Assembly: GCA_021789225.1 (NCBI GenBank)
Contig: JAJYJQ010000003.1
Coordinates: forward strand, 1-47,303
Direction of reading: 5' to 3'
Length of the DNA: 47,303 bases
DNA from: a bacterium
Lineage (GTDB): Bacteria > Patescibacteriota > Minisyncoccia > Phycocordibacterales > Phycocordibacteraceae
How positions within the stretch are numbered: position 1 is the stretch's first letter; every line of letters starts with the position of its first letter. The notes under the pieces are model-generated. The model searched no databases. It had not been told where the DNA came from and worked only from the letters and a program-made list of their open reading frames with translations. This document shows, in pieces, positions 1 to 47,303 of the stretch. The position numbers and the translations under genes are program-made.

Positions 1-31
1 AAGCGCGGCGGGCCGAAGGCCCGCCGCGCTT
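1..31. terminator. GC-rich hairpin (14-bp stem, GAA loop) at the window edge, probably the terminator of an upstream gene
   Basis: aagcgcggcgggcc-gaa-ggcccgccgcgctt is perfectly complementary and is followed by T-rich tgtctcttgttctc. Confidence 0.5.
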
Positions 32-297
32 GTCTCTTGTTCTCCCCCATCCCGCACACAACCCTCCAAACACTCCTTCTCAAGTGAGAAAGTGGACGAA
101 GCACCTGAGGGTATTCCCAGTCGATCCGCTACGAGGCGGGAACCAGAAAGCCCTTGGGGAGACGCCCGAAGCCGTCAAGCCTTGCTTGGAGGGTTCTATG
201 CGGGATGTAAAGAAAATGACCTTGGAAACACGTGCTTCCGGAAGGTCCTTACGAGTCACTCACTCGTATGGTAGAATGGTAGCATACCCGATTTTGT

Positions 298-1278
298 ATG
301 TCAAGCACCCCAGAGTCCACCGTCTCCTCTGACCAAACCTTCGACGCTGCACTGCGCCCCGGCTCGTGGGAAGACTACATCGGCCAAGAGCAGGTAAAAG
401 CGAATGTGCACATCGTCCTCGAGGCTGCAAAAAAGCGCGGCGACATGCCGGAGCACCTCCTTTTCTACGGTCCGCCCGGTGTCGGCAAGACCACGCTCGC
501 TCACCTCATCGCACGCACGCTTGGCGCACCGCTCAAGAGCACCTCGGGCGTCGCGATAGAGCGCGCGGGCGACCTCGCCGCCATCCTCACCAACCTCGAC
601 CCGGGTACCGTCCTCTTCATCGACGAGATTCATCAGCTCTCGCACAAGATCGAAGAACTCCTCTACCCCGCGCTTGAGAGCGGTTCGCTTGATCTCGTGC
701 TCGGCAAGGGTCCTTCCGCGCGCACCGTCGAGCTCTCGCTCCCGCGATTCACACTCGTGGGTGCCACGACGCGTGTCGCGCAGCTCTCGAGCCCGCTTCG
801 CTCGCGCTTCGGCGGAGGTGTGTACCAGCTCGACTTCTACACCGACGAAGATATTCGCGATATCATCGCGCGCTCGGCCGGCGTGCTCGGGCTTGCACCC
901 TCGGAGGAGACGATCGCGGGCATCGCGGCGCGCAGCCGCGCGACTCCACGCATAGCAAACGCTCTCCTCAAGCGTGTCCGCGACTTCGCCCAGGTGCACG
1001 ACCGCGAACTCTCGGGCACCGTATGCGAGGATGCGTGCGCACTCTTCGGTATCGACGCCCTCGGTCTCACGAAAGACGACCGCCGCTACCTCGAAACGCT
1101 CGCCGAGAATTTCCGCGGCGGCCCTGCCGGCGTGCGTGCGCTCGCCGCAGCACTCCACGAAGACGCCGAGACCGTGGAGCACGTCTATGAGCCCTTCCTG
1201 CTACGCCTCGGCTTCATCGAGCGGACACTGCGCGGCCGCACCCTCACTGCCCGCGGCCGCGAGTATCTCAATCGTTAG
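298..1278 (+). CDS. ruvB: Holliday junction branch migration helicase RuvB
   Basis: 326 aa. Walker A is FYGPPGVGKTTLA and Walker B is LFIDEIH. The family-typical N-terminus (RPGSWEDYIGQEQVK) and C-terminal winged helix (EPFLLRLGFIERT.RGR) are present. Confidence 0.95.
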   Translation: MSSTPESTVSSDQTFDAALRPGSWEDYIGQEQVKANVHIVLEAAKKRGDMPEHLLFYGPPGVGKTTLAHLIARTLGAPLKSTSGVAIERAGDLAAILTNLDPGTVLFIDEIHQLSHKIEELLYPALESGSLDLVLGKGPSARTVELSLPRFTLVGATTRVAQLSSPLRSRFGGGVYQLDFYTDEDIRDIIARSAGVLGLAPSEETIAGIAARSRATPRIANALLKRVRDFAQVHDRELSGTVCEDACALFGIDALGLTKDDRRYLETLAENFRGGPAGVRALAAALHEDAETVEHVYEPFLLRLGFIERTLRGRTLTARGREYLNR

Positions 1279-1789
1279 GGCTTTGGGCCTCGTAGTATGC
1301 AATGAGCTCTGTCGCCATTGTCCTCTCAGGATTATCAACAACCTCAATCCTCCCATCCGGCGTGTTCGCTTCCCGTTTTTGCGGGATGGTAGCCGCGAAC
1401 GCTTTTGCACCCTCAACATCACCCAGGTAGAGGAGCTTTAGAAGCGGTGTTATCTGATTAGTAAGACCTCCTTTCTCTCGAAACTCGAGAGCTTTGTCGA
1501 TAAAAACGAGTGCGGTTTGCGTGTCTCCCTCCTTGTACGCAAACTGTGATGCGTGATGATACCAAAGCCACAGCGCGTTCCATTTGCTCTGCCTCCCTTC
1601 ATCAGAAAGCAAACTGTCATCGACTCTTTCAAAATCGTCCTTCCACTGGTTTAGAACCCACTTCGGGTTCTTATAATCCCATGTTCCGGATCGCATCGCT
1701 TTTTGGTCTTCGTCGAGAAACTTGAAATACGACTTCATGGTCATATCCGGCTTCTCATATGCGGAACTCTTTGGAACACCCTCCGTCAT
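1268..1789 (-). CDS. Hypothetical protein (173 aa), convergent with and slightly overlapping the ruvB 3' end
   Basis: Long ORF in a locally lower-GC stretch with non-repetitive composition. No motif was recognised. Confidence 0.55.
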   Translation of the reverse strand: MTEGVPKSSAYEKPDMTMKSYFKFLDEDQKAMRSGTWDYKNPKWVLNQWKDDFERVDDSLLSDEGRQSKWNALWLWYHHASQFAYKEGDTQTALVFIDKALEFREKGGLTNQITPLLKLLYLGDVEGAKAFAATIPQKREANTPDGRIEVVDNPERTMATELIAYYEAQSPND

Positions 1790-1832
1790 AACGCCATTTG
1801 CTAGATTATAGCTTATTTATTATCATTTTCTT

Positions 1833-2408
1833 ATGTCAGGACACAGCAAATGGGCGCAAATTAAAAGGCAGAAAGGCGCGACGGACGCCGCGAAGAGCCG
1901 TGTATTCGCGCGCTTTTCGCGCCTTATCGCGCTTGAGTCGAAGAAAGCAGGCGGTGCTGTTTCGGCACCGAGCCTCGCCGCAGCCATCACCCGAGCCAAG
2001 GCGGTCAACATGCCCAAGGACGCTATAGAGCGCGCGGTCGCGAAGGGCGCTTCGAAAGATGCGGACGCGCTTGAGCAGGTGGTGTACGAGTGCTACGGCC
2101 CCGCAGGCGTCGCGGTCGTCATTGACGCGCTCACCGACAGCCGCAACCGCACGACGCAGGAAATCAAACATCTCCTCTCCAAGCAGGGATACGAGATGGC
2201 GGCGCCCGGCTCGGCTTCCTGGGCATTCACGAAAGGACCGGATGGCAGCTACACGCCAAACGAGCAGACGATGCTCGACGTGTCTGGCGCCGATGAAGAA
2301 AAGCTCGGCAACTTGCTCGACGCGCTCGACGAGCACGACGACGTACAGACCGTCTACACGAACGCGCGCGAGTACGAAAGCACACGCGATGAGGGTTCTG
2401 GCGATTGA
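1833..2408 (+). CDS. yebC: YebC/PmpR family DNA-binding regulator, short form (191 aa)
   Basis: N-terminal MSGHSKWAQIKRQKG and NMPKD.IERA, central YE.YGP.GVAV..D.LTD..NRT, and C-terminal DDVQ.VY.N are all family hallmarks. The middle domain looks about 50 aa shorter than usual. Confidence 0.85.
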   Translation: MSGHSKWAQIKRQKGATDAAKSRVFARFSRLIALESKKAGGAVSAPSLAAAITRAKAVNMPKDAIERAVAKGASKDADALEQVVYECYGPAGVAVVIDALTDSRNRTTQEIKHLLSKQGYEMAAPGSASWAFTKGPDGSYTPNEQTMLDVSGADEEKLGNLLDALDEHDDVQTVYTNAREYESTRDEGSGD

Positions 2409-2883
2409 TCCTGGGTTCGATCGGCTCGGTCTTGCCGTCCTCGAGGGCGACCCTTCGAAACCGACGCTTGTGTGGAGCATGTGCGTCGAGCCTGAGCGCG
2501 GCGAGCCGCAGGAGCGGCTCGCCGCGGTTTTTGCGGCAGTCAGAGACGCCATCGAGATGTATGCGCCAGACATACTCGCCGTTGAAACGCTCTTTTTCAG
2601 TACAAATGTGAAGACGGCTATCGGCGTCGCCCAGGCACGCGGGGCGGTGCTCGCCGCAGCAGGCGCAGCCAAACTCCCAATAAACGAGCAATCCCCGCAG
2701 GCGGTGAAGCTCGCCGTGACCGGCTACGGCAACGCAGACAAAAAAGCCGTCATGATGATGGTTTCCAAGCTCATTTCCCTCCCCCCGCGCAAACGCCTCG
2801 ACGACGAATATGACGCTATCGCGCTCGGTATCGCGGCACTCGCCAGCCGAAACCCACTTATCCACACGCAAAAAACTATGTAG
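2389..2883 (+). CDS. ruvC: Crossover junction endodeoxyribonuclease RuvC
   Basis: The internal ATG at 2389 gives MRVLAIDPGFDRLGLAVLEG... (164 aa), with the typical RuvC start and D.YDAIALGI near the C-terminus. The upstream part of ORF 2059..2883 overlaps yebC and is Arg/Ser/Thr junk. Confidence 0.9.
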   Translation: MRVLAIDPGFDRLGLAVLEGDPSKPTLVWSMCVEPERGEPQERLAAVFAAVRDAIEMYAPDILAVETLFFSTNVKTAIGVAQARGAVLAAAGAAKLPINEQSPQAVKLAVTGYGNADKKAVMMMVSKLISLPPRKRLDDEYDAIALGIAALASRNPLIHTQKTM

Positions 2884-2926
2884 CGCTTGCAAAGCGCATC
2901 GGGCTTGATAAAAATAGAGGCGCACC

Positions 2927-3142
2927 GTGCGCAGTACGGACAGTAATCAAACAAAAATATTCATGCCTGACGATTTTGACCAGGAACTTGAGGAGGAGGA
3001 GAAGAATGAGGAAAAAGAACCCGACTTCGATGGAGAATCTTTCCCCGACGATGATGATATGGATGACGATGATTTTGGAGACGAAGAGGATCTCGATTCC
3101 CACGGATTCCACCCAGAAGAAGAAGAGGAAGACATGTTCTAA
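2927..3142 (+). CDS. Small hyper-acidic protein (71 aa, or 59 aa from the ATG at 2963)
   Basis: Roughly half of the residues are Asp or Glu (DDDDMDDDDFGDEEDLD, EEEEED). A strong intrinsic terminator follows directly. The start codon is uncertain. Confidence 0.45.
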   Translation: MRSTDSNQTKIFMPDDFDQELEEEEKNEEKEPDFDGESFPDDDDMDDDDFGDEEDLDSHGFHPEEEEEDMF

Positions 3143-3145
3143 CTC

Positions 3146-3180
3146 AAAGCGCAAAGCCCCGATACGGGGCTTTGCGCTTT
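3146..3180 (+). terminator. Rho-independent terminator
   Basis: aaagcgcaaagcccc-gatac-ggggctttgcgcttt, followed by a T-rich tail. Confidence 0.7.
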
Positions 3181-3220
3181 CTCTCTTGGTTATTTTTGAT
3201 ATGTGTTCTAGCATGATGGC

Positions 3221-5323
3221 ATGCTGAAACTTAAAACATTAGAAAAGAAGCTCTCTCGTGAGAAAACGCGTGTCATTGCGGTAACCGCGCTCGCGCTCGC
3301 CGGTCTAGCGCTCGTCACGGTCGGCGCGAGCATGTTGTGGATCGCATTCACGCCCATTCCGGACATAAGCTCGTTTGGTAGCCGTGAGGTGACCCAATCG
3401 ACCAAAATCTATGACCGCACCGGGACCGTCCTCTTATACGACTACAACCGCGACGCCCGACGCCAAAGCGTCCCGCTTGCCGACATATCGCCTAACATCC
3501 AGAACGCGGCAATCGCTATCGAGGACTCGAATTTTTACAGCCACGGCGGCATCCGTATCTCATCTATCATCCGTGCCATACTCGCCGATGCGCTCGGCGG
3601 CGGGCTCGCGCAAGGCGGCTCTACCATCACCCAGCAGGTGGTGAAGAATACAATGCTCACGAGTCAGAAGAGTATCGTGCGCAAGGTGCATGAATGGGTT
3701 CTCGCCATCAAGCTCGAGCAGGTGTATTCGAAAGATCAGATCCTTCAAATTTACCTCAATGAAATGCCGTTCGGCGGCACCCTCTACGGCGTCGAGGCGG
3801 CGAGCGAAACCTTCTTCGGCAAGAGCGCGAAAGACGTGTCGGTCGCTGAGGGAGCGTATCTCGCCGCACTCCTCCAAGCGCCCTCCTACTACTCCCCGTA
3901 TGGCACCCATCGTGCCGCGCTTGATGACCGCAAAAACCTCGTGCTCAGCCGCATGAAGGAGCTCGAGCTCATCACGCCCGAGCAGTACGACGCAGCGATG
4001 CAAGAAAAGGTCGCCTTCTCGCCGCAAGGCGCAAAATCCTCGATCATCGCGCCGCACTTCGTCTTCTACATCCTCAACCAGCTTGAGCAGACCTACGGCA
4101 CGCAGGCGCTCCAGAACGGCCTGAAGGTCACCACCACGCTCGACGCGTCGCTCCAGAACAAGATGCAGAGCATCGTCACCTCGTACGGGAACGACAACGT
4201 GAAGAAATTCAACGCATCGAATGCTGCTGCGGTCGCGATCGACCCGAAGACCGGACAGATTCTCGCTATGGTCGGTTCGCGCGACTACTTCGATGCAAGT
4301 ATCGACGGCAGTTACAACGACACCCTGTCGCAGCGCCAGCCTGGTTCCACCTTCAAACCCTTCGTGTACGCCGCTGCGCTCGAGAAAGGCTTCACGCGCG
4401 ATACGGTCGTCTACGATCTTCCGACGCAGTTTTCGACCGTCTGCGCACCGTCGGATGTGAGCAACAACACGCTCCCCTGTTATGCGCCGAGCAACTACGA
4501 CGACAAGTTCCGCGGCCCGATGACCTTCACCACGGCGCTCGCGCAGTCGATTAACATCCCCGCGGTGAAAGCGCTCTATCTCACTGGCGTGAAGCCGGTC
4601 GTGGATCTCGCCACCGCAGCTGGTATCACCTCAATCAAGGGGAATATAAAGGACTACGGCCTCTCATTCGCGCTCGGTTCCGTGGATGCGAGCCTCCTCG
4701 ACATGACCGATGCGTATGCGACCTTCGCCAATGACGGCGTGCACAACCCGCCTGTCGGCATCTTGAGCGTCACCGATGCGAGCGGTGCGACCCTGGCAGA
4801 GTTCCAGTCGCAACCGTCACAAGCTATGCCTGCTTCGGTCGCGCACGATATGTCCGCGATGCTCTCCGACAATGCCGCCCGCTATCCCGAGTATCCTGCT
4901 GTGAACCCGTTCGTCTTCCCAGGGTTCGATGTCGCCGCAAAGACCGGTACGACCGACAGCTACCGCGACGCGTGGACGATCGGGTACTCCCCCTCCATCG
5001 TGGTCGGTGCGTGGGCTGGCAACAACGACAACACGCCTATGGTGAAGGAAATCGCGGGGTACATCGTCGCGCCGATGTGGCACGAGATCATGGCGTACGC
5101 GCTTTCAGCCTACCCGAAGACGTACTTTGGCGAACCGACCGCGATCGCGACGAGCACGTCACCCGTCCTGCGTGGCGTCGTCACCGCACACGACCTCCTG
5201 TACTGGATAAACAAGAATGATCCACAGGGCCCAGCTCCCGCAAACCCGGCCGCTGATCCGCAATACTCGTACTGGGAGTATTCCGTCGCGGGCTGGAACG
5301 CCTCGCACGCCTCCGCTCAGTAG
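3221..5323 (+). CDS. Class A penicillin-binding protein (PBP1A family; glycosyltransferase GT51 plus transpeptidase)
   Basis: 700 aa with an N-terminal TM helix. GT51 motifs are EDSNFYSHGG and GGSTITQQ. Transpeptidase motifs are STFKP, SIN and KTGTT. Confidence 0.95.
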   Translation: MLKLKTLEKKLSREKTRVIAVTALALAGLALVTVGASMLWIAFTPIPDISSFGSREVTQSTKIYDRTGTVLLYDYNRDARRQSVPLADISPNIQNAAIAIEDSNFYSHGGIRISSIIRAILADALGGGLAQGGSTITQQVVKNTMLTSQKSIVRKVHEWVLAIKLEQVYSKDQILQIYLNEMPFGGTLYGVEAASETFFGKSAKDVSVAEGAYLAALLQAPSYYSPYGTHRAALDDRKNLVLSRMKELELITPEQYDAAMQEKVAFSPQGAKSSIIAPHFVFYILNQLEQTYGTQALQNGLKVTTTLDASLQNKMQSIVTSYGNDNVKKFNASNAAAVAIDPKTGQILAMVGSRDYFDASIDGSYNDTLSQRQPGSTFKPFVYAAALEKGFTRDTVVYDLPTQFSTVCAPSDVSNNTLPCYAPSNYDDKFRGPMTFTTALAQSINIPAVKALYLTGVKPVVDLATAAGITSIKGNIKDYGLSFALGSVDASLLDMTDAYATFANDGVHNPPVGILSVTDASGATLAEFQSQPSQAMPASVAHDMSAMLSDNAARYPEYPAVNPFVFPGFDVAAKTGTTDSYRDAWTIGYSPSIVVGAWAGNNDNTPMVKEIAGYIVAPMWHEIMAYALSAYPKTYFGEPTAIATSTSPVLRGVVTAHDLLYWINKNDPQGPAPANPAADPQYSYWEYSVAGWNASHASAQ

Positions 5324-5332
5324 AGCTTGTTT

Positions 5333-5584
5333 CTACCGCACTGACGATACTTTGATGCCCGCCTTCGTGAGGCGCGCGACGAGCTCCTCGTGCCGGATCA
5401 CGAGCTCGGTCTTCAGGAGGGGCGGCACAGAAAAGAGCACCTCCCCGTCGTGGTAGGTGACCTGCGTCGGCTGCACGGGCGTCTGGAGAAGCTCCGTGGC
5501 TATCTGTGCGCACTGATGGCGGATTTCGGAAAGCTCTGCACCCGGAATCTTTCGAAGACTGAGGAGGTCTTTGAGGGATCTCAT
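5333..5584 (-). CDS. DUF721/DciA-like small protein
   Basis: 83 aa with an ATGA overlap with the dnaN stop. It sits directly after dnaA-dnaN. The C-terminal pattern (G.L.V......K.EL......L..RL........VR) resembles DUF721. Confidence 0.5.
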   Translation of the reverse strand: MRSLKDLLSLRKIPGAELSEIRHQCAQIATELLQTPVQPTQVTYHDGEVLFSVPPLLKTELVIRHEELVARLTKAGIKVSSVR

Positions 5585-6681
5585 TGATTCATCGGCATCA
5601 CGAGATAGAGGAAGGAGCTGTCACCCACGCCGCGCATGATGAGCGGCCTCCCGATCCCGCTTGCAGTGAGTGAGATGCTTTCGGTCGTGATGAGCGAGAG
5701 CGGTGTCTGCAGGTAGCGGTGATTGAACGAAAATTCCATCGGGTTCCCAAACACGCGCGCCGGGATAGATTCCTCGGATTCGCCTATGTCGGCATTCCGC
5801 GATGAGAGTTTCAGGGCGTTATCCTTCTGATCAAAACCCATGCGCACCTTCTGGAAGGCGTCCGAGAATATCGTAGTGTGGCGGAGCGCTGACTCGAAAT
5901 CCTTGCGCAGCAAGGTCGCCTCGGAAGCGTTTTCTTTCGGGATGATCTGCCGGTAGTCCGGATATGAGCCAGTCGTGAGACGCGAGGTAAGGGTGCTGCC
6001 ATTCCAGGAACACACGAGCTGATGTTCGTCTGCTGTGACTGTGATGGTGTCGTCCGGGATGGTCTGGACGATATCGAGACTGTTTTTTGCGGGAATCAGC
6101 ATAGAAACGGTCGGGGTCGTTTGCGGGAGCGACTGCTTTTTCTCCGCGAGACGGAACGAGTCCGTCGCCACCGTCGTCAACATGCCACCTTCGATCGAGA
6201 AGAAGATACTGGCGAGGTCTGGTCGCACTGTAGAGGTCGACGCACACGCCACAACCGCTTCTATCGCATTCTTGAAGGTGCTTCCTGCTATCGTGAATGA
6301 GTGTTCCGAAGAGGTGGTGAGTGGGATGGAGGGGAAATCTTCGTACGGAACGGTTTTAATGACGCTTTTTGCGCCCCCGGCCGTCACCACGACCACGTCG
6401 CCCGTCTGTTCGAGCGTGACTGCCCCCTCGCCGGAAAGAGAGCCGGCGAGCTGTTGGAGCAGGTGCGCCGGGATAGCGACCACACCTGGCTCCTTGCTGG
6501 TGCCAGCCACTTTGAAATCAATCCCCACCTCGAGATTGGTCGCACGAAACTTGATGCCGTCATCTCCTGAAACGATGAGGATGCACGAGAGTATCGGGAG
6601 TGTCGCTGAGCTCCGTTGCGCGAAGCGGGCGGTTTTTTGCACAGCCTCTATGAAATTCTTTTTTTCTAGGGAAAGATTCAT
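5581..6681 (-). CDS. dnaN: DNA polymerase III beta sliding clamp
   Basis: 366 aa with a three-domain clamp-like sequence (LPIL..I.I; VATD..RLA; MEF.FN.RYL; FLYL.MP). It lies directly downstream of dnaA. Confidence 0.95.
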   Translation of the reverse strand: MNLSLEKKNFIEAVQKTARFAQRSSATLPILSCILIVSGDDGIKFRATNLEVGIDFKVAGTSKEPGVVAIPAHLLQQLAGSLSGEGAVTLEQTGDVVVVTAGGAKSVIKTVPYEDFPSIPLTTSSEHSFTIAGSTFKNAIEAVVACASTSTVRPDLASIFFSIEGGMLTTVATDSFRLAEKKQSLPQTTPTVSMLIPAKNSLDIVQTIPDDTITVTADEHQLVCSWNGSTLTSRLTTGSYPDYRQIIPKENASEATLLRKDFESALRHTTIFSDAFQKVRMGFDQKDNALKLSSRNADIGESEESIPARVFGNPMEFSFNHRYLQTPLSLITTESISLTASGIGRPLIMRGVGDSSFLYLVMPMNQ

Positions 6682-6894
6682 ATTTTTATAGCGCGAGCCT
6701 TATTAGGGGTGTTGATTGTGTGGATTTCTTGAAAAACCGTTCTACCGCTTCACCGTACACCGCCCGACCTGAAGATTTCATGTGGATGACGGAAGTCGCT
6801 ATACCCAGGTGAGCGCAGGTTGCGGCTGTGGGGTGTGGAAAACCGCCCCGCTGTCCACACGATAACGCACACCTTTCTCGGAGGTTATCCACAC
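6682..6894. promoter_or_regulatory. Candidate oriC: dnaA-dnaN spacer with five DnaA-box-like 9-mers
   Basis: There is a perfect TTATCCACA at 6885-6893. TGTGGATGA is at 6781-6789 and TGTGGAAAA at 6834-6842 (each one mismatch on the reverse strand). CTGTCCACA is at 6851-6859 and TGTGGATTT at 6719-6727 (two mismatches each). A short AT-rich tract (catatttttata) is at 6679-6690. Confidence 0.6.
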
Positions 6895-8250
6895 TCATAC
6901 CAACAGGCTGCGGATATCCTCGATCTCTTTGGCGAGCTCGGCGTCCTCAGCCATATCGCCTTTGATTTTTTCGCACGAGTGAATGACGGTCGTGTGGTCG
7001 CGGCCGCCGAGCTTCGTGCCGATGGTCGGATACGAGACGTTGAAATCTTCGCGGAGGATATACATGATGATCTGCCGCGGCCGTACGACCTCTCGGCGGC
7101 GAGTCTTCTCATACACGCTGTCGGGGTCTATGCCGTAGAAATCAGCTATTTTCGAGACCACATGCTTCACCGACACGGTCTTCGTCGGCTTTGAGAGCGA
7201 CCGGAGCGACTGGCGCACTTCGGCAAGATCCGGCGGTATTCCCTTCGATTGGGTCTGGCAGACGATACTATTCACCACACCCTCGAGCTCGCGTATGCTG
7301 CCCGGCACGGTCGTCGCGATGTACTCGATCACGCGCGAATCGAGCTCGATATTGTTGGTGGCCGCCTTTTTGCGAATGATAGTCATGCGCGATTCGAGGT
7401 CCGGCTCACCGATATCCACAGTCATACCCACCAGGAAGCGGCTCCGGAGTCTTGAGGCGATGTCTGGAATAGCGGCGGGCGAGCGATCCGAAGAAAAGAC
7501 AATCTGCTTATTATTGTCATAAAGGGCGTTGAAAAGGTGGAAGAGTTCCTCTTGAGACTTATCTTTCTTCGAAAGGAACTGGATATCGTCCATGATGAGG
7601 AGGTCGTACTGGCGATACTTGTCTTTGAATCGATTCGCAGTGCCGTTTTGGAGCGAATCGGTGAAGTCGACAGCAAATTTCTCGGAGGTGAGGTAGAAGA
7701 CCTTACGGTTCGGGTAGAGCTTCTTAAACTGGTTCCCTATCGCCTGGATGAGGTGGGTCTTGCCGCGCCCAGTGTCTCCATAGATGAAAAGCGGGTTGTA
7801 GGTGATGCCGGGGCGGTTGATGGCCGCTTGCGCGGCCGTATAGGCGAGCTCGTTGAAGGAGCCGACGACGAACGAGTCGAAGGTGTAGCGCGGGTTGAGA
7901 TTGTCGCTCTTGTTGACGTAAAAGTCGTTGAGTGGCAGTTCGATGGTCGGTTTGTCGCTCTTCGCCTCGCGGGCAGGACGTTTCCGGGCGTCTTTTACGA
8001 TGACGTACTCGATATTGCGGTACTCGTAGGAAACGGAGCGGAGGATCTTCAACAGCAAGGAATTGAATTTCTTGAGGTACCACTCTCGGAAGAACTGGCT
8101 CGGGACCCCGATGTAGACGATATTGTCCTCTATCTTGACGATAGAGCTCGATTGGAACCAGGTGTTGAAGTTGGCTGGAGAAACTGAAAGCTGAACTTGA
8201 CTCAGGACGTACTCCCACAATTCATACGGACTCGTACCTGGTGCCTTCAT
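6895..8250 (-). CDS. dnaA: Chromosomal replication initiator DnaA
   Basis: 451 aa. Walker A is GDTGRGKTHL. Box VII/sensor motifs and the C-terminal DNA-binding signature (GGRDHTTV.H) are present. Confidence 0.97.
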   Translation of the reverse strand: MKAPGTSPYELWEYVLSQVQLSVSPANFNTWFQSSSIVKIEDNIVYIGVPSQFFREWYLKKFNSLLLKILRSVSYEYRNIEYVIVKDARKRPAREAKSDKPTIELPLNDFYVNKSDNLNPRYTFDSFVVGSFNELAYTAAQAAINRPGITYNPLFIYGDTGRGKTHLIQAIGNQFKKLYPNRKVFYLTSEKFAVDFTDSLQNGTANRFKDKYRQYDLLIMDDIQFLSKKDKSQEELFHLFNALYDNNKQIVFSSDRSPAAIPDIASRLRSRFLVGMTVDIGEPDLESRMTIIRKKAATNNIELDSRVIEYIATTVPGSIRELEGVVNSIVCQTQSKGIPPDLAEVRQSLRSLSKPTKTVSVKHVVSKIADFYGIDPDSVYEKTRRREVVRPRQIIMYILREDFNVSYPTIGTKLGGRDHTTVIHSCEKIKGDMAEDAELAKEIEDIRSLLV

Positions 8251-8306
8251 AGGTTGTCGCTAGTATACCCCTTTTGGCGTGTCCATACACCTGCCAAGAA
8301 TAGGTG

Positions 8307-8590
8307 CGGGAGACGTGCTTTCGAAATGAGTTGCGCAAGCGTCCTTGCAAGGTGTTTTGCCATTTCCGGGCTTGCGCTCCGGGTGGTCCTCGCGTCCGCT
8401 TTCGCCGGCATGCCAAAAAAGTGCACGCTCCGGGCCGCTAGGCCGAGTCCTATGCACTTTTATCGGCATGCCGGCTCTGCGTCCGCTATGTTCTGTATGT
8501 ATCCGGAGCGTGATGGCAAAACAAGGACGCTGGAGCAGAGGGAGCGAGCGGCTGGGCGAGCGAGCGCTCATTTCGAAAGCACGTCTCCCG
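8307..8590. repeat. 284-nt whole-length imperfect palindrome (long hairpin; candidate structured RNA or MITE-like element)
   Basis: A perfect 24-bp terminal inverted repeat pairs 8307-8330 with 8567-8590. Inner arm pairs are 8339-8347/8522-8530, 8353-8363/8513-8523, 8376-8383/8503-8510 and 8407-8425/8453-8472. The apical hairpin is ggcc-gcta-ggcc, and a large asymmetric internal bubble is present. Confidence 0.7.
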
Positions 8591-8607
8591 CGCCGGATTC
8601 CGATTTC

Positions 8608-8636
8608 TTGCGATTCCGTCCGCAACCTGGTACTAT
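8608..8636 (+). promoter_or_regulatory. Putative rpmH promoter (TTGCGA, 17 nt, extended -10 TGgTACTAT)
   Basis: Hexamer spacing is 17 nt. The -10 ends 11 nt before the rpmH ATG and no Shine-Dalgarno sequence is visible. Confidence 0.5.
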
Positions 8637-8647
8637 CCAGGGCACGT

Positions 8648-8785
8648 ATGCCACAGCGCACCTATCAACCGAACAAGCGCAAGCGCGCCAAGACCCACGG
8701 GTTCCTTACGCGCTCCAAGACCCCGTCTGGCCGCAAGACGATCCTTCGTCGTGCTCGCAAGGGTCGCGCAAAACTCGCCGTCTAG
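8648..8785 (+). CDS. rpmH: 50S ribosomal protein L34
   Basis: The internal ATG gives [45 protein letters not shown] (45 aa), the canonical L34 sequence. Confidence 0.95.
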
Positions 8786-8788
8786 CTC

Positions 8789-9097
8789 ATGTCTGCGCGC
8801 CGCAGAAGGCTCGCACGTCATGACTTCCCCGCCCTGCTCGCGGCTGGGAAACGAGTCTCTTCTGAGCATTTTTCCGTCGTCTATACCGACAAGGTGTCCG
8901 GGTATGCGGTCGTGGTCTCGAAAAAAGTAGCCAAAACCGCCGTCCGGCGCCACCTGCTGAAACGCCGCATTCGTGCGATACTAGAGCATACCGATGTTCC
9001 GAACGGGTGCGCGGTATTCGCCCGATCGGGGGCGGACACGCTTTCCTTCGGCGCCCTGGAAACGGAACTGCAGACATTGCTGGCACGTATCGCATAA
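8789..9097 (+). CDS. rnpA: Ribonuclease P protein component
   Basis: 102 aa, basic, containing VSKKV.K.AV.R...KR..R. It occupies the conserved position after rpmH. Confidence 0.88.
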   Translation: MSARRRRLARHDFPALLAAGKRVSSEHFSVVYTDKVSGYAVVVSKKVAKTAVRRHLLKRRIRAILEHTDVPNGCAVFARSGADTLSFGALETELQTLLARIA

Positions 9098-9108
9098 TCG
9101 AGACTCAT

Positions 9109-9846
9109 ATGATTTCAAATCTATTCCATCTCTTTTTCTATAATCCGATCTATAACCTGCTCGTGTTCCTTGTGCACCTCATCCCGGGCGGCGATGTGGG
9201 TATCGCGGTGGTAATCGTCACCCTCCTCATCCGCTTAATACTGCTCCCCTTCTCCCTTTCGGCGGCACGCACGCAGCACGCCATGAGCGCCTTGGAGCCG
9301 AAACTCAAGGAAATCCGCGAGCTACACAAGGATGATAAGGAAACGCAGGCACAAAAGACGCTCGAGGCCTACCGCGAGGCGAACATAAACCCGTTTTCAA
9401 GCATCATCACGATGTTCATCCAGATTCCGATCCTGCTCGCGCTCTATTGGGTCTTCCGCTACGAAGCCTTCCCGATGATCGATACGAAGCTCCTCTACTC
9501 TTTCGTCACGGTGCCGCAGACAGTCTCGATGCAGTTCCTCGGCCTCATCAATGTGGCGGGAAAGAGCCTGCTGCTCGCCCTTATCGCGGGCGCCGCGCAG
9601 TATGCGCAGGCGACCCTCATGTTCGCACGCACGACCAAGAAAGCACCGGAAAAAGCCGAGGCAGCCCCCGCAGACTTCGCGCGCATGATGAACATGCAAA
9701 TGCGCTACGTCTTCCCGGTCATCATCGGAGTGATCGCGTACATGACATCCGGTGCCATTGCGCTCTATTTCGCCGTCACCAACATCTTCGGTGCCCTCCA
9801 GGAGCTCTATTTGCGTCACAAGCTTCCGCCGCATCCCGCGGCCTAG
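9109..9846 (+). CDS. yidC: Membrane protein insertase YidC/Oxa1 (short, monoderm type)
   Basis: The ATG at 9109 gives MISNLFHLFFYNPIYNLL... with multiple TM helices. The KLKEI...K.D...Q......Y.E..INPF motif and the conserved rpmH-rnpA-yidC order support the call. Confidence 0.9.
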   Translation: MISNLFHLFFYNPIYNLLVFLVHLIPGGDVGIAVVIVTLLIRLILLPFSLSAARTQHAMSALEPKLKEIRELHKDDKETQAQKTLEAYREANINPFSSIITMFIQIPILLALYWVFRYEAFPMIDTKLLYSFVTVPQTVSMQFLGLINVAGKSLLLALIAGAAQYAQATLMFARTTKKAPEKAEAAPADFARMMNMQMRYVFPVIIGVIAYMTSGAIALYFAVTNIFGALQELYLRHKLPPHPAA

Positions 9847-9895
9847 CACACGAGAAAACGCGGCCGGGCTTCGCCCGGCCGCGTTTTCTCGTGTG
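9847..9895. terminator. Bidirectional terminator hairpin with a 22-bp perfect stem
   Basis: cacacgagaaaacgcggccggg-cttcg-cccggccgcgttttctcgtgtg lies between convergent yidC and the last gene of the T4SS-like cluster. Confidence 0.7.
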
Positions 9896-9900
9896 CGTGC

Positions 9901-11112
9901 TTACGGCGTCAGCCGATACGCCCACAGTGAGCCGTCCTGCTTGTTCACGAATGAAAGCACCTGCTCTGCCGGGTCGAGCGCGAGTGCAGTGACATCGAAG
10001 GCCCCCTTCCCTGCGCTTGCAGGGTCGAGCACGAGCTGTACGTAGCGATTCTTCGCGTCTATGCGCCAGACACGGTCGCTGAAGGCAGCGGCGCCCTGGT
10101 ACCAGTCGTCGGGATACATGGCGGCGGGCGGCGAGTCGGGAATGCCGCAGTAGGCTGAGCTGCTGTCTGCTGCCCACACGCACTTGTCAGCAAGGGTCGC
10201 GACCGGGAGCGCTGTGGTCGCGTATGTCGAGAGGTCGAGGAGCGCGAGCTGCATGGCGCCTTGGGTGGAGCGGTAGCTCACGAGCGCCTTCGTGCCGTCC
10301 GGGCTTATGCGTGTGGAAAGGCCTTTGTATGGACCGGCAACCTGCTCAAACGCGCCGTTATGCACGAGAAACGCGTACCCGTTTTGGGTGGCAGAAGGTT
10401 TCGTGTAGACGAGATAGCTGTCCTTCCCCGCGAATGCGACCTGTATTTCCCCGAGCGGCGTCTGGAATGCGGTTTTCGGGTTGCGGTAGTCCGCAGTTGC
10501 GCGTGTGGCGATGGAGCCGTTTGCGCCGGAGACGAGCGCGAGCACGCCCGTGCTGTTTGCTGCGAGCGCCGTGATGTCTTGCGGGAGGTAGAATCCATCG
10601 GTGCCGTTTGCCGAAAGCGCGTAGGTCGCGATGGTGGGCGCGCCGTTTTCGTTGGAGAGGTAGCGCAGATAGGCGCGTGAGCCGTCTGGGAGCCATGAGG
10701 CTTCCACCACGCCCGGGATGGTCTTGTTTGAAATCCGCGTGTTCGTGCCCGAGGTCACGTCATAGGAGTACACATTGCCGCTCGGGCGGTCGATGTAGCG
10801 TACGACGGCCTGGCTGGCGCTCGGTGTGCTGCTCGCGGCGCTGTCGAAGGCGAGCATGCTCGGGACGACCGGGCCGGTGGCGATCTGGCTCAAGCGCGCT
10901 ACGGCTGCCGCGCCGCTCGCGCCCTCCTCTTGCCCGAGGAGCGCAAACCCGCCCTCGCTGCCACCCGGACCAGTCGAGCTCGCGAGCGGGAACCCGCCGA
11001 TCGAGACGCCTGACCCTGTCTGGGACGAGGAGAAGAACAAGAAGTATGCGCCGGCTCCGATGAAAAGGATGGCGACGATGCTTGCGGCGAAGATGAATGT
11101 ACGTTTGTTCAT
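9901..11112 (-). CDS. Membrane-anchored protein with a predicted beta-propeller (TolB-like) ectodomain; last gene of the T4SS-like cluster
   Basis: 403 aa with an N-terminal TM helix (FIFAASIVAILFIGAGAYFLFF). Repeated strand-rich segments contain DG(S/T)(R/K)A motifs. The fold assignment is an inference. Confidence 0.6.
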   Translation of the reverse strand: MNKRTFIFAASIVAILFIGAGAYFLFFSSSQTGSGVSIGGFPLASSTGPGGSEGGFALLGQEEGASGAAAVARLSQIATGPVVPSMLAFDSAASSTPSASQAVVRYIDRPSGNVYSYDVTSGTNTRISNKTIPGVVEASWLPDGSRAYLRYLSNENGAPTIATYALSANGTDGFYLPQDITALAANSTGVLALVSGANGSIATRATADYRNPKTAFQTPLGEIQVAFAGKDSYLVYTKPSATQNGYAFLVHNGAFEQVAGPYKGLSTRISPDGTKALVSYRSTQGAMQLALLDLSTYATTALPVATLADKCVWAADSSSAYCGIPDSPPAAMYPDDWYQGAAAFSDRVWRIDAKNRYVQLVLDPASAGKGAFDVTALALDPAEQVLSFVNKQDGSLWAYRLTP

Positions 11113-11124
11113 AGGATTTCTGCG

Positions 11125-12162
11125 TTACTGACAATACGTAAGCGTATAATCAGGCAAAGAGAGCGTGCCCAAACAAGATTGACTAGTCAGTAACCGGTAT
11201 TTTGAATCGAGGGTCGTGCCGGGTGAAAGCTCGATAGAGCCGACCACGCTTCTGTCCAAATAATCCTGACATGATTTCTGGCTGATGAATACCTCCGCGG
11301 TATCTGTCCAGCACTGTTTCTGGGCATTGAAGAGGGCGTATTGGGCAAAGAATATGGAGGTGATGTTTCCCAATCCCAAATCTTGCCGATCAGCCATATC
11401 TATTTGAACCCCACACGCTCCACTGCCTTGCATGGGTGCGCAAATCTCGCCGCTCTTCTTGCCGCAACTGTTTGCATCAGCGTAGTAAGTAATGCTGTTC
11501 GCTGCTACCGAACTTTTCACCGACTCACACACCTGCTGAGGAGTTTTTGATTTGGGCAGTTCCTTGAGAGGAGGCGGTGTTAATTCTGTGCCGATCTGGA
11601 GCGAGAGGATCTTCGGGTTGATGAGATTGAAAATGATCACTGGCGAGAGGACGAGGAGGAGACCGGTGAGCGCCATGTAGATCCTGTTTTTACCCTTCTC
11701 TTTGCTGGTAACGCTTGCGCCGCTTCCCATGAATTCGAAACCGCCCATAATGATCTCGACCACGGCGAGCACGATCGCGATGCCGATGAGGTATTGATAG
11801 AGCGAATTCAGGAAGGCGCTCATGCCGTTTGCATCGGCCGACTGCGCGAACGCGGGGAAACCGGTCATGGAGATGAACCCGTCGGATGGTTTGGCCGGCG
11901 CGGTATTTGCAGTTGGCTGGACCGGCGCAGCCGTACCGGTAAGGTTTGATACCGAAGGACTGAATGAGTTAGCATTTACAACACCCTGCGCGGTTTGTTG
12001 TGTTCCTTGCGTAAATACGGACGGCTGCAACTGGCTGGTGGCGCCGGAGAGGTCGGGTGATTGCGCGGCAGTGCCGGCTGCGAAAGCGTGCGTGCCACCA
12101 AGCAGCAGTGCGATACCGAGTGAGAGATAGCCTATTCTTTTGAAAACCCGTTTGTTTCTCAT
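11125..12162 (-). CDS. VirB2/TrbC-like T4SS pilin core fused to a C-terminal Cys-rich domain
   Basis: 345 aa with a signal peptide (LLLGGTHAFA) and a low-complexity linker. Two hydrophobic helices flank a G-rich loop (IGIAIVLAVVEIIMGGFEFMGSG...KEKGKNRIYMALTGLLLVLSPVIIFNLI), as in VirB2/CPR T4SS pilins. An approximately 150-aa domain with 8 Cys follows. Confidence 0.6.
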   Translation of the reverse strand: MRNKRVFKRIGYLSLGIALLLGGTHAFAAGTAAQSPDLSGATSQLQPSVFTQGTQQTAQGVVNANSFSPSVSNLTGTAAPVQPTANTAPAKPSDGFISMTGFPAFAQSADANGMSAFLNSLYQYLIGIAIVLAVVEIIMGGFEFMGSGASVTSKEKGKNRIYMALTGLLLVLSPVIIFNLINPKILSLQIGTELTPPPLKELPKSKTPQQVCESVKSSVAANSITYYADANSCGKKSGEICAPMQGSGACGVQIDMADRQDLGLGNITSIFFAQYALFNAQKQCWTDTAEVFISQKSCQDYLDRSVVGSIELSPGTTLDSKYRLLTSQSCLGTLSLPDYTLTYCQ

Positions 12163-12163
12163 A

Positions 12164-13186
12164 TTACAAACCGAAGAGACCTGAGCCGCGCGCTTCAGCT
12201 TTGAAGAGGAGCTGGAAGTTAGCGGATGCGCGGGCGCTTGTAGCGGGCGTCGAGATGGAGACGGCGAGTGCCTCGCTCCCCTCTCCGGAGCCTTGCGGCT
12301 GGAGGGTTATGCGCTCGCCGGTTTGGGATTTTTGTTCGTTTAGGTACCACGTGATCTGCGGCGCGTTCGTGTCGGTCGGAAAGCCGTACGGTACCGCCAC
12401 GAAGGTTGCGTCGCTGCCGGGCATCGTGTACGAGCTGGAGAGGGCATGTTCATAGAGCGTGCCCATCAACGGGTCGCTCGCATACACGCGTACCGTCGGG
12501 TCGGTCGGCGCAAGCGTGATGCTCTGGGAGGCGACGAGGGAGCCAGCCTGATCTTGCACAGTCACCGCGACCGTCTTCGTGCGATACGGGAGCGGCGTCG
12601 CGACGATGACGGCGTTCTTCCCGATGCCGGAATCCTTCACGAGCGTCTGCGAATCGTCCACGCGCCAAGTGTAGGAGAGCGTGTGGGGGTCGATCGGCGT
12701 GCCATCTTTAGTACGGAAGTCGGGCACGGCGACGATGCGCGCGCCGCCCATCACGGGGATGCCGGATTTGCCCGGATACAGTATCGGTGCGCTCGAAAGC
12801 GGCTCGGTGACGAGCACGAGCCCGGCCGGGCGAAGCACGACGGTTTTCTGGTAGGTCTGCCCTGCTGAAGAGACGCTGACGGAAATAGACATCGGCGCGC
12901 CGCCGGCGCCTGCAGTGAGGGAGACGGGCGTCCGTCCGGTCCCGTCCGCGACCTTCTTTCCGTTTACCGACACAGAGAAGGTGCTGTTGGCGAGATTGAG
13001 CGTGGAGCTTTCGAGCGAAAGGGTGAAAGGCTGGTGCGGCGCGGGGCTTGCGGGTGAGAGCGTGAGAGAGATCGGGTCGATATCCATGCCGACTCCGCCC
13101 AGGCCCTGTGCCATGCCGGGCATGGGGGCGACCGATAGCAGCGCGAGGGTTAGCGCGAGTGCGGAAGCTATCGTCAGGGTTCGCAT
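12164..13186 (-). CDS. Secreted protein with repeated beta-sandwich-like segments (hypothetical)
   Basis: The start is placed at the ATG at 13186 (MRTLTIASALALTLALLSVAPMPGMA signal peptide). It is preceded by a hairpin, then TATACT, 6 nt, and the ATG. The longer ORF extension to 13369 is Arg-rich and overlaps the upstream gene. Confidence 0.65.
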   Translation of the reverse strand: MRTLTIASALALTLALLSVAPMPGMAQGLGGVGMDIDPISLTLSPASPAPHQPFTLSLESSTLNLANSTFSVSVNGKKVADGTGRTPVSLTAGAGGAPMSISVSVSSAGQTYQKTVVLRPAGLVLVTEPLSSAPILYPGKSGIPVMGGARIVAVPDFRTKDGTPIDPHTLSYTWRVDDSQTLVKDSGIGKNAVIVATPLPYRTKTVAVTVQDQAGSLVASQSITLAPTDPTVRVYASDPLMGTLYEHALSSSYTMPGSDATFVAVPYGFPTDTNAPQITWYLNEQKSQTGERITLQPQGSGEGSEALAVSISTPATSARASANFQLLFKAEARGSGLFGL

Positions 13187-13192
13187 ACGCAC

Positions 13193-13226
13193 AGTATAAC
13201 GCGCCCGCGCGCAAGCGCGGGCGCGT
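13193..13226 (-). promoter_or_regulatory. Internal hairpin (13199-13226) plus TATACT -10 (13193-13198), 6 nt before the ATG at 13186
   Basis: acgcgcccgcgc-gcaa-gcgcgggcgcgt is followed on the minus strand by TATACT-gtgcgt-ATG. Confidence 0.45.
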
Positions 13227-13248
13227 CTTCGTGCACATGCGTGGATTG

Positions 13249-13830
13249 CTATACGGTCTGTGCCGCGAACGCCGGAGCGAAGCTGTAGCGGTGCTCTTGC
13301 TGCTGGGCGCTCGCGAGAGCCGCCTGGTATTTCAGCTCCGCTTCCGTATCTTCTTTGCGTGTCTGCCAAACGATGACGGCCACGCCGATGAACAAGGCTG
13401 GGATGATATTAAGTATCGGGATGAAGCCGACGACGAAACTCACTGCGCTGGTGACGAGGCGTTTCGTCTCTTTGCTTCCGCCGATGAGCTCGATGCCGGC
13501 GAGCATGAACCAGATGTAGAAAAGGCCCCACGCGACCGTATCAATAGCGCTCGCGGCAGCGTCCCCCGCCGTTTCCACAGCGGCAGCGCCTGCGCCGGCG
13601 GTACCCCACTCAAGGAGGCCTACTCCCACCACCGTCGCTCCTCCGACGACGGTGCCCGCCGTGCTCCCCAGCGTCGAGTCGACCACGGCCTTCGTTCCTG
13701 CGCCCGCGATGAGCGGAAGCGTGAACGCGAGTGTCGAGAAGAAAAGGATGAACGTGCTGAAGAAAGCTGCGGTAGCCAGCATGAGCCAGGCGCGCGTCAC
13801 AGGCATCTTCTTCTGGGGCGGCTTGGGCAT
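13249..13830 (-). CDS. Gly/Ala-rich polytopic membrane protein (hypothetical, T4SS-like cluster)
   Basis: 193 aa with about 4 predicted TM helices. It starts 6 nt after the VirB4-like gene. Confidence 0.6.
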   Translation of the reverse strand: MPKPPQKKMPVTRAWLMLATAAFFSTFILFFSTLAFTLPLIAGAGTKAVVDSTLGSTAGTVVGGATVVGVGLLEWGTAGAGAAAVETAGDAAASAIDTVAWGLFYIWFMLAGIELIGGSKETKRLVTSAVSFVVGFIPILNIIPALFIGVAVIVWQTRKEDTEAELKYQAALASAQQQEHRYSFAPAFAAQTV

Positions 13831-13836
13831 AGGCGG

Positions 13837-16800
13837 CTAGAGTCCCTGCTCGTGCGCTTCAAGGCGCTCTTTCTCTTGCTTGATAGCAAGCAGCTGCGAG
13901 GGGTCGGAGGTGATGATCTGGTCTTCGGTGTACGACGCGACGATCTTTATGGCGACGTGTTTCAAGCCTGCGAAAAAGAGCCCCTCCCCCACTCCCGATT
14001 CGAGCAGCAGGTATTTTTCCTCATCGGTGAGGTTGAAGGTCTTTTGCAACACATCTACCGTGGTCGGCGATTGCTTCAAGAGGAGCTGGATGGATGAGTT
14101 GGTGAGGATCGGGCGGCCATAGGGCGAGCGCAAGAAGTCTTCCACATCTTGGGTGATGGTGCAGACGCCCAGGTAGTATTTGCGGCCGCGCTTGGCGAGG
14201 CTGTAGAGGAAAGAGGCGGTGTCTTCGGATTTCATCATCCACCACGCCTCGTCGATGATAAGGAGGCGCTTCTTGAGATTGCGGCGGATCGCGTTCCAGA
14301 TGTAGTGCGAAATGATGTACATAGCCACCGGCTTGAGCTCGTCTTCCATGTCACGCACGGAGAAGACGACGAACTGGCGGTTGATGTCGATGTTCGTCGC
14401 CTGGTTGATGAAGCCCGACCACGAGCCGCTCGTGTACTTGGCGAGGCGCTCCACCAAGGAATCGCTTCCTTCCATGCCGGTCAGCACGGCTTCAAAGTCG
14501 GAGAGCACCGGCGGCTCGATGTTCGAGAAATCGCTGTCGCCGGTGATGTCTTTGAGCGCGTACGTCTCGGTGACGGCGCGGTCGATGAGCGCGTCTTCTT
14601 CCGGCGTGAGGCCACCGAGCATGATGCGGAAGAGACCGACGAGCGTGATGATGTTGTTGCGCAAGAGGTCGCGCGGGTCCTCCCCTTCTTGCACGGCTGG
14701 CAGGTCGAAAGGGTTGATGTGGTGCTCCGAGGAGAGCGAGATGTTGAAGGAGCGCCCGTCGGTCGCGGCGGCGAGCTGCTCGTACTCACGCTCCGGGTCG
14801 ATGACGATGACGTCTGTGCCAAACATGAGCGAGCGCAGGATCTCGAGCTTGGTGGCGTATGAATTGTGCACAAACATACCGTTTTCGCCCGCGAGAAATA
14901 CCTCATCGTCCACAGTAAGGTCGTAGACGTAGCGGTCGCGGCGGTTTGGCGTCTTCTCGATGGAAACAATTGGATCCCAGAGCAGATCCGCGTTGGCGAG
15001 ATTTCGGAACATACGGATGATTGCCTCGATGCGTGGCAGTGCGGCAGCTGCGCGCTCGTATGCGTCGGTAATGAAGGCGCTTGTCGAACGCAGTAGCTCG
15101 TAGGAAGAGTTGTCGCGCTCACCGCGCAGCGACATGGAGAGATGTGGCGCGAAGCCGTTTGCCGGCAGCCCCATGCTGCGCAGCCCGTCTGCAACTATTG
15201 TCTTCAAAGTAGACACATCGCTCGGCGCGTCTATACCGGCGGCTGCGCAGATGGCGAGCGCATTTTCGGCACGTGGCGGCATTCCCTGTTTGACGGTGAA
15301 CCACGAGCTCCCGAGAGCTTCGATGAGCCGACGGTTCAGCTCGCGATTCTCGGCCGCTTTTGCAACTATGGACTCGATTGTCGGCAGGTCGGCGAGCGTC
15401 TCCATGAGCGGCCGCATGTTGCGGAAGCGTTGCACACGCGCTTCGAGCGCATCCGTAAGGCGCGCAAGGCGTTTGGGCGAGAAGTTATGCCCCTGGCGAA
15501 GAGCGGAAAACTCAGGCATGTTCCCGAGCTGCGATCCGAACACGTCGGCGAGCTCGTCGGCGAGCGGTGCGAGGCCAGGGATACTATCGACGTTCGTGTT
15601 GGCGGTCTCTTTCGCGAGAGAAGCGAGGGCGGCTTTTTTGCGTGCAGAGACGAATCCGATGTGTGCCTCGAACGCGCGGAGATACTCTTGTCCCGAAATG
15701 GACAGCTGCCAGAAGGTTCGCTTCCGGCCGGTGACGGCGTAGCGCTTCTCGCGTTTATGAACACGCGCGACGATGCCGAAGTAGTAGAGGAGGTACGCGA
15801 TACCGGAGAGAAGTTCGCGAGACTTGGATACAGCGGTAATCGCTGCGCCGTCTATACCGCCATCCCCTTCGAAGTACGCGCGCAGGTAGGCAGCAACCGT
15901 TTCTGTAGGTGCGGAAAAGAGTGTGCCAGGCACCGATTTTGTTGCCGAGTATCCATGAACTCCGAGCGCCCGCGCAAGCGTGATACACGGCACGTCGCCG
16001 CTCGCAACTGCGCGGTCTACGCGGTAGTGCCCCACGCCGAGTGTGCCAAACGCACGCTCGATATCGGCGACAACCTCGGCATCCGTATTTGTGACGATTG
16101 CGGCGCGGTCAGTCACGGTCCCTTCGGAGGAAAGGTAGCCCAACAGTGTGCCGAGCGCTTCGGAAAGCGGCAGGAGCGCGGGCAGGCGACTCTTGCCGCT
16201 CGCGGTGGTGAGTGTGAGCGAGTGCGCGAGAGTGTCATCGGGCGCGATGCCGAGCTGCGCGAGGAGCCCGAGAAGATAGCCGATCGGCATGCGCCGGCCT
16301 GCTTCGTAGTGGTAGAGATACGGGTCGAGTCTCGCATCGACGGGTGCGGCCGTGCGGGCTTTGCGCGCGCGCCGATAGGCGCGCGCGATTTCTTCCGCGC
16401 CGAGCACGTAGATACGCGGGTTCTTTGCAAACGCAGGAAGCGAGAGAAGGTTCAGCGCGCGCGTCGGCTCGGTCGGCCCGGATACTCGTCGCGGCAGCGG
16501 GACATTCTCACCCACGGCGATGTCCGCACTCTTTGCAGTCACGACGCGCCCTTCGCGCAGGACGAGCATGTTGTGGTCGGCGGTCGTGGTGATGGTGCGG
16601 CCGCTCTTAGTTTTAAACGTGTAGTAGGCATCGGGCGCGTCCTTCCGCGCGGCGACCGACACGGCGCTCCACCGCCCTTTCAGGTTTTTGTCGAAACTGA
16701 ACACCTCGATGCCCGGGTCGATAGCGCCTTCGAGATCATCGTCAACCGATATGCATCCGAGTCGTTTGATGGTTCGTTCTACGAGCGGGCCGATTTTTTC

Positions 16801-17655
16801 GAGGCGCACGTGCCCTCCTTCGCGCACAAGTACCGGCTCATCGTAGCGGAGCGACTTTCCAGATCCGGATTTTGCGAAAACGACGGAGTTATAGTTTTCG
16901 AGCGAGAAGCGGTCGAAGAGGATGAGCGAGGCGTTGTGGCGGTTGATGCCGTAGAGGATGCCGCGGTCGCTCGTGAGGTCGAAGGAGACGAACGGGAAGA
17001 TCGAGGAGAGCGGCTCGGAGTTGAGCTTCGACTCGACCTGGAGCTCGTCATTGCCGAGCGGCAGCGTCGTGCGGAAGCCCTGCTCTTGCTGGAAGAGCGC
17101 CGGCTTGGTGTAGACGAGCTGGGAATCGAGGATGCCGCGGATGTCACCTTCTATCTTATCGATCGCCTCTTTCGAGTCGCCGTAGAGCGTGAGGTAGAGG
17201 CCGACATCGAAGAGTTTTTCGCGCGCCTGCTGCAGGCGGTCGCGCAGCTCCTCGAGATTCTGGTATGCCGTATCGAGTTTCGGATCGCGCACGAGCCCTT
17301 TCGACTCGCGCTCGTTGATCTGGCTCTGCACCTCGGCGACCTTTTTCTGGAAATCGTGCAGCACCGACTCGGTGTCGATGGGGTGGATGAAAATCGCGAC
17401 GTCGAGCACCTGGTCGAGGTTGATGATGGGCGTAAACCAGCCATCGGAGAGGAAGGCTGGGTAGGAGATGGTGTAGAAGGTGCGCGCGAATTTCTCGCCC
17501 AGCTCCACCTCGCGTGCGCTGATCTTGAGCGCCGCCGGCGCGATCGTATCCACCAGGTCGAGCTTTCCTTGCGCGTAGATGTCTTTCGGAAGCACGGGCG
17601 TGATCGGGAGCGCCTCTTCTTGCTGTTTCTTGCCGAGAATATCGAGGAATGACAT
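13837..17655 (-). CDS. VirB4/TrbE-family T4SS ATPase precursor containing an intein (1272 aa; about 608 aa after splicing)
   Basis: The exteins give Walker A FAKSGSGK|SYATK and Walker B RLLIIDEAWWMM. A monoderm VirB4-like N-domain (FARTFYTISYP..L.DGW) and C-terminal motifs (RGRKYYLG..TITQ) are present. Confidence 0.85.
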   Translation of the reverse strand: MSFLDILGKKQQEEALPITPVLPKDIYAQGKLDLVDTIAPAALKISAREVELGEKFARTFYTISYPAFLSDGWFTPIINLDQVLDVAIFIHPIDTESVLHDFQKKVAEVQSQINERESKGLVRDPKLDTAYQNLEELRDRLQQAREKLFDVGLYLTLYGDSKEAIDKIEGDIRGILDSQLVYTKPALFQQEQGFRTTLPLGNDELQVESKLNSEPLSSIFPFVSFDLTSDRGILYGINRHNASLILFDRFSLENYNSVVFAKSGSGKSLRYDEPVLVREGGHVRLEKIGPLVERTIKRLGCISVDDDLEGAIDPGIEVFSFDKNLKGRWSAVSVAARKDAPDAYYTFKTKSGRTITTTADHNMLVLREGRVVTAKSADIAVGENVPLPRRVSGPTEPTRALNLLSLPAFAKNPRIYVLGAEEIARAYRRARKARTAAPVDARLDPYLYHYEAGRRMPIGYLLGLLAQLGIAPDDTLAHSLTLTTASGKSRLPALLPLSEALGTLLGYLSSEGTVTDRAAIVTNTDAEVVADIERAFGTLGVGHYRVDRAVASGDVPCITLARALGVHGYSATKSVPGTLFSAPTETVAAYLRAYFEGDGGIDGAAITAVSKSRELLSGIAYLLYYFGIVARVHKREKRYAVTGRKRTFWQLSISGQEYLRAFEAHIGFVSARKKAALASLAKETANTNVDSIPGLAPLADELADVFGSQLGNMPEFSALRQGHNFSPKRLARLTDALEARVQRFRNMRPLMETLADLPTIESIVAKAAENRELNRRLIEALGSSWFTVKQGMPPRAENALAICAAAGIDAPSDVSTLKTIVADGLRSMGLPANGFAPHLSMSLRGERDNSSYELLRSTSAFITDAYERAAAALPRIEAIIRMFRNLANADLLWDPIVSIEKTPNRRDRYVYDLTVDDEVFLAGENGMFVHNSYATKLEILRSLMFGTDVIVIDPEREYEQLAAATDGRSFNISLSSEHHINPFDLPAVQEGEDPRDLLRNNIITLVGLFRIMLGGLTPEEDALIDRAVTETYALKDITGDSDFSNIEPPVLSDFEAVLTGMEGSDSLVERLAKYTSGSWSGFINQATNIDINRQFVVFSVRDMEDELKPVAMYIISHYIWNAIRRNLKKRLLIIDEAWWMMKSEDTASFLYSLAKRGRKYYLGVCTITQDVEDFLRSPYGRPILTNSSIQLLLKQSPTTVDVLQKTFNLTDEEKYLLLESGVGEGLFFAGLKHVAIKIVASYTEDQIITSDPSQLLAIKQEKERLEAHEQGL
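14863..16854 (-). mobile_element. 664-aa intein with a LAGLIDADG homing endonuclease, inserted in the P-loop of the VirB4-like ATPase
   Basis: The N-terminal splice block is S-LRYDEPVLV (Ser1) and block B is TTTADHNMLV. The dodecapeptide motifs are LLGYLSSEG and YLRAYFEGDGG. The C-terminal blocks are YVYDLTVDDEVFLAGENGMFVHN followed by the +1 Ser. Removing the intein restores GSGKSY. Confidence 0.85.
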
Positions 17656-17664
17656 AGGCGTGTG

Positions 17665-18303
17665 CTAATTTTCCAAGCGGATAGGATTTTCAAGCTCGCC
17701 CGGGTTGAAGGAGCGGTAGAGGAGCTCAATCACCTCTTCTGTCCCGAGGGGCACCGCGCGCACACCGGAAGCGCCGAGACCGGAGGCGACCAGCCCCAAG
17801 CGCTGTTGGAGCTGCACGAGGTGTTCTTCGAACGAGTCGCTCGCGTGCGCCGGTCCTGAAGACGAGCCGCCGAACATCTTTCCCACCGCATCTTTTGCGG
17901 CGGTCGTTCCGGTCGGAGAATACGGCACGACGACGTAGAACGACTTGGTCATGATGTTCGTGTTCTCGGTGAACGAGCGGATGAAGGACATGTATTCGCG
18001 CAACTGCAGGCGCAGGAGCTCCGTCTGCTGCGATTTCTCTTTCTCCGCGAGGAGCGCGAGGTACGGGCGGATGTCCATCTTGCGCGACTGCACGACGATC
18101 TCGACCGGGAAATCGAGCGTATTCAAGAAGGTTTGGAAGCCGCTGATGATCGCGTTTTGCTCGTCGGCCGATTTGAGGCCGAAGTTGACCGAGGAGCAGA
18201 TGAGGACGCCGCGATAGCCACCGTCTTTGAGGACGATGACGCCATTCCGGATCTCTTTCACCGGGACGAATTTCTGCGCGGCGCTGGAAGCGGGAGTGCT
18301 CAT
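17665..18303 (-). CDS. Hypothetical soluble protein of the T4SS-like cluster (212 aa)
   Basis: It has an ATGA overlap with the upstream PrgI-like gene and lies 9 nt upstream of VirB4. The N-terminal pattern VPVKEIRNGVIVLKDGGYRGVLICSSVNF.LKS..EQ resembles the entry domain of VirB4-type proteins. That resemblance is an inference. Confidence 0.6.
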   Translation of the reverse strand: MSTPASSAAQKFVPVKEIRNGVIVLKDGGYRGVLICSSVNFGLKSADEQNAIISGFQTFLNTLDFPVEIVVQSRKMDIRPYLALLAEKEKSQQTELLRLQLREYMSFIRSFTENTNIMTKSFYVVVPYSPTGTTAAKDAVGKMFGGSSSGPAHASDSFEEHLVQLQQRLGLVASGLGASGVRAVPLGTEEVIELLYRSFNPGELENPIRLEN

Positions 18304-18734
18304 GATCGTGAAGAGGGGCCCTGTTCATTAATGTCCATCGACCACGCGAGCTCCTGCAGCTTTCCTTGCGTGAGGCGGGAGGTGTGCGGTGTGGGGGCGA
18401 TAGGCGCGACCCCCGTCGACGCCTGCGGCGTCGACGGGTTCGCAGCCGCCTTCGGCGCCTCTTTCCGCCACAGGAAGAGGTGCGGCGAGGTGTAGAATTT
18501 CGCGGCTGCTTCAAGCACGCTGATGAACGGCTTGTTGTTCACCTTGTAGAACGCGAGTGCGCCGGAAAGGCCGACGACCGGGATGGCGAGCAGTATCGCG
18601 ACGATGAGCGGGAGGTAGCGCAGGAGGGCAATGGTCATTCCCACTCCGCCCGCGACATAGATGAATTGTTTGAGCGTGAGCGGCCCGACGATCTTGCTCT
18701 CCACCTCGATGAACTGCGGTACCTGATACTCCAT
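18300..18734 (-). CDS. PrgI-family (VirB3-analogue) small membrane protein
   Basis: The ATG at 18734 gives MEYQVPQFIEVESKIVGPLTLKQFIYV... followed by two TM helices, the typical PrgI-family opening. It is preceded by TATACT, 7 nt, then ATG. The ORF track begins at a GTG at 18755. Confidence 0.7.
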   Translation of the reverse strand: MEYQVPQFIEVESKIVGPLTLKQFIYVAGGVGMTIALLRYLPLIVAILLAIPVVGLSGALAFYKVNNKPFISVLEAAAKFYTSPHLFLWRKEAPKAAANPSTPQASTGVAPIAPTPHTSRLTQGKLQELAWSMDINEQGPSSRS

Positions 18735-18741
18735 TGCGTAC

Positions 18742-18774
18742 AGTATACCGGACACGCGCGCGCCTCGCGCGCGT
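18742..18774 (-). promoter_or_regulatory. Hairpin (18754-18774) plus TATACT -10 (18742-18747) ahead of the PrgI-like gene
   Basis: acgcgcgcg-cct-cgcgcgcgt follows the stop of the Pro-rich gene. On the minus strand it is followed by TATACT-gtacgca-ATG. Confidence 0.45.
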
Positions 18775-18780
18775 TCTCCC

Positions 18781-19704
18781 CTACTCTAGCGGCTCGCGGT
18801 ACGGGTCGATGGCGTACTCTTTGACGAGCGGTTTTTCGGGAATGGTCGAATAGGAGGGTGTGGAGACGAGCGGTTCGCGGACGAGCGCTGACGGCGTCGC
18901 GGATGGCTGCGGCGTAACCGGTGCTGGTGGAGGCGGAGGCGTGAGCTGCACCGCAGCAGGTGGCACTGGCGCGGGCTCTTGCTCCGGCACGGGCGCTGGC
19001 GAAGGCGTTTCCTCGCTCACGTTTCGACCGGCACTCTCGGATTTGGCTTGAAATGGCGGAAATCCTGCTTCGGCACTCTCCTCCTGCCCGGGCAGCACGA
19101 GCAGTGGTTTCGGAGCGTTTTCGGGAACGGAGATTTCCGGCTGTGGCTGTGGTATGGAAGGCGGCGCAACGTCTTGTGGCTCTGCTGCAGGCAAAACCTT
19201 TTCTTGCTCTGGCGTAGGTGCAGGCGCAGGCATAGGCGCGGGAGTTGGGCTTGGAGTGGATACCGGCACAGGAGGCTCTTCCCTCTCCGGCTCTGGCGGC
19301 GAAACGGGCTCCGGCTCCGGGGACGGAACGGGTTTGGGCTCGGGAGTTGGTGCAGGTTTGGATTCGGTCGTGCGGACGGGTTCTTTCTGGGAGGTCCTTT
19401 CGCGCAGTTTCTGATGGGTCGGAATAAATATCTTCTGATTAAGTTCAGAGATGATGCTTTTTGCTGTTTCTGCAGGCATGCCCTCCGCAACAAGGCTGCT
19501 CAAGAAATCCAAAGGACTCAAGAGGCCGAGGAGCAGGTTGCGGTTATACTCAGCAATCTTTCCCATGACGTCAGTGTGCAGTTTGTTGCGAGCGGCGATA
19601 TCTACGATAAGCTCGATAAGTTCGGTGCTCGAAAGTACATCACGCACTTCCTGGGGCGCATTTTGATAACTCGCAAGAATCTCTTCTTGTGTTGGTGTTT
19701 TCAT
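18781..19704 (-). CDS. Proline-rich protein (hypothetical, T4SS-like cluster)
   Basis: 307 aa with a helical N-domain followed by long PxP/EP repeats (PAPTPEPKPVPSPEPEP...). Confidence 0.6.
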   Translation of the reverse strand: MKTPTQEEILASYQNAPQEVRDVLSSTELIELIVDIAARNKLHTDVMGKIAEYNRNLLLGLLSPLDFLSSLVAEGMPAETAKSIISELNQKIFIPTHQKLRERTSQKEPVRTTESKPAPTPEPKPVPSPEPEPVSPPEPEREEPPVPVSTPSPTPAPMPAPAPTPEQEKVLPAAEPQDVAPPSIPQPQPEISVPENAPKPLLVLPGQEESAEAGFPPFQAKSESAGRNVSEETPSPAPVPEQEPAPVPPAAVQLTPPPPPAPVTPQPSATPSALVREPLVSTPSYSTIPEKPLVKEYAIDPYREPLE

Positions 19705-19707
19705 AGG

Positions 19708-21891
19708 CTATAGGCCCCAGCGAGCTACGAGAGTCGGATCTGAAACTCTAAGAGTGATAAGTTGCTGCTGCAGCTGCGTTTGTGCCGGCGTTGCCGGAAT
19801 CGGGTTTATCATCACATCATTAACGTATGTGGCCAGCGCGGCTTGAACGTTATTTGAGAGATTGTTCGGATTGTCGAGGAGGCCTCTTATTTGCTGGTAG
19901 GAGAGCGCCTCAAGCGTATCTCGCTTCGTAAGGATGTTGTCGGGCAGCTTTGCAATATCGGCCGACTTCATCGAATTTATAACATCCTCCGTATCAACTT
20001 TAGTGTCAAAGCGCTTACCGCGAGCATCTCTGATAATCGCTGGATTAACCTTGCCGCTCGCGCCGAGGTCGTCGGCCTGTTTGTCGGCGAGAGATTTGAG
20101 GAAGGCCTCACTTGCATGTAGGGCGGCGGGCGCGTTTTCGACGTCCTTCTTGGCCAAGCCACGCACTGCCTTTTGTGCATTCCCGCGCGCATTCTTATAC
20201 GCCTGCTCGGCAGCTGTGTATGCTGGTGTGCCCGGCGGGGTTGCGGGATTGTTTCTTACTGCGTCAAAATCTGTTTTCGCTTTGGTAAGGGCCTCCACAG
20301 CACCGGTTGCTGTTTGATAGCGCTTCTTACCAAGCTCCCCTTTCTGGGAATCCAATAGCTCGGTACCTTTCATGAGCGCCTCGAATTTCTCTGGCGAGAG
20401 ATTGGTTGCGAGTGTGGAGACACCCTCCCTGATTCCCTTAAGCTCGGAGAGGTCTTTCGTCGACATGCCGTTAATCATCTTGCTCAAATTGTTCTTAAGG
20501 CCCGGCATCTGAGCATCGTAATTAGCCTGGGTGATAGTGCCCGCTGCCAGCTGCGCATCAAGGTCGGCAATCTGTCGAGCGAAATCTTCCACAGCCTTCT
20601 TATTTTCCTTTCTTTGAGCAAGACGCTTTTCCGTATCCATTTCACGGCGATTTTCTTCCCCGATCTTCTTGAGGAGGGTCTTTCCTTCGCCGGCGCCCAC
20701 AAAGTCGCGTGCCTTTGTTGAAATCTTTCGGTACGAGAGGTCTTCGGGCGCGCCAGCGGCTTTCATGCCGGGGAGGCGGCGGAAATCAAAATTGGTTCTT
20801 TCGATGGGACGCATAGTTTGATTCACTGCGCGCGAGAATTTATTGTCACCGGTCAGGCTCGAAGCTTTACGGAGCACTCTCGCGCTGCCGCCAATCCCGA
20901 GATTAACCGCGCTGTTGACTACACGGCCGCTCCACTTCGTTGCGAATCCGGCGGCTTGGCTTGAAAGGCTCTTGGCGATGATGAGGGAGGCGATGAGAAG
21001 GCCGATGATGATGGCGAAGGAGAGGAGGAGGTTGGCCACTTGTCCGGCGCCTGCGCTTGTGAAGACCGACGCGGCGTCCGTGGTGGCGCCGGAGAGCGCA
21101 AAGAGCTGCGGCTCGCTCCCCACCTTCACGACAACCAGGAGGAGGAGCATCATGACCGGCGCGAAAATCGTCTGGTCGGTGAGCGCCTTCCACCACTTCT
21201 TGCCGTACTCTTTCACCATCGGTATGTCCGCAAGCCCGAGGAAGCCGATTGGCGAAACGATGAAGAGGAAGAGCAGGATCACGAATCGCGCGATGAGCAT
21301 GATCGCGATGGCACCGAAGACGAGCGCGGTGATGGCGAAGAGCAGCATCCCCGCGAAGAACGTGAAGAACCAGTGTCCTTGCGCGGCGGAGCCAGCCTGA
21401 GCGGCTTGCGTCGCCTCACCGTTTTGGAAATTGTAGAGCGTCGTGAGGCCGAGATTGGTCATGAGGTGGTTCGTGACCGGCTCGGTGGATACGTCGAAAG
21501 ATTGGGGCATGCCTGCCGAGCCATACATCTGCGCATAGAACTGCGTGGCGAAGAGGTTGCCGGTGTCCACGATGAACTCCGCGACAAAGAGCGAGAAGTT
21601 GAGCGTGATCGCCACGATGAGGAGCGAGGCGAGCGCTTTCTTCGCGCCATACGTGGCGTTGTCGAGGATGGTGGCGATGCCGATGGCCATGAAGCCGAAG
21701 ATGAGGGCGATGTTGCCGATGTCACGGAAGACGCCCCACGCCACCTGGATGGAGGTGAAGGCGCCCACCATCGTGCCCATGCGTACGACGGTGTAGTAGA
21801 GGGTGGCGCCCATGAGCGTGCCCATCGCGCCGGCGAGCCAGCCGAAGAGCGAGAGGATCCACATGAACGCTTGGCCGAGTAGTGCGTCCAT
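19708..21891 (-). CDS. Large polytopic membrane protein, VirB6/TrbL-like N-terminal half plus helical C-terminal domain
   Basis: 727 aa with about 7-8 TM helices in the first ~330 aa and a charged helical tail. Its position between secreted proteins and the VirB3/VirB4 analogues supports the call. The family assignment is an inference. Confidence 0.6.
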   Translation of the reverse strand: MDALLGQAFMWILSLFGWLAGAMGTLMGATLYYTVVRMGTMVGAFTSIQVAWGVFRDIGNIALIFGFMAIGIATILDNATYGAKKALASLLIVAITLNFSLFVAEFIVDTGNLFATQFYAQMYGSAGMPQSFDVSTEPVTNHLMTNLGLTTLYNFQNGEATQAAQAGSAAQGHWFFTFFAGMLLFAITALVFGAIAIMLIARFVILLFLFIVSPIGFLGLADIPMVKEYGKKWWKALTDQTIFAPVMMLLLLVVVKVGSEPQLFALSGATTDAASVFTSAGAGQVANLLLSFAIIIGLLIASLIIAKSLSSQAAGFATKWSGRVVNSAVNLGIGGSARVLRKASSLTGDNKFSRAVNQTMRPIERTNFDFRRLPGMKAAGAPEDLSYRKISTKARDFVGAGEGKTLLKKIGEENRREMDTEKRLAQRKENKKAVEDFARQIADLDAQLAAGTITQANYDAQMPGLKNNLSKMINGMSTKDLSELKGIREGVSTLATNLSPEKFEALMKGTELLDSQKGELGKKRYQTATGAVEALTKAKTDFDAVRNNPATPPGTPAYTAAEQAYKNARGNAQKAVRGLAKKDVENAPAALHASEAFLKSLADKQADDLGASGKVNPAIIRDARGKRFDTKVDTEDVINSMKSADIAKLPDNILTKRDTLEALSYQQIRGLLDNPNNLSNNVQAALATYVNDVMINPIPATPAQTQLQQQLITLRVSDPTLVARWGL

Positions 21892-21894
21892 AGG

Positions 21895-23721
21895 CTATGG
21901 GGTTGCGGGCGCGGTGGCCGTGACTTTGACCGGCGCGCACTGCGAGAGCATGCTCTGCGCGTTTGCGGTGATGAGCTGGAGCTGGCTCACGAGCGGCGCC
22001 TGCGACTGGCCGTTTACCGAAGTGTCGAGCGTGTTTGCGGGAATGTTCAGAGGCACGGGAGAGGGTGTCGCATCGCTTTGCATATTGGAGACATCGCCTG
22101 CGGTCGGATGCATGCTCGACAAGTTCATGACGTCTTGGGTGTAGAACGTAATCTGGGTCGGGTCGCCCTTTTCCTGATTTATGCGCGTGATGAGGTCCAG
22201 AGCGCTTTGGATGGTCGTTTCTACCGCGGTCTGCTCGCTGTACACGGTCGCGACCGGTCCGGAGTTGAGCGCCTGCTGGGCACGGGTCTGATACGTCTGA
22301 CATTGTTGCACGAGCGTGTCCGGATTCGTGCTGAGAGTGCTCGTGTACTGCGGTGCATACTGGGCCGCAACGAGCGTGTGAAGGGTCGAAGACGCTGTCT
22401 CGGCGGCGCTGAAAAGCGTATCCCATGCCGTGGTGTAGGCATCGACGTTTGATTGCAGGATTGCAGGAGAGGCGGGGCCGGTTGCGGCGTTCTGCGCCAG
22501 GCTGCTACCCAATGCAAGGGCTTCAACGGAACCATTCCCATACGAGTTCCAATAATTGCTACGGGCATCATTGGTATTTATGCCGAGATTAACCTTCCCG
22601 ATGCCGAACCCGAAGAGGCCGTTCTGCTGCAGGCCGGTCGCCGCCATGCTACCCATCTGATAGGTTTGCAAGAGAGTGACCAGGCTGCCCGCCATGCCTT
22701 CCAGGTCGCCGGTTATCGACCATTTCTTCAGGAGTGTATCGCTCACGTTCTTGAGCGAATCCGCGACGACCGAGCCTGGGGTGGAGATGAGCCCTGGCTG
22801 GCCATTCTTGTCGAGGCACGGGTCGCCCGCCGCGTTCCCTACCGTTTGGTCGTAGGTGTAGCTGCCGGCAGTACCGACCGTATTGAAAGAATCTTTTTGC
22901 CTATTCGCTATCTCCGCAGCATCGGTGGTGGCTTGGTCGCCAGCGTACGTATCATTTTGTGCGTAGCTGGTGTCGCACCACGAGAGGAAGCCGCTGTTCG
23001 CATAGAGCTGGTTAAGCGCGTTATCGGTGATGTTCGCGGCATCTTCTGACATTATGTTCTGGGCTTTGTACGTGTAGCAGTATGGATTGTTATCGCACTC
23101 GGTATTGAGCGAGAACCACGCGTTCCAGCCTCCCTTGCTGAAATTGCCCTGCACGTACGCGAGCGGGTCGGATGACGCCTCACCGAGCGTGCAGCGATGC
23201 GCGTCGAAGAAGTGGTCCGCGCCAGCAGTACTCTGGAAGTAGTTCGAGCGCATGCTTGCGGCGATTGCGCTTGCAAAGGGAGAGTTCGATTGTCGCGAGA
23301 GCATATCCATGAAATGCATCGAGCGCGCGTCTTGGATGCCCTGCTTGTACCCGTTCACGTTGGCTACATAGAGCCCGAGCCCCTTGCCGTTGTCGCCATT
23401 GATGAAATTGATGACGCCCGCCGTGACGGACTTGAGCATGTTCCCCGACTCCATCCAGAGCATCGGGGCGATGACGTTCTTGTCGACCCAGAGTGCCACA
23501 TTCGCTACTTTAGATAGGTAGGAGTTCGCGTCCGTGGCAGCTTGATGGATTGTCGATCCCGCCTCGTATGTCATTGTCTTTAATTCGGTCCATGACATGT
23601 TGTTGGTTATCTCGGCAGGATACGCATGAGCCTTTTGCGGCACCGCAAGAAAAGATGCAGGCACCACGAGCGTGAACAGGAGCACGGGCGCGATAATCCT
23701 CTGAGCAGCGAAATTTCTCAT
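21895..23721 (-). CDS. Large secreted protein (hypothetical, T4SS-like cluster)
   Basis: The start is placed at the ATG at 23721 (MRNFAAQRIIAPVLLFTLVVPASFLAVPQKAHA signal peptide), which makes an ATGA overlap with the upstream gene. About 608 aa with several Cys pairs. No motif was recognised. Confidence 0.65.
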   Translation of the reverse strand: MRNFAAQRIIAPVLLFTLVVPASFLAVPQKAHAYPAEITNNMSWTELKTMTYEAGSTIHQAATDANSYLSKVANVALWVDKNVIAPMLWMESGNMLKSVTAGVINFINGDNGKGLGLYVANVNGYKQGIQDARSMHFMDMLSRQSNSPFASAIAASMRSNYFQSTAGADHFFDAHRCTLGEASSDPLAYVQGNFSKGGWNAWFSLNTECDNNPYCYTYKAQNIMSEDAANITDNALNQLYANSGFLSWCDTSYAQNDTYAGDQATTDAAEIANRQKDSFNTVGTAGSYTYDQTVGNAAGDPCLDKNGQPGLISTPGSVVADSLKNVSDTLLKKWSITGDLEGMAGSLVTLLQTYQMGSMAATGLQQNGLFGFGIGKVNLGINTNDARSNYWNSYGNGSVEALALGSSLAQNAATGPASPAILQSNVDAYTTAWDTLFSAAETASSTLHTLVAAQYAPQYTSTLSTNPDTLVQQCQTYQTRAQQALNSGPVATVYSEQTAVETTIQSALDLITRINQEKGDPTQITFYTQDVMNLSSMHPTAGDVSNMQSDATPSPVPLNIPANTLDTSVNGQSQAPLVSQLQLITANAQSMLSQCAPVKVTATAPATP

Positions 23722-24755
23722 GGCGTGGTGTGTTTCGAGCTCTCTGGCGCGGCGGTCGAGATGAAGTTCACGAACATCCATCCGGGCGCATCCTTTGGCA
23801 GGGTGACGCCCGCGTTCGTGTAGACGCTGTGAATGTCGCTAAACGCCTGCAGGAAGTTCTGCAGCGCCTGGGGGTATTGCTTCAGGGCGAGGATGGCCGC
23901 GAGCGGATCGTCATTGACGTGCGTGAAATCATCCGAGATTTCCCCGAGTCGCTTTATGGAGTTTATGAGCGTGAGATCTGCGCCCGCGAGCTCTTGCGGC
24001 ACCGGGAGCACGGAGAGTCCGATAGCGATCTTCCGATAGCCGTTCGCGATGTCTCTGAGATTGTTGATGTCGGCCGCGTCGGTCGGGTCGTTATTATTGA
24101 GCGCATCTTGCACATAGTCGATGGGCGAGCCGCTTGCGGCGATGCTCGTGTTGTTGAATACCGCATCTGCGGAGGCGGCAAACGCCTTGAGTGCTTCAGG
24201 CCCGGAGCCGGATACTTTGAGGTCGCGCGCGGTCTTGAAGTCGGGGGACGGACCTATGGTCTGTGAAAACGCATTGAACGCCTGCGTCACGACGTTTTGC
24301 AGGTCGGCTTGCGAGAGTGCTGCGCCGCCATTTTGCTGCTTTGCGCCGATGTAGAGCATGAAAAAGGTTTGGGTGAACGCGGCAGTGAGGGTGCCTTGCG
24401 CCGGTGCGCTCGGTAGGGACGCGTCGGTAGAGGAGGCGGAGCTGGGGGCAGCCTCAGCCGCGGGCGCCTTCGGGACGATGAGCCCTTTTGCGACGGCTTC
24501 CTCGTCGGTCATCCCGAGCCCCAGGGAGTCTGCTTTGTGCGGGTCAGTGCCGTAGAGGGCCTCTTCCCAGTCGGGGAGGCCGTCGCTGTCGCTGTCGCGG
24601 CTCGCGACGGCTTGGAGGAGTGCGTCGGTGGATGAAGCGTCAGCGTGCCTGGGGGCGAGTCTGCCGCCCGCCAGGAGATAGGCACCGCCAATCATCACGA
24701 GGGCGAGCGCCGTCGCAGAGAGAATCCCCCACTGTCGTTTCATCCAAGCCACCAC
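23718..24755 (-). CDS. Membrane-anchored protein with a Ca-binding-like DSDSDGLPDWEE repeat (first gene of the cluster)
   Basis: 345 aa with an N-terminal TM helix (ILSATALALVMIGGAYLLA). The start is either the GTG at 24755 or the ATG at 24743. Confidence 0.6.
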   Translation of the reverse strand: MVAWMKRQWGILSATALALVMIGGAYLLAGGRLAPRHADASSTDALLQAVASRDSDSDGLPDWEEALYGTDPHKADSLGLGMTDEEAVAKGLIVPKAPAAEAAPSSASSTDASLPSAPAQGTLTAAFTQTFFMLYIGAKQQNGGAALSQADLQNVVTQAFNAFSQTIGPSPDFKTARDLKVSGSGPEALKAFAASADAVFNNTSIAASGSPIDYVQDALNNNDPTDAADINNLRDIANGYRKIAIGLSVLPVPQELAGADLTLINSIKRLGEISDDFTHVNDDPLAAILALKQYPQALQNFLQAFSDIHSVYTNAGVTLPKDAPGWMFVNFISTAAPESSKHTTP

Positions 24756-24761
24756 TCTTGC

Positions 24762-24807
24762 AGTATAGCAGTTTTATACATGGGCCCGCGCACCGCTGGC
24801 GCGCGGG
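24762..24807 (-). promoter_or_regulatory. rsmA terminator hairpin (24785-24807) followed by an extended -10 TGCTATACT (24762-24770) for the T4SS-like cluster
   Basis: cccgcgc-accgctggc-gcgcggg is followed on the minus strand by TGCTATACT. The -10 ends 6 nt before the GTG and 18 nt before the ATG. Confidence 0.45.
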
Positions 24808-24813
24808 TGTGCA

Positions 24814-25617
24814 TTATATATAGAGGAGAGTCTTGGCGAGCGCGTGCCAAGCAGGGAGAGGCACGTCTTCGGCGCGAGTGTCTGGGTCGAGCTTCGCGGC
24901 GCGAAGCGCCGCGGATACGTCTGCATCGGGAAACGCGAGGGCCAGATTTTTCACGAGTTTCTTGCGTTTGTGGGCGAATCCGGCATGGAGCACAGCGAAA
25001 AAGTGCTGTTTTTCAGCCTCAGATCGGAATGGATTGCGAATGTCGGCTATCGAAAGCACGGCCGAATCCACCTTGGGCGCGGGCTTGAAAGCACCGCGTG
25101 GAACGGTGAACTCGTAGTGCGGCGTGCCATAGGTTTTCACGGAAATGGAAAGCAGGCTCTCCTTTTCTCCGCGCGTTTGTCCCGAGCGGCGGCGAGGGGC
25201 GACGCGCTCAGCCACCTCTTTTTGTACCAGCAGTGTCATCGAGCGCGGCTGGTGGAGAGCCTCCAGAAACTGCCGGATAATCTCACCGGTGATGTAGTAC
25301 GGGATATTTGCGACGACGGCGTACGCCCCTGAAATGCTCGAGGGGTCGAATGCGCGCACATCACCCTCAACGAGCTTTAGCTTCTCGGCCGCAATTTCGT
25401 TCGCAAACATCTCGCGCAGTTTTTCCGCGAGCGCCGCGTCAGCTTCCACGGCCACCACCTTCCCTGCTCGCGCAAGGAGAGGCGCCGTGAGCATGCCGGT
25501 GCCCGGGCCGATTTCGAGCACAGTGTCCTCCGGTGAAAGATGTGCTGCATCCGCTATGCGCTCGGCCGTCTGCCGGTGCATCAGGAAATTCTGCCCGAGC
25601 GACTTTTTCGCAAACAT
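24814..25617 (-). CDS. rsmA: 16S rRNA (adenine1518/1519-N6)-dimethyltransferase RsmA/KsgA
   Basis: 267 aa. MFAKKSLGQNFL and the SAM-binding LEIGPGTG motif are present, with NIPY following. Confidence 0.93.
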   Translation of the reverse strand: MFAKKSLGQNFLMHRQTAERIADAAHLSPEDTVLEIGPGTGMLTAPLLARAGKVVAVEADAALAEKLREMFANEIAAEKLKLVEGDVRAFDPSSISGAYAVVANIPYYITGEIIRQFLEALHQPRSMTLLVQKEVAERVAPRRRSGQTRGEKESLLSISVKTYGTPHYEFTVPRGAFKPAPKVDSAVLSIADIRNPFRSEAEKQHFFAVLHAGFAHKRKKLVKNLALAFPDADVSAALRAAKLDPDTRAEDVPLPAWHALAKTLLYI

Positions 25618-25620
25618 ATC

Positions 25621-25902
25621 TTACAGGAAACGTTCTTCAACGCCGCGATAACCGTCACGTCGGTGTCGGACTGAACCGACGAATACCGTGGCGACTTCTA
25701 TGCGGAACACGATTCGCCAATCACCGACTCGCAGCACGCGCAAGCCGCGTAGTGTGTTGCGAAGTGGTTTTCCGAATTGTTCTGGACGGCTGGAGAGCTT
25801 TTCGCGTAGTGTATCGCGGACCATGTGCCACACCGACACATCGACCGCCCGCAGATCACGCTCAATTACCAATCGGTGGTAGCGAATGGCGTACGGCGGC
25901 AT
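25621..25902 (-). CDS. RelE/ParE-family type II toxin
   Basis: 93 aa. The family-typical G....LR.LRVGDWRIVFRIE sequence is present. It lies 2 nt after the antitoxin stop. Confidence 0.8.
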   Translation of the reverse strand: MPPYAIRYHRLVIERDLRAVDVSVWHMVRDTLREKLSSRPEQFGKPLRNTLRGLRVLRVGDWRIVFRIEVATVFVGSVRHRRDGYRGVEERFL

Positions 25903-25904
25903 GA

Positions 25905-26102
25905 TTATGCGTTACGCAGTTTGTTGAATAGCGCGTCAGCTTCTTTTTCAGAGAGCCAAACGCGGCGCGAGTCAAGCTCGTCCGCGAGTATGCGCGCCGC
26001 AACAGTTGCGCGCGGTGTCTTCTCGCGTGCTGCGCGTGCCCGGAGCGCCCTTGCGGTCGAGGGCGTGAGGGTTATGAGGATACGTTCTTTTGTGGTGGCC
26101 AT
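25905..26102 (-). CDS. Type II antitoxin (RHH/CopG-like small protein)
   Basis: 65 aa. The N-terminal KERILITLTPSTARALRARA fits a ribbon-helix-helix strand plus helix. It sits directly upstream of the toxin. Confidence 0.65.
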   Translation of the reverse strand: MATTKERILITLTPSTARALRARAAREKTPRATVAARILADELDSRRVWLSEKEADALFNKLRNA

Positions 26103-26163
26103 ATATCAAAAGTGTATCACCTCTTGATGTGGGCGCAATGAAGCGCGGTCAGGTCAACATATT

Positions 26164-28068
26164 CTAAATGTATATAGCGGGCTCGCTGCTGCCGTCGTCG
26201 TAGTCGAGGTGGGCGGCGTCGATATCGTTCAAGAATGATGACGGCTCTTGCAGATAGTCGGTGCCATAGATGCGGCGCACGCGCGCGAGTGTGAGGATGA
26301 GTCGGCGCTTTGCGCGCGTCACCGCCACATAGAAGAGGCGTCGTTCCTCTTCCTCATCGCGCTCCTCATTCCCCATCCCTTCGTGCGGAAAGAGTCCTTC
26401 TTCCATGCCGGTCACGAATACCGTGTCGAATTCAAGCCCTTTCGCCGCGTGCACGGTCATGAGCGTCACACCAGTCGAGCCTTCTTTTCGGTCGAGCTCG
26501 TCCTGGTCGCTCGCGAGCGCGGCGTCGGCGAGAAATGCCGCAATCCCCTCTTTGCCGGGCATCGCGTCGTAGCGGGAGGCGAGCGTTGCGAGTTCGTGGA
26601 TGTTTTCAAGGCGCTCGCGCTCCTCCTCGGTGCCGCTTGCGAGCGTGCTTTCCAAACCGCTTTTCTCGATGACCAGCCGCACGAATGCCGAAGGCGCCGT
26701 GTCCTCGCTCGCGACACTCAGTGCCGCGACCACTGCCTCAAACTTCTCTACCTTCGCGCGCTCTGCGGGTTTCAAAAGGTCGCGCTGCCCTGCTGCGAGC
26801 TTGCCGAGCGTCACCTTGCCGATACCGCGCGACGGCGCCTGCACGGCGCGCATCCGGTCGGATTCGCGCGATGGCTCGAGCGCGAGCCGCACCCACGCAA
26901 GCATGTCTTTCACCTCTTTGCGATCGAAGAAGCGTGTACCGAGGAGCTTGTACGGCACGCGCGCGTGCAAGAGCGCCTCCTCGAGTGCGCGCGATTGGAA
27001 ATTGGTGCGGAAGAGTATCGCGACGTGCTCGGGCGGAATGCCACGCGCCATTTCGCGCTTTATCTCCTTCGCGATCCACGCCGCTTCCCCTTCAGCGCTT
27101 GGCGCTGCGTGTACCGTGATGCGCTCCCCTGCCGGATTGCTCGTTACCGAGCGCTTCTCTTTGCGGTTCCTATTTTGCTCGATGACAGAATTCGCGGCCG
27201 CGACGATGGTCCCCGATGAGCGGTAGTTGTGCTCAAGGATGATGGTTTTCGCTGTGGGATAGGTCTTTTCAAACTCAAGGAGATTCTCGATAGTCGCGCC
27301 GCGCCAGGTGTAGATGCACTGGTCTATGTCCCCCACAACGAAGATGTTGTGATGTTTTTCCGCGAGCAGGTTTGCGAGCCGCCCCTGGAGCTCGTTCGTA
27401 TCCTGAAACTCATCGATGTGAATGTAGCGCCAGCGCTCTTGCACCGCGTTTCGCACATCGGCGTGCGCTTCGAGCAGGCGCACCGGAAGGGCGATGAGGT
27501 CGTCGAAGTCGAGGGCTTTCTCATCGCGAAGGGCGGTGTCGTAGCGCTGCCACACCTCGCTTGCAACGCGCCCGCGGAAGCTTTCCCGGCTGTGTTTCTC
27601 GCGAAATTCCACGGCGGTCATGCCCTCCCCTTTCGCTTTTGAGATACGCGAGAGGATCGCGCGCGGCGGGACCTCCTTCGGGTCGATGTCCATCGCCTTG
27701 AGCGCGTCCTTGATGACGCGCTCCGAGTCGTCGCGATCAAAAATGGAAAAATAGCGCGGCACGCCGACGGCGCGGCCATGCTCTTCGAGCAAAATGCGCC
27801 CGAGGCCGTGGAAGGTGGCGATAGTCGGCATCGGCGCGTCTTCGCCGAGGCGTGTGCGTAGGCGTTCGCGCATCTCGCGCGCCGCTTTGTTGGTGAAGGT
27901 GACGGCGAGGATCTGCTCGACCGGCACACCCTCTCTGACGAGGTGGAGGATGCGGGTCGTGAGCACGCGCGTTTTGCCCGAGCCGGCGCCCGCAAGCACG
28001 GACACCGGGCCGAGCGTCGCAAGGACCGCCTCTCTCTGGCGGTCGTTTAGTCCTTCGAGGTACTCCAT
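26164..28068 (-). CDS. UvrD/PcrA/Rep-family ATP-dependent DNA helicase (short, 634 aa)
   Basis: LN..Q.EAV....GP..VLAGAGSGKT..L (motif I), HIDEFQDTN (motif II), VGD.DQCIY.WRGA and TVHAAKGLEFD.VF are present. Confidence 0.92.
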   Translation of the reverse strand: MEYLEGLNDRQREAVLATLGPVSVLAGAGSGKTRVLTTRILHLVREGVPVEQILAVTFTNKAAREMRERLRTRLGEDAPMPTIATFHGLGRILLEEHGRAVGVPRYFSIFDRDDSERVIKDALKAMDIDPKEVPPRAILSRISKAKGEGMTAVEFREKHSRESFRGRVASEVWQRYDTALRDEKALDFDDLIALPVRLLEAHADVRNAVQERWRYIHIDEFQDTNELQGRLANLLAEKHHNIFVVGDIDQCIYTWRGATIENLLEFEKTYPTAKTIILEHNYRSSGTIVAAANSVIEQNRNRKEKRSVTSNPAGERITVHAAPSAEGEAAWIAKEIKREMARGIPPEHVAILFRTNFQSRALEEALLHARVPYKLLGTRFFDRKEVKDMLAWVRLALEPSRESDRMRAVQAPSRGIGKVTLGKLAAGQRDLLKPAERAKVEKFEAVVAALSVASEDTAPSAFVRLVIEKSGLESTLASGTEEERERLENIHELATLASRYDAMPGKEGIAAFLADAALASDQDELDRKEGSTGVTLMTVHAAKGLEFDTVFVTGMEEGLFPHEGMGNEERDEEEERRLFYVAVTRAKRRLILTLARVRRIYGTDYLQEPSSFLNDIDAAHLDYDDGSSEPAIYI

Positions 28069-28119
28069 TTAGTGAACTATACCGCATAATTCGCAATCAA
28101 CACCCCTCCGAAAGACCGG

Positions 28120-28147
28120 TTGACCAGCAGCCTCAGGCGGGTATAAT
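28120..28147 (+). promoter_or_regulatory. Near-consensus sigma70-type promoter TTGACC-16-TATAAT for the LysM-M23 gene
   Basis: The hexamers are at 28120-28125 and 28142-28147. The first in-frame ATG is at 28168. Confidence 0.55.
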
Positions 28148-28167
28148 CCCGGTACTGGACGTCATGG

Positions 28168-29394
28168 ATGAACGAAAGAAATGGTTGTTTTAAGCCATTT
28201 TTGTATTTGGATGAACGAAAGAACAACCCCTGCTGCGTTATTTCACCGTTACCTGATTCTTCCGGCACCTACTGCCTCGAGCGGAATTCCCGGAACACAT
28301 ACTGTAAGGCTGGTTTCGTAGTAACGACGGTACTGGCATGTGGGCTCGTAGTCGCTTCCCTTCCGCGCCATGCGGGCGCGTTTTGGTTTTCTTCGGGTAC
28401 GGCGGCGAGCGCGGGAAATTCCGTGCCGCTCGTGCACGATAGTGGCATCTCTCTTCTCCAAGCCGCCACGAATACGAACCCGGACCCGGTCAAAAATGAG
28501 CCGCTCATCGCGATGACGAACGGCTCGGCCCTTATCGCGGAAGCTGGCCCGGAAGGCACGGCAGCTGACGTGAGCCCCACGGCCTCAAACGGCCAGATTT
28601 CGCTCTACGTCGTGCGTCCGGGCGACTCCGTTTCCGAGATTGCTGACATGTTTGGCGTCACGGTGAACACCATTTTGTGGGCGAACAATCTGAAAAGCGC
28701 GAGTGCCATCAAGCCGGGCGACACGCTCCTCATCCTTCCGGTGTCCGGCCTGCAACACACGGTGACAAAGGGCGAAACGATCGCGTCTATCGCGAAGAAA
28801 TTCAATGCGGACGCTGGAGATATCGCGCTCTATAACGGTCTCGATACGAACGCGCATCTCGCGGCGGGCACCGCCATCATCATCCCGGGCGGTGAAATGC
28901 CGCCACCTCCTGCACCGGTACGCAAAACGACACCGTCCGGCTCTCGCCGTGTTGCCGCTACTGGTCCGGTAAATCCGTATCGTGGCGGTAGTGGCGCTGA
29001 GCTCTCCGGCTTCTTCGGCAACCCGCTTCCGGGCGGGCTCGTGACGCAAGGTCTCCACGGATGGAATGGGTTTGATATCGGTGCGCGCACGGGGACGCCG
29101 ATTTACGCAGCGGCCGCGGGCCGTGTCATCGTCGCGCGTACGAGCGGATGGAACGGCGGGTACGGCAGCTATGTCGTTATCGACCACGGCAACGGCACGC
29201 AGACGCTCTATGCGCACATGAGTCAGAACATCTCGAGCGTTGGCGAGCAGGTTTCGCGTGGGCAGCTCCTCGGGTATGTCGGCACCACCGGCGAATCGAC
29301 CGGTCCCCACCTCCACTTCGAGGTTCGCGGTGCAAAGAATCCGTTTTCAGGGTGCGACGTGGGCGAAGTCGACACAGCCTGTTTCATGTACTAA
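28168..29394 (+). CDS. Cell-wall hydrolase with two LysM domains and an M23 (LytM) metallopeptidase domain
   Basis: The LysM domains are YVVRPGDSVSEIADMFGV...GDTLLILP and HTVTKGETIASIAKKF...GTAIIIP. M23 motifs are HGWNGFDIGA, VVIDHGNG..TLYAHMS and GESTGPHLHFEVRG. One TM/signal segment is present. Confidence 0.9.
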   Translation: MNERNGCFKPFLYLDERKNNPCCVISPLPDSSGTYCLERNSRNTYCKAGFVVTTVLACGLVVASLPRHAGAFWFSSGTAASAGNSVPLVHDSGISLLQAATNTNPDPVKNEPLIAMTNGSALIAEAGPEGTAADVSPTASNGQISLYVVRPGDSVSEIADMFGVTVNTILWANNLKSASAIKPGDTLLILPVSGLQHTVTKGETIASIAKKFNADAGDIALYNGLDTNAHLAAGTAIIIPGGEMPPPPAPVRKTTPSGSRRVAATGPVNPYRGGSGAELSGFFGNPLPGGLVTQGLHGWNGFDIGARTGTPIYAAAAGRVIVARTSGWNGGYGSYVVIDHGNGTQTLYAHMSQNISSVGEQVSRGQLLGYVGTTGESTGPHLHFEVRGAKNPFSGCDVGEVDTACFMY

Positions 29395-29408
29395 TGCGCT
29401 CACGCGCA

Positions 29409-29446
29409 GAAAACCCGCGGCGGCCTAAAGGCCGCCGCGGGTTTTC
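29409..29446 (+). terminator. Rho-independent terminator (17-bp stem)
   Basis: gaaaacccgcggcggcc-taaa-ggccgccgcgggttttc. Confidence 0.7.
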
Positions 29447-29501
29447 GCGCCGTAATTCCCCGCTCACAAGCCCTTCATAGAAGAGGTTCTATAAAGAAAT
29501 G

Positions 29502-30326
29502 ATGCGAAAGAAAATCCTCTTAGGAGTCGGCGGCATAGCTGTGATATCGGCGTTGCTCGGGTGGTGGTACGCGACCAGTAAAACATCAGGACTGGGATAC
29601 GCGCTCATTAATATATGGGCAAACATGCGGGCGGGCGATCCGCTCTTTGATTATCCACCGCCCCCACCTCCGCTCTCTCAAATACTGAAGGTTCGGTACT
29701 TTATAGAAGGAGGACCGAGTGATGGCGATTATGTGTTGTTCCCGATAGAGGTAAATGGGTACACCTACTTGCCTGGTGCTGATTGCGGTCACGAGATACA
29801 CCTGCCGCCAATCATCATACGAGATGAGGCCGGCACGGTCATCTATAGCCACCCGGTATTGGGCACCTGCGCGCACGACAGCTTCGTATCATACGATGAG
29901 CACATTGCTCCCGATTCGCGCGTGAACCTTCCGGATTCAGGGACGATCTCGATAGCGTCCACTTCCATGCAGGTACACTTCAAGCCGGACCCTGACATGG
30001 AAGAGTTTGGTTTGTGCGGCACGCCGCTTCTCGCAAAACGCATCATGGTACACGGCGTCGATGCGTTTAACGCGATCATGCAGATCAAAAATACAAGCGG
30101 GAACGAGACCATTGCCGATAAGCGGAGCTTCTGTCAGAGCATCGTGTATCACGCCAATGAAAATCACCGTATCGTGTTGACCGATGTGACGACGAGTGAC
30201 AAGTGGATGTATGTGGACATCACCGGTGACGGCCGGTATGCCATCGACCTTGTGACGAATGCGATATATCCGATATCCGGGTTTGATGGAGGCCGCAGCA
30301 GGGTCCCCGTCGGTTATTTGAAATAA
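29502..30326 (+). CDS. Membrane-anchored hypothetical protein in the lower-GC island
   Basis: MRKKILLGVGGIAVISALLGWWY is a TM anchor. TATAAA (29490-29495) lies 6 nt before the ATG at 29502. The ORF track starts one codon earlier, at 29499. Confidence 0.6.
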   Translation: MRKKILLGVGGIAVISALLGWWYATSKTSGLGYALINIWANMRAGDPLFDYPPPPPPLSQILKVRYFIEGGPSDGDYVLFPIEVNGYTYLPGADCGHEIHLPPIIIRDEAGTVIYSHPVLGTCAHDSFVSYDEHIAPDSRVNLPDSGTISIASTSMQVHFKPDPDMEEFGLCGTPLLAKRIMVHGVDAFNAIMQIKNTSGNETIADKRSFCQSIVYHANENHRIVLTDVTTSDKWMYVDITGDGRYAIDLVTNAIYPISGFDGGRSRVPVGYLK

Positions 30327-30401
30327 AGAAGCGCCATACGGCCGCGCTTTACTTCCGGCACGTACATGTACTCTTCACGGGAAGGGCGCTATAAAAAGAA
30401 C

Positions 30402-31070
30402 ATGAACCGAAACCAAATACTTTTGTTGACTGGTGGAGTTGTCGTTGTGTTAGTGCTCAGCGGATGGCGGTATGTGAGTACAAGAAAACCCTCGCCGGTC
30501 GCTGAGAACGCTGGCACTGCGACAAGCACCTACCCATATACGAACCGGGCAGCGATTGAGAAAGGAATCTCGGAAGGGAAAGTATCGGGTCCGTATCCGT
30601 TCTACGATTTCGATAATCATCTCCATGTTCTCAATTCGGACTACCAACTAGTGTCAGATGCCATCAAGTCGGGAGCAATAACCATCGGGGACATTGAAGA
30701 CGTCCAGATTTGCGGAGGAACCTACAAGTCCAAGCGTATTCTCATAGATGGTGTCAATCTTCTCAAGCGCGCATTGAATCTTGTTGGTAAAGATTCGCAG
30801 AAAAGTGAGGCGCTTTGCGACTATTTGAATGGACTTGCTGAAGATACGGGCGGGAAAATAAACGAGAACGGAGAGATTCAGATTACTCTCGGCGAAGAGA
30901 AAAGCACTGAACAGGGAGCAGTATTTAGGGTCGGGATAAACCTGGGGAGAAGTATCGTTCACATACAATCGGGCATCCCTCATGGGTATATGAGCGGGTT
31001 TCTCATTCTCGCTGATCCAGAAAAGAACAAGCTCTATATGATGGGTACTGAGATGGGTGCCCTTAAATAA
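30402..31070 (+). CDS. Membrane-anchored hypothetical protein in the lower-GC island
   Basis: MNRNQILLLTGGVVVVLVLSGW is a TM anchor. TATAAA (30390-30395) lies 6 nt before the ATG, the same promoter and start layout as the preceding gene. Confidence 0.6.
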   Translation: MNRNQILLLTGGVVVVLVLSGWRYVSTRKPSPVAENAGTATSTYPYTNRAAIEKGISEGKVSGPYPFYDFDNHLHVLNSDYQLVSDAIKSGAITIGDIEDVQICGGTYKSKRILIDGVNLLKRALNLVGKDSQKSEALCDYLNGLAEDTGGKINENGEIQITLGEEKSTEQGAVFRVGINLGRSIVHIQSGIPHGYMSGFLILADPEKNKLYMMGTEMGALK

Positions 31071-31072
31071 TA

Positions 31073-31100
31073 AAGACCGGAGCCCGAAGGCTCCGGTCTT
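31073..31100. terminator. Bidirectional terminator hairpin
   Basis: aagaccggagcc-cgaa-ggctccggtctt lies between convergent genes. Confidence 0.65.
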
Positions 31101-31122
31101 GTCATAAGATGCACCGCTTCTC

Positions 31123-32665
31123 TTACCAGTCCATCCGCTCCGGATCAACGAACCCGCCTGGGAAGGCTGGATACAAGTACCCGTCTATAGTGCACGCGCC
31201 CGCAGGTAGCGCACCTGCTTGCGAGACGTGCTGTTCGAACGTGCCGATACGCGTCCCGAAGTGAAGGTGCGTCCCGCCGAGAGAGTAGGAGAGATACTTT
31301 GGGTATCCAAGGAACGTTCCTTTTGCGACCATCTGTCCCTCGGAGATGACCGGGTTCCCCTGGGCGTCAAGGGTATTGTCGAGATGCAGATAGCTTGTCG
31401 CGAAACTATCTTCGTGACCAATCACGACGGCCCAGCCCCAACTAATGGTATGGGCTTCGTCAGCAAACTGCTCGTTCTTCTTCAGCACTACACCCCGAGC
31501 GGCCGCGAAGATGGGGTTGCTTGTGGATGCCTGGTAATCGGCGCCGGCGTGGAGCTTCATATACGAAGAGCAGTACGCATCCCAGAACTTCCCGAAGTAA
31601 TATCCCGAGACAAGGTGCACTGCCGGATTCGGGAACATGAGCTTCTCCACCAGCACCACATCATCAACATCGAAGTTCTTCGCCACCCCAGACTCGATCG
31701 CCACCGCCCCGAGCTTCGCTGAGCCGAAGTGAAAGTCGGAGAGAGGGATGAGTACGCGATACCACTTGCCCGGAGTGATGGAGCCGAGCATGGTAGGAAT
31801 GTATGTCTCGTCCACCCTCACCGTCCCGAGCACGACGTTGGTCTCGCTAATGAGCGAGACGTTGAGATACTGGCCCACCTCCGAGGTTCGGAACACGAGC
31901 GAGAGGCCGCCGAAGTCTCCTGACGGGATACCGAGCCCGTTCACGTTCCTCCCTGTGCTCTGCTCTTGGAGCTGCACACCGGCCCAGGGGCCGGTTGCCG
32001 TGACGTGGAGGTAGTTGTCGCCACCGCCAGAGTCGATTTGGGATAAGGTTGAGCTCCAGTTGTACGTAAGGATGCTCGGCCCCTTTGCCTGCTGCGCGCC
32101 GTCGTAGAATGAAACGTTCGGGCGGAATTCGATCTGATCGAAGTAGACCACTGCGCCGGCGTTGCCGCTCTGGATGGCGACGTCTTCAAGTATCGGGTTC
32201 GTGCCGAGCAGCATATCTGCTATGGGTATCCGAATCCAGGTCCACCGTCCTTGCGGGATGGATTTGGTTTCGGTGTAGTCGGCAAGGCCGATTGGGCGAG
32301 GCGTCGCTGTCCCGGTCGAGTCTTGCGCGACGAGCCACAAGTTGTCCCCGAGCGATTCGTTGTACACGGCGAAGGTCAGATCCTTGTACCCAGTGGTGTC
32401 GAAATACTGCCAGGCACCGGGCGCGAATCCACCCCACGGCGAGGTATTGGACGCGCATGCTGTGCGTCCCCTTGAGGGCGTGATTGGTCGAAATACCGAT
32501 GGAGGTGTTCCAGCCCCAGTCTCCCCATCCCTTTTCAAAGGTTCTATGGACAGCGTCATAGGATTCAAGGAAGACCTCGTTCGAGACGTCGTTCAGCGCG
32601 AAGGCTGGTGGACAGAATGTGAGCAGTGCCCAGAACAACAATCCGATCCGACTGATCGTTTTCAC
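31123..32665 (-). pseudogene. Secreted protein with tandem CBM-like modules and an M23 peptidase domain, apparently frameshifted near 32445-32455
   Basis: The signal-peptide ORF (GTG at 32665, preceded by AGGAGG) reads MKTISRIGLLFWALLTFCPPAFA...GTHSMRVQY. Reading then continues in the +1 frame as NTSPWGGFAPGAWQYFD..., through to the M23 motifs (HAGADY, VVIGHEDSFATSYLHL, GGTHLHFG). The junction mirrors the second module (NYLHVTATGPWAGV). Confidence 0.6.
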
Positions 32666-32808
32666 TTGGAGCCTCCTCTTTGTTTTGGTTGTACTGCCCG
32701 TTGCAAGCGATCCTGCCGATACTCAGTGGTGCATCGTTCTCTTGCGCGTCACCTCCTTTAAAGGATGTTTGTATGTGGTGCTCGTGGCACTCTTCTTTGT
32801 CCACTATA

Positions 32809-34350
32809 TCATTCAAACCCGAAGAAGCCGCGGGGGCGGTATTGGAGCGCTTCGAATACGTGTGCGGGAAGGACGAGCTCGCTTTCGGCGAGGTCGGCGA
32901 TGGTGCGCGCGACGCGCATGGTGCGGTGGTAGCTCCTCGGTGAGAGGTCGAGTTTCTTTGCGGCGGCGAGGAGCGCAGCGCGCGCTTCTGGTGAGAATGC
33001 CGCGGCTTCGCCTTCGAGCTCGCGCGAGGAAAGGTGCGCGTTATCGGCTCCTTCCCTTCCAGTACGTGCGGAGGCGCGTGAGCGGGCTTTTTCGATGCGT
33101 GCGCGAACACTTTCAGAAGGCTCTCCGCTGCCAAGCGAGGCGAGGGTCTCGTGCGGAACGTGCGGTACCTCGACCCACAGGTCGAGGCGGTCGGCGATCG
33201 GGCGGGAGAGCTTGCGGGACTGTTTACGCGCGGCGCGAAGCGCCGCGTCTGCGTCGCCGCCAAGCGTGTCGGCCGGATTCATCGCCGCCACAAGCATGCA
33301 GTCGGCAGGAAACGTGACGGTTGCACGGGTTCGAGAAACAGTGACGGTCCGGTTCTCAAGCGGCTCGCGCAGCGCCTCGAGCGCACGTGCATCAAACTCG
33401 GGAAACTCATCCAAGAACAAGACGCCTTTGTGTGCGAGCGTCACCTCTCCAGCACGCGGCGAGGCGCCACCACCGACAAGTGCAGTATAGGAAACGGTGT
33501 GGTGCGGCGCGCGAAAGGGTGGTTGCGCGACGACAGCACCTTCTTCGAGCACGCCCGCAGTCGAGTGGATGGCCGTCACTTCGAGCAACTCGTCATTCGT
33601 GAGTGGTGGGAGTATGCCGGGCAGTGCGCGGGCAAGCAAAGTCTTGCCGGTGCCGGGCGGGCCATAGAACACGAGGTTGTGTCGCCCGGCTGCGGCGATC
33701 TCGAGCGCACGCTTCGCGCTCTCCTGTCCTTTGACGTCGGCGAGATCGACCGCAGGCGCGGCAGTGCGCGAAGCGCGCTGCCGCGTTTCCGGTACGAGCG
33801 GCGCCTCCCCTTTTATGTGTGCAATGAGGGTACCGAGTGTCGCGGGCGCATACACGATCATTCCCTCCGCAAGCAGCGCCTCGTGTGCGTTTCCGGGCGG
33901 CACGAACACAGTCTCAATGCCTTCCCGCCGCGCCGCGAGCACTTGCGGCAAGATGCCACGCACGCTTCGCAACGTACCGTCGAGGGAGAGCTCTCCGGCG
34001 AAAAGCGCAGGTTCTTCGGGGAGCGTTATCTCCCCTGCCGCTGCGAGGTACGCGAGCGCGAATGCTACGTCATAGTGCGAACCCTCTTTCTTCAAGTCAG
34101 CAGGAGAAAGCGAAAGTACGATGCGGCGGTTTTCAGCTTTCGGGGATTTGAATCCCGAATGCCGTATCGCGGCCGAGATGCGGTCGCGCGCCTCCTCCAC
34201 TGCTTTGTCAGCGAGTCCGACTATAGAAAATGAATGGAGTCCTCGCGTGAGGTCGGCTTCGACGGTGACGAGCGCGGCTGCGGCGCCGGTCGGTTGCGCG
34301 GCGCGAAGCGCCGCGTATCCTTTCAGCTCCGCGTCGGCTGCGTCAGACAT
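32809..34350 (-). CDS. comM: Mg-chelatase-like AAA+ protein ComM/YifB
   Basis: The start at 34350 gives [12 protein letters not shown].... The sequence contains [26 protein letters not shown], Walker [11 protein letters not shown], and LFLDEFPEF. The TGATG overlap with the DksA-like gene supports this start. Confidence 0.9.
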
Positions 34351-34706
34351 CACCCGTGCATGTGCGCCGTGCAGGTATCGGCTGCCGGATCTGCATCGAG
34401 ACGTGCCTCCTCTATCGGGGCGCCGCATACCGCGCATGCGCCGTATGCGCCATCCGTGATGCGGGCGAGCGCTGCTTTCACATTGTTGTAGCGGATTTCC
34501 AAATCCTTCAGTATGGCCGTGTTATCACCATAGCCTTCGATGAGATCTGCCGCGTCATTCTCGTCGGGCTCTTTGCCGGTTTCGGGCGGGACTGCTTCCC
34601 AGTCGTCGTTATTCGACGGGTTGCGGCGACCGACACTCTCGAGTTCCGTTTCAAGCTTCTGCAGTTCTTCTTCGAGGCGCTGGTGGTATGATGCAAGGTC
34701 TTTCAT
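34350..34706 (-). CDS. DksA/TraR-family C4 zinc-finger protein
   Basis: 118 aa with a coiled-coil N-terminus and the C-terminal sequence [28 protein letters not shown]. Confidence 0.8.
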
Positions 34707-34730
34707 ATGCGAACCACTGTACCATATCGA

Positions 34731-36029
34731 TCAATGCTGTGTGCTTGAGTTGCCGAGCCGGCTGAGGATGCTCGCGAACGCAGAAGGATCATGGGCTATG
34801 ACCAGGATGTTTTTATTCCAAAATCCGTAGAGGAGGATGGTGTTGCCGGCGTTGTCACGCAATACGCGCGCATCGTGGTTGGCGATCACCTCATCAATAA
34901 ATGCGGGCGCGCTGCGTGCGGCCGTCTGAGTGCTTGTCGCAGTGCTGCTTGCTGTAGAGGCGCTTGCGACGGGAGTCGGATACACAGGCGCAAGATCGTG
35001 CGCGAGGGTCTTCTCCCACGCGAGCATCCCGGCGAAGGCTGCGTCATAGGAGGCGACATGCAGGATAAAAAACGGATGGGTTCCCTCCCCGGCGTGCGTG
35101 ATGCCGACCGTGCTGTCGAGAGCGATAGTGCGCGCCAGCAAGCCGGGCATCGGGAGCCCGAGTGCAGCAATGAGCTGCCCGCCCGACTCCGGCGTGTGGA
35201 TAGGGATGCCGGCCGTGTCGTACGTGGTCGTCGCGGTGTACAGGATCGTGACGCTTCCGTCGGGTATCGGCTTGGCAGAAGCAGCCACGATAGCTTGCAT
35301 GAGCGCGCTGCCGGTCCCCGAGACTTCTTGCGCGTTGTCGGCGGCGATGAGTGACGGCGCGGCAACGCCTGTGGATACCGGTGTATTCGCGCGCAAGTTG
35401 TAGCCGTACGCGTACCACACGCCGAGCCCGCTGGCGGCGACGAGAAAGAGGCTGCCGAACGCGAGCGCCACGCTTCGCCCGCGGGATGCGGGCGATTTTT
35501 CTTGAGTGGCTGATAGGCGCGAACCACGCGCGTCTTGTTCTGCGGCGAGCACATCGGTCTGCGTGGCTCCGGTCTCTCGCACGCGGTCAATAAAGTCGCT
35601 TCGGTACGTATGCACAGGAGCAGAAATGTCTTGCGGCGGCGGGGTGTGCATCGGTGTGGACGGTACAGGCGCTTGGGAGGCGAAGTCGAGCACTTCCGGC
35701 TTTTGCGGAAGCGTGCTCCCTGCGACCAGCTTGTCTTGCGCGCTAGGCTCAGGAGTGAGCTGCTCGGATGCGGCGGGCGGAGTCACAAGAGCCGGTTCGG
35801 GTATGTGCGGCTTGGGCGGCGGCGGTGGAAGTGGTGGTTGCGGCGGTTCTTCCGGCACAGGCTCGCCTTTCATGCGTGCCAGGTCGCGCGCATAGGTACG
35901 TAGCTTCAGCGTCTCGGGAAGCGGGACCGCAGCTTCAGCGGGAGGTGGCGTCGCAGCTGGAGCGATCGGAGGAGCTGGCGGGACCTCGGGAGTGAAGGCG
36001 GGCGGCATCGGAGCGGGAGTCTCGTTCAT
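34731..36029 (-). CDS. Proline-rich, single-pass membrane protein (hypothetical)
   Basis: 432 aa. A Pro-rich N-terminal half is followed by a TM helix (VALAFGSLFLVAASGLGVWYAY) and then an approximately 230-aa ectodomain. Confidence 0.6.
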   Translation of the reverse strand: MNETPAPMPPAFTPEVPPAPPIAPAATPPPAEAAVPLPETLKLRTYARDLARMKGEPVPEEPPQPPLPPPPPKPHIPEPALVTPPAASEQLTPEPSAQDKLVAGSTLPQKPEVLDFASQAPVPSTPMHTPPPQDISAPVHTYRSDFIDRVRETGATQTDVLAAEQDARGSRLSATQEKSPASRGRSVALAFGSLFLVAASGLGVWYAYGYNLRANTPVSTGVAAPSLIAADNAQEVSGTGSALMQAIVAASAKPIPDGSVTILYTATTTYDTAGIPIHTPESGGQLIAALGLPMPGLLARTIALDSTVGITHAGEGTHPFFILHVASYDAAFAGMLAWEKTLAHDLAPVYPTPVASASTASSTATSTQTAARSAPAFIDEVIANHDARVLRDNAGNTILLYGFWNKNILVIAHDPSAFASILSRLGNSSTQH

Positions 36030-36048
36030 ACAGTTCTCTCACATTCTA

Positions 36049-36095
36049 ACGCACAACCCGCGCGGACAGCGAAGCTGTCCGCGCGGGTTGTGCGT
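36049..36095. terminator. Terminator hairpin with a 22-bp perfect stem
   Basis: acgcacaacccgcgcggacagc-gaa-gctgtccgcgcgggttgtgcgt lies downstream of the NYN-domain gene. Confidence 0.65.
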
Positions 36096-36112
36096 TACGC
36101 CCCGCTCTCTAG

Positions 36113-36643
36113 CTATTCCCTACTGCGCCCTTCCCGATGCCCGATGATGAACCTCTTCGGGTTTTCGCACATGTCGGTAAATGCGTGCGCGGCCTCTTTC
36201 AGCTTCGCGGAAGAGGATTTTCCAAAAGAGATGACCTCCACCTGGCAGCCCTCGTTCATATCGAGGTACTGGATGAGCGGCACGAAGTCGCCGTCGCCCG
36301 AAGCGATAATGACGGTATCAAGTTTCGGCGCGAGCTTCACGGCATCAATCGCCAGGCCCACGTCCCAGTCGGCCTTCTTTGCGCCATCGGCGAAGATTTG
36401 CAGTCCTTTCACTTTGGTCTCGATGCCGATTTTCGTGAGCGCCTCGAAGAAATTCTTTTCCTCACCGCTTTCCGTCGAGATGACGTACGCGATGGCGCGC
36501 ACGAGTACGCGGCCACCGACCGCCTCCTCGAGCACCTTGGCGAAATTCACGCGAGCTTTATAAAGATGTTTTGCGCTGTGGTAGAGGTTTTGCGTATCAA
36601 TAAAAACGCCAACCCGCTGCGCGCTGTGTTTGATCACTGCCAT
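36113..36643 (-). CDS. NYN-domain (LabA/DUF88-like) putative RNase
   Basis: 176 aa. V.VFID..NLY.SAK at the N-terminus, DVGLAIDA, and ASGDGDF.PL are present. Confidence 0.8.
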   Translation of the reverse strand: MAVIKHSAQRVGVFIDTQNLYHSAKHLYKARVNFAKVLEEAVGGRVLVRAIAYVISTESGEEKNFFEALTKIGIETKVKGLQIFADGAKKADWDVGLAIDAVKLAPKLDTVIIASGDGDFVPLIQYLDMNEGCQVEVISFGKSSSAKLKEAAHAFTDMCENPKRFIIGHREGRSRE

Positions 36644-36677
36644 ACGAAAGAAAAAATAACGGTATTAAAAATAAGCA

Positions 36678-36717
36678 CGAGTATGCTTACCAAAGCGAGT
36701 ATGCTTACCAAAGTATG
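36678..36717. repeat. 18-nt tandem direct repeat (2.2 copies) upstream of the NYN gene
   Basis: cgagtatgcttaccaaag occurs twice, followed by a partial tatg. Confidence 0.8.
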
Positions 36718-36851
36718 ATACCACCCAACAATCCTAGGCCGGAAGCGATGAGATGCGAGGAGCGGCTGAGGAACGGAGCGAGCCGTATCCGAGCATACGG
36801 TGAGCGAGTACCGGAAGCAGCGACAAAGCAGCTCGCGCTTACGGCCGGATT

Positions 36852-37118
36852 TTAGTGTTTCAACCCCAGCTTTTTGATGAGCGCGTTGTACTGGCGCTTA
36901 TTATTCTTTTCGAGGTAGCGCAGGTGGGAGCGACGATCCGCAACCATCTGCAAAAGACCGCGGCGCGAGTGGAAATCCTTCGGATTCTTCCGGAGGTGCT
37001 TCGTGAGCTCCTCGATGCGGCGGGTCAAAAGCGCGACCTGCACGTCAGCAGAACCCGTGTCCCCCTCGTGTCGGGCCACGTCTCCAATAACAGTTGTTTT
37101 TACACGCTTGGTAAGCAT
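36852..37118 (-). CDS. rpsO: 30S ribosomal protein S15
   Basis: MLTKRVKTTVIGDVARHEGDTGSADVQVALLTRRIEELTKHL..N.KD.HSRRGLL.MV..RR..L.YL. The start is placed at 37118 because the promoter's -10 hexamer (37126-37131) overlaps the upstream in-frame ATG at 37130 and lies 7 nt before the ATG at 37118. Confidence 0.9.
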   Translation of the reverse strand: MLTKRVKTTVIGDVARHEGDTGSADVQVALLTRRIEELTKHLRKNPKDFHSRRGLLQMVADRRSHLRYLEKNNKRQYNALIKKLGLKH

Positions 37119-37125
37119 TGGGCGT

Positions 37126-37154
37126 ACCATACCATGCCTTGATTATTTTTGCAA
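37126..37154 (-). promoter_or_regulatory. rpsO promoter TTGCAA, 17 nt, extended -10 TGgTATGGT
   Basis: The -35 is at 37149-37154 and the -10 at 37126-37131, with TGG at 37132-37134. Seven nt separate the -10 from the ATG. Confidence 0.55.
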
Positions 37155-37240
37155 CTGTTTTGGAGTGCTGTCTCTTTCCTGTTCCAAACCTGGCGTCTCG
37201 GCGCACTTTATTGTGCGACGCTGCGCTATACTGAAACGAT

Positions 37241-38134
37241 ATGGACGCAGAGAGCGCAAAACGACAGTTTCTTGAATACATCGAGATCGAGCGCGGGCGT
37301 GCGGTGAAAACTATCGAAAATTACGACCACTATCTCACTCGTTATTTCGCGCAGGCCGGCATCAAGCACACACGCGACATCACCGAGCAGAACATTCGCG
37401 AGTTCCGTCTCTGGCTCAATCGTCAGCCCGGTGTCTCGGGTTCGATGAAGCGCCGCACGCAAAACTACTATCTCATCGCCTTGCGTGCGTTCCTAAAATT
37501 CTTGCGCAAGCGCGACATCGAAGGCATCTCCCCCGAGCGCATCGAGCTCGCGAAGCTCCCGGAGCGCTCAATCGACCTCATCACGAATACCGAGCTTGGC
37601 CGCCTCATGGATGCGGCAAACGGCACCGATGAAAAATCCCTGCGCGACCGTGCCATATTCGAGCTTTTATTCTCAACGGGTTTGCGCGTTTCCGAGCTGT
37701 GCTCGCTCGATAGCGACCTCGACCTCTCGCGCGACGAGCTCTCAGTGCGCGGCAAGGGCGAGAAGGTGCGTGTCGTTTTCCTTTCGGAAGCGGCGAAGCG
37801 AGCGGTTGCGACGTATCTGAAAGCGCGCAAAGACATGGAAGAAGCGCTCTTCGTGAATACGGCCAATGGAAAACAGCATGGCACACGCCTCACGCCCCGC
37901 TCGGTCGAAAGAATAATCAAGTACTACGCTGCAAAAGCGGGCATCACGAAAAAAGTCACGCCCCACGTGTTGCGCCACTCATTTGCGACCGACCTGCTCT
38001 CAAACGGCGCGGATTTGCGTAGCGTCCAGGCGCTCCTTGGGCATGCGTCCATCAATACGACGCAAATCTACACCCACGTCACCGACGCGCACCTGCGCGA
38101 GGTCCACAAAAAATTCCACTCACGCGGGGAGTAA
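37241..38134 (+). CDS. Tyrosine recombinase XerC/XerD family
   Basis: 297 aa. ARG..EL (R), H.LRHSFAT.LL..GADLR.VQ.LLGH.S...TQIYTHV (H-R-H-Y) and an N-terminal SAM-like core-binding domain are present. Confidence 0.9.
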   Translation: MDAESAKRQFLEYIEIERGRAVKTIENYDHYLTRYFAQAGIKHTRDITEQNIREFRLWLNRQPGVSGSMKRRTQNYYLIALRAFLKFLRKRDIEGISPERIELAKLPERSIDLITNTELGRLMDAANGTDEKSLRDRAIFELLFSTGLRVSELCSLDSDLDLSRDELSVRGKGEKVRVVFLSEAAKRAVATYLKARKDMEEALFVNTANGKQHGTRLTPRSVERIIKYYAAKAGITKKVTPHVLRHSFATDLLSNGADLRSVQALLGHASINTTQIYTHVTDAHLREVHKKFHSRGE

Positions 38135-38212
38135 TCAACAACCCGCCGCAACCGAGGGTTTTCACTTTCCTCCAAGGTCCCCGCAACAAAGCCGGCGGGG
38201 CAAGCTTCGAAT

Positions 38213-39802
38213 CTAACCCTCCACTTTTATTAGGGTGCCCGTCTGTTTCCCTAGGATAGTAAGTTCAGAATCACGAGACCTCTTGATAACGCATCCTCTG
38301 GTATCCCCTGTAATCGTAACCTTTGCACCAGCTCCAATCTGCAAGATGCCACCCTGTACGGAATCAATAATCCAGCGTCCAGAAGGAATCTTATGTATCC
38401 CTCCATGTATGGCGCCAATATTCCTTTCCCGATACTTTTCATTTTGACCAGCAGCCTCTTCAGAGGGAGTAGGCGCGACCTTTTCGCTCGAAGGAGAATC
38501 ATCGTTCTTTACAGATGCTATTTCTGCGCGAGCTTTCTCCTTAGCGACAACGACAGCATCGTACAACTCCTTTAAAAGATTTGGATTTTCGTAATCAAAG
38601 GCTTCTCGTATGTACGGTTTCCCAAATTCATCTCTCGACCCTCTTATTCTTTCCCGCACAAGGCGGTTGCCGGTGAGTTTGCCGTCAACCAACTCAGGTG
38701 ACGATGTATAGGCTACATTATAAATGTCGTAACCTATAGTGTTCCCTTCCTTGTCTTCATAGCGATCAATGTCCATGAGTCCATCAAGAAAAAATGGATT
38801 AACCGGTATTCCTCGTTTCTTAACCTCTTCGCGCAGATATTTCTCCATCATTGGAAAATATTCGCTATCGAAGGAGTTTTCACTAATAAATGACCGGGTC
38901 TCCTCGCGTATCAGGTTTGTTCGCTCCCGGGCGGGCAGATCCCGCATGCGTTCATACCATGCATCATTCACGTGCCTGGAATCATTTTCGGGTGTTTCTA
39001 TTTTTTCCGCAGACATTACCGGGGGAAGTAGGCCTTTCTGGCGAGGCCGCTCCGGTGGAGCAGCCTCTTGGTTTTTCGGGCTGGAGCCTTCGGGCCCTGT
39101 TCCTCCCCTAACATGCTGGCCTCCAGTTTCTGCGTAATCTCGGATGACCCTTACGGCATTAACAAACTCACGCTCATTAAATTCAGATCCGTACTCATGA
39201 CGAAGAGCATCCTTTAACGGCAAGATGTTTCCCCCGAATAACTTCCCGTCACTCTTATTAAGGAGAAATTCTGCGACAGCAATCTTATAAGAAGCATCCC
39301 TATACATTTTCGATGAAGTGTCTGGATTTTTGCTCAAACGTTCCCCATATTCTTCAATCTTCTTTCGAAGTAAATTTCTCCTCTTCGCGTCTTCTGGGTT
39401 GAAAATGTCCGATTCCGGCTTTGGTGAGGCTTCGGGCGACGGCTCTGCTGCCGGTTCGGAAGATTTTCCTTGAAGTCTTGCCAAGATCTCAGCCGCTTCT
39501 TTTTGGGAGTTTTCAGCATCCAAGCGTGCCCGCTCGGCGCGTGCCGCTTCTTGTGCGGCTCTCTCTCGCGCCGCTTCTGCTGCCTCGTCGATTTTCTTGT
39601 TGATCTCCAGAGCTTCGTCTTGAGCGTTGCCGAGCATCTCGCCCTTCGCTGTCTCCATCGCCTTGGCTTCTTGGGCTAGCGTCGCGACCTTATCGAAGTC
39701 TCCTGCCGCGACGGCGGCGGTCATTTCTTGTTTCTTCTGCGCGATACCTGCCTCATTCGCATCAAATGTTTCTCGAGAGCTTGCTTTTTCAAAGTTGAAC
39801 AT
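38213..39802 (-). CDS. Hypothetical protein (529 aa), lower GC than its surroundings
   Basis: An N-terminal Ala/Glu coiled coil is followed by a central globular region and a C-terminal G-rich beta-strand segment. CATAAT lies 8 nt before the ATG. Confidence 0.6.
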   Translation of the reverse strand: MFNFEKASSRETFDANEAGIAQKKQEMTAAVAAGDFDKVATLAQEAKAMETAKGEMLGNAQDEALEINKKIDEAAEAARERAAQEAARAERARLDAENSQKEAAEILARLQGKSSEPAAEPSPEASPKPESDIFNPEDAKRRNLLRKKIEEYGERLSKNPDTSSKMYRDASYKIAVAEFLLNKSDGKLFGGNILPLKDALRHEYGSEFNEREFVNAVRVIRDYAETGGQHVRGGTGPEGSSPKNQEAAPPERPRQKGLLPPVMSAEKIETPENDSRHVNDAWYERMRDLPARERTNLIREETRSFISENSFDSEYFPMMEKYLREEVKKRGIPVNPFFLDGLMDIDRYEDKEGNTIGYDIYNVAYTSSPELVDGKLTGNRLVRERIRGSRDEFGKPYIREAFDYENPNLLKELYDAVVVAKEKARAEIASVKNDDSPSSEKVAPTPSEEAAGQNEKYRERNIGAIHGGIHKIPSGRWIIDSVQGGILQIGAGAKVTITGDTRGCVIKRSRDSELTILGKQTGTLIKVEG

Positions 39803-39880
39803 GGTGTTGGATTATGTCTCAGGTGTAGCACGGGGGGGGGTAGCGAGCGCAAGTCGTGCTATTCACCGTCGACTTTCGGC

Positions 39881-39886
39881 TATAAT
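39881..39886 (+). promoter_or_regulatory. TATAAT -10 box, 6 nt upstream of the xth ATG (leaderless configuration)
   Basis: ggcTATAATagcttcATG is nearly identical to the yraN upstream sequence TGgTATGATagcttcATG. Confidence 0.5.
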
Positions 39887-39892
39887 AGCTTC

Positions 39893-40657
39893 ATGAAAAT
39901 CGTCTCCTGGAATGTAAACGGTCTGCGCTCGGTGGCAAAAAACGGCTACTGGAAAGCCTTTCTGGAGGAAACCAAACCAGACATCTTCTGCCTGCAAGAG
40001 ACCAAAGCCTCGCCCGAGCAGCTTCCCGACGAGCTTCTCTCCCCTGCTGGCTATTCGGCATTTTTCTCCTCGGCCAAGGCGCGCAAAGGATACAGCGGCG
40101 TGGCGCTCTATTCGAAAATCGAGCCGCTCAATGTCATCTACGGCATGGGCATTGAGGAATTCGACCAAGAAGGCCGTATCGTCGGCGCCGAATACGACGA
40201 CTTTTGGCTTCTGAATGTGTACTTCCCCAACGGCGGCCAGGGCCCCGAGCGTCTCGACTACAAACTGCGCTTTTATGACGCCTTTCTCGCGTTCATCGAG
40301 GAGCTGCGCAAGCAAAAACCCGTTATTTTCTGCGGTGATGTGAACACGGCGCACGAGGAAATCGACCTTGCACATCCGCAGGAACACGAAGACAGCACCG
40401 GCTTCCTACCCGAAGAGCGCGCATGGATTGATGAGGTGCTGAACGCTGGGTATACCGACTCCTTCCGCCACCTCCATCCGCACCAATCTGCTGCCTATTC
40501 ATACTGGGATATGGTAACGCGCGCTCGCGACCGCAACGTGGGCTGGCGACTCGACTATTTCTTTGTGCCGAGCGAGCTTATGCGCCGCCTCAAAAAAGCC
40601 GAAATCCACACGCAGGTTTTCGGCTCCGACCACTGCCCCGTTTCGATAACCCTCTAA
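39893..40657 (+). CDS. xth: Exodeoxyribonuclease III (AP endonuclease)
   Basis: MKIVSWNVNGLRS, CLQETK, GYSGVA, NVYFPNG, GD.N.AH.EIDL and SDHCPV are present. Confidence 0.93.
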   Translation: MKIVSWNVNGLRSVAKNGYWKAFLEETKPDIFCLQETKASPEQLPDELLSPAGYSAFFSSAKARKGYSGVALYSKIEPLNVIYGMGIEEFDQEGRIVGAEYDDFWLLNVYFPNGGQGPERLDYKLRFYDAFLAFIEELRKQKPVIFCGDVNTAHEEIDLAHPQEHEDSTGFLPEERAWIDEVLNAGYTDSFRHLHPHQSAAYSYWDMVTRARDRNVGWRLDYFFVPSELMRRLKKAEIHTQVFGSDHCPVSITL

Positions 40658-40849
40658 AGGACACGTTATCCACAGGGATGTCCTTTACAGTGTCCTATAG
40701 AGCGCTATGATGAACCTCGGAAGGAGTTCTTTGCGAGCACCTTTTGTTCTTTCACAAATCTGTTCCTTACGAAGCAATAAGTTGTAATCCGTGCAACAGC
40801 AGGCCAACGACGGCGCGTATCGCCCATTCAAAACCAAAGGGCTGCGATT

Positions 40850-41110
40850 GTTACACGTGCAACCAAACGCTTCTCATCCATAAAAGTCGCCTTATCTCCA
40901 GGCGTGCCATCCAATCCAAGCCCAAAGCTCAATCAACTCGGCACACCAACCAAGGCGGCTTTTTGTTTTTCATACCAAGCTGCCGTTACACGTGAAAAGT
41001 AGCCCATGTGGTACGAGTTTCGTCCTACATGAGCGGATAATAGGGTTGTTACACGTGAAAAGAGAAAAACCGCCCCAAGTGGCGGTTTTTTATATGTTAC
41101 ACGTGAAAGC
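40850..41110. promoter_or_regulatory. Array of four GTTACACGTG(A/C)AA sites (12-bp near-palindrome TTACACGTGAAA) in a 450-bp non-coding gap
   Basis: Copies are at 40850-40862, 40985-40999, 41048-41062 and 41096-41110. A perfect DnaA box is at 40666-40674 in the same gap. Confidence 0.55.
41065..41091. terminator. Bidirectional rho-independent terminator
   Basis: aaaaaccgcc-ccaagt-ggcggtttttt has A and T tracts on both sides. It lies just downstream of the cca stop. Confidence 0.7.
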
Positions 41111-42573
41111 TACTGCACGTGGTGTTTTTGCAGTATTTTCCCTACCTCCTCCTCTTCTTTCTCCTCTCGTTTTTGCTTTCCTGCCTCGCCAAGGGCGCGG
41201 AGCTCGTCGTCAGAAAGGGTCAAAAGCTCTCCGGTTCGGGTATCCAAATATTCCTCAGTGTTTCGGGAAGGATCCTCGAGAACTTCTTCGAGGAGGGCGT
41301 TCAGCGTCCAGCCGATGCGCGGCCCTGGTTGCACGTGGAACGTCTCCATAAGGTGGTTTCCATTTGTCTTGAGCATGGCGACGGAAATCGGGTCGCGAAG
41401 AGCTTGCTCCACCATCGCCTTATATTTCCGGAAGCGAAATGGCTGTTCTTTTGGCCGGCCGGTGCCTATGCGGTCGCAAATGCGGACATTGAGCAAATCC
41501 CAGATGTTTTCCTCGCCGACGTTGCGAACCATGCGGCGCACGGCCGAGAGGGTAATGAGGTCTGGATCGGAGAAAAACATGTGCCAGCGCACGAGTTTGG
41601 TGACACGCTCGATAGTTTCACGTGGAAAGTGAAGGTCATTCAGCGCTTTTTTGGTAATACGAGCGCTCACGACCTCGTGGCCGTGGAAAGTCCAGTCTTT
41701 TTTCTCGTCCGACCAGCGGCGCGCATCGGTTTTTCCGATGTCGTGGAAAAGAGCCGCGAGGCGCACGTCCAAATCCCATCCCTTGTCAGCGGCGTGCTGG
41801 ACGGAGCGCAAGGAATGCTCGAACACGTCGAAAGAGTGCGCCTGATTCTGGCCAACGCCGACACTGCGTGCCAGATCCGGCACGATATACGCAAGGATGC
41901 CGAGGCGTGCGGCAAGCGCGAGCGCCGTGAGTGGGCGAGGGGAGGTGAGGATGCGGATAAGCTCGTCGCGGATGCGCTCTTTCGAAATATGGCCAAGGTT
42001 AGCGGCTTTTCCCTGTATGGCCGCGGCAGTATTCGTGTCGAGTGCGAAATCGAGCTCGGCCACAAAACGGAGCGCGCGCATAAGCCGAAGCGCGTCTTCC
42101 TCGAAGCGTTCTTCCGGGCTGCCGACGGTTTGGAGAATGCCAGCCTCGATGTCCTTTTGTCCTTTATAAGGGTCAATGAGGTGTCCTTTAGACTCGTCGT
42201 ACGCGATAGCGTTCATGGTGAAATCGCGCCGGGCGAGATCTTCCTCGATAGAGTCGCCGAAGGTTACGGAATCCGGCCGGCGTTTGTCGCCGTAGGTGGA
42301 TTCAGTGCGATAGGGGGTCACCTCGACGACTTTCAGGGTTTCATCATCGGTTTCATTGACGACGCCCACGGTGCCGAAGTCGTTCGTGTAGAAGGTTTCC
42401 GGGAAAAGAGCTTGAATTTGCTCGGGTTTTGCGTTGGTGGTGACGTCCCAGTCTTTGGGGGTGCGGTTCAAGAGAAGGTCGCGAACGCACCCGCCGACCA
42501 AATACGCCTCAAAACCAGCTTGCCGCAGAGTCTCCGTGACCGAGCGTATTTCACGTGGAACCTTGTGGCGCAT
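41110..42573 (-). CDS. cca: CCA-adding enzyme / poly(A) polymerase family with an HD domain
   Basis: 487 aa. YLVGG.VRD.LL...PKDWD..T and the HD motif (ALFHDIGK) are present. This is consistent with the tRNA genes here lacking encoded CCA. Confidence 0.9.
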   Translation of the reverse strand: MRHKVPREIRSVTETLRQAGFEAYLVGGCVRDLLLNRTPKDWDVTTNAKPEQIQALFPETFYTNDFGTVGVVNETDDETLKVVEVTPYRTESTYGDKRRPDSVTFGDSIEEDLARRDFTMNAIAYDESKGHLIDPYKGQKDIEAGILQTVGSPEERFEEDALRLMRALRFVAELDFALDTNTAAAIQGKAANLGHISKERIRDELIRILTSPRPLTALALAARLGILAYIVPDLARSVGVGQNQAHSFDVFEHSLRSVQHAADKGWDLDVRLAALFHDIGKTDARRWSDEKKDWTFHGHEVVSARITKKALNDLHFPRETIERVTKLVRWHMFFSDPDLITLSAVRRMVRNVGEENIWDLLNVRICDRIGTGRPKEQPFRFRKYKAMVEQALRDPISVAMLKTNGNHLMETFHVQPGPRIGWTLNALLEEVLEDPSRNTEEYLDTRTGELLTLSDDELRALGEAGKQKREEKEEEEVGKILQKHHVQ

Positions 42574-42626
42574 GGCTGCATAATAGCACGCAATTATGAA
42601 ACGAACTGTGATATAGTGTTAACTAC

Positions 42627-43295
42627 ATGCAGAAGAAGGTCCTACAAAAAGCCATGGCAGTACGGCTTAGAAAAGCGGGATATACATACCGTGAAATACT
42701 CGAGAAGGTGCCCGTATCAAGGAGCTCACTTTCTGTGTGGCTGCGCGATGCCCCACTTACTGACGCTGAGAAAACAGTCCTGAAGAAACGGCGTAACGAC
42801 CGGATATCAACCGGAAGGATTCGCGCGGCCGCGTCGCTTCGTAAAGCACGGCTTCATCGTGAAGGAAGTCTGCGCAAAAAGGCGGAAGAGACATTTCGCA
42901 CCTATCGACACGACGAACTCTTTAGAGTCGGGATTTCTCTCTACTGGGCCGAGGGTGCGAAGCGGGGAAATTCGTTTAGTTTCGTAAACTCAGATCCAGA
43001 TATGGTGGTGCTTATGATTGCGTGGATGGAACGTTTTTTACACATACCGAGAAAAGATATACGTGCGCGGCTCTATATCCATAGACCCTATGCACACGAG
43101 CATCTTGAAACCTTTTGGTCTGAGAAAACGGGTATTAATGAAGGTGATTTCAGACAAACTGTGTACAAGCCGACCGGGCTCCTCGTTAAAAAACGCCCTG
43201 ATTATAAAGGCTGTCTCCGTATAGAGGCTGGGGGAGTCGTCGCGCTGCGCACGTATCAGTTCTGGCAACGAATGTTGCTTGCTGAGTTGCAGTAA
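42627..43295 (+). CDS. HTH plus single-motif LAGLIDADG-like protein (paralogue 1)
   Basis: 222 aa. The N-terminal HTH is LRKAGYTYREILEKVPVSRSSLSVWL. The LAGLIDADG-type motif is FRVGISLYWAEGAKRGNSFSFVNSDPDMVVLMIAWMERF. It is a paralogue of 45222..45911. Confidence 0.7.
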   Translation: MQKKVLQKAMAVRLRKAGYTYREILEKVPVSRSSLSVWLRDAPLTDAEKTVLKKRRNDRISTGRIRAAASLRKARLHREGSLRKKAEETFRTYRHDELFRVGISLYWAEGAKRGNSFSFVNSDPDMVVLMIAWMERFLHIPRKDIRARLYIHRPYAHEHLETFWSEKTGINEGDFRQTVYKPTGLLVKKRPDYKGCLRIEAGGVVALRTYQFWQRMLLAELQ

Positions 43296-43335
43296 TAACA
43301 GCAGAAGACCAAACGTGCTATTGTTTCCTCACTGC

Positions 43336-43408
43336 GCGCCCGTAGCTCAAAGGATAGAGCACTTGGCTTCGGACCAAGGGGTTGTGGGTTCGAGTCCTGC
43401 CGGGCGCA
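43336..43408 (+). tRNA. tRNA-Arg (anticodon TCG), no encoded CCA
   Basis: The cloverleaf was built by hand: acceptor GCGCCCG/CGGGCGC, D arm GCTC/GAGC, anticodon arm CTTGG-CTTCGGA-CCAAG, and T loop TTCGAGT. Confidence 0.85.
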
Positions 43409-43505
43409 CAAAATTCCATGAAAATATAAAGCGGCCACGTGCGAGATGAAGCAAACTGTGCACAAACGATAGGGAATAAAGGTGCGCTGGTGCTATTATG
43501 CGTGC

Positions 43506-44939
43506 ATGTCAGGCGCTGCTCCAGAAAAGCAAACTCCTCCTTTGGTACAGCCGGAGAAACATGCGCCCGCAAAGGCGCCTGAGGCACGCAATTCGCGAGC
43601 TGCTGAACTGAGGCTTAGTCCTGAAAACGAGCGTTTGTGGGATCGGCTGAGCGAACGCGGACGTGAACTCTTCGAACGAATGTCCGTGCATACAGGCTCT
43701 TTTTCCGAGACTTTTGGAAAAGCCGGCCTCGCGTTTAACCGATTCATCGGTGAGCGTTACGAAAAGAAGGCAGTTCATTTGCAGAAGAAGGTGGATGAAT
43801 CCAACGTCCTCGTCGAATCTCTGCGGGAAGCAAAGCAAGAGCTTGAGGCCGACTTGGAGGAGATGCGGCACGATGGGTCTCCGGGAGCAGAACTCATCCA
43901 GCTGCAATCGAAAGTGTTCGATCGCAAGATCGAGGACGCGCTCAAGAAGCGCGATCGCGTCCAAAGTAAGATGGAGGCTCAGGTAAAACATAGAGACCTC
44001 TTTAACGCACGGCGCGACGCGATCGCGGACAAGCTCATTCACGAATATGAGCAGAAGCTCTCTCCGATGGAGCGGCGGCTCAAGTCGATGCGGACGCGCG
44101 GCGATGAGGTGGCGCGCCTTGCGGATGACGCAAAAGCGCACCTGGATCAACAGGAAGCCAGACTCGTCGTGGATAAAGAGCAGAAATTGGAGCAGCGACA
44201 GGCGAAGTGGCGCCAAGCGCAGTTTTCAGAAGCAGATATCCGTGACCTGAGTCGGCCGTTTGAGCGAGCAATACATGAAAACCGGGATTGGATACATGAG
44301 CAGCGGGCGAAAATATCGAAGCTGCAGCGTCGCCAAGAAGAGCGGATTGCGCGCGCTGAGCAAACGGCGAATCCGTGGCGCGACCGCCGAGACGCGATCG
44401 CGCGCGCCAAGAGCAAGAATCCGGCAGAGGTGAAGGTGCCGGAGCGCACGCGCGTGCCGGTGGAGGAATCGAAGCCGCCGCGTATCGAGCACCACCCGCG
44501 GCATGAAGAGACGGTGCTTGCGCACACAGAGCCTGCGGGAGAGCAGGAGCCTGTGGCAGAGGGCTGGCCAGGAGATATTCCGGTCCAAGAGCACGAGCCG
44601 GCAGAAACCGCACCTGCGCCTGCGGAAAGCTCGGATGAGGAAGCTCCCGAAGAAAACGAAACGCACGAGACAGGGAATGAGAGCGTTTCGTTTGACCAGT
44701 CCTTCTCGCAATGGACCGCGTTCTTGGGGCTGCCGAATGCAGATCCTGCTAGAAAGAGCCTGCAGAAGTTCTTTGCCGACAGGGGGATGAAGCTCGGTAG
44801 CTCGGCGCAGATTAAGCGGGAAGACTTTAAACGGATGCTCAGAGGACACTATAGGAGCTTGGGCGGCGATCAACTCAAACAAGCGTTCGAGCCCGTGATA
44901 GAGAAGTTCGTTGATGAATTTTTAAAAGAGAAGCCATGA
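43506..44939 (+). CDS. Charged coiled-coil protein (hypothetical, 477 aa)
   Basis: The extended -10 TGCTATTAT (43491-43499) lies 6 nt before the ATG at 43506. The sequence is rich in Glu, Arg, Lys and Gln in heptad-like stretches. Confidence 0.6.
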   Translation: MSGAAPEKQTPPLVQPEKHAPAKAPEARNSRAAELRLSPENERLWDRLSERGRELFERMSVHTGSFSETFGKAGLAFNRFIGERYEKKAVHLQKKVDESNVLVESLREAKQELEADLEEMRHDGSPGAELIQLQSKVFDRKIEDALKKRDRVQSKMEAQVKHRDLFNARRDAIADKLIHEYEQKLSPMERRLKSMRTRGDEVARLADDAKAHLDQQEARLVVDKEQKLEQRQAKWRQAQFSEADIRDLSRPFERAIHENRDWIHEQRAKISKLQRRQEERIARAEQTANPWRDRRDAIARAKSKNPAEVKVPERTRVPVEESKPPRIEHHPRHEETVLAHTEPAGEQEPVAEGWPGDIPVQEHEPAETAPAPAESSDEEAPEENETHETGNESVSFDQSFSQWTAFLGLPNADPARKSLQKFFADRGMKLGSSAQIKREDFKRMLRGHYRSLGGDQLKQAFEPVIEKFVDEFLKEKP

Positions 44940-45154
44940 CGAGCATTCAAGAAATCAAAGCGCAGACAGAAGCTGACGTGGTCGCGTCGGCCATTGCAAA
45001 GCTTGAGGAAATGGACCGGCAGAGCGAAGAGGACGCGGCGGAGATCGAGCGGCTCGCGAGCGAGCTCGACGAGGTTGAAAAGAAGGCCAAAGAGGAGCTG
45101 ACGGCGCTCATGCTCGAAGAAGCAGCCTATCTAGCAGAAGAGGATTCGGATTAA
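44936..45154 (+). CDS. Small acidic coiled-coil protein (72 aa)
   Basis: It has an ATGA overlap with the preceding gene. The sequence is helical and acidic (EEDAAEIERLASELDEVEKKAKEEL). Confidence 0.5.
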   Translation: MTSIQEIKAQTEADVVASAIAKLEEMDRQSEEDAAEIERLASELDEVEKKAKEELTALMLEEAAYLAEEDSD

Positions 45155-45221
45155 GAACCCTTCCCAAAGGGAAGCCGGCTTGTTTTTTGAAACTGAACTC
45201 CCGGTGCTATAATTGTGCAGA

Positions 45222-45911
45222 ATGCGAAAAGATAAGGAAAGAGCCATTTTGTTGCGTAAAGCTGGGAACAGTTATCGCGCCATCAGTGCGGAGCTCCACG
45301 TGCCCTTGAGCACGCTCTCGAACTGGTTTCGCGAGGAGGCGTGGTCAGAAGAGGTGGCGCGCAAGCTGCGCTCGCAGGCGCAGGCGGCGCACACGGCGCG
45401 TCTGCTCGACCTCAATAAGACGCGCGGGGCGCGGCTCCGAGAAGCGTACGAGCAGGCGCGCGAGGAGGCGAAAACGGAGCTGGCGCAGCTTCAGTACGAT
45501 CCGCTTTTTATCGCGGGAGTGATGCTGTACTGGGGAGAAGGGGACAAGGGCTCAAAACATCATGTGAAACTGAGCAATACGGACCCGAAGCTCGTGCGGC
45601 TCTATGTGCGGTTTCTGACGGACGCGTGCGGTATTCCGCGGCACAAAATAAAGGCGCATCTGCTGCTCCATCCGGATCTGGAAGAAAAGGTTTGCCGGGC
45701 GTACTGGGAGAAAGCGGCAGGGATTCCGTGGAAAAACTTCACGAAAAGCGTTCGCATACAAGGCCGGCATGAGACGCTCCGGCTCAAATGGGGTGTATGC
45801 ATCGTGACGGTCTCAAGCGCGTATTTCAAACAGAAGGTGCTCGCGTGGCTTACATTGCTGCCAGAAGCGTTGCTTGATAGGCAGGAATATGCGAATATGA
45901 CGGAGCAGTAG
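45222..45911 (+). CDS. HTH plus single-motif LAGLIDADG-like protein (paralogue 2)
   Basis: The ATG at 45222 is preceded by the extended -10 TGCTATAAT (45205-45213). The HTH is LRKAGNSYRAISAELHVPLSTLSNWF and the motif is FIAGVMLYWGEGDKGSKHHVKLSNTDPKLVRLYVRFLTD. Confidence 0.7.
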   Translation: MRKDKERAILLRKAGNSYRAISAELHVPLSTLSNWFREEAWSEEVARKLRSQAQAAHTARLLDLNKTRGARLREAYEQAREEAKTELAQLQYDPLFIAGVMLYWGEGDKGSKHHVKLSNTDPKLVRLYVRFLTDACGIPRHKIKAHLLLHPDLEEKVCRAYWEKAAGIPWKNFTKSVRIQGRHETLRLKWGVCIVTVSSAYFKQKVLAWLTLLPEALLDRQEYANMTEQ

Positions 45912-45917
45912 CAACTT

Positions 45918-45988
45918 GCGGATATAGTTTAGTGGTAGAACGGCTCCTTGCCAAGGAGCAGGCGGGAGTTCGATTCTCCCTATCCGCA
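45918..45988 (+). tRNA. tRNA-Gly (anticodon GCC), no encoded CCA
   Basis: Acceptor GCGGATA/TATCCGC, anticodon arm GCTCC-TTGCCAA-GGAGC, and T arm GGGAG-TTCGATT-CTCCC. Confidence 0.88.
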
Positions 45989-46046
45989 CAAAATTAAGGG
46001 GAACGACACGATGTGCCGAGGAGATTAGGAAGGAGGGTGTGAGTGT

Positions 46047-46089
46047 TGTGGATTTCAACTGTGGATAAAGGTGTTAATTCTGGGGATAA
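46047..46089. promoter_or_regulatory. Cluster of three DnaA-box-like 9-mers
   Basis: TGTGGATTT is at 46047-46055. TGTGGATAA at 46060-46068 is a perfect reverse complement of TTATCCACA. TGGGGATAA is at 46081-46089. Confidence 0.45.
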
Positions 46090-46167
46090 AGGACAGTTGG
46101 GCGAATTGGCCGTTAGTGCGAGTTTCTTTTAAATAGTGAATAAATAAGCCGTTTTTCTCTCGGCCAG

Positions 46168-46176
46168 TGGTATGAT
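46168..46176 (+). promoter_or_regulatory. Extended -10 TGGTATGAT, 6 nt upstream of the yraN ATG
   Basis: TGgTATGATagcttcATG. Confidence 0.5.
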
Positions 46177-46182
46177 AGCTTC

Positions 46183-46581
46183 ATGAACCTTACAGGTGCG
46201 TCTCGCAAAGAGGTGGGGAACATCGGTGAGCGCGCCGCTGCCGAGTATCTTCGCCGCAATGGCTTCCGTATCCTCGACCGGAATGTGGCTAGAAAGACCG
46301 GAGAGCTCGATATTGTGGCGCAAAAAGGTGCAGTCGTGCACGTGGTAGAGGTGAAAAGTATCGCGTGCGATGAATTTCCGGGCACCCCGGCTCGCGGACG
46401 CTCTGTCTTTGACCCGGCGGAGAACCTGCATCCTATGAAGATACGGAAGGTAGTGCGCACGGGCGAGTGGTATGTGGCTGAAAAGGGCTGGGAAGGGGAA
46501 TGGCAGGTGGATGGGGTGGTCGTGTGGCTGCGCCGGAGAGACGGCGTGGCGCGTGTCCGATACATTCCGCACATTGTCTGA
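46183..46581 (+). CDS. yraN: YraN-family (UPF0102) endonuclease-like protein
   Basis: 132 aa. G...E..A..YL...G..IL.RN.....GELDIVA......V.VEVK is present. Confidence 0.85.
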   Translation: MNLTGASRKEVGNIGERAAAEYLRRNGFRILDRNVARKTGELDIVAQKGAVVHVVEVKSIACDEFPGTPARGRSVFDPAENLHPMKIRKVVRTGEWYVAEKGWEGEWQVDGVVVWLRRRDGVARVRYIPHIV

Positions 46582-46771
46582 TAGGATAGAGGTGCGAGCG
46601 AATAAAAGTGGTAGCGTTAGTACTTTTATGTGTCTTGTTCGCGGGGTGTAGTATACCGGTAAGCGAAGCTTTCTGCCTGCGCTCGCCTCGGGCATGTAAC
46701 GCCCGCGGGCGTTACATGCCTCTCGGCTCGCTTGGCAGTAGTACGCGTCCTGAGGGAATTCAAAACTAAGT

Positions 46772-46842
46772 CGGGGTGTGGTGTAGTGGTAGCACGCGTC
46801 CTTTGGGAGGATGTAGCCCGAGTTCGAATCTCGGCACCCCGA
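46772..46842 (+). tRNA. tRNA-Pro (anticodon TGG), no encoded CCA
   Basis: Acceptor CGGGGTG/CACCCCG, anticodon arm CGTCC-TTTGGGA-GGATG, and T arm CCGAG-TTCGAAT-CTCGG. It is flanked by a 14-nt leader/trailer inverted repeat. Confidence 0.88.
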
Positions 46843-46888
46843 CTTAGTTTTGAATCGGCTGTCCGGGGGACAGCCGGTAAGAAAGAGT

Positions 46889-46923
46889 GTTCGATTCCCG
46901 GCACCCCGACTGAGTTTTGAATC
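46889..46923 (+). repeat. Degenerate duplicate of the tRNA-Pro 3' end plus trailer (32 of 35 nt identical to 46822-46856)
   Basis: GTTCGATTCCCGGCACCCCGACTGAGTTTTGAATC compares with GTTCGAATCTCGGCACCCCGACTTAGTTTTGAATC. No 5' half is present. Confidence 0.8.
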
Positions 46924-47303
46924 AGTGTGCGGTGGAGAGGGCTTGGACGAGAGTTGCGGTGAGCGCCTGCATTCTCGTTGCAAATGCGTCAGCAACGGTG
47001 CTTGGAGTTTGTGTAAGCACGGAATCAATCGATGTGCCCATCTCCTGGGCGTAGTCGCGACGTATATAGGAAGCGGTGATGGCCCGGAGATCGCGATTTT
47101 GCGTGGCGCCTTCGGTAGTGCTGGTCGTGATGGTGCCGACAAGCTCGCCCGCATCATTGATCGCGCCGCCGCCGGATGAACCCTCTTGCGCCGCGGCCGT
47201 GCCGCCCAAGGAAATGAGGTCAACGGTATCTGTCGTAAAGGTGTAGCGGTCTTTTATCGAGCCGTACACTATGGTCGGGTAGAGGGAAGAGAGGATTTCT
47301 TGC
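46922..47303 (-). CDS. Trypsin-like serine peptidase, C-terminal part (gene runs off the window)
   Basis: The frame stays open to the window edge. The catalytic-serine motif context is QEGSSGGGAINDAGELVG. Confidence 0.6.
   Translation of the reverse strand, partial: QEILSSLYPTIVYGSIKDRYTFTTDTVDLISLGGTAAAQEGSSGGGAINDAGELVGTITTSTTEGATQNRDLRAITASYIRRDYAQEMGTSIDSVLTQTPSTVADAFATRMQALTATLVQALSTAH

Follow-up and report, generated by a model that had tools for sequence, protein, structure and literature searches.

The eleven-gene cluster described here is most probably (about 0.82) a chromosomal, origin-proximal Patescibacteria T4SS of the Paceibacteria/Kaiserbacteria-like form, serving host contact or cargo transfer rather than conjugation, and it is carried by an ultrasmall Paceibacteria-type bacterium. 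Profile comparisons reveal a monoderm-type (MPF_FATA-like) inner-membrane core of PrgI/VirB3, TrsD, VirB4 and a divergent VirB6, joined by a VirB2-type pilin and six lineage-specific envelope proteins (g01, g02, g04, g08, g09 and g11). A sequence-only reading of the same DNA had described a chromosomal, non-conjugative T4SS derivative, a description supported by profiles, synteny and the missing relaxase. The novelty that it implied is not sustained: relaxase-less, MPF_FATA-derived, pilin-bearing, oriC-proximal Patescibacteria T4SSs have already been published (PMC12102498; PMC10633639; review PMC12857230). The kind of system has been known since 2023-2025, and the interpretation is right, not new.

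The genes form eleven co-oriented, closely packed ORFs at 9901-24755 on the minus strand of the window (the whole 47-kb stretch of DNA analysed), flanked by yidC/rnpA/rpmH/dnaA on one side and ksgA/uvrD on the other:

23718..24755, minus strand: g01, anchored Ca-repeat protein with an N-terminal TM, a TSP3-type Ca-binding repeat (aa 54-75) and a helical domain of ~250 aa
21895..23721, minus strand: g02, 608-aa exported protein with 7 Cys, ATGA overlap with g01
19708..21891, minus strand: g03, divergent TrbL/VirB6-like polytopic protein, 5-6 TM in aa 1-310, TrbL via orthologues
18781..19704, minus strand: g04, Pro-rich protein of 307 aa, no TM, 21 % Pro
18300..18734, minus strand: g05 (prgI), PrgI/VirB3-like, Pfam PrgI E = 2.1e-9, 38.2 bits against a cutoff of 27
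17665..18303, minus strand: g06, TrsD/TraC-like protein of 212 aa, homologous to the VirB4 N-terminal domain, ATGA overlap with prgI
13837..17655, minus strand: g07, VirB4 ATPase precursor (N-extein 16855-17655, intein 14863-16854, C-extein 13837-14862)
13249..13830, minus strand: g08, Gly-rich 3-4-TM protein of 193 aa, directly after virB4
12164..13186, minus strand: g09, exported 340-aa Ig-like protein
11125..12162, minus strand: g10, VirB2/TrbC-type pilin, Pfam TrbC 25.2 and T4SS_pilin 24.8 bits, both slightly under cutoff
9901..11112, minus strand: g11, anchored propeller-like protein with an N-terminal TM and an all-beta TolB-like domain, the last cluster gene

All eleven tightly packed ORFs proposed earlier were found, and the ATGA overlaps at 23718-23721 (g01/g02) and 18300-18303 (prgI/g06) are exact. 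The proposed spacing of 1-12 nt holds for six gaps (3, 3, 9, 6, 1 and 12 nt) and fails for two, the 46-nt gap between g04 and prgI and the 62-nt gap between g08 and g09, both of which contain promoter-like elements. The claimed distance of about 1 kb to rpmH-rnpA-yidC was mistaken, as g11 and yidC are convergent, lie 55 bp apart and have a hairpin in common, which is probably a bidirectional terminator closing the cluster:

9846..9896, unstranded: perfect 24-bp-stem hairpin between convergent g11 and yidC, MFE -52.8 kcal/mol, z = -10.2

The four core assignments of the sequence-only reading (VirB4, PrgI/VirB3, a TrbC/T4SS_pilin pilin and, via orthologues, a divergent TrbL/VirB6) pass profile searches. 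The PrgI-like protein was found in 77 of 82 related loci and is 100 % identical to its counterpart in one of them, L081. Its neighbour g06, previously regarded as an orphan imitating the VirB4 entry domain, belongs to the known TrsD/TraC-like family (TrsD/TraD, VirB4 N-terminal and PF26593 matches), which reduces the seven unrecognised components to six. It matches the NCBIfam models VirB4_plasma (1e-7), CD1110 (3e-5) and TrsD (8e-4), all far below cutoffs; its orthologue in L081/L082 (99 % identical) is recorded as PF26593 TraC-like, and 80/82 loci encode it.

The g03 and g10 proteins of the window lie under the Pfam gathering score, and their identities are assigned because their orthologues match the respective families. 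For g03, which itself has no Pfam match, TrbL is matched by 7 of 41 orthologues (1.9e-7) and TrbL_4 by one (9e-7). It has five predicted TM-like segments and a hypervariable, helical C-terminal domain of ~415 aa; it is 49 % identical to L081, with the C-terminal half unalignable at the DNA level. For g10, T4SS_pilin is matched by 33 of 39 orthologues (3e-11) and TrbC by 12. This protein comprises a signal peptide, a 90-aa Q/S/T-rich spacer, a two-TM pilin core (aa ~99-181) and an 8-Cys domain of ~160 aa. Identity to L081 is 39 %, the pilin core being conserved and the outer domains hypervariable, and the Cys-rich C-terminal domain is hypervariable even between near-identical strains.

The VirB4-like ATPase call stands, with the correction that the 1272-aa ORF consists of a 608-aa VirB4 and a 664-aa intein that had been overlooked:

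14863..16854, minus strand: 664-aa class-1 intein with LAGLIDADG homing endonuclease, g07 aa 268-931

Pfam matches to g07 include P-loop_TraG (3e-20), AAA_10, Intein_splicing (3e-16) and LAGLIDADG_3 (4e-20), and searches against the PDB returned VirB4 4AG5 (1e-35) and PI-PkoII (6e-17). The spliced protein carries Walker A (GSGK|S) and Walker B (LLIIDEAW) and is 82-99 % identical to intein-free Paceibacteria VirB4s of about 589-616 aa (the best 120 of 8000 scored candidates, all 8000 with E <= 1e-30); the named matches are from Paceibacterota, Kaiserbacteria or Minisyncoccota. The intein is inserted between the Lys and Ser of the P-loop and, judging from its motifs (Ser1, TTADH in block B, VHN|S), retains all splicing residues; VirB4 would have to be spliced before it could act as an ATPase. 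L081, a 99 %-identical relative, has an empty site, a clean 1992-bp indel relative to the window with five synonymous differences flanking the insertion site, and no intein was found in virB4 of the 82 close loci. GC3 is 0.70 in the intein versus 0.84 in the exteins, and the nearest intein relatives sit at this position in VirB4s of other Patescibacteria (extein identity 35-63 %). VirB4 is a known intein host: Novikova et al. 2016 (PMC4760082) list five such inteins, from Firmicutes and Proteobacteria. Those P-loop inteins are likewise class-1, carry LAGLIDADG and follow the Walker A lysine with Ser as +1 nucleophile, whereas the present one resides in a chromosomal Patescibacteria T4SS gene.

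The six accessory proteins were examined by profile and structure searches; presence counts refer to the 46 complete related loci unless 82 are given. Pfam TSP3_bac matches g01 (E = 7e-5) and 15 orthologues (best 5e-9); the protein has a single TM-like segment (aa 11-29) and was detected by HMM in 35/46 loci. No match to g02 was found in Pfam, NCBIfam or PDB profile searches. Its AF2 model (pLDDT 48.8) is confident only in C-terminal helices 419-595 and retrieved nothing from the PDB with E < 0.1 in Foldseek; its alignment contains the conserved motifs NWINSGF.GSPAF, FSQGGW.AWF, NNPYG, GFLSW and TPGSVI. It is present in 34/46 loci, and its identity to L081 is 75 %, where housekeeping genes reach 99 %. 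The g04 protein combines a helical N-terminal domain of ~100 aa, a Pro-rich linker and a conserved C-terminus. Its identity to L081 is 67 %; by blastn only 19361-18794 aligns to L081, and the N-terminal part covaries with the g03 C-terminus, this VirB6-C/Pro-rich-N cassette being hypervariable between near-identical strains. A conserved IP..N..PA motif and a charged C-terminal tail characterise g08, which was found by HMM in 47/82 loci and has no family match in Pfam, NCBIfam or PDB profile searches.

The remaining two are beta-rich. From its sequence, g09 looks like tandem Ig-like beta-sandwich domains: Pfam Cadherin-like scores 24.8 bits against a cutoff of 24.2, profile comparison with the PDB gives phage Hoc Ig domains (E = 0.003), and a C-terminal FGL is conserved. 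The propeller domain of g11, with its conserved Cys pair, matches an NCBIfam TolB propeller (5e-5) and PDB TolB (0.006), and its AF2 single-sequence model has ~26 strands (pLDDT 44).

Whether all these proteins belong to the apparatus bears on a narrower interpretation, in which the T4SS is prgI-trsD-virB4 alone, perhaps with the pilin, while g01-g04, g09 and g11 are unrelated envelope genes held by oriC-proximal synteny. The flanking housekeeping genes are equally syntenic, 0/6 orphans match a T4SS family, and hhalign against pCF10 and pSK41 proteins gave no match other than a weak one between g03 and pCF10 PrgH (probability 20 %). In nine related loci g01-g03 are missing beside prgI, and these three may not be obligatory parts of the system. 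This interpretation is nevertheless improbable: co-translation is suggested by the start/stop overlaps and the gaps of 1-12 nt, a single leaderless unit comprises g09, the pilin and g11, each of the 46 complete loci has g09 and g11 together with virB4, g03 is TrbL/VirB6 via orthologues, and the T4SS locus of Southlakia epibionticum also holds essential exported Ig-like and large unannotated proteins (PMC10633639).

The reading as a host-contact T4SS agrees with published systems. In Paceibacteria, TrsD, PrgI, VirB6 and VirB2 lie near virB4, a relaxase is absent, and dnaA/dnaN/rnpA/ksgA/rpmH are neighbours (Quinonero-Coronel et al. 2025, Microb Genom, PMC12102498). The window has the same chromosomal arrangement of VirB4 with adjacent TrsD and PrgI/VirB3, VirB6-like protein and VirB2-like pilin, likewise without nearby relaxase or T4CP. 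That study makes no mention of inteins, leaderless promoters or pilin extensions and leaves accessory genes unannotated, and its systems have an array of pilin genes instead of one. The S. epibionticum T4SS (SEML1_0006-0019) is essential by Tn-seq, bears pilins and lacks relaxase and T4CP (Wang et al. 2023, Cell, PMC10633639). It shares origin-proximity, VirB4, PrgI, TrbL/VirB6-like and T4SS_pilin proteins with the window, and an exported Ig-like protein (SEML1_0005) adjoins it, comparable to g09. This member of the Saccharimonadia differs in having six pilin paralogues inside the locus, and phage-tail-lysozyme/glucosaminidase and NTF2-like (VirB8-fold) proteins; none of these has a counterpart in the cluster described here, which has proteins of the g01, g02, g08 and g11 types in their place. 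The MPF_FATA systems (pGO1/pSK41 trs, pCF10 prg/pcf, pIP501 tra) share the TrbL-family membrane protein and CD1110-type VirB4, and pSK41 trsC-trsD-trsE has the same VirB3-like/TrsD/VirB4 order. Unlike the window cluster, they are borne on plasmids or ICEs, have genes for a relaxase, VirD4-type coupling protein, CHAP/lysozyme VirB1 and VirB8-like proteins, and lack the extended VirB2 pilin.

A nucleic-acid import or ComB-like DNA-uptake T4SS feeding a nucleotide-auxotrophic cell, instead of an export or contact machine, is a little less probable again than the core-only interpretation. Helicobacter ComB similarly lacks relaxase and T4CP, comM lies 8 kb upstream of the cluster, and T4SS genes of class ABY1 are found together with comF, recG and radA (PMC12102498), but ComB-type VirB7-10 parts are absent from the cluster. 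Competence in S. epibionticum, as PMC12857230 relays from PMC10633639, proceeds via type IV pili and ComEC; in that account a comEC mutant is viable and the T4SS essential, and the essential T4SS role there is therefore not transformation.

As had been claimed, no relaxase, VirD4/T4CP or VirB11 domain was found in ORFs of at least 140 aa (Pfam) or in called genes 10 kb past the low end of the window, 57 kb of the 81-kb contig in all; a T4CP may be encoded at another place in this genome, as described for many genomes (PMC12102498). The cluster itself contains neither a VirB8-like nor a VirB1-like gene, and the nearest candidate is an M23-LysM peptidase at 28168-29394. In the proposed comparison across Patescibacteria, 82 loci in MAGs of Kaiser-, Nomura-, Taylor-, Campbell- and Zambryskibacteria showed this gene order, which is constant in many Paceibacteria genera, with ksgA/uvrD on one side and yidC/rnpA/rpmH/dnaA on the other. 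The recurrence marks the cluster as a core chromosomal system, and because the order beside dnaA is conserved across genera an ordinary ICE is ruled out. It is accordingly very improbable that the cluster belongs to an integrated conjugative or mobilisable element with relaxase, coupling protein and integrase outside the region read. In favour of such an element, VirB4, PrgI and TrsD have their ancestry in conjugation systems of monoderms, ~24 kb of contig remains, and a lower-GC stretch contains a tyrosine recombinase (37241-38134). Against it, the recombinase has XerC/D-type architecture (SAM_1 plus Phage_integrase in Pfam), cluster GC equals that of its surroundings, 57 kb contain no relaxase or T4CP, and dozens of species-level genomes, spread over several candidate phyla-level groups, have the same order with uvrD-ksgA on one side and yidC-rnpA-rpmH-dnaA-dnaN on the other.

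In the favoured host-contact reading, VirB4 would energise pilus assembly via PrgI/TrsD/VirB6, pilus subunits would bear a variable Cys-rich outer domain, and g09 and g11 may be envelope scaffold or adaptor parts. By analogy with S. epibionticum, a member of the distant class Saccharimonadia whose epibiotic growth requires the homologous locus, the machine would serve host-cell contact, or the movement of protein or other cargo into or out of the host cell, not conjugation.

Expression was proposed to proceed from three units, opened by g01 (GTG 24755 or ATG 24743), prgI (leaderless ATG 18734) and g09 (leaderless ATG 13186):

24762..24767, minus strand: -10-like TATACT, 6 nt before GTG 24755 (g01), preceded by hairpin 24785-24807
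18742..18747, minus strand: -10-like TATACT, 7 nt before ATG 18734 (prgI), preceded by hairpin 18754-18774
13193..13198, minus strand: -10-like TATACT, 6 nt before ATG 13186 (g09), preceded by hairpin 13199-13226

TATACT occurs only six times on the minus strand in 47 kb, and the three hairpins are GC-rich (z = -2.6 to -3.0). The three-unit proposal gains support from phylogenetic conservation of two of its -10 boxes: the box is kept before prgI in 44/75 relatives (28 of those 44 with an upstream TGn), against a background of 0-6 % before internal genes, and before g09 in 35/73, with a conserved leaderless spacing of TATACT-6-8 nt-ATG. The g01 arrangement recurs in 6/26 relatives. Two or three leaderless transcripts would start at g01, prgI and g09. 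The layout is not cluster-specific, for uvrD, xer and cca share it; hairpin-TATACT-start is a genome-wide leaderless, SD-less promoter style.

The region 9901-24755 holds eleven ORFs, all on the minus strand and running from g01 towards g11, and is a real, well-delimited instance of the known Patescibacteria type IV secretion system (T4SS); it calls for no new category. The ORF map bore out the packed, co-oriented genes described in the sequence-only reading, an operon-like arrangement with exact ATGA start/stop overlaps at 23718-23721 (g01/g02) and 18300-18303 (prgI/g06). Six other junctions (3, 3, 9, 6, 1 and 12 nt) agree with its figure of 1-12 nt for the gaps, from which two longer ones depart: 46 nt 5' of prgI and 62 nt 5' of g09. 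The G+C content of the cluster, ~58-61 %, does not differ from that of its flanks, where three genes mark the position:

6895-8250: dnaA, low-side flank
9109-9846: yidC, low-side flank, convergent with the cluster and 55 bp away
24814-25617: ksgA, high-side flank

The other low-side housekeeping neighbours are rnpA, rpmH, dnaN, a class A PBP, ruvC, yebC and ruvB, and the high side also carries uvrD, an M23-LysM peptidase, a second M23 peptidase, comM, an NYN protein, a XerC/D-like recombinase, an EEP nuclease and the CCA-adding enzyme. This chromosomal site near dnaA, dnaN, rnpA, rpmH and ksgA is the one reported for Paceibacteria, whose T4SS locus adjoins the same genes (PMC12102498). A perfect hairpin with a 24-bp stem at 9846-9896 (-52.8 kcal/mol, z = -10) separates the convergent g11 and yidC and closes the cluster against yidC.

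T4SS genes in Saccharibacteria were reportedly noted by McLean in 2020. Wang 2023 noted them too and found SEML1_0006-0019, which include pilins and lack relaxase and coupling protein, to be essential for epibiotic growth, a requirement known only for S. epibionticum (PMC10633639). The phylum survey of Quinonero-Coronel 2025 described a monophyletic VirB4 clade related to MPF_FATA, with TrsD, PrgI, VirB6 and VirB2 in the surroundings of virB4, TrsD the most abundant of the components there, and relaxases almost absent (PMC12102498); a 2025 FEMS review treats these systems as recent but established additions to the T4SS superfamily (PMC12857230). In common with this Patescibacteria type (PMC12102498), the window has TrsD, PrgI and a pilin by virB4, no relaxase nearby and oriC-side housekeeping neighbours. 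The earlier proposal of a chromosomal, non-conjugative T4SS was therefore correct in kind and not in its novelty, the system being already in the literature.

Profile searches upheld the VirB4, PrgI/VirB3 and pilin assignments. The 1272-aa virB4 ORF matched Pfam P-loop_TraG (3e-20), AAA_10, Intein_splicing (3e-16) and LAGLIDADG_3 (4e-20) and, among PDB sequences, the VirB4 C-terminal domain 4AG5 (1e-35) plus several inteins. The closest homologues bear the name 'VirB4-like conjugal transfer ATPase, CD1110 family [Minisyncoccota]', and by sequence it appears related to the monoderm MPF_FATA/CD1110 type. Beside virB4, g05 exceeded the Pfam PrgI threshold (38.2 versus 27 bits). The adjoining 212-aa g06, previously set down as an orphan mimicking the VirB4 entry domain, is TrsD/TraC-like: NCBIfam searches, below curated cutoffs, matched the N-terminal part of VirB4 models at 1e-7 and 3e-5 and TrsD/TraD at 8e-4, and an orthologue at 99 % identity carries PF26593 TraC-like. 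The VirB2-like pilin g10 matched Pfam TrbC and T4SS_pilin at E = 2e-5, 1.8-2.7 bits under cutoff, and its assignment comes chiefly through positional orthologues, 33/39 of which match T4SS_pilin (best 3e-11) and 12/39 TrbC. The VirB6-like g03 fared less evenly. It has 5-6 TM segments, and its orthologues match TrbL/VirB6 in 7/41 cases (up to 1.9e-7) and TrbL_4 in one; the window protein itself has no Pfam match, and the family profile matched no VirB6 structure among PDB sequences.

VirB4 had been described as a plain ATPase, a description that overlooked a 664-aa intein:

14863-16854, minus strand: class-1 intein, VirB4 residues 268-931 (664 aa), in the Walker A loop, with LAGLIDADG motifs

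The splicing motifs are intact. The intein lies in frame within a conserved motif and begins with Ser268 directly after GSGK (insertion GSGK|S); block B (TTADH), two LAGLIDADG motifs and a C-terminal VHN followed by Ser932 (VHN|S932) complete the class-1 set of N-terminal Ser, block B, His-Asn and +1 Ser. The endonuclease domain (LAGLIDADG_3, 3.6e-20) resembles PI-PkoII and the V-ATPase intein. With the intein excised in silico, VirB4 is 608 aa long and has both Walker motifs, A as GSGKS and B as LLIIDEAW. Among 8000 VirB4 candidates scored, all at E <= 1e-30, the best 120 are 82-99 % identical to this spliced protein, and all 120 are intein-free and 589-616 aa long; named homologues come from Paceibacterota, Kaiserbacteria, Parcubacteria or Minisyncoccota.

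The closest relative, locus L081 (GCA_036391975.1), encodes a 99 % identical VirB4 with an empty insertion site, which reads TTCGCAAAATCCGGCTCAGGCAAA|AGCTACGCC... Against this empty allele the intein is an exact 1992-bp indel, with the blastn break at window 16856/14859. Five synonymous differences from L081 are packed into 15 nt around the site, and GC3 is lower in the intein (0.70) than in the exteins (0.84), both consistent with acquisition by homing. None of 82 related virB4 loci carries the intein; the best intein matches in the full library (HMMER) are other VirB4 proteins with the same site and the same junctions, GSGK|S..DEPVL ... FVHN|SY.VKLE, and the named carriers are Parcubacteria, Gottesmanbacteria and 'Patescibacteria group' MAGs. 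VirB4 already appears among the listed intein hosts (PMC4760082), so the window intein adds one more example to a known kind. Inteins go unmentioned in the 2025 Patescibacteria T4SS survey (PMC12102498), and the one in this VirB4 is previously unremarked.

Gene order across the related loci (80 from a contig scan with the spliced VirB4, 2 from exact look-up) was read by tblastn and family HMMs. A recurring order, uvrD-ksgA-g01-g02-g03-g04-prgI-trsD-virB4-g08-g09-pilin-g11 followed by yidC-(rnpA-rpmH)-dnaA-dnaN, was seen in MAGs labelled Kaiser-, Nomura-, Taylor-, Campbell-, Zambryskibacteria and others. Presence was counted over the 46 loci whose 10-kb flanks are complete:

g09 (Ig-like): 46/46
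g11 (propeller): 46/46
g03 (VirB6-like): 37/46
g01 (calcium-repeat anchor): 35/46
g02 (exported, 608 aa): 34/46
g08 (small Gly-rich TM): 21/46, short and divergent

Thus g09 and g11 accompany VirB4 in every complete locus, and g01, g02, g03 and g08 in fewer. In one group of nine loci with VirB4 ~83 % identical (L002, L005, L007, L008, L013, L015, L021, L031 and L033), prgI to g11 still lie beside yidC/dnaA, and g01-g03 were not found within 10 kb upstream; because they are missing beside prgI there, the upstream module g01-g03 is separable or relocated. With these counts in hand, the reading in which only the core is a T4SS and the other genes are unrelated is less likely than that of a single Patescibacteria T4SS. 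A DNA-uptake system is likewise the less likely interpretation.

There is no local DNA-processing module. As the sequence-only reading held, no relaxase or coupling protein was found by Pfam among window ORFs of at least 140 aa, and the gene calls of the adjoining 10 kb, where such genes could have turned the cluster into an ordinary integrative conjugative element, contain neither. No integrase with att sites bounding the cluster was found, and the ICE interpretation was rejected on synteny, which holds with the housekeeping flanks across genera.

Reassignment of g06 as TrsD-like reduces the seven proteins originally left unrecognised to six: g01, g02, g04, g08, g09 and g11. Searches of the orphans against Pfam (E <= 10) and NCBIfam (E <= 1) returned sub-threshold noise except for TolB, TSP3 and Cadherin-like hints. 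g01 combines a TM anchor, a TSP3 Ca-binding repeat and a helical domain; g04 is 21 % proline with no TM segment; g08 is a small multi-TM protein. g09 apparently consists of tandem Ig-like domains, with Cadherin-like at threshold and a weak Hoc match (profile versus PDB). g11 is TM-anchored and all-beta with a TolB-like propeller, weakly matched to TolB by profile versus PDB; an AF2 model from the single sequence reached pLDDT 44.4. The exported g02 has strongly conserved motifs; only 9 relatives were returned by the homologue search, none detectable outside the clade, and a fused g01+g02 query returned 5 proteins. Its AF2 model from an 11-sequence alignment (pLDDT 48.8) gave no confident fold from so shallow an alignment, and Foldseek hits of that model in PDB, generic helical bundles with nothing below E = 0.19, were disregarded. 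When family alignments were compared by hhalign with single pCF10 Prg and pSK41 Trs proteins, the sole match was g03-PrgH at 20 % probability; the comparison is insensitive, as even g05 versus PrgI and g06 versus TrsD scored under 30 %.

Three transcription units, each opened by a hairpin and TATACT, had also been proposed. The minus strand of the window contains six TATACT hexamers; three lie 6-7 nt before the g01, prgI and g09 starts, each with a GC-rich hairpin upstream. In relatives, where the intergenic sequences are otherwise unalignable, we scored TATACT or TATAAT 6-8 nt before an in-frame start:

prgI: 44/75 relatives, 28 with upstream TGn
g09: 35/73 relatives
g01: 6/26 relatives
internal genes: 0-6 %

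This conservation supports putative leaderless transcripts beginning at prgI and g09 and, less firmly, one at g01, so that the proposal stands for two units and is weaker for the third. The three sites escaped a generic scan for sigma-70 promoters and terminators, as they have no -35 box and no U-tract. The layout was ruled out as a cluster-specific signal: uvrD, xer and cca have the same -10-to-ATG spacing (upstream of 28068, 37241 and 42573), and no Shine-Dalgarno sequence precedes the 30 genes inspected in the window, so it is the general style of the genome. At many genes that open an operon, a -10-like box lies 6-8 nt before the start (11 nt for dnaA, 8250), which suggests that leaderless mRNAs are in use genome-wide. 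Separately, '...TAG(N0-7)CCT ATG' stands before each of the internal genes g03, g04, g07 and g08, for example TAGCCTATG twice, and this stop-CCT-start junction might be a reinitiation signal:

13831-13836, minus strand: stop-CCT-start junction
17656-17664, minus strand: stop-CCT-start junction
19705-19707, minus strand: stop-CCT-start junction
21892-21894, minus strand: stop-CCT-start junction

Protein identity to L081 varies widely within the locus:

PrgI: 100 %
DnaA, DnaN, VirB4, TrsD, g11: ~99 %
g09: 96.5 %
g01: 94.7 %
g08: 93.3 %
g02: 75 %
g04 (Pro-rich): 67 %
g03: 49 %
pilin g10: 39 %

The pilin keeps its two-TM core but has had the N-terminal spacer and the Cys-rich C-terminal domain replaced. 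DNA unalignable to L081 runs as one block through the C-terminal half of g03 and on into the N-terminal third of g04 (19361-20949). This block and that of the pilin (11125-12162) have no DNA similarity to L081, with flanks 95-98 % identical, and are strain-level replacement cassettes within the T4SS cluster. In L081 a further gene, for an AAA_14/DUF4143 ATPase, is inserted between g04 and prgI (L081 7641-8825); it has no counterpart in the window.

In the mechanism we propose, VirB4 would become active only after splicing and, with PrgI, TrsD and VirB6, would drive the building of a VirB2-type pilus or translocon. Both g02 and the extended domain of the pilin would be surface-exposed and under diversifying pressure, and the role, by analogy with S. 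epibionticum, would be host contact or transfer, not conjugation. A bolder and rather improbable extension makes the Paceibacteria T4SS a distinct architectural variant combining pilin display, a substrate-receptor cassette, a g09/g11 conduit and an intein gate. Each pilin subunit would then show a fast-diversifying Cys-rich domain on the pilus surface for host recognition; in place of the absent VirD4, the co-varying, hypervariable VirB6 C-terminal and g04 N-terminal domains would act as a substrate receptor specific to the strain; the Ig-like and propeller proteins, always linked to the locus, would be an envelope conduit substituting for VirB8; and the P-loop intein could gate the activity of a probably essential machine. 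At present the T4SS of Patescibacteria is considered the first one that is essential for the survival of the cell carrying it. This locus is a clean Paceibacteria example with a defined 11-gene set, Ig-like and propeller proteins always with VirB4, mapped candidate leaderless promoters, an intein-interrupted VirB4 with its matching empty allele, and diversification hotspots between strains in the pilin outer domain, the VirB6 C-terminus and g02; these features are concrete starting points for structural and genetic studies when Paceibacteria can be grown in culture.

Several neighbouring features were also recorded. Just past uvrD lie two M23 peptidase genes, at 28168-29394 (+) and 31123-32568 (-), one with LysM domains; an M23-LysM gene holds the same position in loci L016 and L070, and proteins of this type are counted as VirB1-like candidates in the 2025 survey (PMC12102498). 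At 37000-41000 G+C drops to 50-53 %, over a XerC/D-like tyrosine recombinase (37241-38134), a family-less 529-aa protein and an EEP-family nuclease; this stretch may be a small island, or a dif/xer region. Beyond position 1 on the same contig (L084), a free-standing 194-aa LAGLIDADG_3 ORF lies ~8 kb away (L084 1316-1900), and a type IV pilus PilB-like ATPase (L084 7390-9063) lies just outside the window.

Follow-up and report, generated by a model that had tools for sequence, protein, structure and literature searches.

A VirB4-like T4SS ATPase gene in the 47,303-nt stretch of DNA analysed here (the window) is very probably interrupted in frame, between the codons for Lys267 and the adjoining Ser, by a canonical class-1 intein that contains a LAGLIDADG homing endonuclease; splicing and homing are predicted from the sequence. 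The precursor gene (13837-17655; the gene and all of its parts lie on the minus strand) encodes 1272 aa, as read from the ORF list and translation, and matches P-loop_TraG, AAA_10, Intein_splicing and LAGLIDADG_3. Translation and ORF coordinates agree exactly with the first-pass annotation, which had placed the 664-aa intein at 14863-16854 (precursor residues 268-931), and removal of these residues leaves, as had been claimed, 608 aa in which the P-loop reads GSGKSY. The junctions read ...FAKSGSGK/SLRYDEPVLV... and ...GMFVHN/SYATKLE... (slashes mark the splice points), which places the insertion within the Walker A motif, GSGK/S, directly after its Lys. The N-extein (residues 1-267; 16855-17655) ends in the Walker A sequence ...SGSGK and is collinear with an intein-free allele up to the Lys codon. 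The C-extein (residues 932-1272; 13837-14862), also collinear with this allele, starts with Ser+1, the Walker A Ser of GSGK-S, and has the TraG P-loop and AAA_10 matches.

Every motif originally cited for the intein, namely Ser1, TADH, LLGYLSSEG, YLRAYFEGDGG, YVYDLTV...VHN and Ser+1, was found. The Hint N-terminal splicing domain (intein residues 1-135; 16450-16854) begins with the predicted nucleophile Ser1 (precursor Ser268), matches TIGR01445 on residues 269-365 and contains block B, T91-A-D-H94 (16573-16584). The Hint C-terminal splicing domain (intein residues 622-664; 14863-14991) comprises block F, YVYDLTV with Asp645, and block G, ...FVHN, together read as YVYD645LTV...FVH663N664/S, and matches TIGR01443 above its cutoff on residues 909-932. 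The expected Hint-domain and LAGLIDADG profiles were matched in NCBIfam (intein_Nterm 48.6 bits, cutoff 24.5; intein_Cterm 20.9 bits, cutoff 15.6) and, for the precursor protein, in Pfam (Intein_splicing E=5.5e-17; LAGLIDADG_3 E=7.2e-21), and the fold search agrees. In an AlphaFold (AF2) model of the intein (pLDDT 88), residues 1-135 and 624-664 are β-rich, with a Hint fold predicted from the N- and C-terminal segments. Foldseek with this model returned PI-PkoII as the best match (E=4.9e-24, TMt 0.69), the TliVMA intein (2e-18) and also PI-PfuI, PI-SceI and I-DmoI, with PDB entries 1lws and 1dq3 among the matches, and aligned the model with the TFIIB, CDC21 and RadA mini-inteins at an rmsd of 1.7-2.8 Å. 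A sequence search against solved structures also detected PI-PkoII (E=2e-18) as well as the TFIIB, CDC21 and VMA inteins, with both Hint segments aligning to PI-PkoII and TFIIB inteins. Judged from the sequence, the agreement of motifs and profiles with an intein is far beyond chance.

An intein-free homologue (P0001) was detected on loci L001 and L002, the empty allele being present in GCA_036391975.1 and SRR10159350. At the junction, L001 reads GGCTCAGGCAAA/AGCTACGCC. Without the intein, the window gene and L001 are 1827 nt each and exactly collinear, with 96.0% nucleotide identity and 5 differences in 608 aa, which confirms the exact junction by alignment to intein-free VirB4 homologues; identity in the flanks is 95-98%. 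Of the 73 nucleotide differences, only 5 change an amino acid, and so few protein changes at this nucleotide identity point to strong purifying selection on the exteins. Divergence is raised in a tract of extein sequence at 14464-14862, with 8-10 mismatches per 100 nt compared to 0-5 in most other bins; we consider it together with 16855-16880, at the opposite flank of the intein. Across the junction, the window and L001 differ at 8 of 30 nt, where 1.2 differences would be expected (gene-wide P about 0.005). All 8 are silent, and they include the change of the Ser+1 codon from TCA to AGC; in the next ~400 nt past the junction, divergence is about 9%. Silent differences abutting the junction are expected from homing with co-conversion, and we regard the tract as a candidate co-conversion tract. 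However, peaks of similar height are seen in downstream genes, meaning that the junction tract is not unique and the argument is weakened. The junction excess is limited to the window/L001 pair and absent in comparison to outgroups. The intein is absent from the exteins' 120 closest relatives (82-99% identity), and the extein of the nearest occupied allele is only 75-76% identical, intein and extein similarity being discordant. The window/L001 polymorphism would have arisen either when the window lineage acquired the intein or when the sibling lost it, and the intein was probably gained or lost by recombination.

Relatives of the intein were found in at least 92 GTDB species-representative genomes, almost all labelled Patescibacteria, and the intein is common in this group rather than a one-off. 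As had been anticipated, both empty and occupied alleles exist at the P-loop site. Conservation was counted in 80 occupied genomes and endonuclease residues in 81 sequences, the window and those 80. The insertion site is the same throughout, residue 1 is Ser in 76 genomes and Thr in two, the T and H of block B are invariant in 80/80 loci (T, D and H in alignment A1), and every sequence that includes the C-terminus has Asp645 of block F, His, Asn and Ser+1. The prediction that Ser/Thr1, TxxH, His-Asn and Ser+1 would be conserved in related alleles consequently held in the 80 genomes. The annotated size of 664 aa also stands, and ~660 aa is usual for this lineage, within which the window copy is no outlier. 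The GC3 of the intein (0.70) is lower than that of the exteins (0.84) and within the range of the window's genes.

The LAGLIDADG homing endonuclease core (intein residues 226-403; 15646-16179) matches LAGLIDADG_3 (PF14528) in two stretches (E=7e-21) and, by Foldseek, intein endonucleases as well as I-DmoI, I-Tsp061I and WhiA, the latter three with TMt of 0.6-0.67. The secondary structure of residues 232-398 in the model fits an αββαββα core. Motif 1 (LLGYLSSEG, residues 237-245; 16120-16146) and motif 2 (YLRAYFEGDGG, residues 323-333; 15856-15888) form the two-motif monomeric pattern, in which each helix ends in a predicted catalytic acid (LLGYLSSE244G and YLRAYFEGD331GG; Glu244 and Asp331). 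Both acids are present in 75 of the 81 sequences and Lys344 in 80, and this retention of catalytic residues implies selection for homing. The linker or accessory segment preceding the endonuclease (residues 136-225; 16180-16449) is dispensable in the family: 18 of 80 related loci keep the remaining intein but have this segment shortened to at most 32 residues.

We propose that this VirB4-like T4SS ATPase with its intein is encoded on the chromosome of an ultra-small, high-GC bacterium of the Paceibacterota (Patescibacteria/CPR). Splicing would begin with an N-O acyl shift at Ser1, aided by Thr91 and His94 of block B, and the resulting ester would be attacked by Ser+1. Cyclisation of Asn664, aided by His663 and Asp645 of block F, would free the intein, and an O-N shift would restore the GSGK-S P-loop, giving the active 608-aa ATPase. 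The unspliced precursor, with 664 residues within its nucleotide-binding loop, is presumably inactive. In homing, the endonuclease would cleave intein-free alleles at the conserved P-loop-coding DNA site, and repair from an occupied allele would copy the intein along with some flanking extein sequence (co-conversion).

The sole unusual part of the intein is a helical module, for which neither sequence nor fold searches gave a match beyond this intein lineage. The earlier reading that extra helical sequence lies before the C-terminal splicing blocks was correct, but the segment is shorter than the ~250 aa then suggested: the structure model delimits an all-helical module of ~218 aa (intein residues 404-621; 14992-15645), with 13 helices and pLDDT of 85-90, that is specific to this lineage. 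No fold match was detected in PDB or BFVD and no convincing sequence match in Pfam, PHROG or PDB, and a search of 1.84 billion representatives gave only 11 matches, with 9/9 informative ones inside intein/LAGLIDADG proteins. The module is conserved and net basic across the family (median +11, the window copy only +3) and has weak, sub-threshold matches to HTH_3 and HTH_26. As an accessory domain, it most likely helps the endonuclease to bind DNA or to recognise its target, a role suggested by its position, its charge and HTH matches that all fall below threshold; this is the weakest step of the proposal. It is conceivable, though we consider it doubtful, that the module is a previously undescribed domain defining a phylum-wide VirB4 intein lineage, acting as a DNA-targeting domain of a new type or as a regulatory domain. 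In the first case, it would enable the endonuclease to recognise the P-loop-coding site, despite its degeneracy, in widely diverged hosts, perhaps even in archaeal VirB4-like ATPases; in the second, an essential machine of epibiosis would mature only under certain conditions.

We also considered that the intein might be domesticated, with conditional splicing gating the activity of the T4SS ATPase after translation, the endonuclease being irrelevant or inactive and the helical module serving for sensing or interaction. This could account for the retention of the module at about 200-230 aa in 18/18 genomes in which the pre-endonuclease linker is reduced to 32 residues or fewer, as well as in P0125 and P0128, where the first half of the LAGLIDADG region has been lost. 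Selective retention of P-loop inteins for function is among the arguments made by Novikova et al. (PMC4760082), and the Patescibacteria T4SS, which adjoins the replication origin, was essential for epibiotic growth in one tested strain (PMC12102498). However, domestication seems quite unlikely, since the endonuclease catalytic residues are kept in most of the family, as expected under selection for homing, and most close relatives, including the 96%-identical sibling, lack the intein, indicating that it is not needed for T4SS function. Moreover, there is no junction Cys for known redox control, and no sensor-domain homology was found. A homing intein is the reading we favour.

The host gene product is a VirB4-like conjugal-transfer ATPase of the CD1110 family (MPF-FATA type). 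Against the CD1110-family VirB4 equivalog (NF045971, cutoff 325 bits), the spliced protein scores 383 bits in one stretch (model positions 182-733 of 752), compared to 359 bits split in two stretches for the unspliced precursor. The N-terminal part of this model, absent from the spliced ATPase, matches a separate TrsD-like ORF immediately upstream (17665-18303, minus strand; NCBIfam conju_CD1110 positions 2-135 E=3e-5, TrsD E=8e-4, PF26593 TraC-like on the orthologue), a homologue of the VirB4 N-terminal region. Such a separate upstream gene has been described for Patescibacteria (PMC12102498), with which the T4SS layout of the window, including proximity to dnaA, agrees. With the N-terminal part encoded separately, 608 aa is the usual VirB4 size in Patescibacteria, and the 120 closest homologues of the spliced protein are 589-616 aa. 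The same cluster encodes a PrgI (VirB3-like) membrane protein (18300-18755, minus strand; PF12666 E=2e-9), and a TrbC/T4SS_pilin-like protein lies at 11125-12162, with a score below Pfam cutoffs. Another reading is that the insertion is a decayed intein or an ordinary domain insertion in a non-functional, pseudogene-like virB4 allele. Given the intein-free allele in the same species-level population, the window virB4 copy could in principle be dispensable. Decay nevertheless appears very unlikely: the 1272-codon frame is unbroken, the splicing residues are all present and invariant across the 80 genomes, few differences from the empty allele change the protein, no second virB4 was seen within the window, and epibiotic growth reportedly requires the host T4SS (PMC12102498). 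An assembly or binning chimera, in which an intein-bearing fragment became fused with a Paceibacterota contig, might be suspected for a metagenome assembly whose closest public genome lacks the insert, but is scarcely credible for an insert that is in frame, at a codon boundary and at the same site as in 80 other genomes, with codon usage correlating with that of host genes (r=0.92) and the identical precursor protein on two further contigs, one an 81-kb ENA contig.

If the homing intein we favour splices as predicted, maturation of the T4SS core ATPase would depend on protein splicing in intein-carrying genomes. The near-isogenic occupied/empty pair, together with the candidate co-conversion tract, offers a natural record of homing in unculturable organisms, and occupied and empty alleles could be followed by read mapping in the source metagenomes. 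Surveys of VirB4 in Patescibacteria should allow for precursors of ~1270 aa, which otherwise distort alignments and phylogenies. The combination of a Ser1/Ser+1 intein with the helical module might also interest intein engineers.

Extra domains that extend DNA target recognition are known from LAGLIDADG inteins, as in the DNA-recognition region of PI-SceI and the Stirrup domain of PI-PfuI, and provide a precedent for added target-recognition domains. Those domains are β-rich or mixed and located within or beside Hint-N, before the endonuclease, whereas the module described here consists of helices only, comes after the endonuclease and has no match among known folds. The Thermococcus kodakarensis DNA polymerase intein PI-PkoII (PI-TkoII; PDB 2cw7), which ranks first in sequence as well as in fold comparison, shares the order of Hint-N, accessory segment, two-motif LAGLIDADG and Hint-C as well as the HN terminus. 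It differs in size (537 aa compared to 664 aa), in having no counterpart of the ~218-aa helical module, in sequence (only 18% identity) and in residing in archaeal PolB rather than a bacterial VirB4-like ATPase. VirB4 has been recorded as an intein host before: Table 3 of Novikova et al. (2016; PMC4760082) gives five cases for VirB4 (COG3451) in Firmicutes and Proteobacteria, none of them in Patescibacteria; by this listing of host families, those inteins share the host protein family of the window intein. The same source describes Walker A insertion, GxxxxGK followed by S, T or C with a hydroxyl or thiol +1 nucleophile after the Lys, as a recurrent intein hot spot. VirB4 inteins and P-loop insertion sites are both already known, and the current understanding of inteins is unchanged. 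A relative of the window intein, P0133, lies in the P-loop of an SMC/AAA_15-type ATPase. The DnaB-b, MCM-a, RFC-a and VMA inteins (PMC4760082; PDB 7qss, 1vde) are given the same Walker A insertion site, but they occupy other host proteins, represent independent lineages and mostly use Cys1 with Cys or Thr at +1, in contrast to the Ser1 and Ser+1 of the window intein.

The VirB4 precursor is encoded by one long minus-strand frame in the window (13837..17655, 1272 aa), in which residues 268-931 correspond exactly to window positions 14863..16854 and form an insert of 664 residues with the junctions FAKSGSGK/SLRYDEPVLV on the N side and GMFVHN/SYATKLE on the C side (slashes mark the junctions). 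Taking out these 664 residues leaves 608 aa with the Walker A sequence GSGKSY intact; upon translation of the ORF, the coordinates, junctions, 608-aa remainder and restored P-loop described in the first-pass annotation all proved accurate. Pfam searches with the full protein and with the isolated insert both matched Intein_splicing over the entire insert (E=5.5e-17) and LAGLIDADG_3 in two stretches (E=7.2e-21), while P-loop_TraG and AAA_10 matched the flanking regions. The NCBIfam models intein_Nterm (48.6 bits, residues 269-365, cutoff 24.5) and intein_Cterm (20.9 bits, residues 909-932, cutoff 15.6) were also above their cutoffs, so that the Hint and LAGLIDADG profile scan suggested earlier came out positive for both parts. 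Against the equivalog model "VirB4-like conjugal transfer ATPase, CD1110 family", the spliced 608-aa protein aligned as a single stretch with 383 bits (cutoff 325), compared with two stretches and 359 bits for the unspliced precursor. The class-1 catalytic positions are complete (Ser1, block B T91xxH94, block F Asp645, His663-Asn664 and Ser+1), and the endonuclease has both LAGLIDADG acidic residues, Glu244 and Asp331, as well as the conserved Lys344. An antisense ORF of 836 aa (15142..17652, plus strand) was considered as a gene and, having no family matches, was set aside as a shadow ORF of a high-GC3 gene.

The nearest solved structures by sequence are PI-PkoII (E=2e-18), the TFIIB and CDC21 mini-inteins and the VMA inteins. 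An AlphaFold2 model of the insert, built on a 13-sequence family alignment (mean pLDDT 88.2, pTM 0.82), has a β-rich Hint domain at intein residues 1-135 and 624-664, an α/β LAGLIDADG core at ~226-403 and an all-helical block at ~404-621, which brings the extra helical segment to ~218 aa rather than the ~250 aa first estimated. A Foldseek search of this model against the PDB returned PI-PkoII (4.9e-24) and the TliVMA intein (2e-18), then PI-PfuI, PI-SceI and mini-inteins, along with free-standing LAGLIDADG enzymes such as I-DmoI. By every criterion of sequence and modelled structure that we tried, the element is a class-1 intein with a two-motif LAGLIDADG endonuclease, for which both splicing and cleavage activity are predicted.

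With the spliced extein as query, thousands of Patescibacteria homologues were retrieved, and each of the best 120 measures 589-616 aa, that is, is intein-free. The top match, P0001 (99% identical), comes from a Candidatus Paceibacterota MAG contig (GCA_036391975.1) and, independently, from a Logan assembly; gene order at both loci matches that of the window. Aligned as DNA to this empty locus, the window shows 94.7-98% identity on either side of the insert, and the alignment is interrupted at window positions 14859 and 16856. With the intein sequence removed, the window gene has the length of its empty counterpart (1827 nt), and the two are collinear, with 96.0% identity and no gaps, which fixes the exact junction in the manner that the first-pass annotation had proposed. 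Just five of the 73 nucleotide differences between them are amino-acid changes, which shows strong purifying selection on the exteins. Two further contigs, one of them an 81-kb ENA contig, also encode the identical 1272-aa precursor, and the insert is therefore not an assembly artefact.

The two alleles also differ around the insertion site, which in L001, a locus with the empty sibling allele, reads …TCCGGCTCAGGCAAA/AGCTACGCCACCAAG…. The 30 nt across the junction have the densest differences in the gene (8 mismatches, 1.2 expected; gene-wide permutation P ~0.005), all of them silent and including a TCA/AGC switch at the Ser+1 codon. The ~400 nt of C-extein that follow have 8-10 mismatches per 100 nt, compared with 0-5 in most other 100-nt bins. 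Because the window and sibling alleles are equidistant from outgroup alleles in these bins, the excess is specific to this pair. The tract is the pattern expected if a donor ~9% diverged had converted this part of the gene, with the intein copied in or removed in either direction, with the caveat that similarly high divergence peaks are found in genes downstream of virB4. The silent changes at the junction might instead have been mutations giving immunity to the endonuclease, but L006, another empty locus, has TCA at Ser+1 and AAG at the Lys codon; judged from these codons, immunity is not supported and co-conversion is the simpler reading. The divergence hot spots downstream of virB4 lie at 12164-13700 (window compared with L001; up to 14 mismatches per 100 nt), in genes for a 193-aa membrane protein and a 401-aa cadherin-like protein, which points to recombination or diversifying selection elsewhere in the T4SS cluster as well.

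The nearest occupied allele has an extein just 75-76% identical and an intein 56-59% identical to those of the window, and the more than 100 extein relatives that are closer are empty. This combination of empty close relatives and distant occupied ones calls for recombinational gain and loss, not plain vertical descent. Taken over all pairs, though, intein identity rises with extein identity (Spearman 0.67-0.77), so that movement is mainly among related hosts. There was no sign of a recent arrival from a low-GC donor: intein RSCU correlates with that of host genes (r=0.92), and GC3 is 0.70 for the intein, 0.84 for the extein and roughly 0.6-0.8 for window genes.

A word-indexed protein search gave 14 relatives of the intein, as might be found for a rare element, but a DNA-pattern scan of one genome per GTDB species with the family alignment as query revealed that at least 92 species genomes encode a relative. 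The 80 that were examined belong to Paceibacterota, Kaiser-, Taylor-, Zambryskii-, Yanofsky-, Nomura-, Nealson-, Magasanik-, Harrison-, Shapiro-, Gottesman-, Collier- and Woesebacteria, with a few carrier MAGs bearing labels, as deposited, outside Patescibacteria groups. For all 80 loci, with junctions placed by MAFFT alignment to the window protein, the insertion site is the same (GxGK, then S/T at the start of the intein; HN at its end, then S), and the block B T..H, His-Asn and Ser+1 residues are invariant; complete copies are 511-679 aa. Neither an ordinary domain insertion without Hint blocks, collinear with homologues across the junction, nor a lack of conservation at Ser1, His-Asn or Ser+1 was observed among these genomes, and a survey of the P-loop site, as had been advised, turned up both empty and occupied alleles. 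The endonuclease has both of its acidic residues in 75 of the 81 sequences (window included), and by this measure it appears to be maintained by selection. Collectively, the profiles, the fold, the empty allele and the family conservation bear out the overall reading of an intein in the VirB4 P-loop.

Four of the loci (L061, L065, L069 and L070) are labelled Micrarchaeota or archaeon, as deposited for the MAGs. The VirB4-like exteins at these loci share only 20-24% identity with those of Patescibacteria, while the inteins, at the same GSGK/S site, are 39-41% identical, which suggests that the intein has passed between host ATPases very distant from each other and possibly from one domain of life to another. 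In P0130, a partial protein missing the N-extein, the intein ends ...FVHN/SGGGKSYLVKLE and is followed by a complete P-loop; this sequence would be explained either by an insertion point displaced upstream by five codons within this loop or by a duplicated P-loop. P0133 contains a distant relative with Cys1 (35% identity over 28% of the query) in the P-loop of an SMC/AAA_15-type ATPase (GIGK/C...SHN/S), which shows that ATPases unrelated to one another have their P-loops targeted by the wider intein clade.

The window covers a chromosomal origin region (dnaA, dnaN, yidC, ruvB and a class A PBP) and carries a monoderm-type T4SS cluster, in which the interrupted VirB4 gene (13837-17655, minus strand) is found together with the T4SS component PrgI (VirB3-like, 18300-18755), a 212-aa TrsD-like ORF (17665-18303, minus strand) and a VirB2-like pilin (11125-12162) that scored below Pfam cutoffs. 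The TrsD-like ORF matches TrsD and, in the VirB4 CD1110 model, the first ~135 positions; the N-terminal region of VirB4 is thus encoded by a separate gene, as already reported for Patescibacteria, where the same T4SS arrangement has been described (PMC12102498). That study counted 2,425 clade-specific VirB4 proteins in Patescibacteria, with the cluster often near dnaA, and found the cluster essential for epibiotic growth of Ca. Southlakia epibionticum (PMC12102498); the word "intein" is absent from its text. A second presence/absence polymorphism inside the cluster is seen in L001, where an extra AAA_14/DUF4143 ATPase gene (394 aa, L001 7641-8825) lies between genes for a 307-aa proline-rich protein and PrgI that are only 26 nt apart in the window (18755-18781).

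Among the window's other ATPases (RuvB, DnaA, UvrD and ComM-like), no further inteins were found, and an Rfam scan of the window gave three tRNAs and nothing else. Two tRNA genes, Arg-TCG (43336-43409) and Gly-GCC (45918-45989), each lie within ~40 nt after a gene for a ~225-aa protein with an N-terminal HTH_23 (homeodomain-like) domain (42627-43295 and 45213-45911, both plus strand). A YebC/TACO1-family ORF (1833-2408, plus strand; 191 aa) looks truncated, its second domain covering model positions 1-55 of 160, and is overlapped in another frame by an ORF at 2059-2883 (plus strand), an arrangement that suggests a frameshift or sequencing error. A Xer-type tyrosine recombinase (37241-38134) adjoins a low-GC patch (GC 0.49-0.52 at 38-40 kb) holding a 529-aa ORF (38213-39802, GC3 0.46) with no Pfam match, and 37241-39802 may be a small integrated element.

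Five cases of VirB4 (COG3451) inteins have been catalogued in Firmicutes and Proteobacteria, and repeated insertion into the P-loop is well recognised, with DnaB, MCM and RFC among the ATPases concerned (PMC4760082). No description of this intein lineage came up in full-text literature searches that paired intein with Patescibacteria, candidate phyla radiation or Parcubacteria. Given that the site, host family and mechanism are textbook and that the element is common in Patescibacteria, it is less exceptional than a single window implied. What retains interest is the near-isogenic pair of occupied and empty alleles, the presence of an intein in a system that is apparently essential to uncultivated epibionts, and the uncharacterised helical module, the only feature that might set this intein apart from known ones.

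This module (intein 404-621) is conserved in the family, with the motifs NTNVDxIP, PSPxxL, LNxxLWxxLGxSW and NTxY, and modelled alone it forms 13 helices (pLDDT 85). It had no match in Pfam, with the insert as query, or in PHROGs, and the best hits were E=0.35 in a PDB profile search, E=0.46 (TM<0.25) by Foldseek against the PDB and E=0.54 against the viral predicted structures of BFVD. Pfam searches of ten members at E<=10 gave sub-threshold HTH hints only, namely HTH_3 in two of the ten (E=0.0036) and HTH_26 in the window copy (E=0.11). Exhaustive phmmer with the module against 1.84 billion cluster representatives found 11 proteins only; nine of the ten scanned carry intein and/or LAGLIDADG domains (six of these also the TraG P-loop of VirB4), the tenth being a spurious multi-stretch match. 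In 18 of the 80 related genomes, no more than 32 residues remain of the 90-aa linker between Hint-N and the endonuclease (window 16180-16449, intein 136-225); all 18 retain the module at ~200-230 aa, and only four genomes have a shortened module. Its charge over the family is net basic (median +11, compared with +10 for the endonuclease core), with the window's own copy at only +3. The module may have a splicing-regulatory role; the reading we favour, albeit tentatively, is that it serves the endonuclease as an accessory domain for DNA recognition. Such domains are known from other intein endonucleases, as in the DNA-recognition region of PI-SceI and the Stirrup of PI-PfuI, and by analogy the helical module would play a role like theirs.

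What the first reader, a model, noticed from the sequence alone, without database searches (positions are those of the whole stretch)
42627..45988. Two diverged HTH plus LAGLIDADG-like paralogues, each placed directly 5' of a tRNA gene
ORFs 42627-43295 and 45222-45911 are clear paralogues. They share an HTH (LRKAG.(T/S)YR.I...) and a LYW.EG.K...(F/L)(V/S)N(S/T)DP...V single LAGLIDADG-type motif. They also share the segments (F/Y)W(S/E)(E/K).(T/A)GI and (Y/K)(K/W)G(C/V). Each ends just before a tRNA: 40 nt before tRNA-Arg(TCG) and 6 nt before tRNA-Gly(GCC). Both tRNAs are followed by GCACAAAATT.

Their motif has the same style as the endonuclease inside the VirB4 intein (..SEGTV...IVTNTDAEVV..IERAF). 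The window therefore holds three LAGLIDADG-type modules. Free-standing single-motif proteins with an added HTH, coupled to tRNA genes, could be several things:
- homing endonucleases that use tRNA genes as landing or cleavage sites
- domesticated maturase-like factors acting on tRNA transcripts
- co-transcribed regulators

None of these roles is established, as far as I know.
Basis: partly seen in the sequence, partly recalled or inferred. Interest (0 to 1): 0.62.

Follow-up and report, generated by a model that had tools for sequence, protein, structure and literature searches.

The report
Selfish-looking genes glued to tRNA genes
The two paralogous genes belong to a large, unnamed protein superfamily whose branches each sit directly in front of one particular tRNA gene, in ultra-small bacteria, actinomycetes and giant-phage-like contigs; they come and go together with that tRNA gene like a mobile cassette, which points to a new kind of tRNA-gene-targeted homing element.

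Summary
ORF A (42627-43295) and ORF B (45222-45911) are paralogues (32% identity, E 2e-21). Each ends just before a same-strand tRNA gene.

Of 185 copies of their C-terminal domain in 165 fetched loci, 168 are followed by a same-strand tRNA within 150 nt, and 55 of these end inside the tRNA. tRNA identity maps onto the protein tree with the minimum 8 changes, against a mean of 76 when labels are shuffled. The clades are Gly-GCC (B), Arg-TCG (A), Gln-TTG (including two-module proteins in three actinomycete genera), Arg-TCT, Gly-TCC, Val-GAC, Ile-TAT and Lys-CTT. Viral contigs carry copies inside tRNA arrays.

Every clade is patchy. A relative with 90-95% identical flanks lacks ORF A. It has 156 nt with a different tRNA-Arg allele where the window has an 879-nt ORF A plus tRNA-Arg cassette.

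The proteins are under purifying selection (dN/dS about 0.06-0.14), and Y103, E106 and G107 are invariant.

LAGLIDADG membership is not shown. There is no Pfam hit and no significant fold match, only a profile-profile match of 47-54% probability to the first half of intein endonucleases.

Best reading (about 0.55): free-standing homing-endonuclease-like genes that spread together with an adjacent tRNA allele. No activity has been tested.

The parts
42564..43442 (+). ORF A plus tRNA-Arg cassette (879 nt). A close relative has 156 unrelated nt at this place, carrying another tRNA-Arg(TCG) allele.
   Evidence: blastn of the window against L166: 39881-42563 matches at 90.1% and 43443-46585 at 95.0%, with no similarity in between. 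Soil runs X2 and X3 show zero depth over 42688-43320 and a contig joint from 42563 to 43443.
42596..42610 (+). Left copy of an imperfect 15-nt direct repeat (ATGAAACGAACTGTG) at the left edge of the cassette. It contains the GAAC..TG element seen upstream of many family promoters.
   Evidence: the repeat finder family D3. The empty site in L166 has a single copy, ATGAAATAAACTGTG, just after its tRNA-Arg. Two-copy short repeats can be chance.
42609..42617 (+). Extended -10 promoter-like box TGaTATAGT, 9 nt before the ATG of ORF A. This implies a leaderless or near-leaderless mRNA.
   Evidence: Read directly from the sequence. A-type and other paralogues have the same arrangement. No transcript data exist.
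42627..43295 (+). ORF A (222 aa), a member of the Arg-TCG clade. Layout: HTH about residues 8-40, a long helix, then the C-domain with LYWAEGAK and NSDP.
   Evidence: It lies in the Arg-TCG clade (n=45, support 92). Forty metagenome orthologues all precede tRNA-Arg(TCG).
43316..43324 (+). Promoter-like box TGcTATTGT, 11 nt before tRNA-Arg. The tRNA may therefore also be transcribed on its own.
   Evidence: Sequence. It matches the -10 boxes 8-11 nt upstream of unlinked tRNA genes in relatives and this genome's GTGCTATWAT promoter type (repeat I1).
43336..43409 (+). tRNA-Arg(TCG), the allele that travels with ORF A.
   Evidence: ARAGORN. The allele is near-identical to A-linked alleles in L086, L117 and L126. 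It is unlike the allele of the close relative L166.
43446..43460 (+). Right copy of the 15-nt direct repeat (ATGAAGCAAACTGTG), just outside the right edge of the cassette.
   Evidence: Homology with L166 resumes at 43443.
45195..45213 (+). Conserved promoter-like element GAACTCCCGGTGCTATAAT. The TATAAT ends 8 nt before the ATG of ORF B.
   Evidence: It is the only match in the window to GAAC-N(4-10)-TRNTAWAMT. The same cGAACyccc..TGnTATAMT element lies upstream of B orthologues in about 80 species, 7-9 nt or about 40 nt before the ATG.
45222..45911 (+). ORF B (229 aa), a member of the Gly-GCC clade. Layout: HTH residues 3-36, a single helix 40-90, and the alpha/beta C-domain 94-218 with LYWGEGDK and NTDP.
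   Evidence: AlphaFold2 gives pLDDT 91.9, and 92.4 with pTM 0.85 for the C-domain alone. Gly-GCC clade n=84, support 99.
45918..45989 (+). tRNA-Gly(GCC), 6 nt after ORF B.
   Evidence: ARAGORN. The same pairing is found in 77 of 78 judgeable B-selected loci.
45986..45995 (+). GCACAAAATT, the tRNA 3' end plus trailer. The same 10-mer also lies at 43406-43415 after tRNA-Arg.
   Evidence: 2 matches against 0.07 expected. Its function is unknown.

Best explanation
ORF A and ORF B are two members of a large, unnamed superfamily of small modular proteins. Each has an N-terminal homeodomain-like HTH, a roughly 50-residue helix, and a roughly 130-residue alpha/beta domain.

I read them as free-standing homing-endonuclease-like selfish genes that are specialised on tRNA genes. 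The proposed steps are:
1. Each clade recognises the locus of one tRNA species.
2. The gene sits immediately 5' of a copy of that tRNA gene, often reading into it, so that ORF and tRNA form one cassette with a leaderless promoter.
3. When DNA from a cassette-bearing cell meets a genome without it, the protein (probably a dimer whose invariant E106 binds metal) breaks the resident tRNA locus.
4. Repair copies in the ORF together with its own tRNA allele.

Shown here: the adjacency, the mapping of clade to tRNA, patchy occupancy, empty and filled sites, allele replacement, purifying selection, and presence in tRNA arrays on viral contigs.

Inferred only: nuclease activity, dimerisation, the actual target, and the direction of events (gain versus loss).
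For: 1. Adjacency.
- 168 of 185 domain copies have a same-strand tRNA within 150 nt downstream. Ten are cut by contig ends, and two of the seven 'exceptions' have a truncated tRNA.
- 55 ORFs end inside the tRNA. The usual stop is formed by tRNA positions 8-10, or ends at position 15.

2. Clade to tRNA mapping.
- 8 label changes on the tree, the minimum for 9 labels. 300 shuffles gave a mean of 76 and a minimum of 68.
- The Gln-TTG clade (support 98) joins actinomycete copies (66-71% GC) with low-GC metagenome copies. Three actinomycete genera have the ORF in front of tRNA-Gln(TTG).

3. Patchiness.
- In loci selected for B: Arg-TCG 2/57, Gly-TCC 2/19, Val-GAC 4/16.
- In loci selected for A: Gly-GCC only 1/15.
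- The same syntenic cluster occurs without A but with B, with A but without B, and with both.

4. Empty and filled sites.
- tRNA-Leu(GAG) and tRNA-Val(GAC) are 2-61 nt apart (2-23 nt in eight of the nine empty loci) when the site is empty, and 751-1096 nt apart when it is filled.
- Window versus L166: 879 nt against 156 nt, with a different tRNA-Arg allele and flanks 90-95% identical. The window allele resembles other A-linked alleles.

5. The proteins are functional.
- dN/dS is 0.06-0.14.
- Y103, E106, G107, W162 and G191 are invariant in 177 of 177 copies.

6. Architecture fits modular homing endonucleases.
- The HTH is confirmed.
- Two-module fusions exist in actinomycetes, as in single-chain LAGLIDADG enzymes.
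- A remote match to the LAGLIDADG helix, hairpin and next helix of intein endonucleases has P 1-2e-4.

7. Viral contigs. Twelve distinct IMG/VR loci carry intact copies, mostly inside tRNA arrays.

8. Precedent. T4 SegB is a homing endonuclease inside a tRNA gene cluster. It recognises a tRNA T-psi-C motif and drives inheritance of the neighbouring tRNA genes (PMC2330249).
Against: - No nuclease family is recognised. Pfam, NCBIfam, PHROGs and PDB sequence searches see only the HTH.
- Foldseek gives no hit at E <= 1e-3 for a confident model. The best TM-scores are 0.34-0.44, to generic alpha/beta sandwiches.
- The strand hairpin that forms the DNA-binding saddle in LAGLIDADG enzymes is nearly absent in the model.
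- B-type copies look vertically inherited over long distances, with strong purifying selection and a conserved promoter. That is also what a host-beneficial gene would show.
- No decayed copies were obvious, although the classical homing cycle predicts them.
- There are no hits in sequenced cultured phages or in plasmids.
- tRNA alleles of both sequence types occur in both the linked and the free state, so no 'immune allele' rule is visible.
- No transcript or biochemical data exist.
Confidence: 0.55

Rival explanations
1. Dedicated host factor. Each paralogue is a domesticated DNA- or RNA-binding protein that serves its neighbouring tRNA gene, for example as a promoter-proximal regulator or as a processing or folding helper of that tRNA precursor. 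It stays adjacent because it acts in cis or is co-transcribed.
For: - Strong purifying selection and invariant residues.
- B orthologues in at least 262 species share a conserved promoter element that could be an operator for the HTH.
- One third of ORFs overlap the tRNA, so a shared precursor transcript is likely.
- tRNA promoter-like boxes lie inside or right after the ORF 3' end.
- WhiA shows that LAGLIDADG-plus-HTH proteins can become regulators (established knowledge).
Against: - Most genomes manage the same tRNA without the protein. Gly-GCC is occupied in only 1 of 15 A-selected loci, and Arg-TCG in only 2 of 57 B-selected loci.
- Close relatives differ by a whole ORF-plus-tRNA cassette.
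- A clade tied to one tRNA spans two phyla.
- Copies sit in tRNA arrays on viral contigs.
- A separate regulator for each single tRNA gene has no precedent in genomes of about 0.8 Mb.
Confidence: 0.22
2. Insertion element of a different mechanism. The protein is a site-specific recombinase or transposase-like enzyme with a new catalytic domain. It inserts the ORF (with or without the tRNA) at the 5' edge of tRNA genes, rather than a homing nuclease that relies on repair by homologous recombination.
For: - The HTH is of the IS630 / Tc1 / Sleeping Beauty / resolvase type.
- The 3' junction is precise, at tRNA position +1.
- An imperfect 15-nt direct repeat brackets the window cassette, and the empty site has a single copy.
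- An invariant tyrosine, Y103, could act as a nucleophile.
Against: - There are no terminal inverted repeats and no recognisable DDE, serine or tyrosine recombinase domain.
- The resident tRNA allele is replaced rather than duplicated, which fits gene conversion better than insertion.
- The 15-mer repeat may be chance or part of a promoter.
Confidence: 0.13
3. The adjacency is inherited synteny without functional meaning: ordinary hypothetical genes that happen to lie in a conserved tRNA cluster.
For: The Arg-TCG, Gly-GCC, Pro-TGG, Gly-TCC cluster is syntenic across many Paceibacteria.
Against: - The ORF-to-tRNA pairing survives every rearrangement of the neighbourhood.
- It recurs for 9 different tRNAs with clade-specific mapping.
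- It recurs in actinomycetes and in viral contigs.
Confidence: 0.02

Closest known systems
Phage T4 SegB (GIY-YIG free-standing homing endonuclease in the tRNA gene cluster; PMC2330249)
   Same: - A free-standing small gene embedded among tRNA genes.
- SegB recognises a tRNA-derived motif in DNA.
- Its spread carries the neighbouring tRNA genes along and displaces the recipient's tRNA region markers. This matches the ORF-plus-tRNA allele replacement seen here, and the copies inside tRNA arrays on viral contigs.
   Different: - The catalytic domain is unrelated: no GIY-YIG hit.
- The family here is mainly chromosomal in bacteria.
- It has diversified into clades, each tied to one tRNA species.
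- It abuts or overlaps the 5' end of the tRNA gene.
- Its activity is untested.
LAGLIDADG_3 endonuclease domains of inteins (PI-PkoII 2cw7, V-ATPase inteins 7qsu and 7qst, and the intein in this window)
   Same: - A helix ending in an invariant acidic residue followed by G (YWGEG against YLSSEG), then a strand and an N-x-D-P/E-x-hydrophobic helix, in the same order.
- hhalign gives 47-54% probability.
- Single-module and tandem two-module versions both exist, as with one-motif and two-motif LAGLIDADG enzymes.
   Different: - No curated LAGLIDADG model is reached.
- The motif helix is two residues longer.
- The first strand hairpin is vestigial.
- A helix and a long loop are inserted between the third and fourth strands.
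- No fold match was found in the PDB.
- DNA recognition is probably delegated to the added HTH.
WhiA (degenerate LAGLIDADG scaffold plus HTH, a bacterial transcription factor)
   Same: It combines an HTH with a LAGLIDADG-derived scaffold in a chromosomal bacterial protein. It is a model for the domestication rival.
   Different: - WhiA has two LAGLIDADG domains and a C-terminal HTH.
- It has lost the catalytic acidic residues.
- It is universal in its clades and is not linked to tRNA genes.
- No WhiA Pfam model matches here.
Modular free-standing homing endonucleases such as I-TevI (a catalytic domain tethered by a linker to an HTH DNA-binding domain)
   Same: A two-part design, with a small catalytic module and a separate sequence-reading HTH joined by a long linker.
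   Different: The domain order is reversed, the catalytic fold is different, and the linker here is a single 50-residue helix.
tRNA-gene-targeted mobile elements (tyrosine-integrase islands at tRNA 3' ends; Ty3 and Dictyostelium TRE elements upstream of tRNA genes)
   Same: They use tRNA genes as conserved, safe landing marks.
   Different: - Those elements carry integrases or reverse transcriptases.
- They do not bring or replace the tRNA gene as a roughly 0.9-kb single-ORF cassette.

Membership tests
LAGLIDADG homing endonucleases (Pfam LAGLIDADG_1/2/3) | Match to a curated family model at or above its gathering score | tested here: not met
   - ORF A and ORF B give no LAGLIDADG hit at E <= 1.
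- None was reported among 34 B-type members at E <= 5.
- It is not among the 25 most frequently hit families for 150 superfamily representatives.
- The best results are sub-threshold PF14528 hits in two actinomycete members: E 0.027 and 0.082, at 13.6-15.2 bits against a cut-off of 22.5.
- Positive control: the window's intein scores E 3.6e-20.
LAGLIDADG homing endonucleases | Motif helix ending in a conserved acidic residue followed by glycine, placed at the start of the domain | tested here: met
   The helix at residues 94-106 ends in E106-G107, which is invariant in 177 of 177 copies. G99 is present in 172 of 177. The helix is two residues longer than the canonical nine-residue motif.
LAGLIDADG homing endonucleases | Alpha-beta-beta-alpha-beta-beta-alpha fold with a four-stranded DNA-binding saddle | tested here: inconclusive
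   - The model is confident (pLDDT 92.4, pTM 0.85).
- The order of elements is helix, vestigial strand, strand, helix, strand, inserted helix, strand, helix.
- Foldseek against the PDB finds no LAGLIDADG protein in the top 50, and nothing at E <= 1e-3.
- Foldseek against BFVD gives weak hits to intein-bearing and LAGLIDADG proteins (TM 0.36-0.44, E 0.03-0.5).
LAGLIDADG homing endonucleases | Remote homology detectable by profile-profile comparison | tested here: inconclusive
   - hhalign of the 177-sequence profile against the N-terminal subdomain of intein endonucleases: 54% probability, P 1.2e-4, score 28.5.
- Controls: reversed template 10.2; the maximum over 60 column shuffles was 15.8.
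- With templates from solved structures only: 47% probability, P 2e-4.
- Against the C-terminal subdomain there is no match.
- Against the single intein sequence the probability is 1.4%.
LAGLIDADG homing endonucleases | Site-specific DNA cleavage that depends on magnesium | not testable with these tools
   This needs purified protein and substrates carrying the empty site.
Free-standing homing endonuclease genes (functional class) | Sporadic presence or absence among related genomes at a fixed site | tested here: met
   - Occupancy is given.
- The Leu-GAG / Val-GAC site is seen both empty and filled.
- All combinations of A and B occur at the Arg-TCG / Gly-GCC site except 'neither'.
- The window differs from L166 at this site.
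Free-standing homing endonuclease genes (functional class) | Flanking markers are converted together with the gene | tested here: met
   In the window, the resident-type tRNA-Arg allele seen in L166 is replaced by the allele found next to other A-type ORFs. The flanks are 90-95% identical. This is a single near-isogenic pair, and the direction of the event is inferred.
Free-standing homing endonuclease genes (functional class) | The encoded protein cleaves the allele that lacks the gene | not testable with these tools
   No biochemical data exist.
HTH_23 / homeodomain-like HTH (PF13384) | Pfam gathering score of 24.6 bits | tested here: met
   ORF B scores 31.5 bits. ORF A scores 23.5 bits, just below the cut-off. 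92 of 150 superfamily representatives hit this model at E <= 1.
GIY-YIG (SegB-like) and HNH homing endonucleases | Match to the family model | tested here: not met
   No such Pfam or PHROG hit covers the C-domain.
WhiA | WhiA_N, LAGLIDADG_WhiA and HTH_WhiA domains | tested here: not met
   No WhiA model appears in any Pfam scan.

The most novel reading that the evidence does not exclude
This is a new class of mobile genetic unit, the 'tRNA-gene cassette'. A one-gene element carries a previously unrecognised nuclease domain, either a stripped-down LAGLIDADG derivative or a new fold, aimed by an HTH. It destroys the resident copy of one essential single-copy tRNA gene and replaces it with its own linked allele. 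The ORF overlaps the tRNA's 5' end and promoter, which would make it hard to delete. The element has radiated into at least nine tRNA-specific lineages across Patescibacteria, Actinomycetota and giant phages. If true, it would also be a source of compact nucleases with natural, clade-specific targets.
Probability: 0.4. Interest if true: 0.9.

Novelty: new variant of a known kind. Interest (0 to 1): 0.8.

Why it matters
- Scale: more than 5000 protein clusters at 50% identity share a domain that no public family library names. Its genomic behaviour is unusually regular: one protein clade, one tRNA gene.
- tRNA gene evolution: if the homing reading is right, single-copy tRNA genes in reduced genomes are being overwritten horizontally by selfish cassettes. 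That bears on how tRNA genes evolve and on how they are used as phylogenetic or integration markers.
- Enzymology: it would add a new catalytic module to the homing endonuclease repertoire.
- Range: it would extend to bacterial chromosomes a phenomenon described so far for T-even phage tRNA regions.
- Alternative: if the proteins instead serve the adjacent tRNA, that would be a new layer of gene-specific tRNA control.
- Testability: the clade-to-tRNA map makes either reading directly testable with a handful of purified proteins and synthetic sites.

Tried and rejected
- Sequence libraries. Pfam, NCBIfam, PHROGs and PDB sequence searches were run on the two ORFs, on 34 orthologues, on 150 representatives and on 6 viral copies. 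Only HTH models hit.
- Fold searches. Foldseek against the PDB, for the full length and for the C-domain, gave nothing significant. Foldseek against BFVD gave only weak hints.
- hhalign against a single intein sequence: 1.4% probability.
- A richer LAGLIDADG_3 profile. Searching homologues of the intein endonuclease gave only 4 hits, so a small alignment of PDB and intein sequences was used instead.
- The superfamily-wide alignment A5 had no stretch conserved enough for a collection scan, so the metagenome scan was run with the A-type alignment A6 instead.
- The sigma-70 consensus scan missed the plus-strand promoters because their -35 elements are poor. They were read by eye across loci instead.
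- Cultured phage and plasmid collections gave no match.
- RNA evidence. No RNA runs hold the window.
- The first dN/dS script timed out and was rewritten.
- An 'immune tRNA allele' rule, linked against free Arg-TCG sequence types, was considered. Both types occur in both states, so it was dropped.
- Literature searches found no description of this family.

Full report
**1. The observation**

ORF A (42627-43295, 222 aa) and ORF B (45222-45911, 229 aa) are open on the + strand. They are paralogues: BLASTP gives 32% identity over 177 residues, E 2e-21.

ARAGORN places tRNA-Arg(TCG) at 43336-43409 and tRNA-Gly(GCC) at 45918-45989. These lie 40 and 6 nt after the respective stop codons, on the same strand.

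Both proteins start with a homeodomain-like HTH. PF13384 scores 31.5 bits for B and 23.5 bits for A, against a cut-off of 24.6. The 10-mer GCACAAAATT follows both tRNAs and occurs nowhere else in the window, against 0.07 expected.

**2. What the proteins look like**

AlphaFold2 with 34 homologues gives a confident model of B (pLDDT 91.9). It has:
- a three-helix HTH (residues 3-36);
- one uninterrupted helix (40-90);
- an alpha/beta domain (94-218).

The C-domain alone, modelled with 42 sequences that include other paralogues, reaches pLDDT 92.4 and pTM 0.85.

Across 177 copies from all clades, Y103, E106, G107, W162 and G191 never change. G99, L102, W104, K109, N119, D121, F173 and W209 are nearly constant.

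For pairs 75-97% identical, dN/dS is about 0.06 (Gly-GCC and Arg-TCG clades), 0.11 (Arg-TCT) and 0.14 (Gln-TTG). These are working proteins, not decaying reading frames.

**3. Is it LAGLIDADG?**

By every curated test, no:
- No LAGLIDADG model is hit by A, by B or by 34 orthologues, and none ranks among the 25 most frequently hit families for 150 representatives.
- The intein in the same window scores E 3.6e-20 against PF14528, so the method does work here.
- NCBIfam, PHROGs and PDB sequences give nothing beyond the HTH.
- Foldseek finds no PDB structure at E <= 1e-3. The best TM-scores (0.34-0.42) are to OmpA-like, YjgF and IspF sandwiches.

Weaker signals point the other way:
- Two actinomycete members give sub-threshold PF14528 hits at exactly the motif region.
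- BFVD returns low-significance matches to intein-bearing and LAGLIDADG proteins.
- A profile of 177 C-domains aligns with a small alignment of the N-terminal endonuclease subdomain of inteins at 54% probability, P 1.2e-4 and score 28.5. The template holds the window intein, P0273, 7qsu, 7qst and PI-PkoII.
- In the controls, the reversed template scores 10.2 and the maximum over 60 column shuffles is 15.8.
- With solved structures only as template, the result is 47% probability and P 2e-4.

I conclude that a remote LAGLIDADG origin is plausible, at roughly even odds. The domain is not a member of any described family, and it departs from the canonical fold in two ways: the first hairpin is vestigial, and an extra helix sits between strands 3 and 4.

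**4. The tRNA link is general**

*B-type.* A pattern scan of one genome per GTDB species found 262 species with a B-type gene. The best 80 loci cover Kaiser-, Yonath-, Yanofsky-, Nomura-, Wolfe-, Gribaldo- and Kerfeldbacteria. In 77 of the 78 loci that can be judged, the gene is followed by tRNA-Gly(GCC) on the same strand. The rest of the neighbourhood is rearranged many times.

*Extra paralogues in the same loci.* Each sits in front of another tRNA: Gly-TCC, Arg-TCG, Val-GAC, Ile-TAT or Lys-CTT.

*A-type.* A metagenome scan with A-type sequences gave 40 orthologues, all in front of tRNA-Arg(TCG). More distant relatives lie in front of tRNA-Gln(TTG) (19), tRNA-Arg(TCT) (11) and tRNA-Val(TAC) (1).

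*Counts.* Of 185 domain copies, 168 have a same-strand tRNA within 150 nt, 10 are cut by contig ends and 7 do not. Of those 7:
- two have a truncated tRNA that ARAGORN missed;
- two have the tRNA directly upstream instead.

*Distances.* Fifty-five ORFs end inside the tRNA gene. The commonest cases use tRNA positions 8-10 (TAG) as the stop codon, or a stop that ends at position 15. Another 50 end 0-10 nt before the tRNA.

**5. Protein clade equals tRNA identity**

On a tree of 177 C-domains, the nine tRNA labels need 8 changes, the theoretical minimum. Shuffled labels need 76 on average and never fewer than 68 in 300 trials.

| Clade | Copies | Support |
|---|---|---|
| Gly-GCC | 84 | 99 |
| Arg-TCG | 45 | 92 |
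| Gln-TTG | 24 | 98 |
| Val-GAC | 4 | 100 |
| Ile-TAT | 2 | 97 |
| Gly-TCC | 2 | 99 |

The exhaustive representative search counts 5011 clusters at 50% identity with this domain. Among them are tandem two-module proteins of cultured actinomycetes, all annotated as hypothetical. The species are Actinomadura flavalba, Allonocardiopsis opalescens and Actinocorallia lasiicapitis.

In all three, the gene lies 40-118 nt upstream of tRNA-Gln(TTG), in front of two genes with GlmU-type (NTP_transferase/Hexapep) and Prs-type (Pribosyltran) domains. These copies (66-71% GC) branch as sister to low-GC metagenome copies that are also linked to tRNA-Gln(TTG). So the tRNA specificity is kept across phyla.

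**6. The genes come and go, and take the tRNA with them**

*Patchy occupancy*:

| tRNA gene | Occupied, in loci selected for B | Occupied, in loci selected for A |
|---|---|---|
| Gly-GCC | 77/78 | 1/15 |
| Arg-TCG | 2/57 | 38/39 |
| Gly-TCC | 2/19 | 0/7 |
| Val-GAC | 4/16 | not seen |
| Ile-TAT | 2/8 | not seen |
| Pro-TGG | 0/40 | 0/15 |

*One syntenic cluster in three states.* The cluster Arg-TCG, Gly-GCC, Pro-TGG, Gly-TCC occurs in three forms:
- with B only (for example L002);
- with A only, where tRNA-Arg and tRNA-Gly are about 45 nt apart (a dozen loci);
- with both (the window, L032/L111 and L042).

*Leu-GAG / Val-GAC site.* In Yanofskybacteria-type loci, tRNA-Leu(GAG) and tRNA-Val(GAC) are 2-61 nt apart (2-23 nt in eight of nine loci) when the site is empty, and 751-1096 nt apart when it is filled. 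The ORF then reads straight into tRNA-Val.

*A near-isogenic pair.* The most telling case is contig DASVYW010000042.1 (L166), whose B protein is 97% identical to the window's.
- It matches the window at 90.1% on the left (39881-42563) and at 95.0% on the right (43443-46585).
- Between these flanks it has 156 nt, holding a promoter and a tRNA-Arg(TCG) that starts GCCCCGGTGGTG.
- The window has 879 unrelated nt there: a promoter, ORF A, and a tRNA-Arg(TCG) that starts GCGCCCGTAGCTC.
- Contigs from two soil metagenomes show the same ORF A-less form.
- The window's tRNA allele is nearly identical to alleles that follow A-type ORFs elsewhere (L086, L117, L126).

The ORF and its tRNA therefore behave as one cassette that replaces the resident tRNA gene.

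An imperfect 15-nt direct repeat brackets the cassette, and the empty site has one copy. This may be a recombination scar, part of a promoter, or chance.

**7. Expression signals (read from sequence only)**

- Nearly every copy has a TATAAT-like box, often with an upstream TG, ending 7-9 nt before the ATG. This implies leaderless messages.
- B orthologues also share a cGAACyccc..TG element just upstream. It could be an operator for the HTH.
- Unlinked tRNA genes in these organisms have a -10 box 8-11 nt before position +1.
- Behind an ORF, such a box lies either in a 30-50-nt spacer or inside the last codons of the ORF. The conserved C-terminal YYENI of many B proteins is encoded by TATTATGAGAATAT.
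- Where the ORF overlaps the tRNA, cutting by RNase P would remove the stop codon. That might keep protein levels low, but this is speculation.
- No RNA data exist.

**8. Viral contigs**

IMG/VR holds 14 loci (12 distinct) with intact copies. All carry GCMLYW[GA]EGxK and an N-x-D/E motif, NSD in most. Many lie on contigs of 94-527 kb with long tRNA arrays.

Six have a same-strand tRNA from -15 to +98 nt downstream. Most of the others have one just upstream. Sequenced cultured phages and plasmids have none.

**9. Interpretation**

The following features together are what a free-standing homing endonuclease gene looks like:
- an HTH tethered to a small conserved domain with an invariant acidic residue at a helix end;
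- occasional tandem fusion;
- clade-specific attachment to one conserved target gene;
- patchy occupancy and clean empty sites;
- replacement of the flanking marker;
- presence in phage tRNA arrays.

The closest precedent is T4 SegB. It sits in the tRNA cluster, recognises a tRNA T-psi-C motif, and drives inheritance of itself and the surrounding tRNA genes (PMC2330249).

I give this reading about 0.55. Its weak points are:
- there is no recognisable nuclease fold;
- there is no biochemistry;
- no decayed copies were seen;
- B-type genes show long vertical persistence and tight conservation. That would equally suit a domesticated, tRNA-specific host factor (about 0.22) or an element that uses another insertion chemistry (about 0.13).

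**10. Novelty**

No library model and no paper found here describes the domain or its tRNA linkage. The kind of element, a homing gene among tRNA genes, is known from T-even phages.

Four things are new:
- the catalytic module;
- the chromosomal setting in two bacterial phyla;
- the strict rule of one clade for one tRNA;
- the ORF-plus-tRNA cassette.

Noticed in passing
window 42571-42589 (minus strand) and 43490-43508 (plus strand); also 45204-45213 and 43315-43324: This genome seems to use an extended -10 promoter, GTGCTATWAT, placed 6-9 nt before the ATG. It is seen at the CCA-adding enzyme gene, the 477/485-aa gene and ORF B. That suggests leaderless mRNAs are the rule. The inverted repeat I1 is simply two such divergent promoters.
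   Followed up: partly
L002-L082, 70 nt upstream of the tRNA-Arg(TCG) and tRNA-Gly(TCC) genes: Unlinked tRNA genes in these Paceibacteria carry a -10-like box (TACTAT or TATTCT) only about 8 nt before tRNA position +1. Many tRNAs may therefore be transcribed with almost no 5' leader, which recalls the leaderless tRNAs of organisms that lack RNase P.
   Followed up: no
window 46586-46768: The 183 nt directly 5' of tRNA-Pro(TGG) are replaced by 33 unrelated nt in the close relative L166 and in runs X2 and X3. The flanks are 95-96% identical. This is another variable segment at the 5' edge of a tRNA gene, here without an ORF of the family.
   Followed up: no
window 43482-45154: A coiled-coil ORF (485 aa from the GTG, probably 477 aa from the ATG at 43506) and an acidic 72-aa ORF lie between the two modules. 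L166 has them too (423 and 72 aa). They are absent from L002 and most relatives, where tRNA-Arg lies 63 nt before ORF B. Several relatives (L013, L014, L024-L026, L029) have about 1.25 kb at that place.
   Followed up: partly
window 13837-17655, minus strand: A VirB4/TraG-like ATPase ORF of 1272 aa is interrupted by an intein with a genuine LAGLIDADG_3 endonuclease (PF14528 E 3.6e-20, PF14890 E 3.2e-16). It was used here as the positive control.
   Followed up: partly
L131 1860-1932 and L160 328-401: In two family copies the tRNA lies immediately upstream of the ORF instead of downstream. L139 and L160 form their own well-supported clade with no downstream tRNA, possibly a lineage with another target or orientation.
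   Followed up: partly
L169/L170, L172, L178 and L180 (IMG/VR contigs of 41-476 kb): Large viral contigs carry arrays of 8-13 tRNA genes within 6 kb, with a family member wedged between two tRNA genes. Whether these are huge phages or misbinned cellular DNA was not checked.
   Followed up: no
L105 2370-2906 and 2944-3204: A B-type copy behind an A-type module appears to be split into two reading frames and has no detectable tRNA-Gly after it. It is the only candidate decayed copy seen.
   Followed up: no
L166 9663-11009: Downstream of the shared region, where the window ends, the close relative carries a Fic-domain gene.
   Followed up: no
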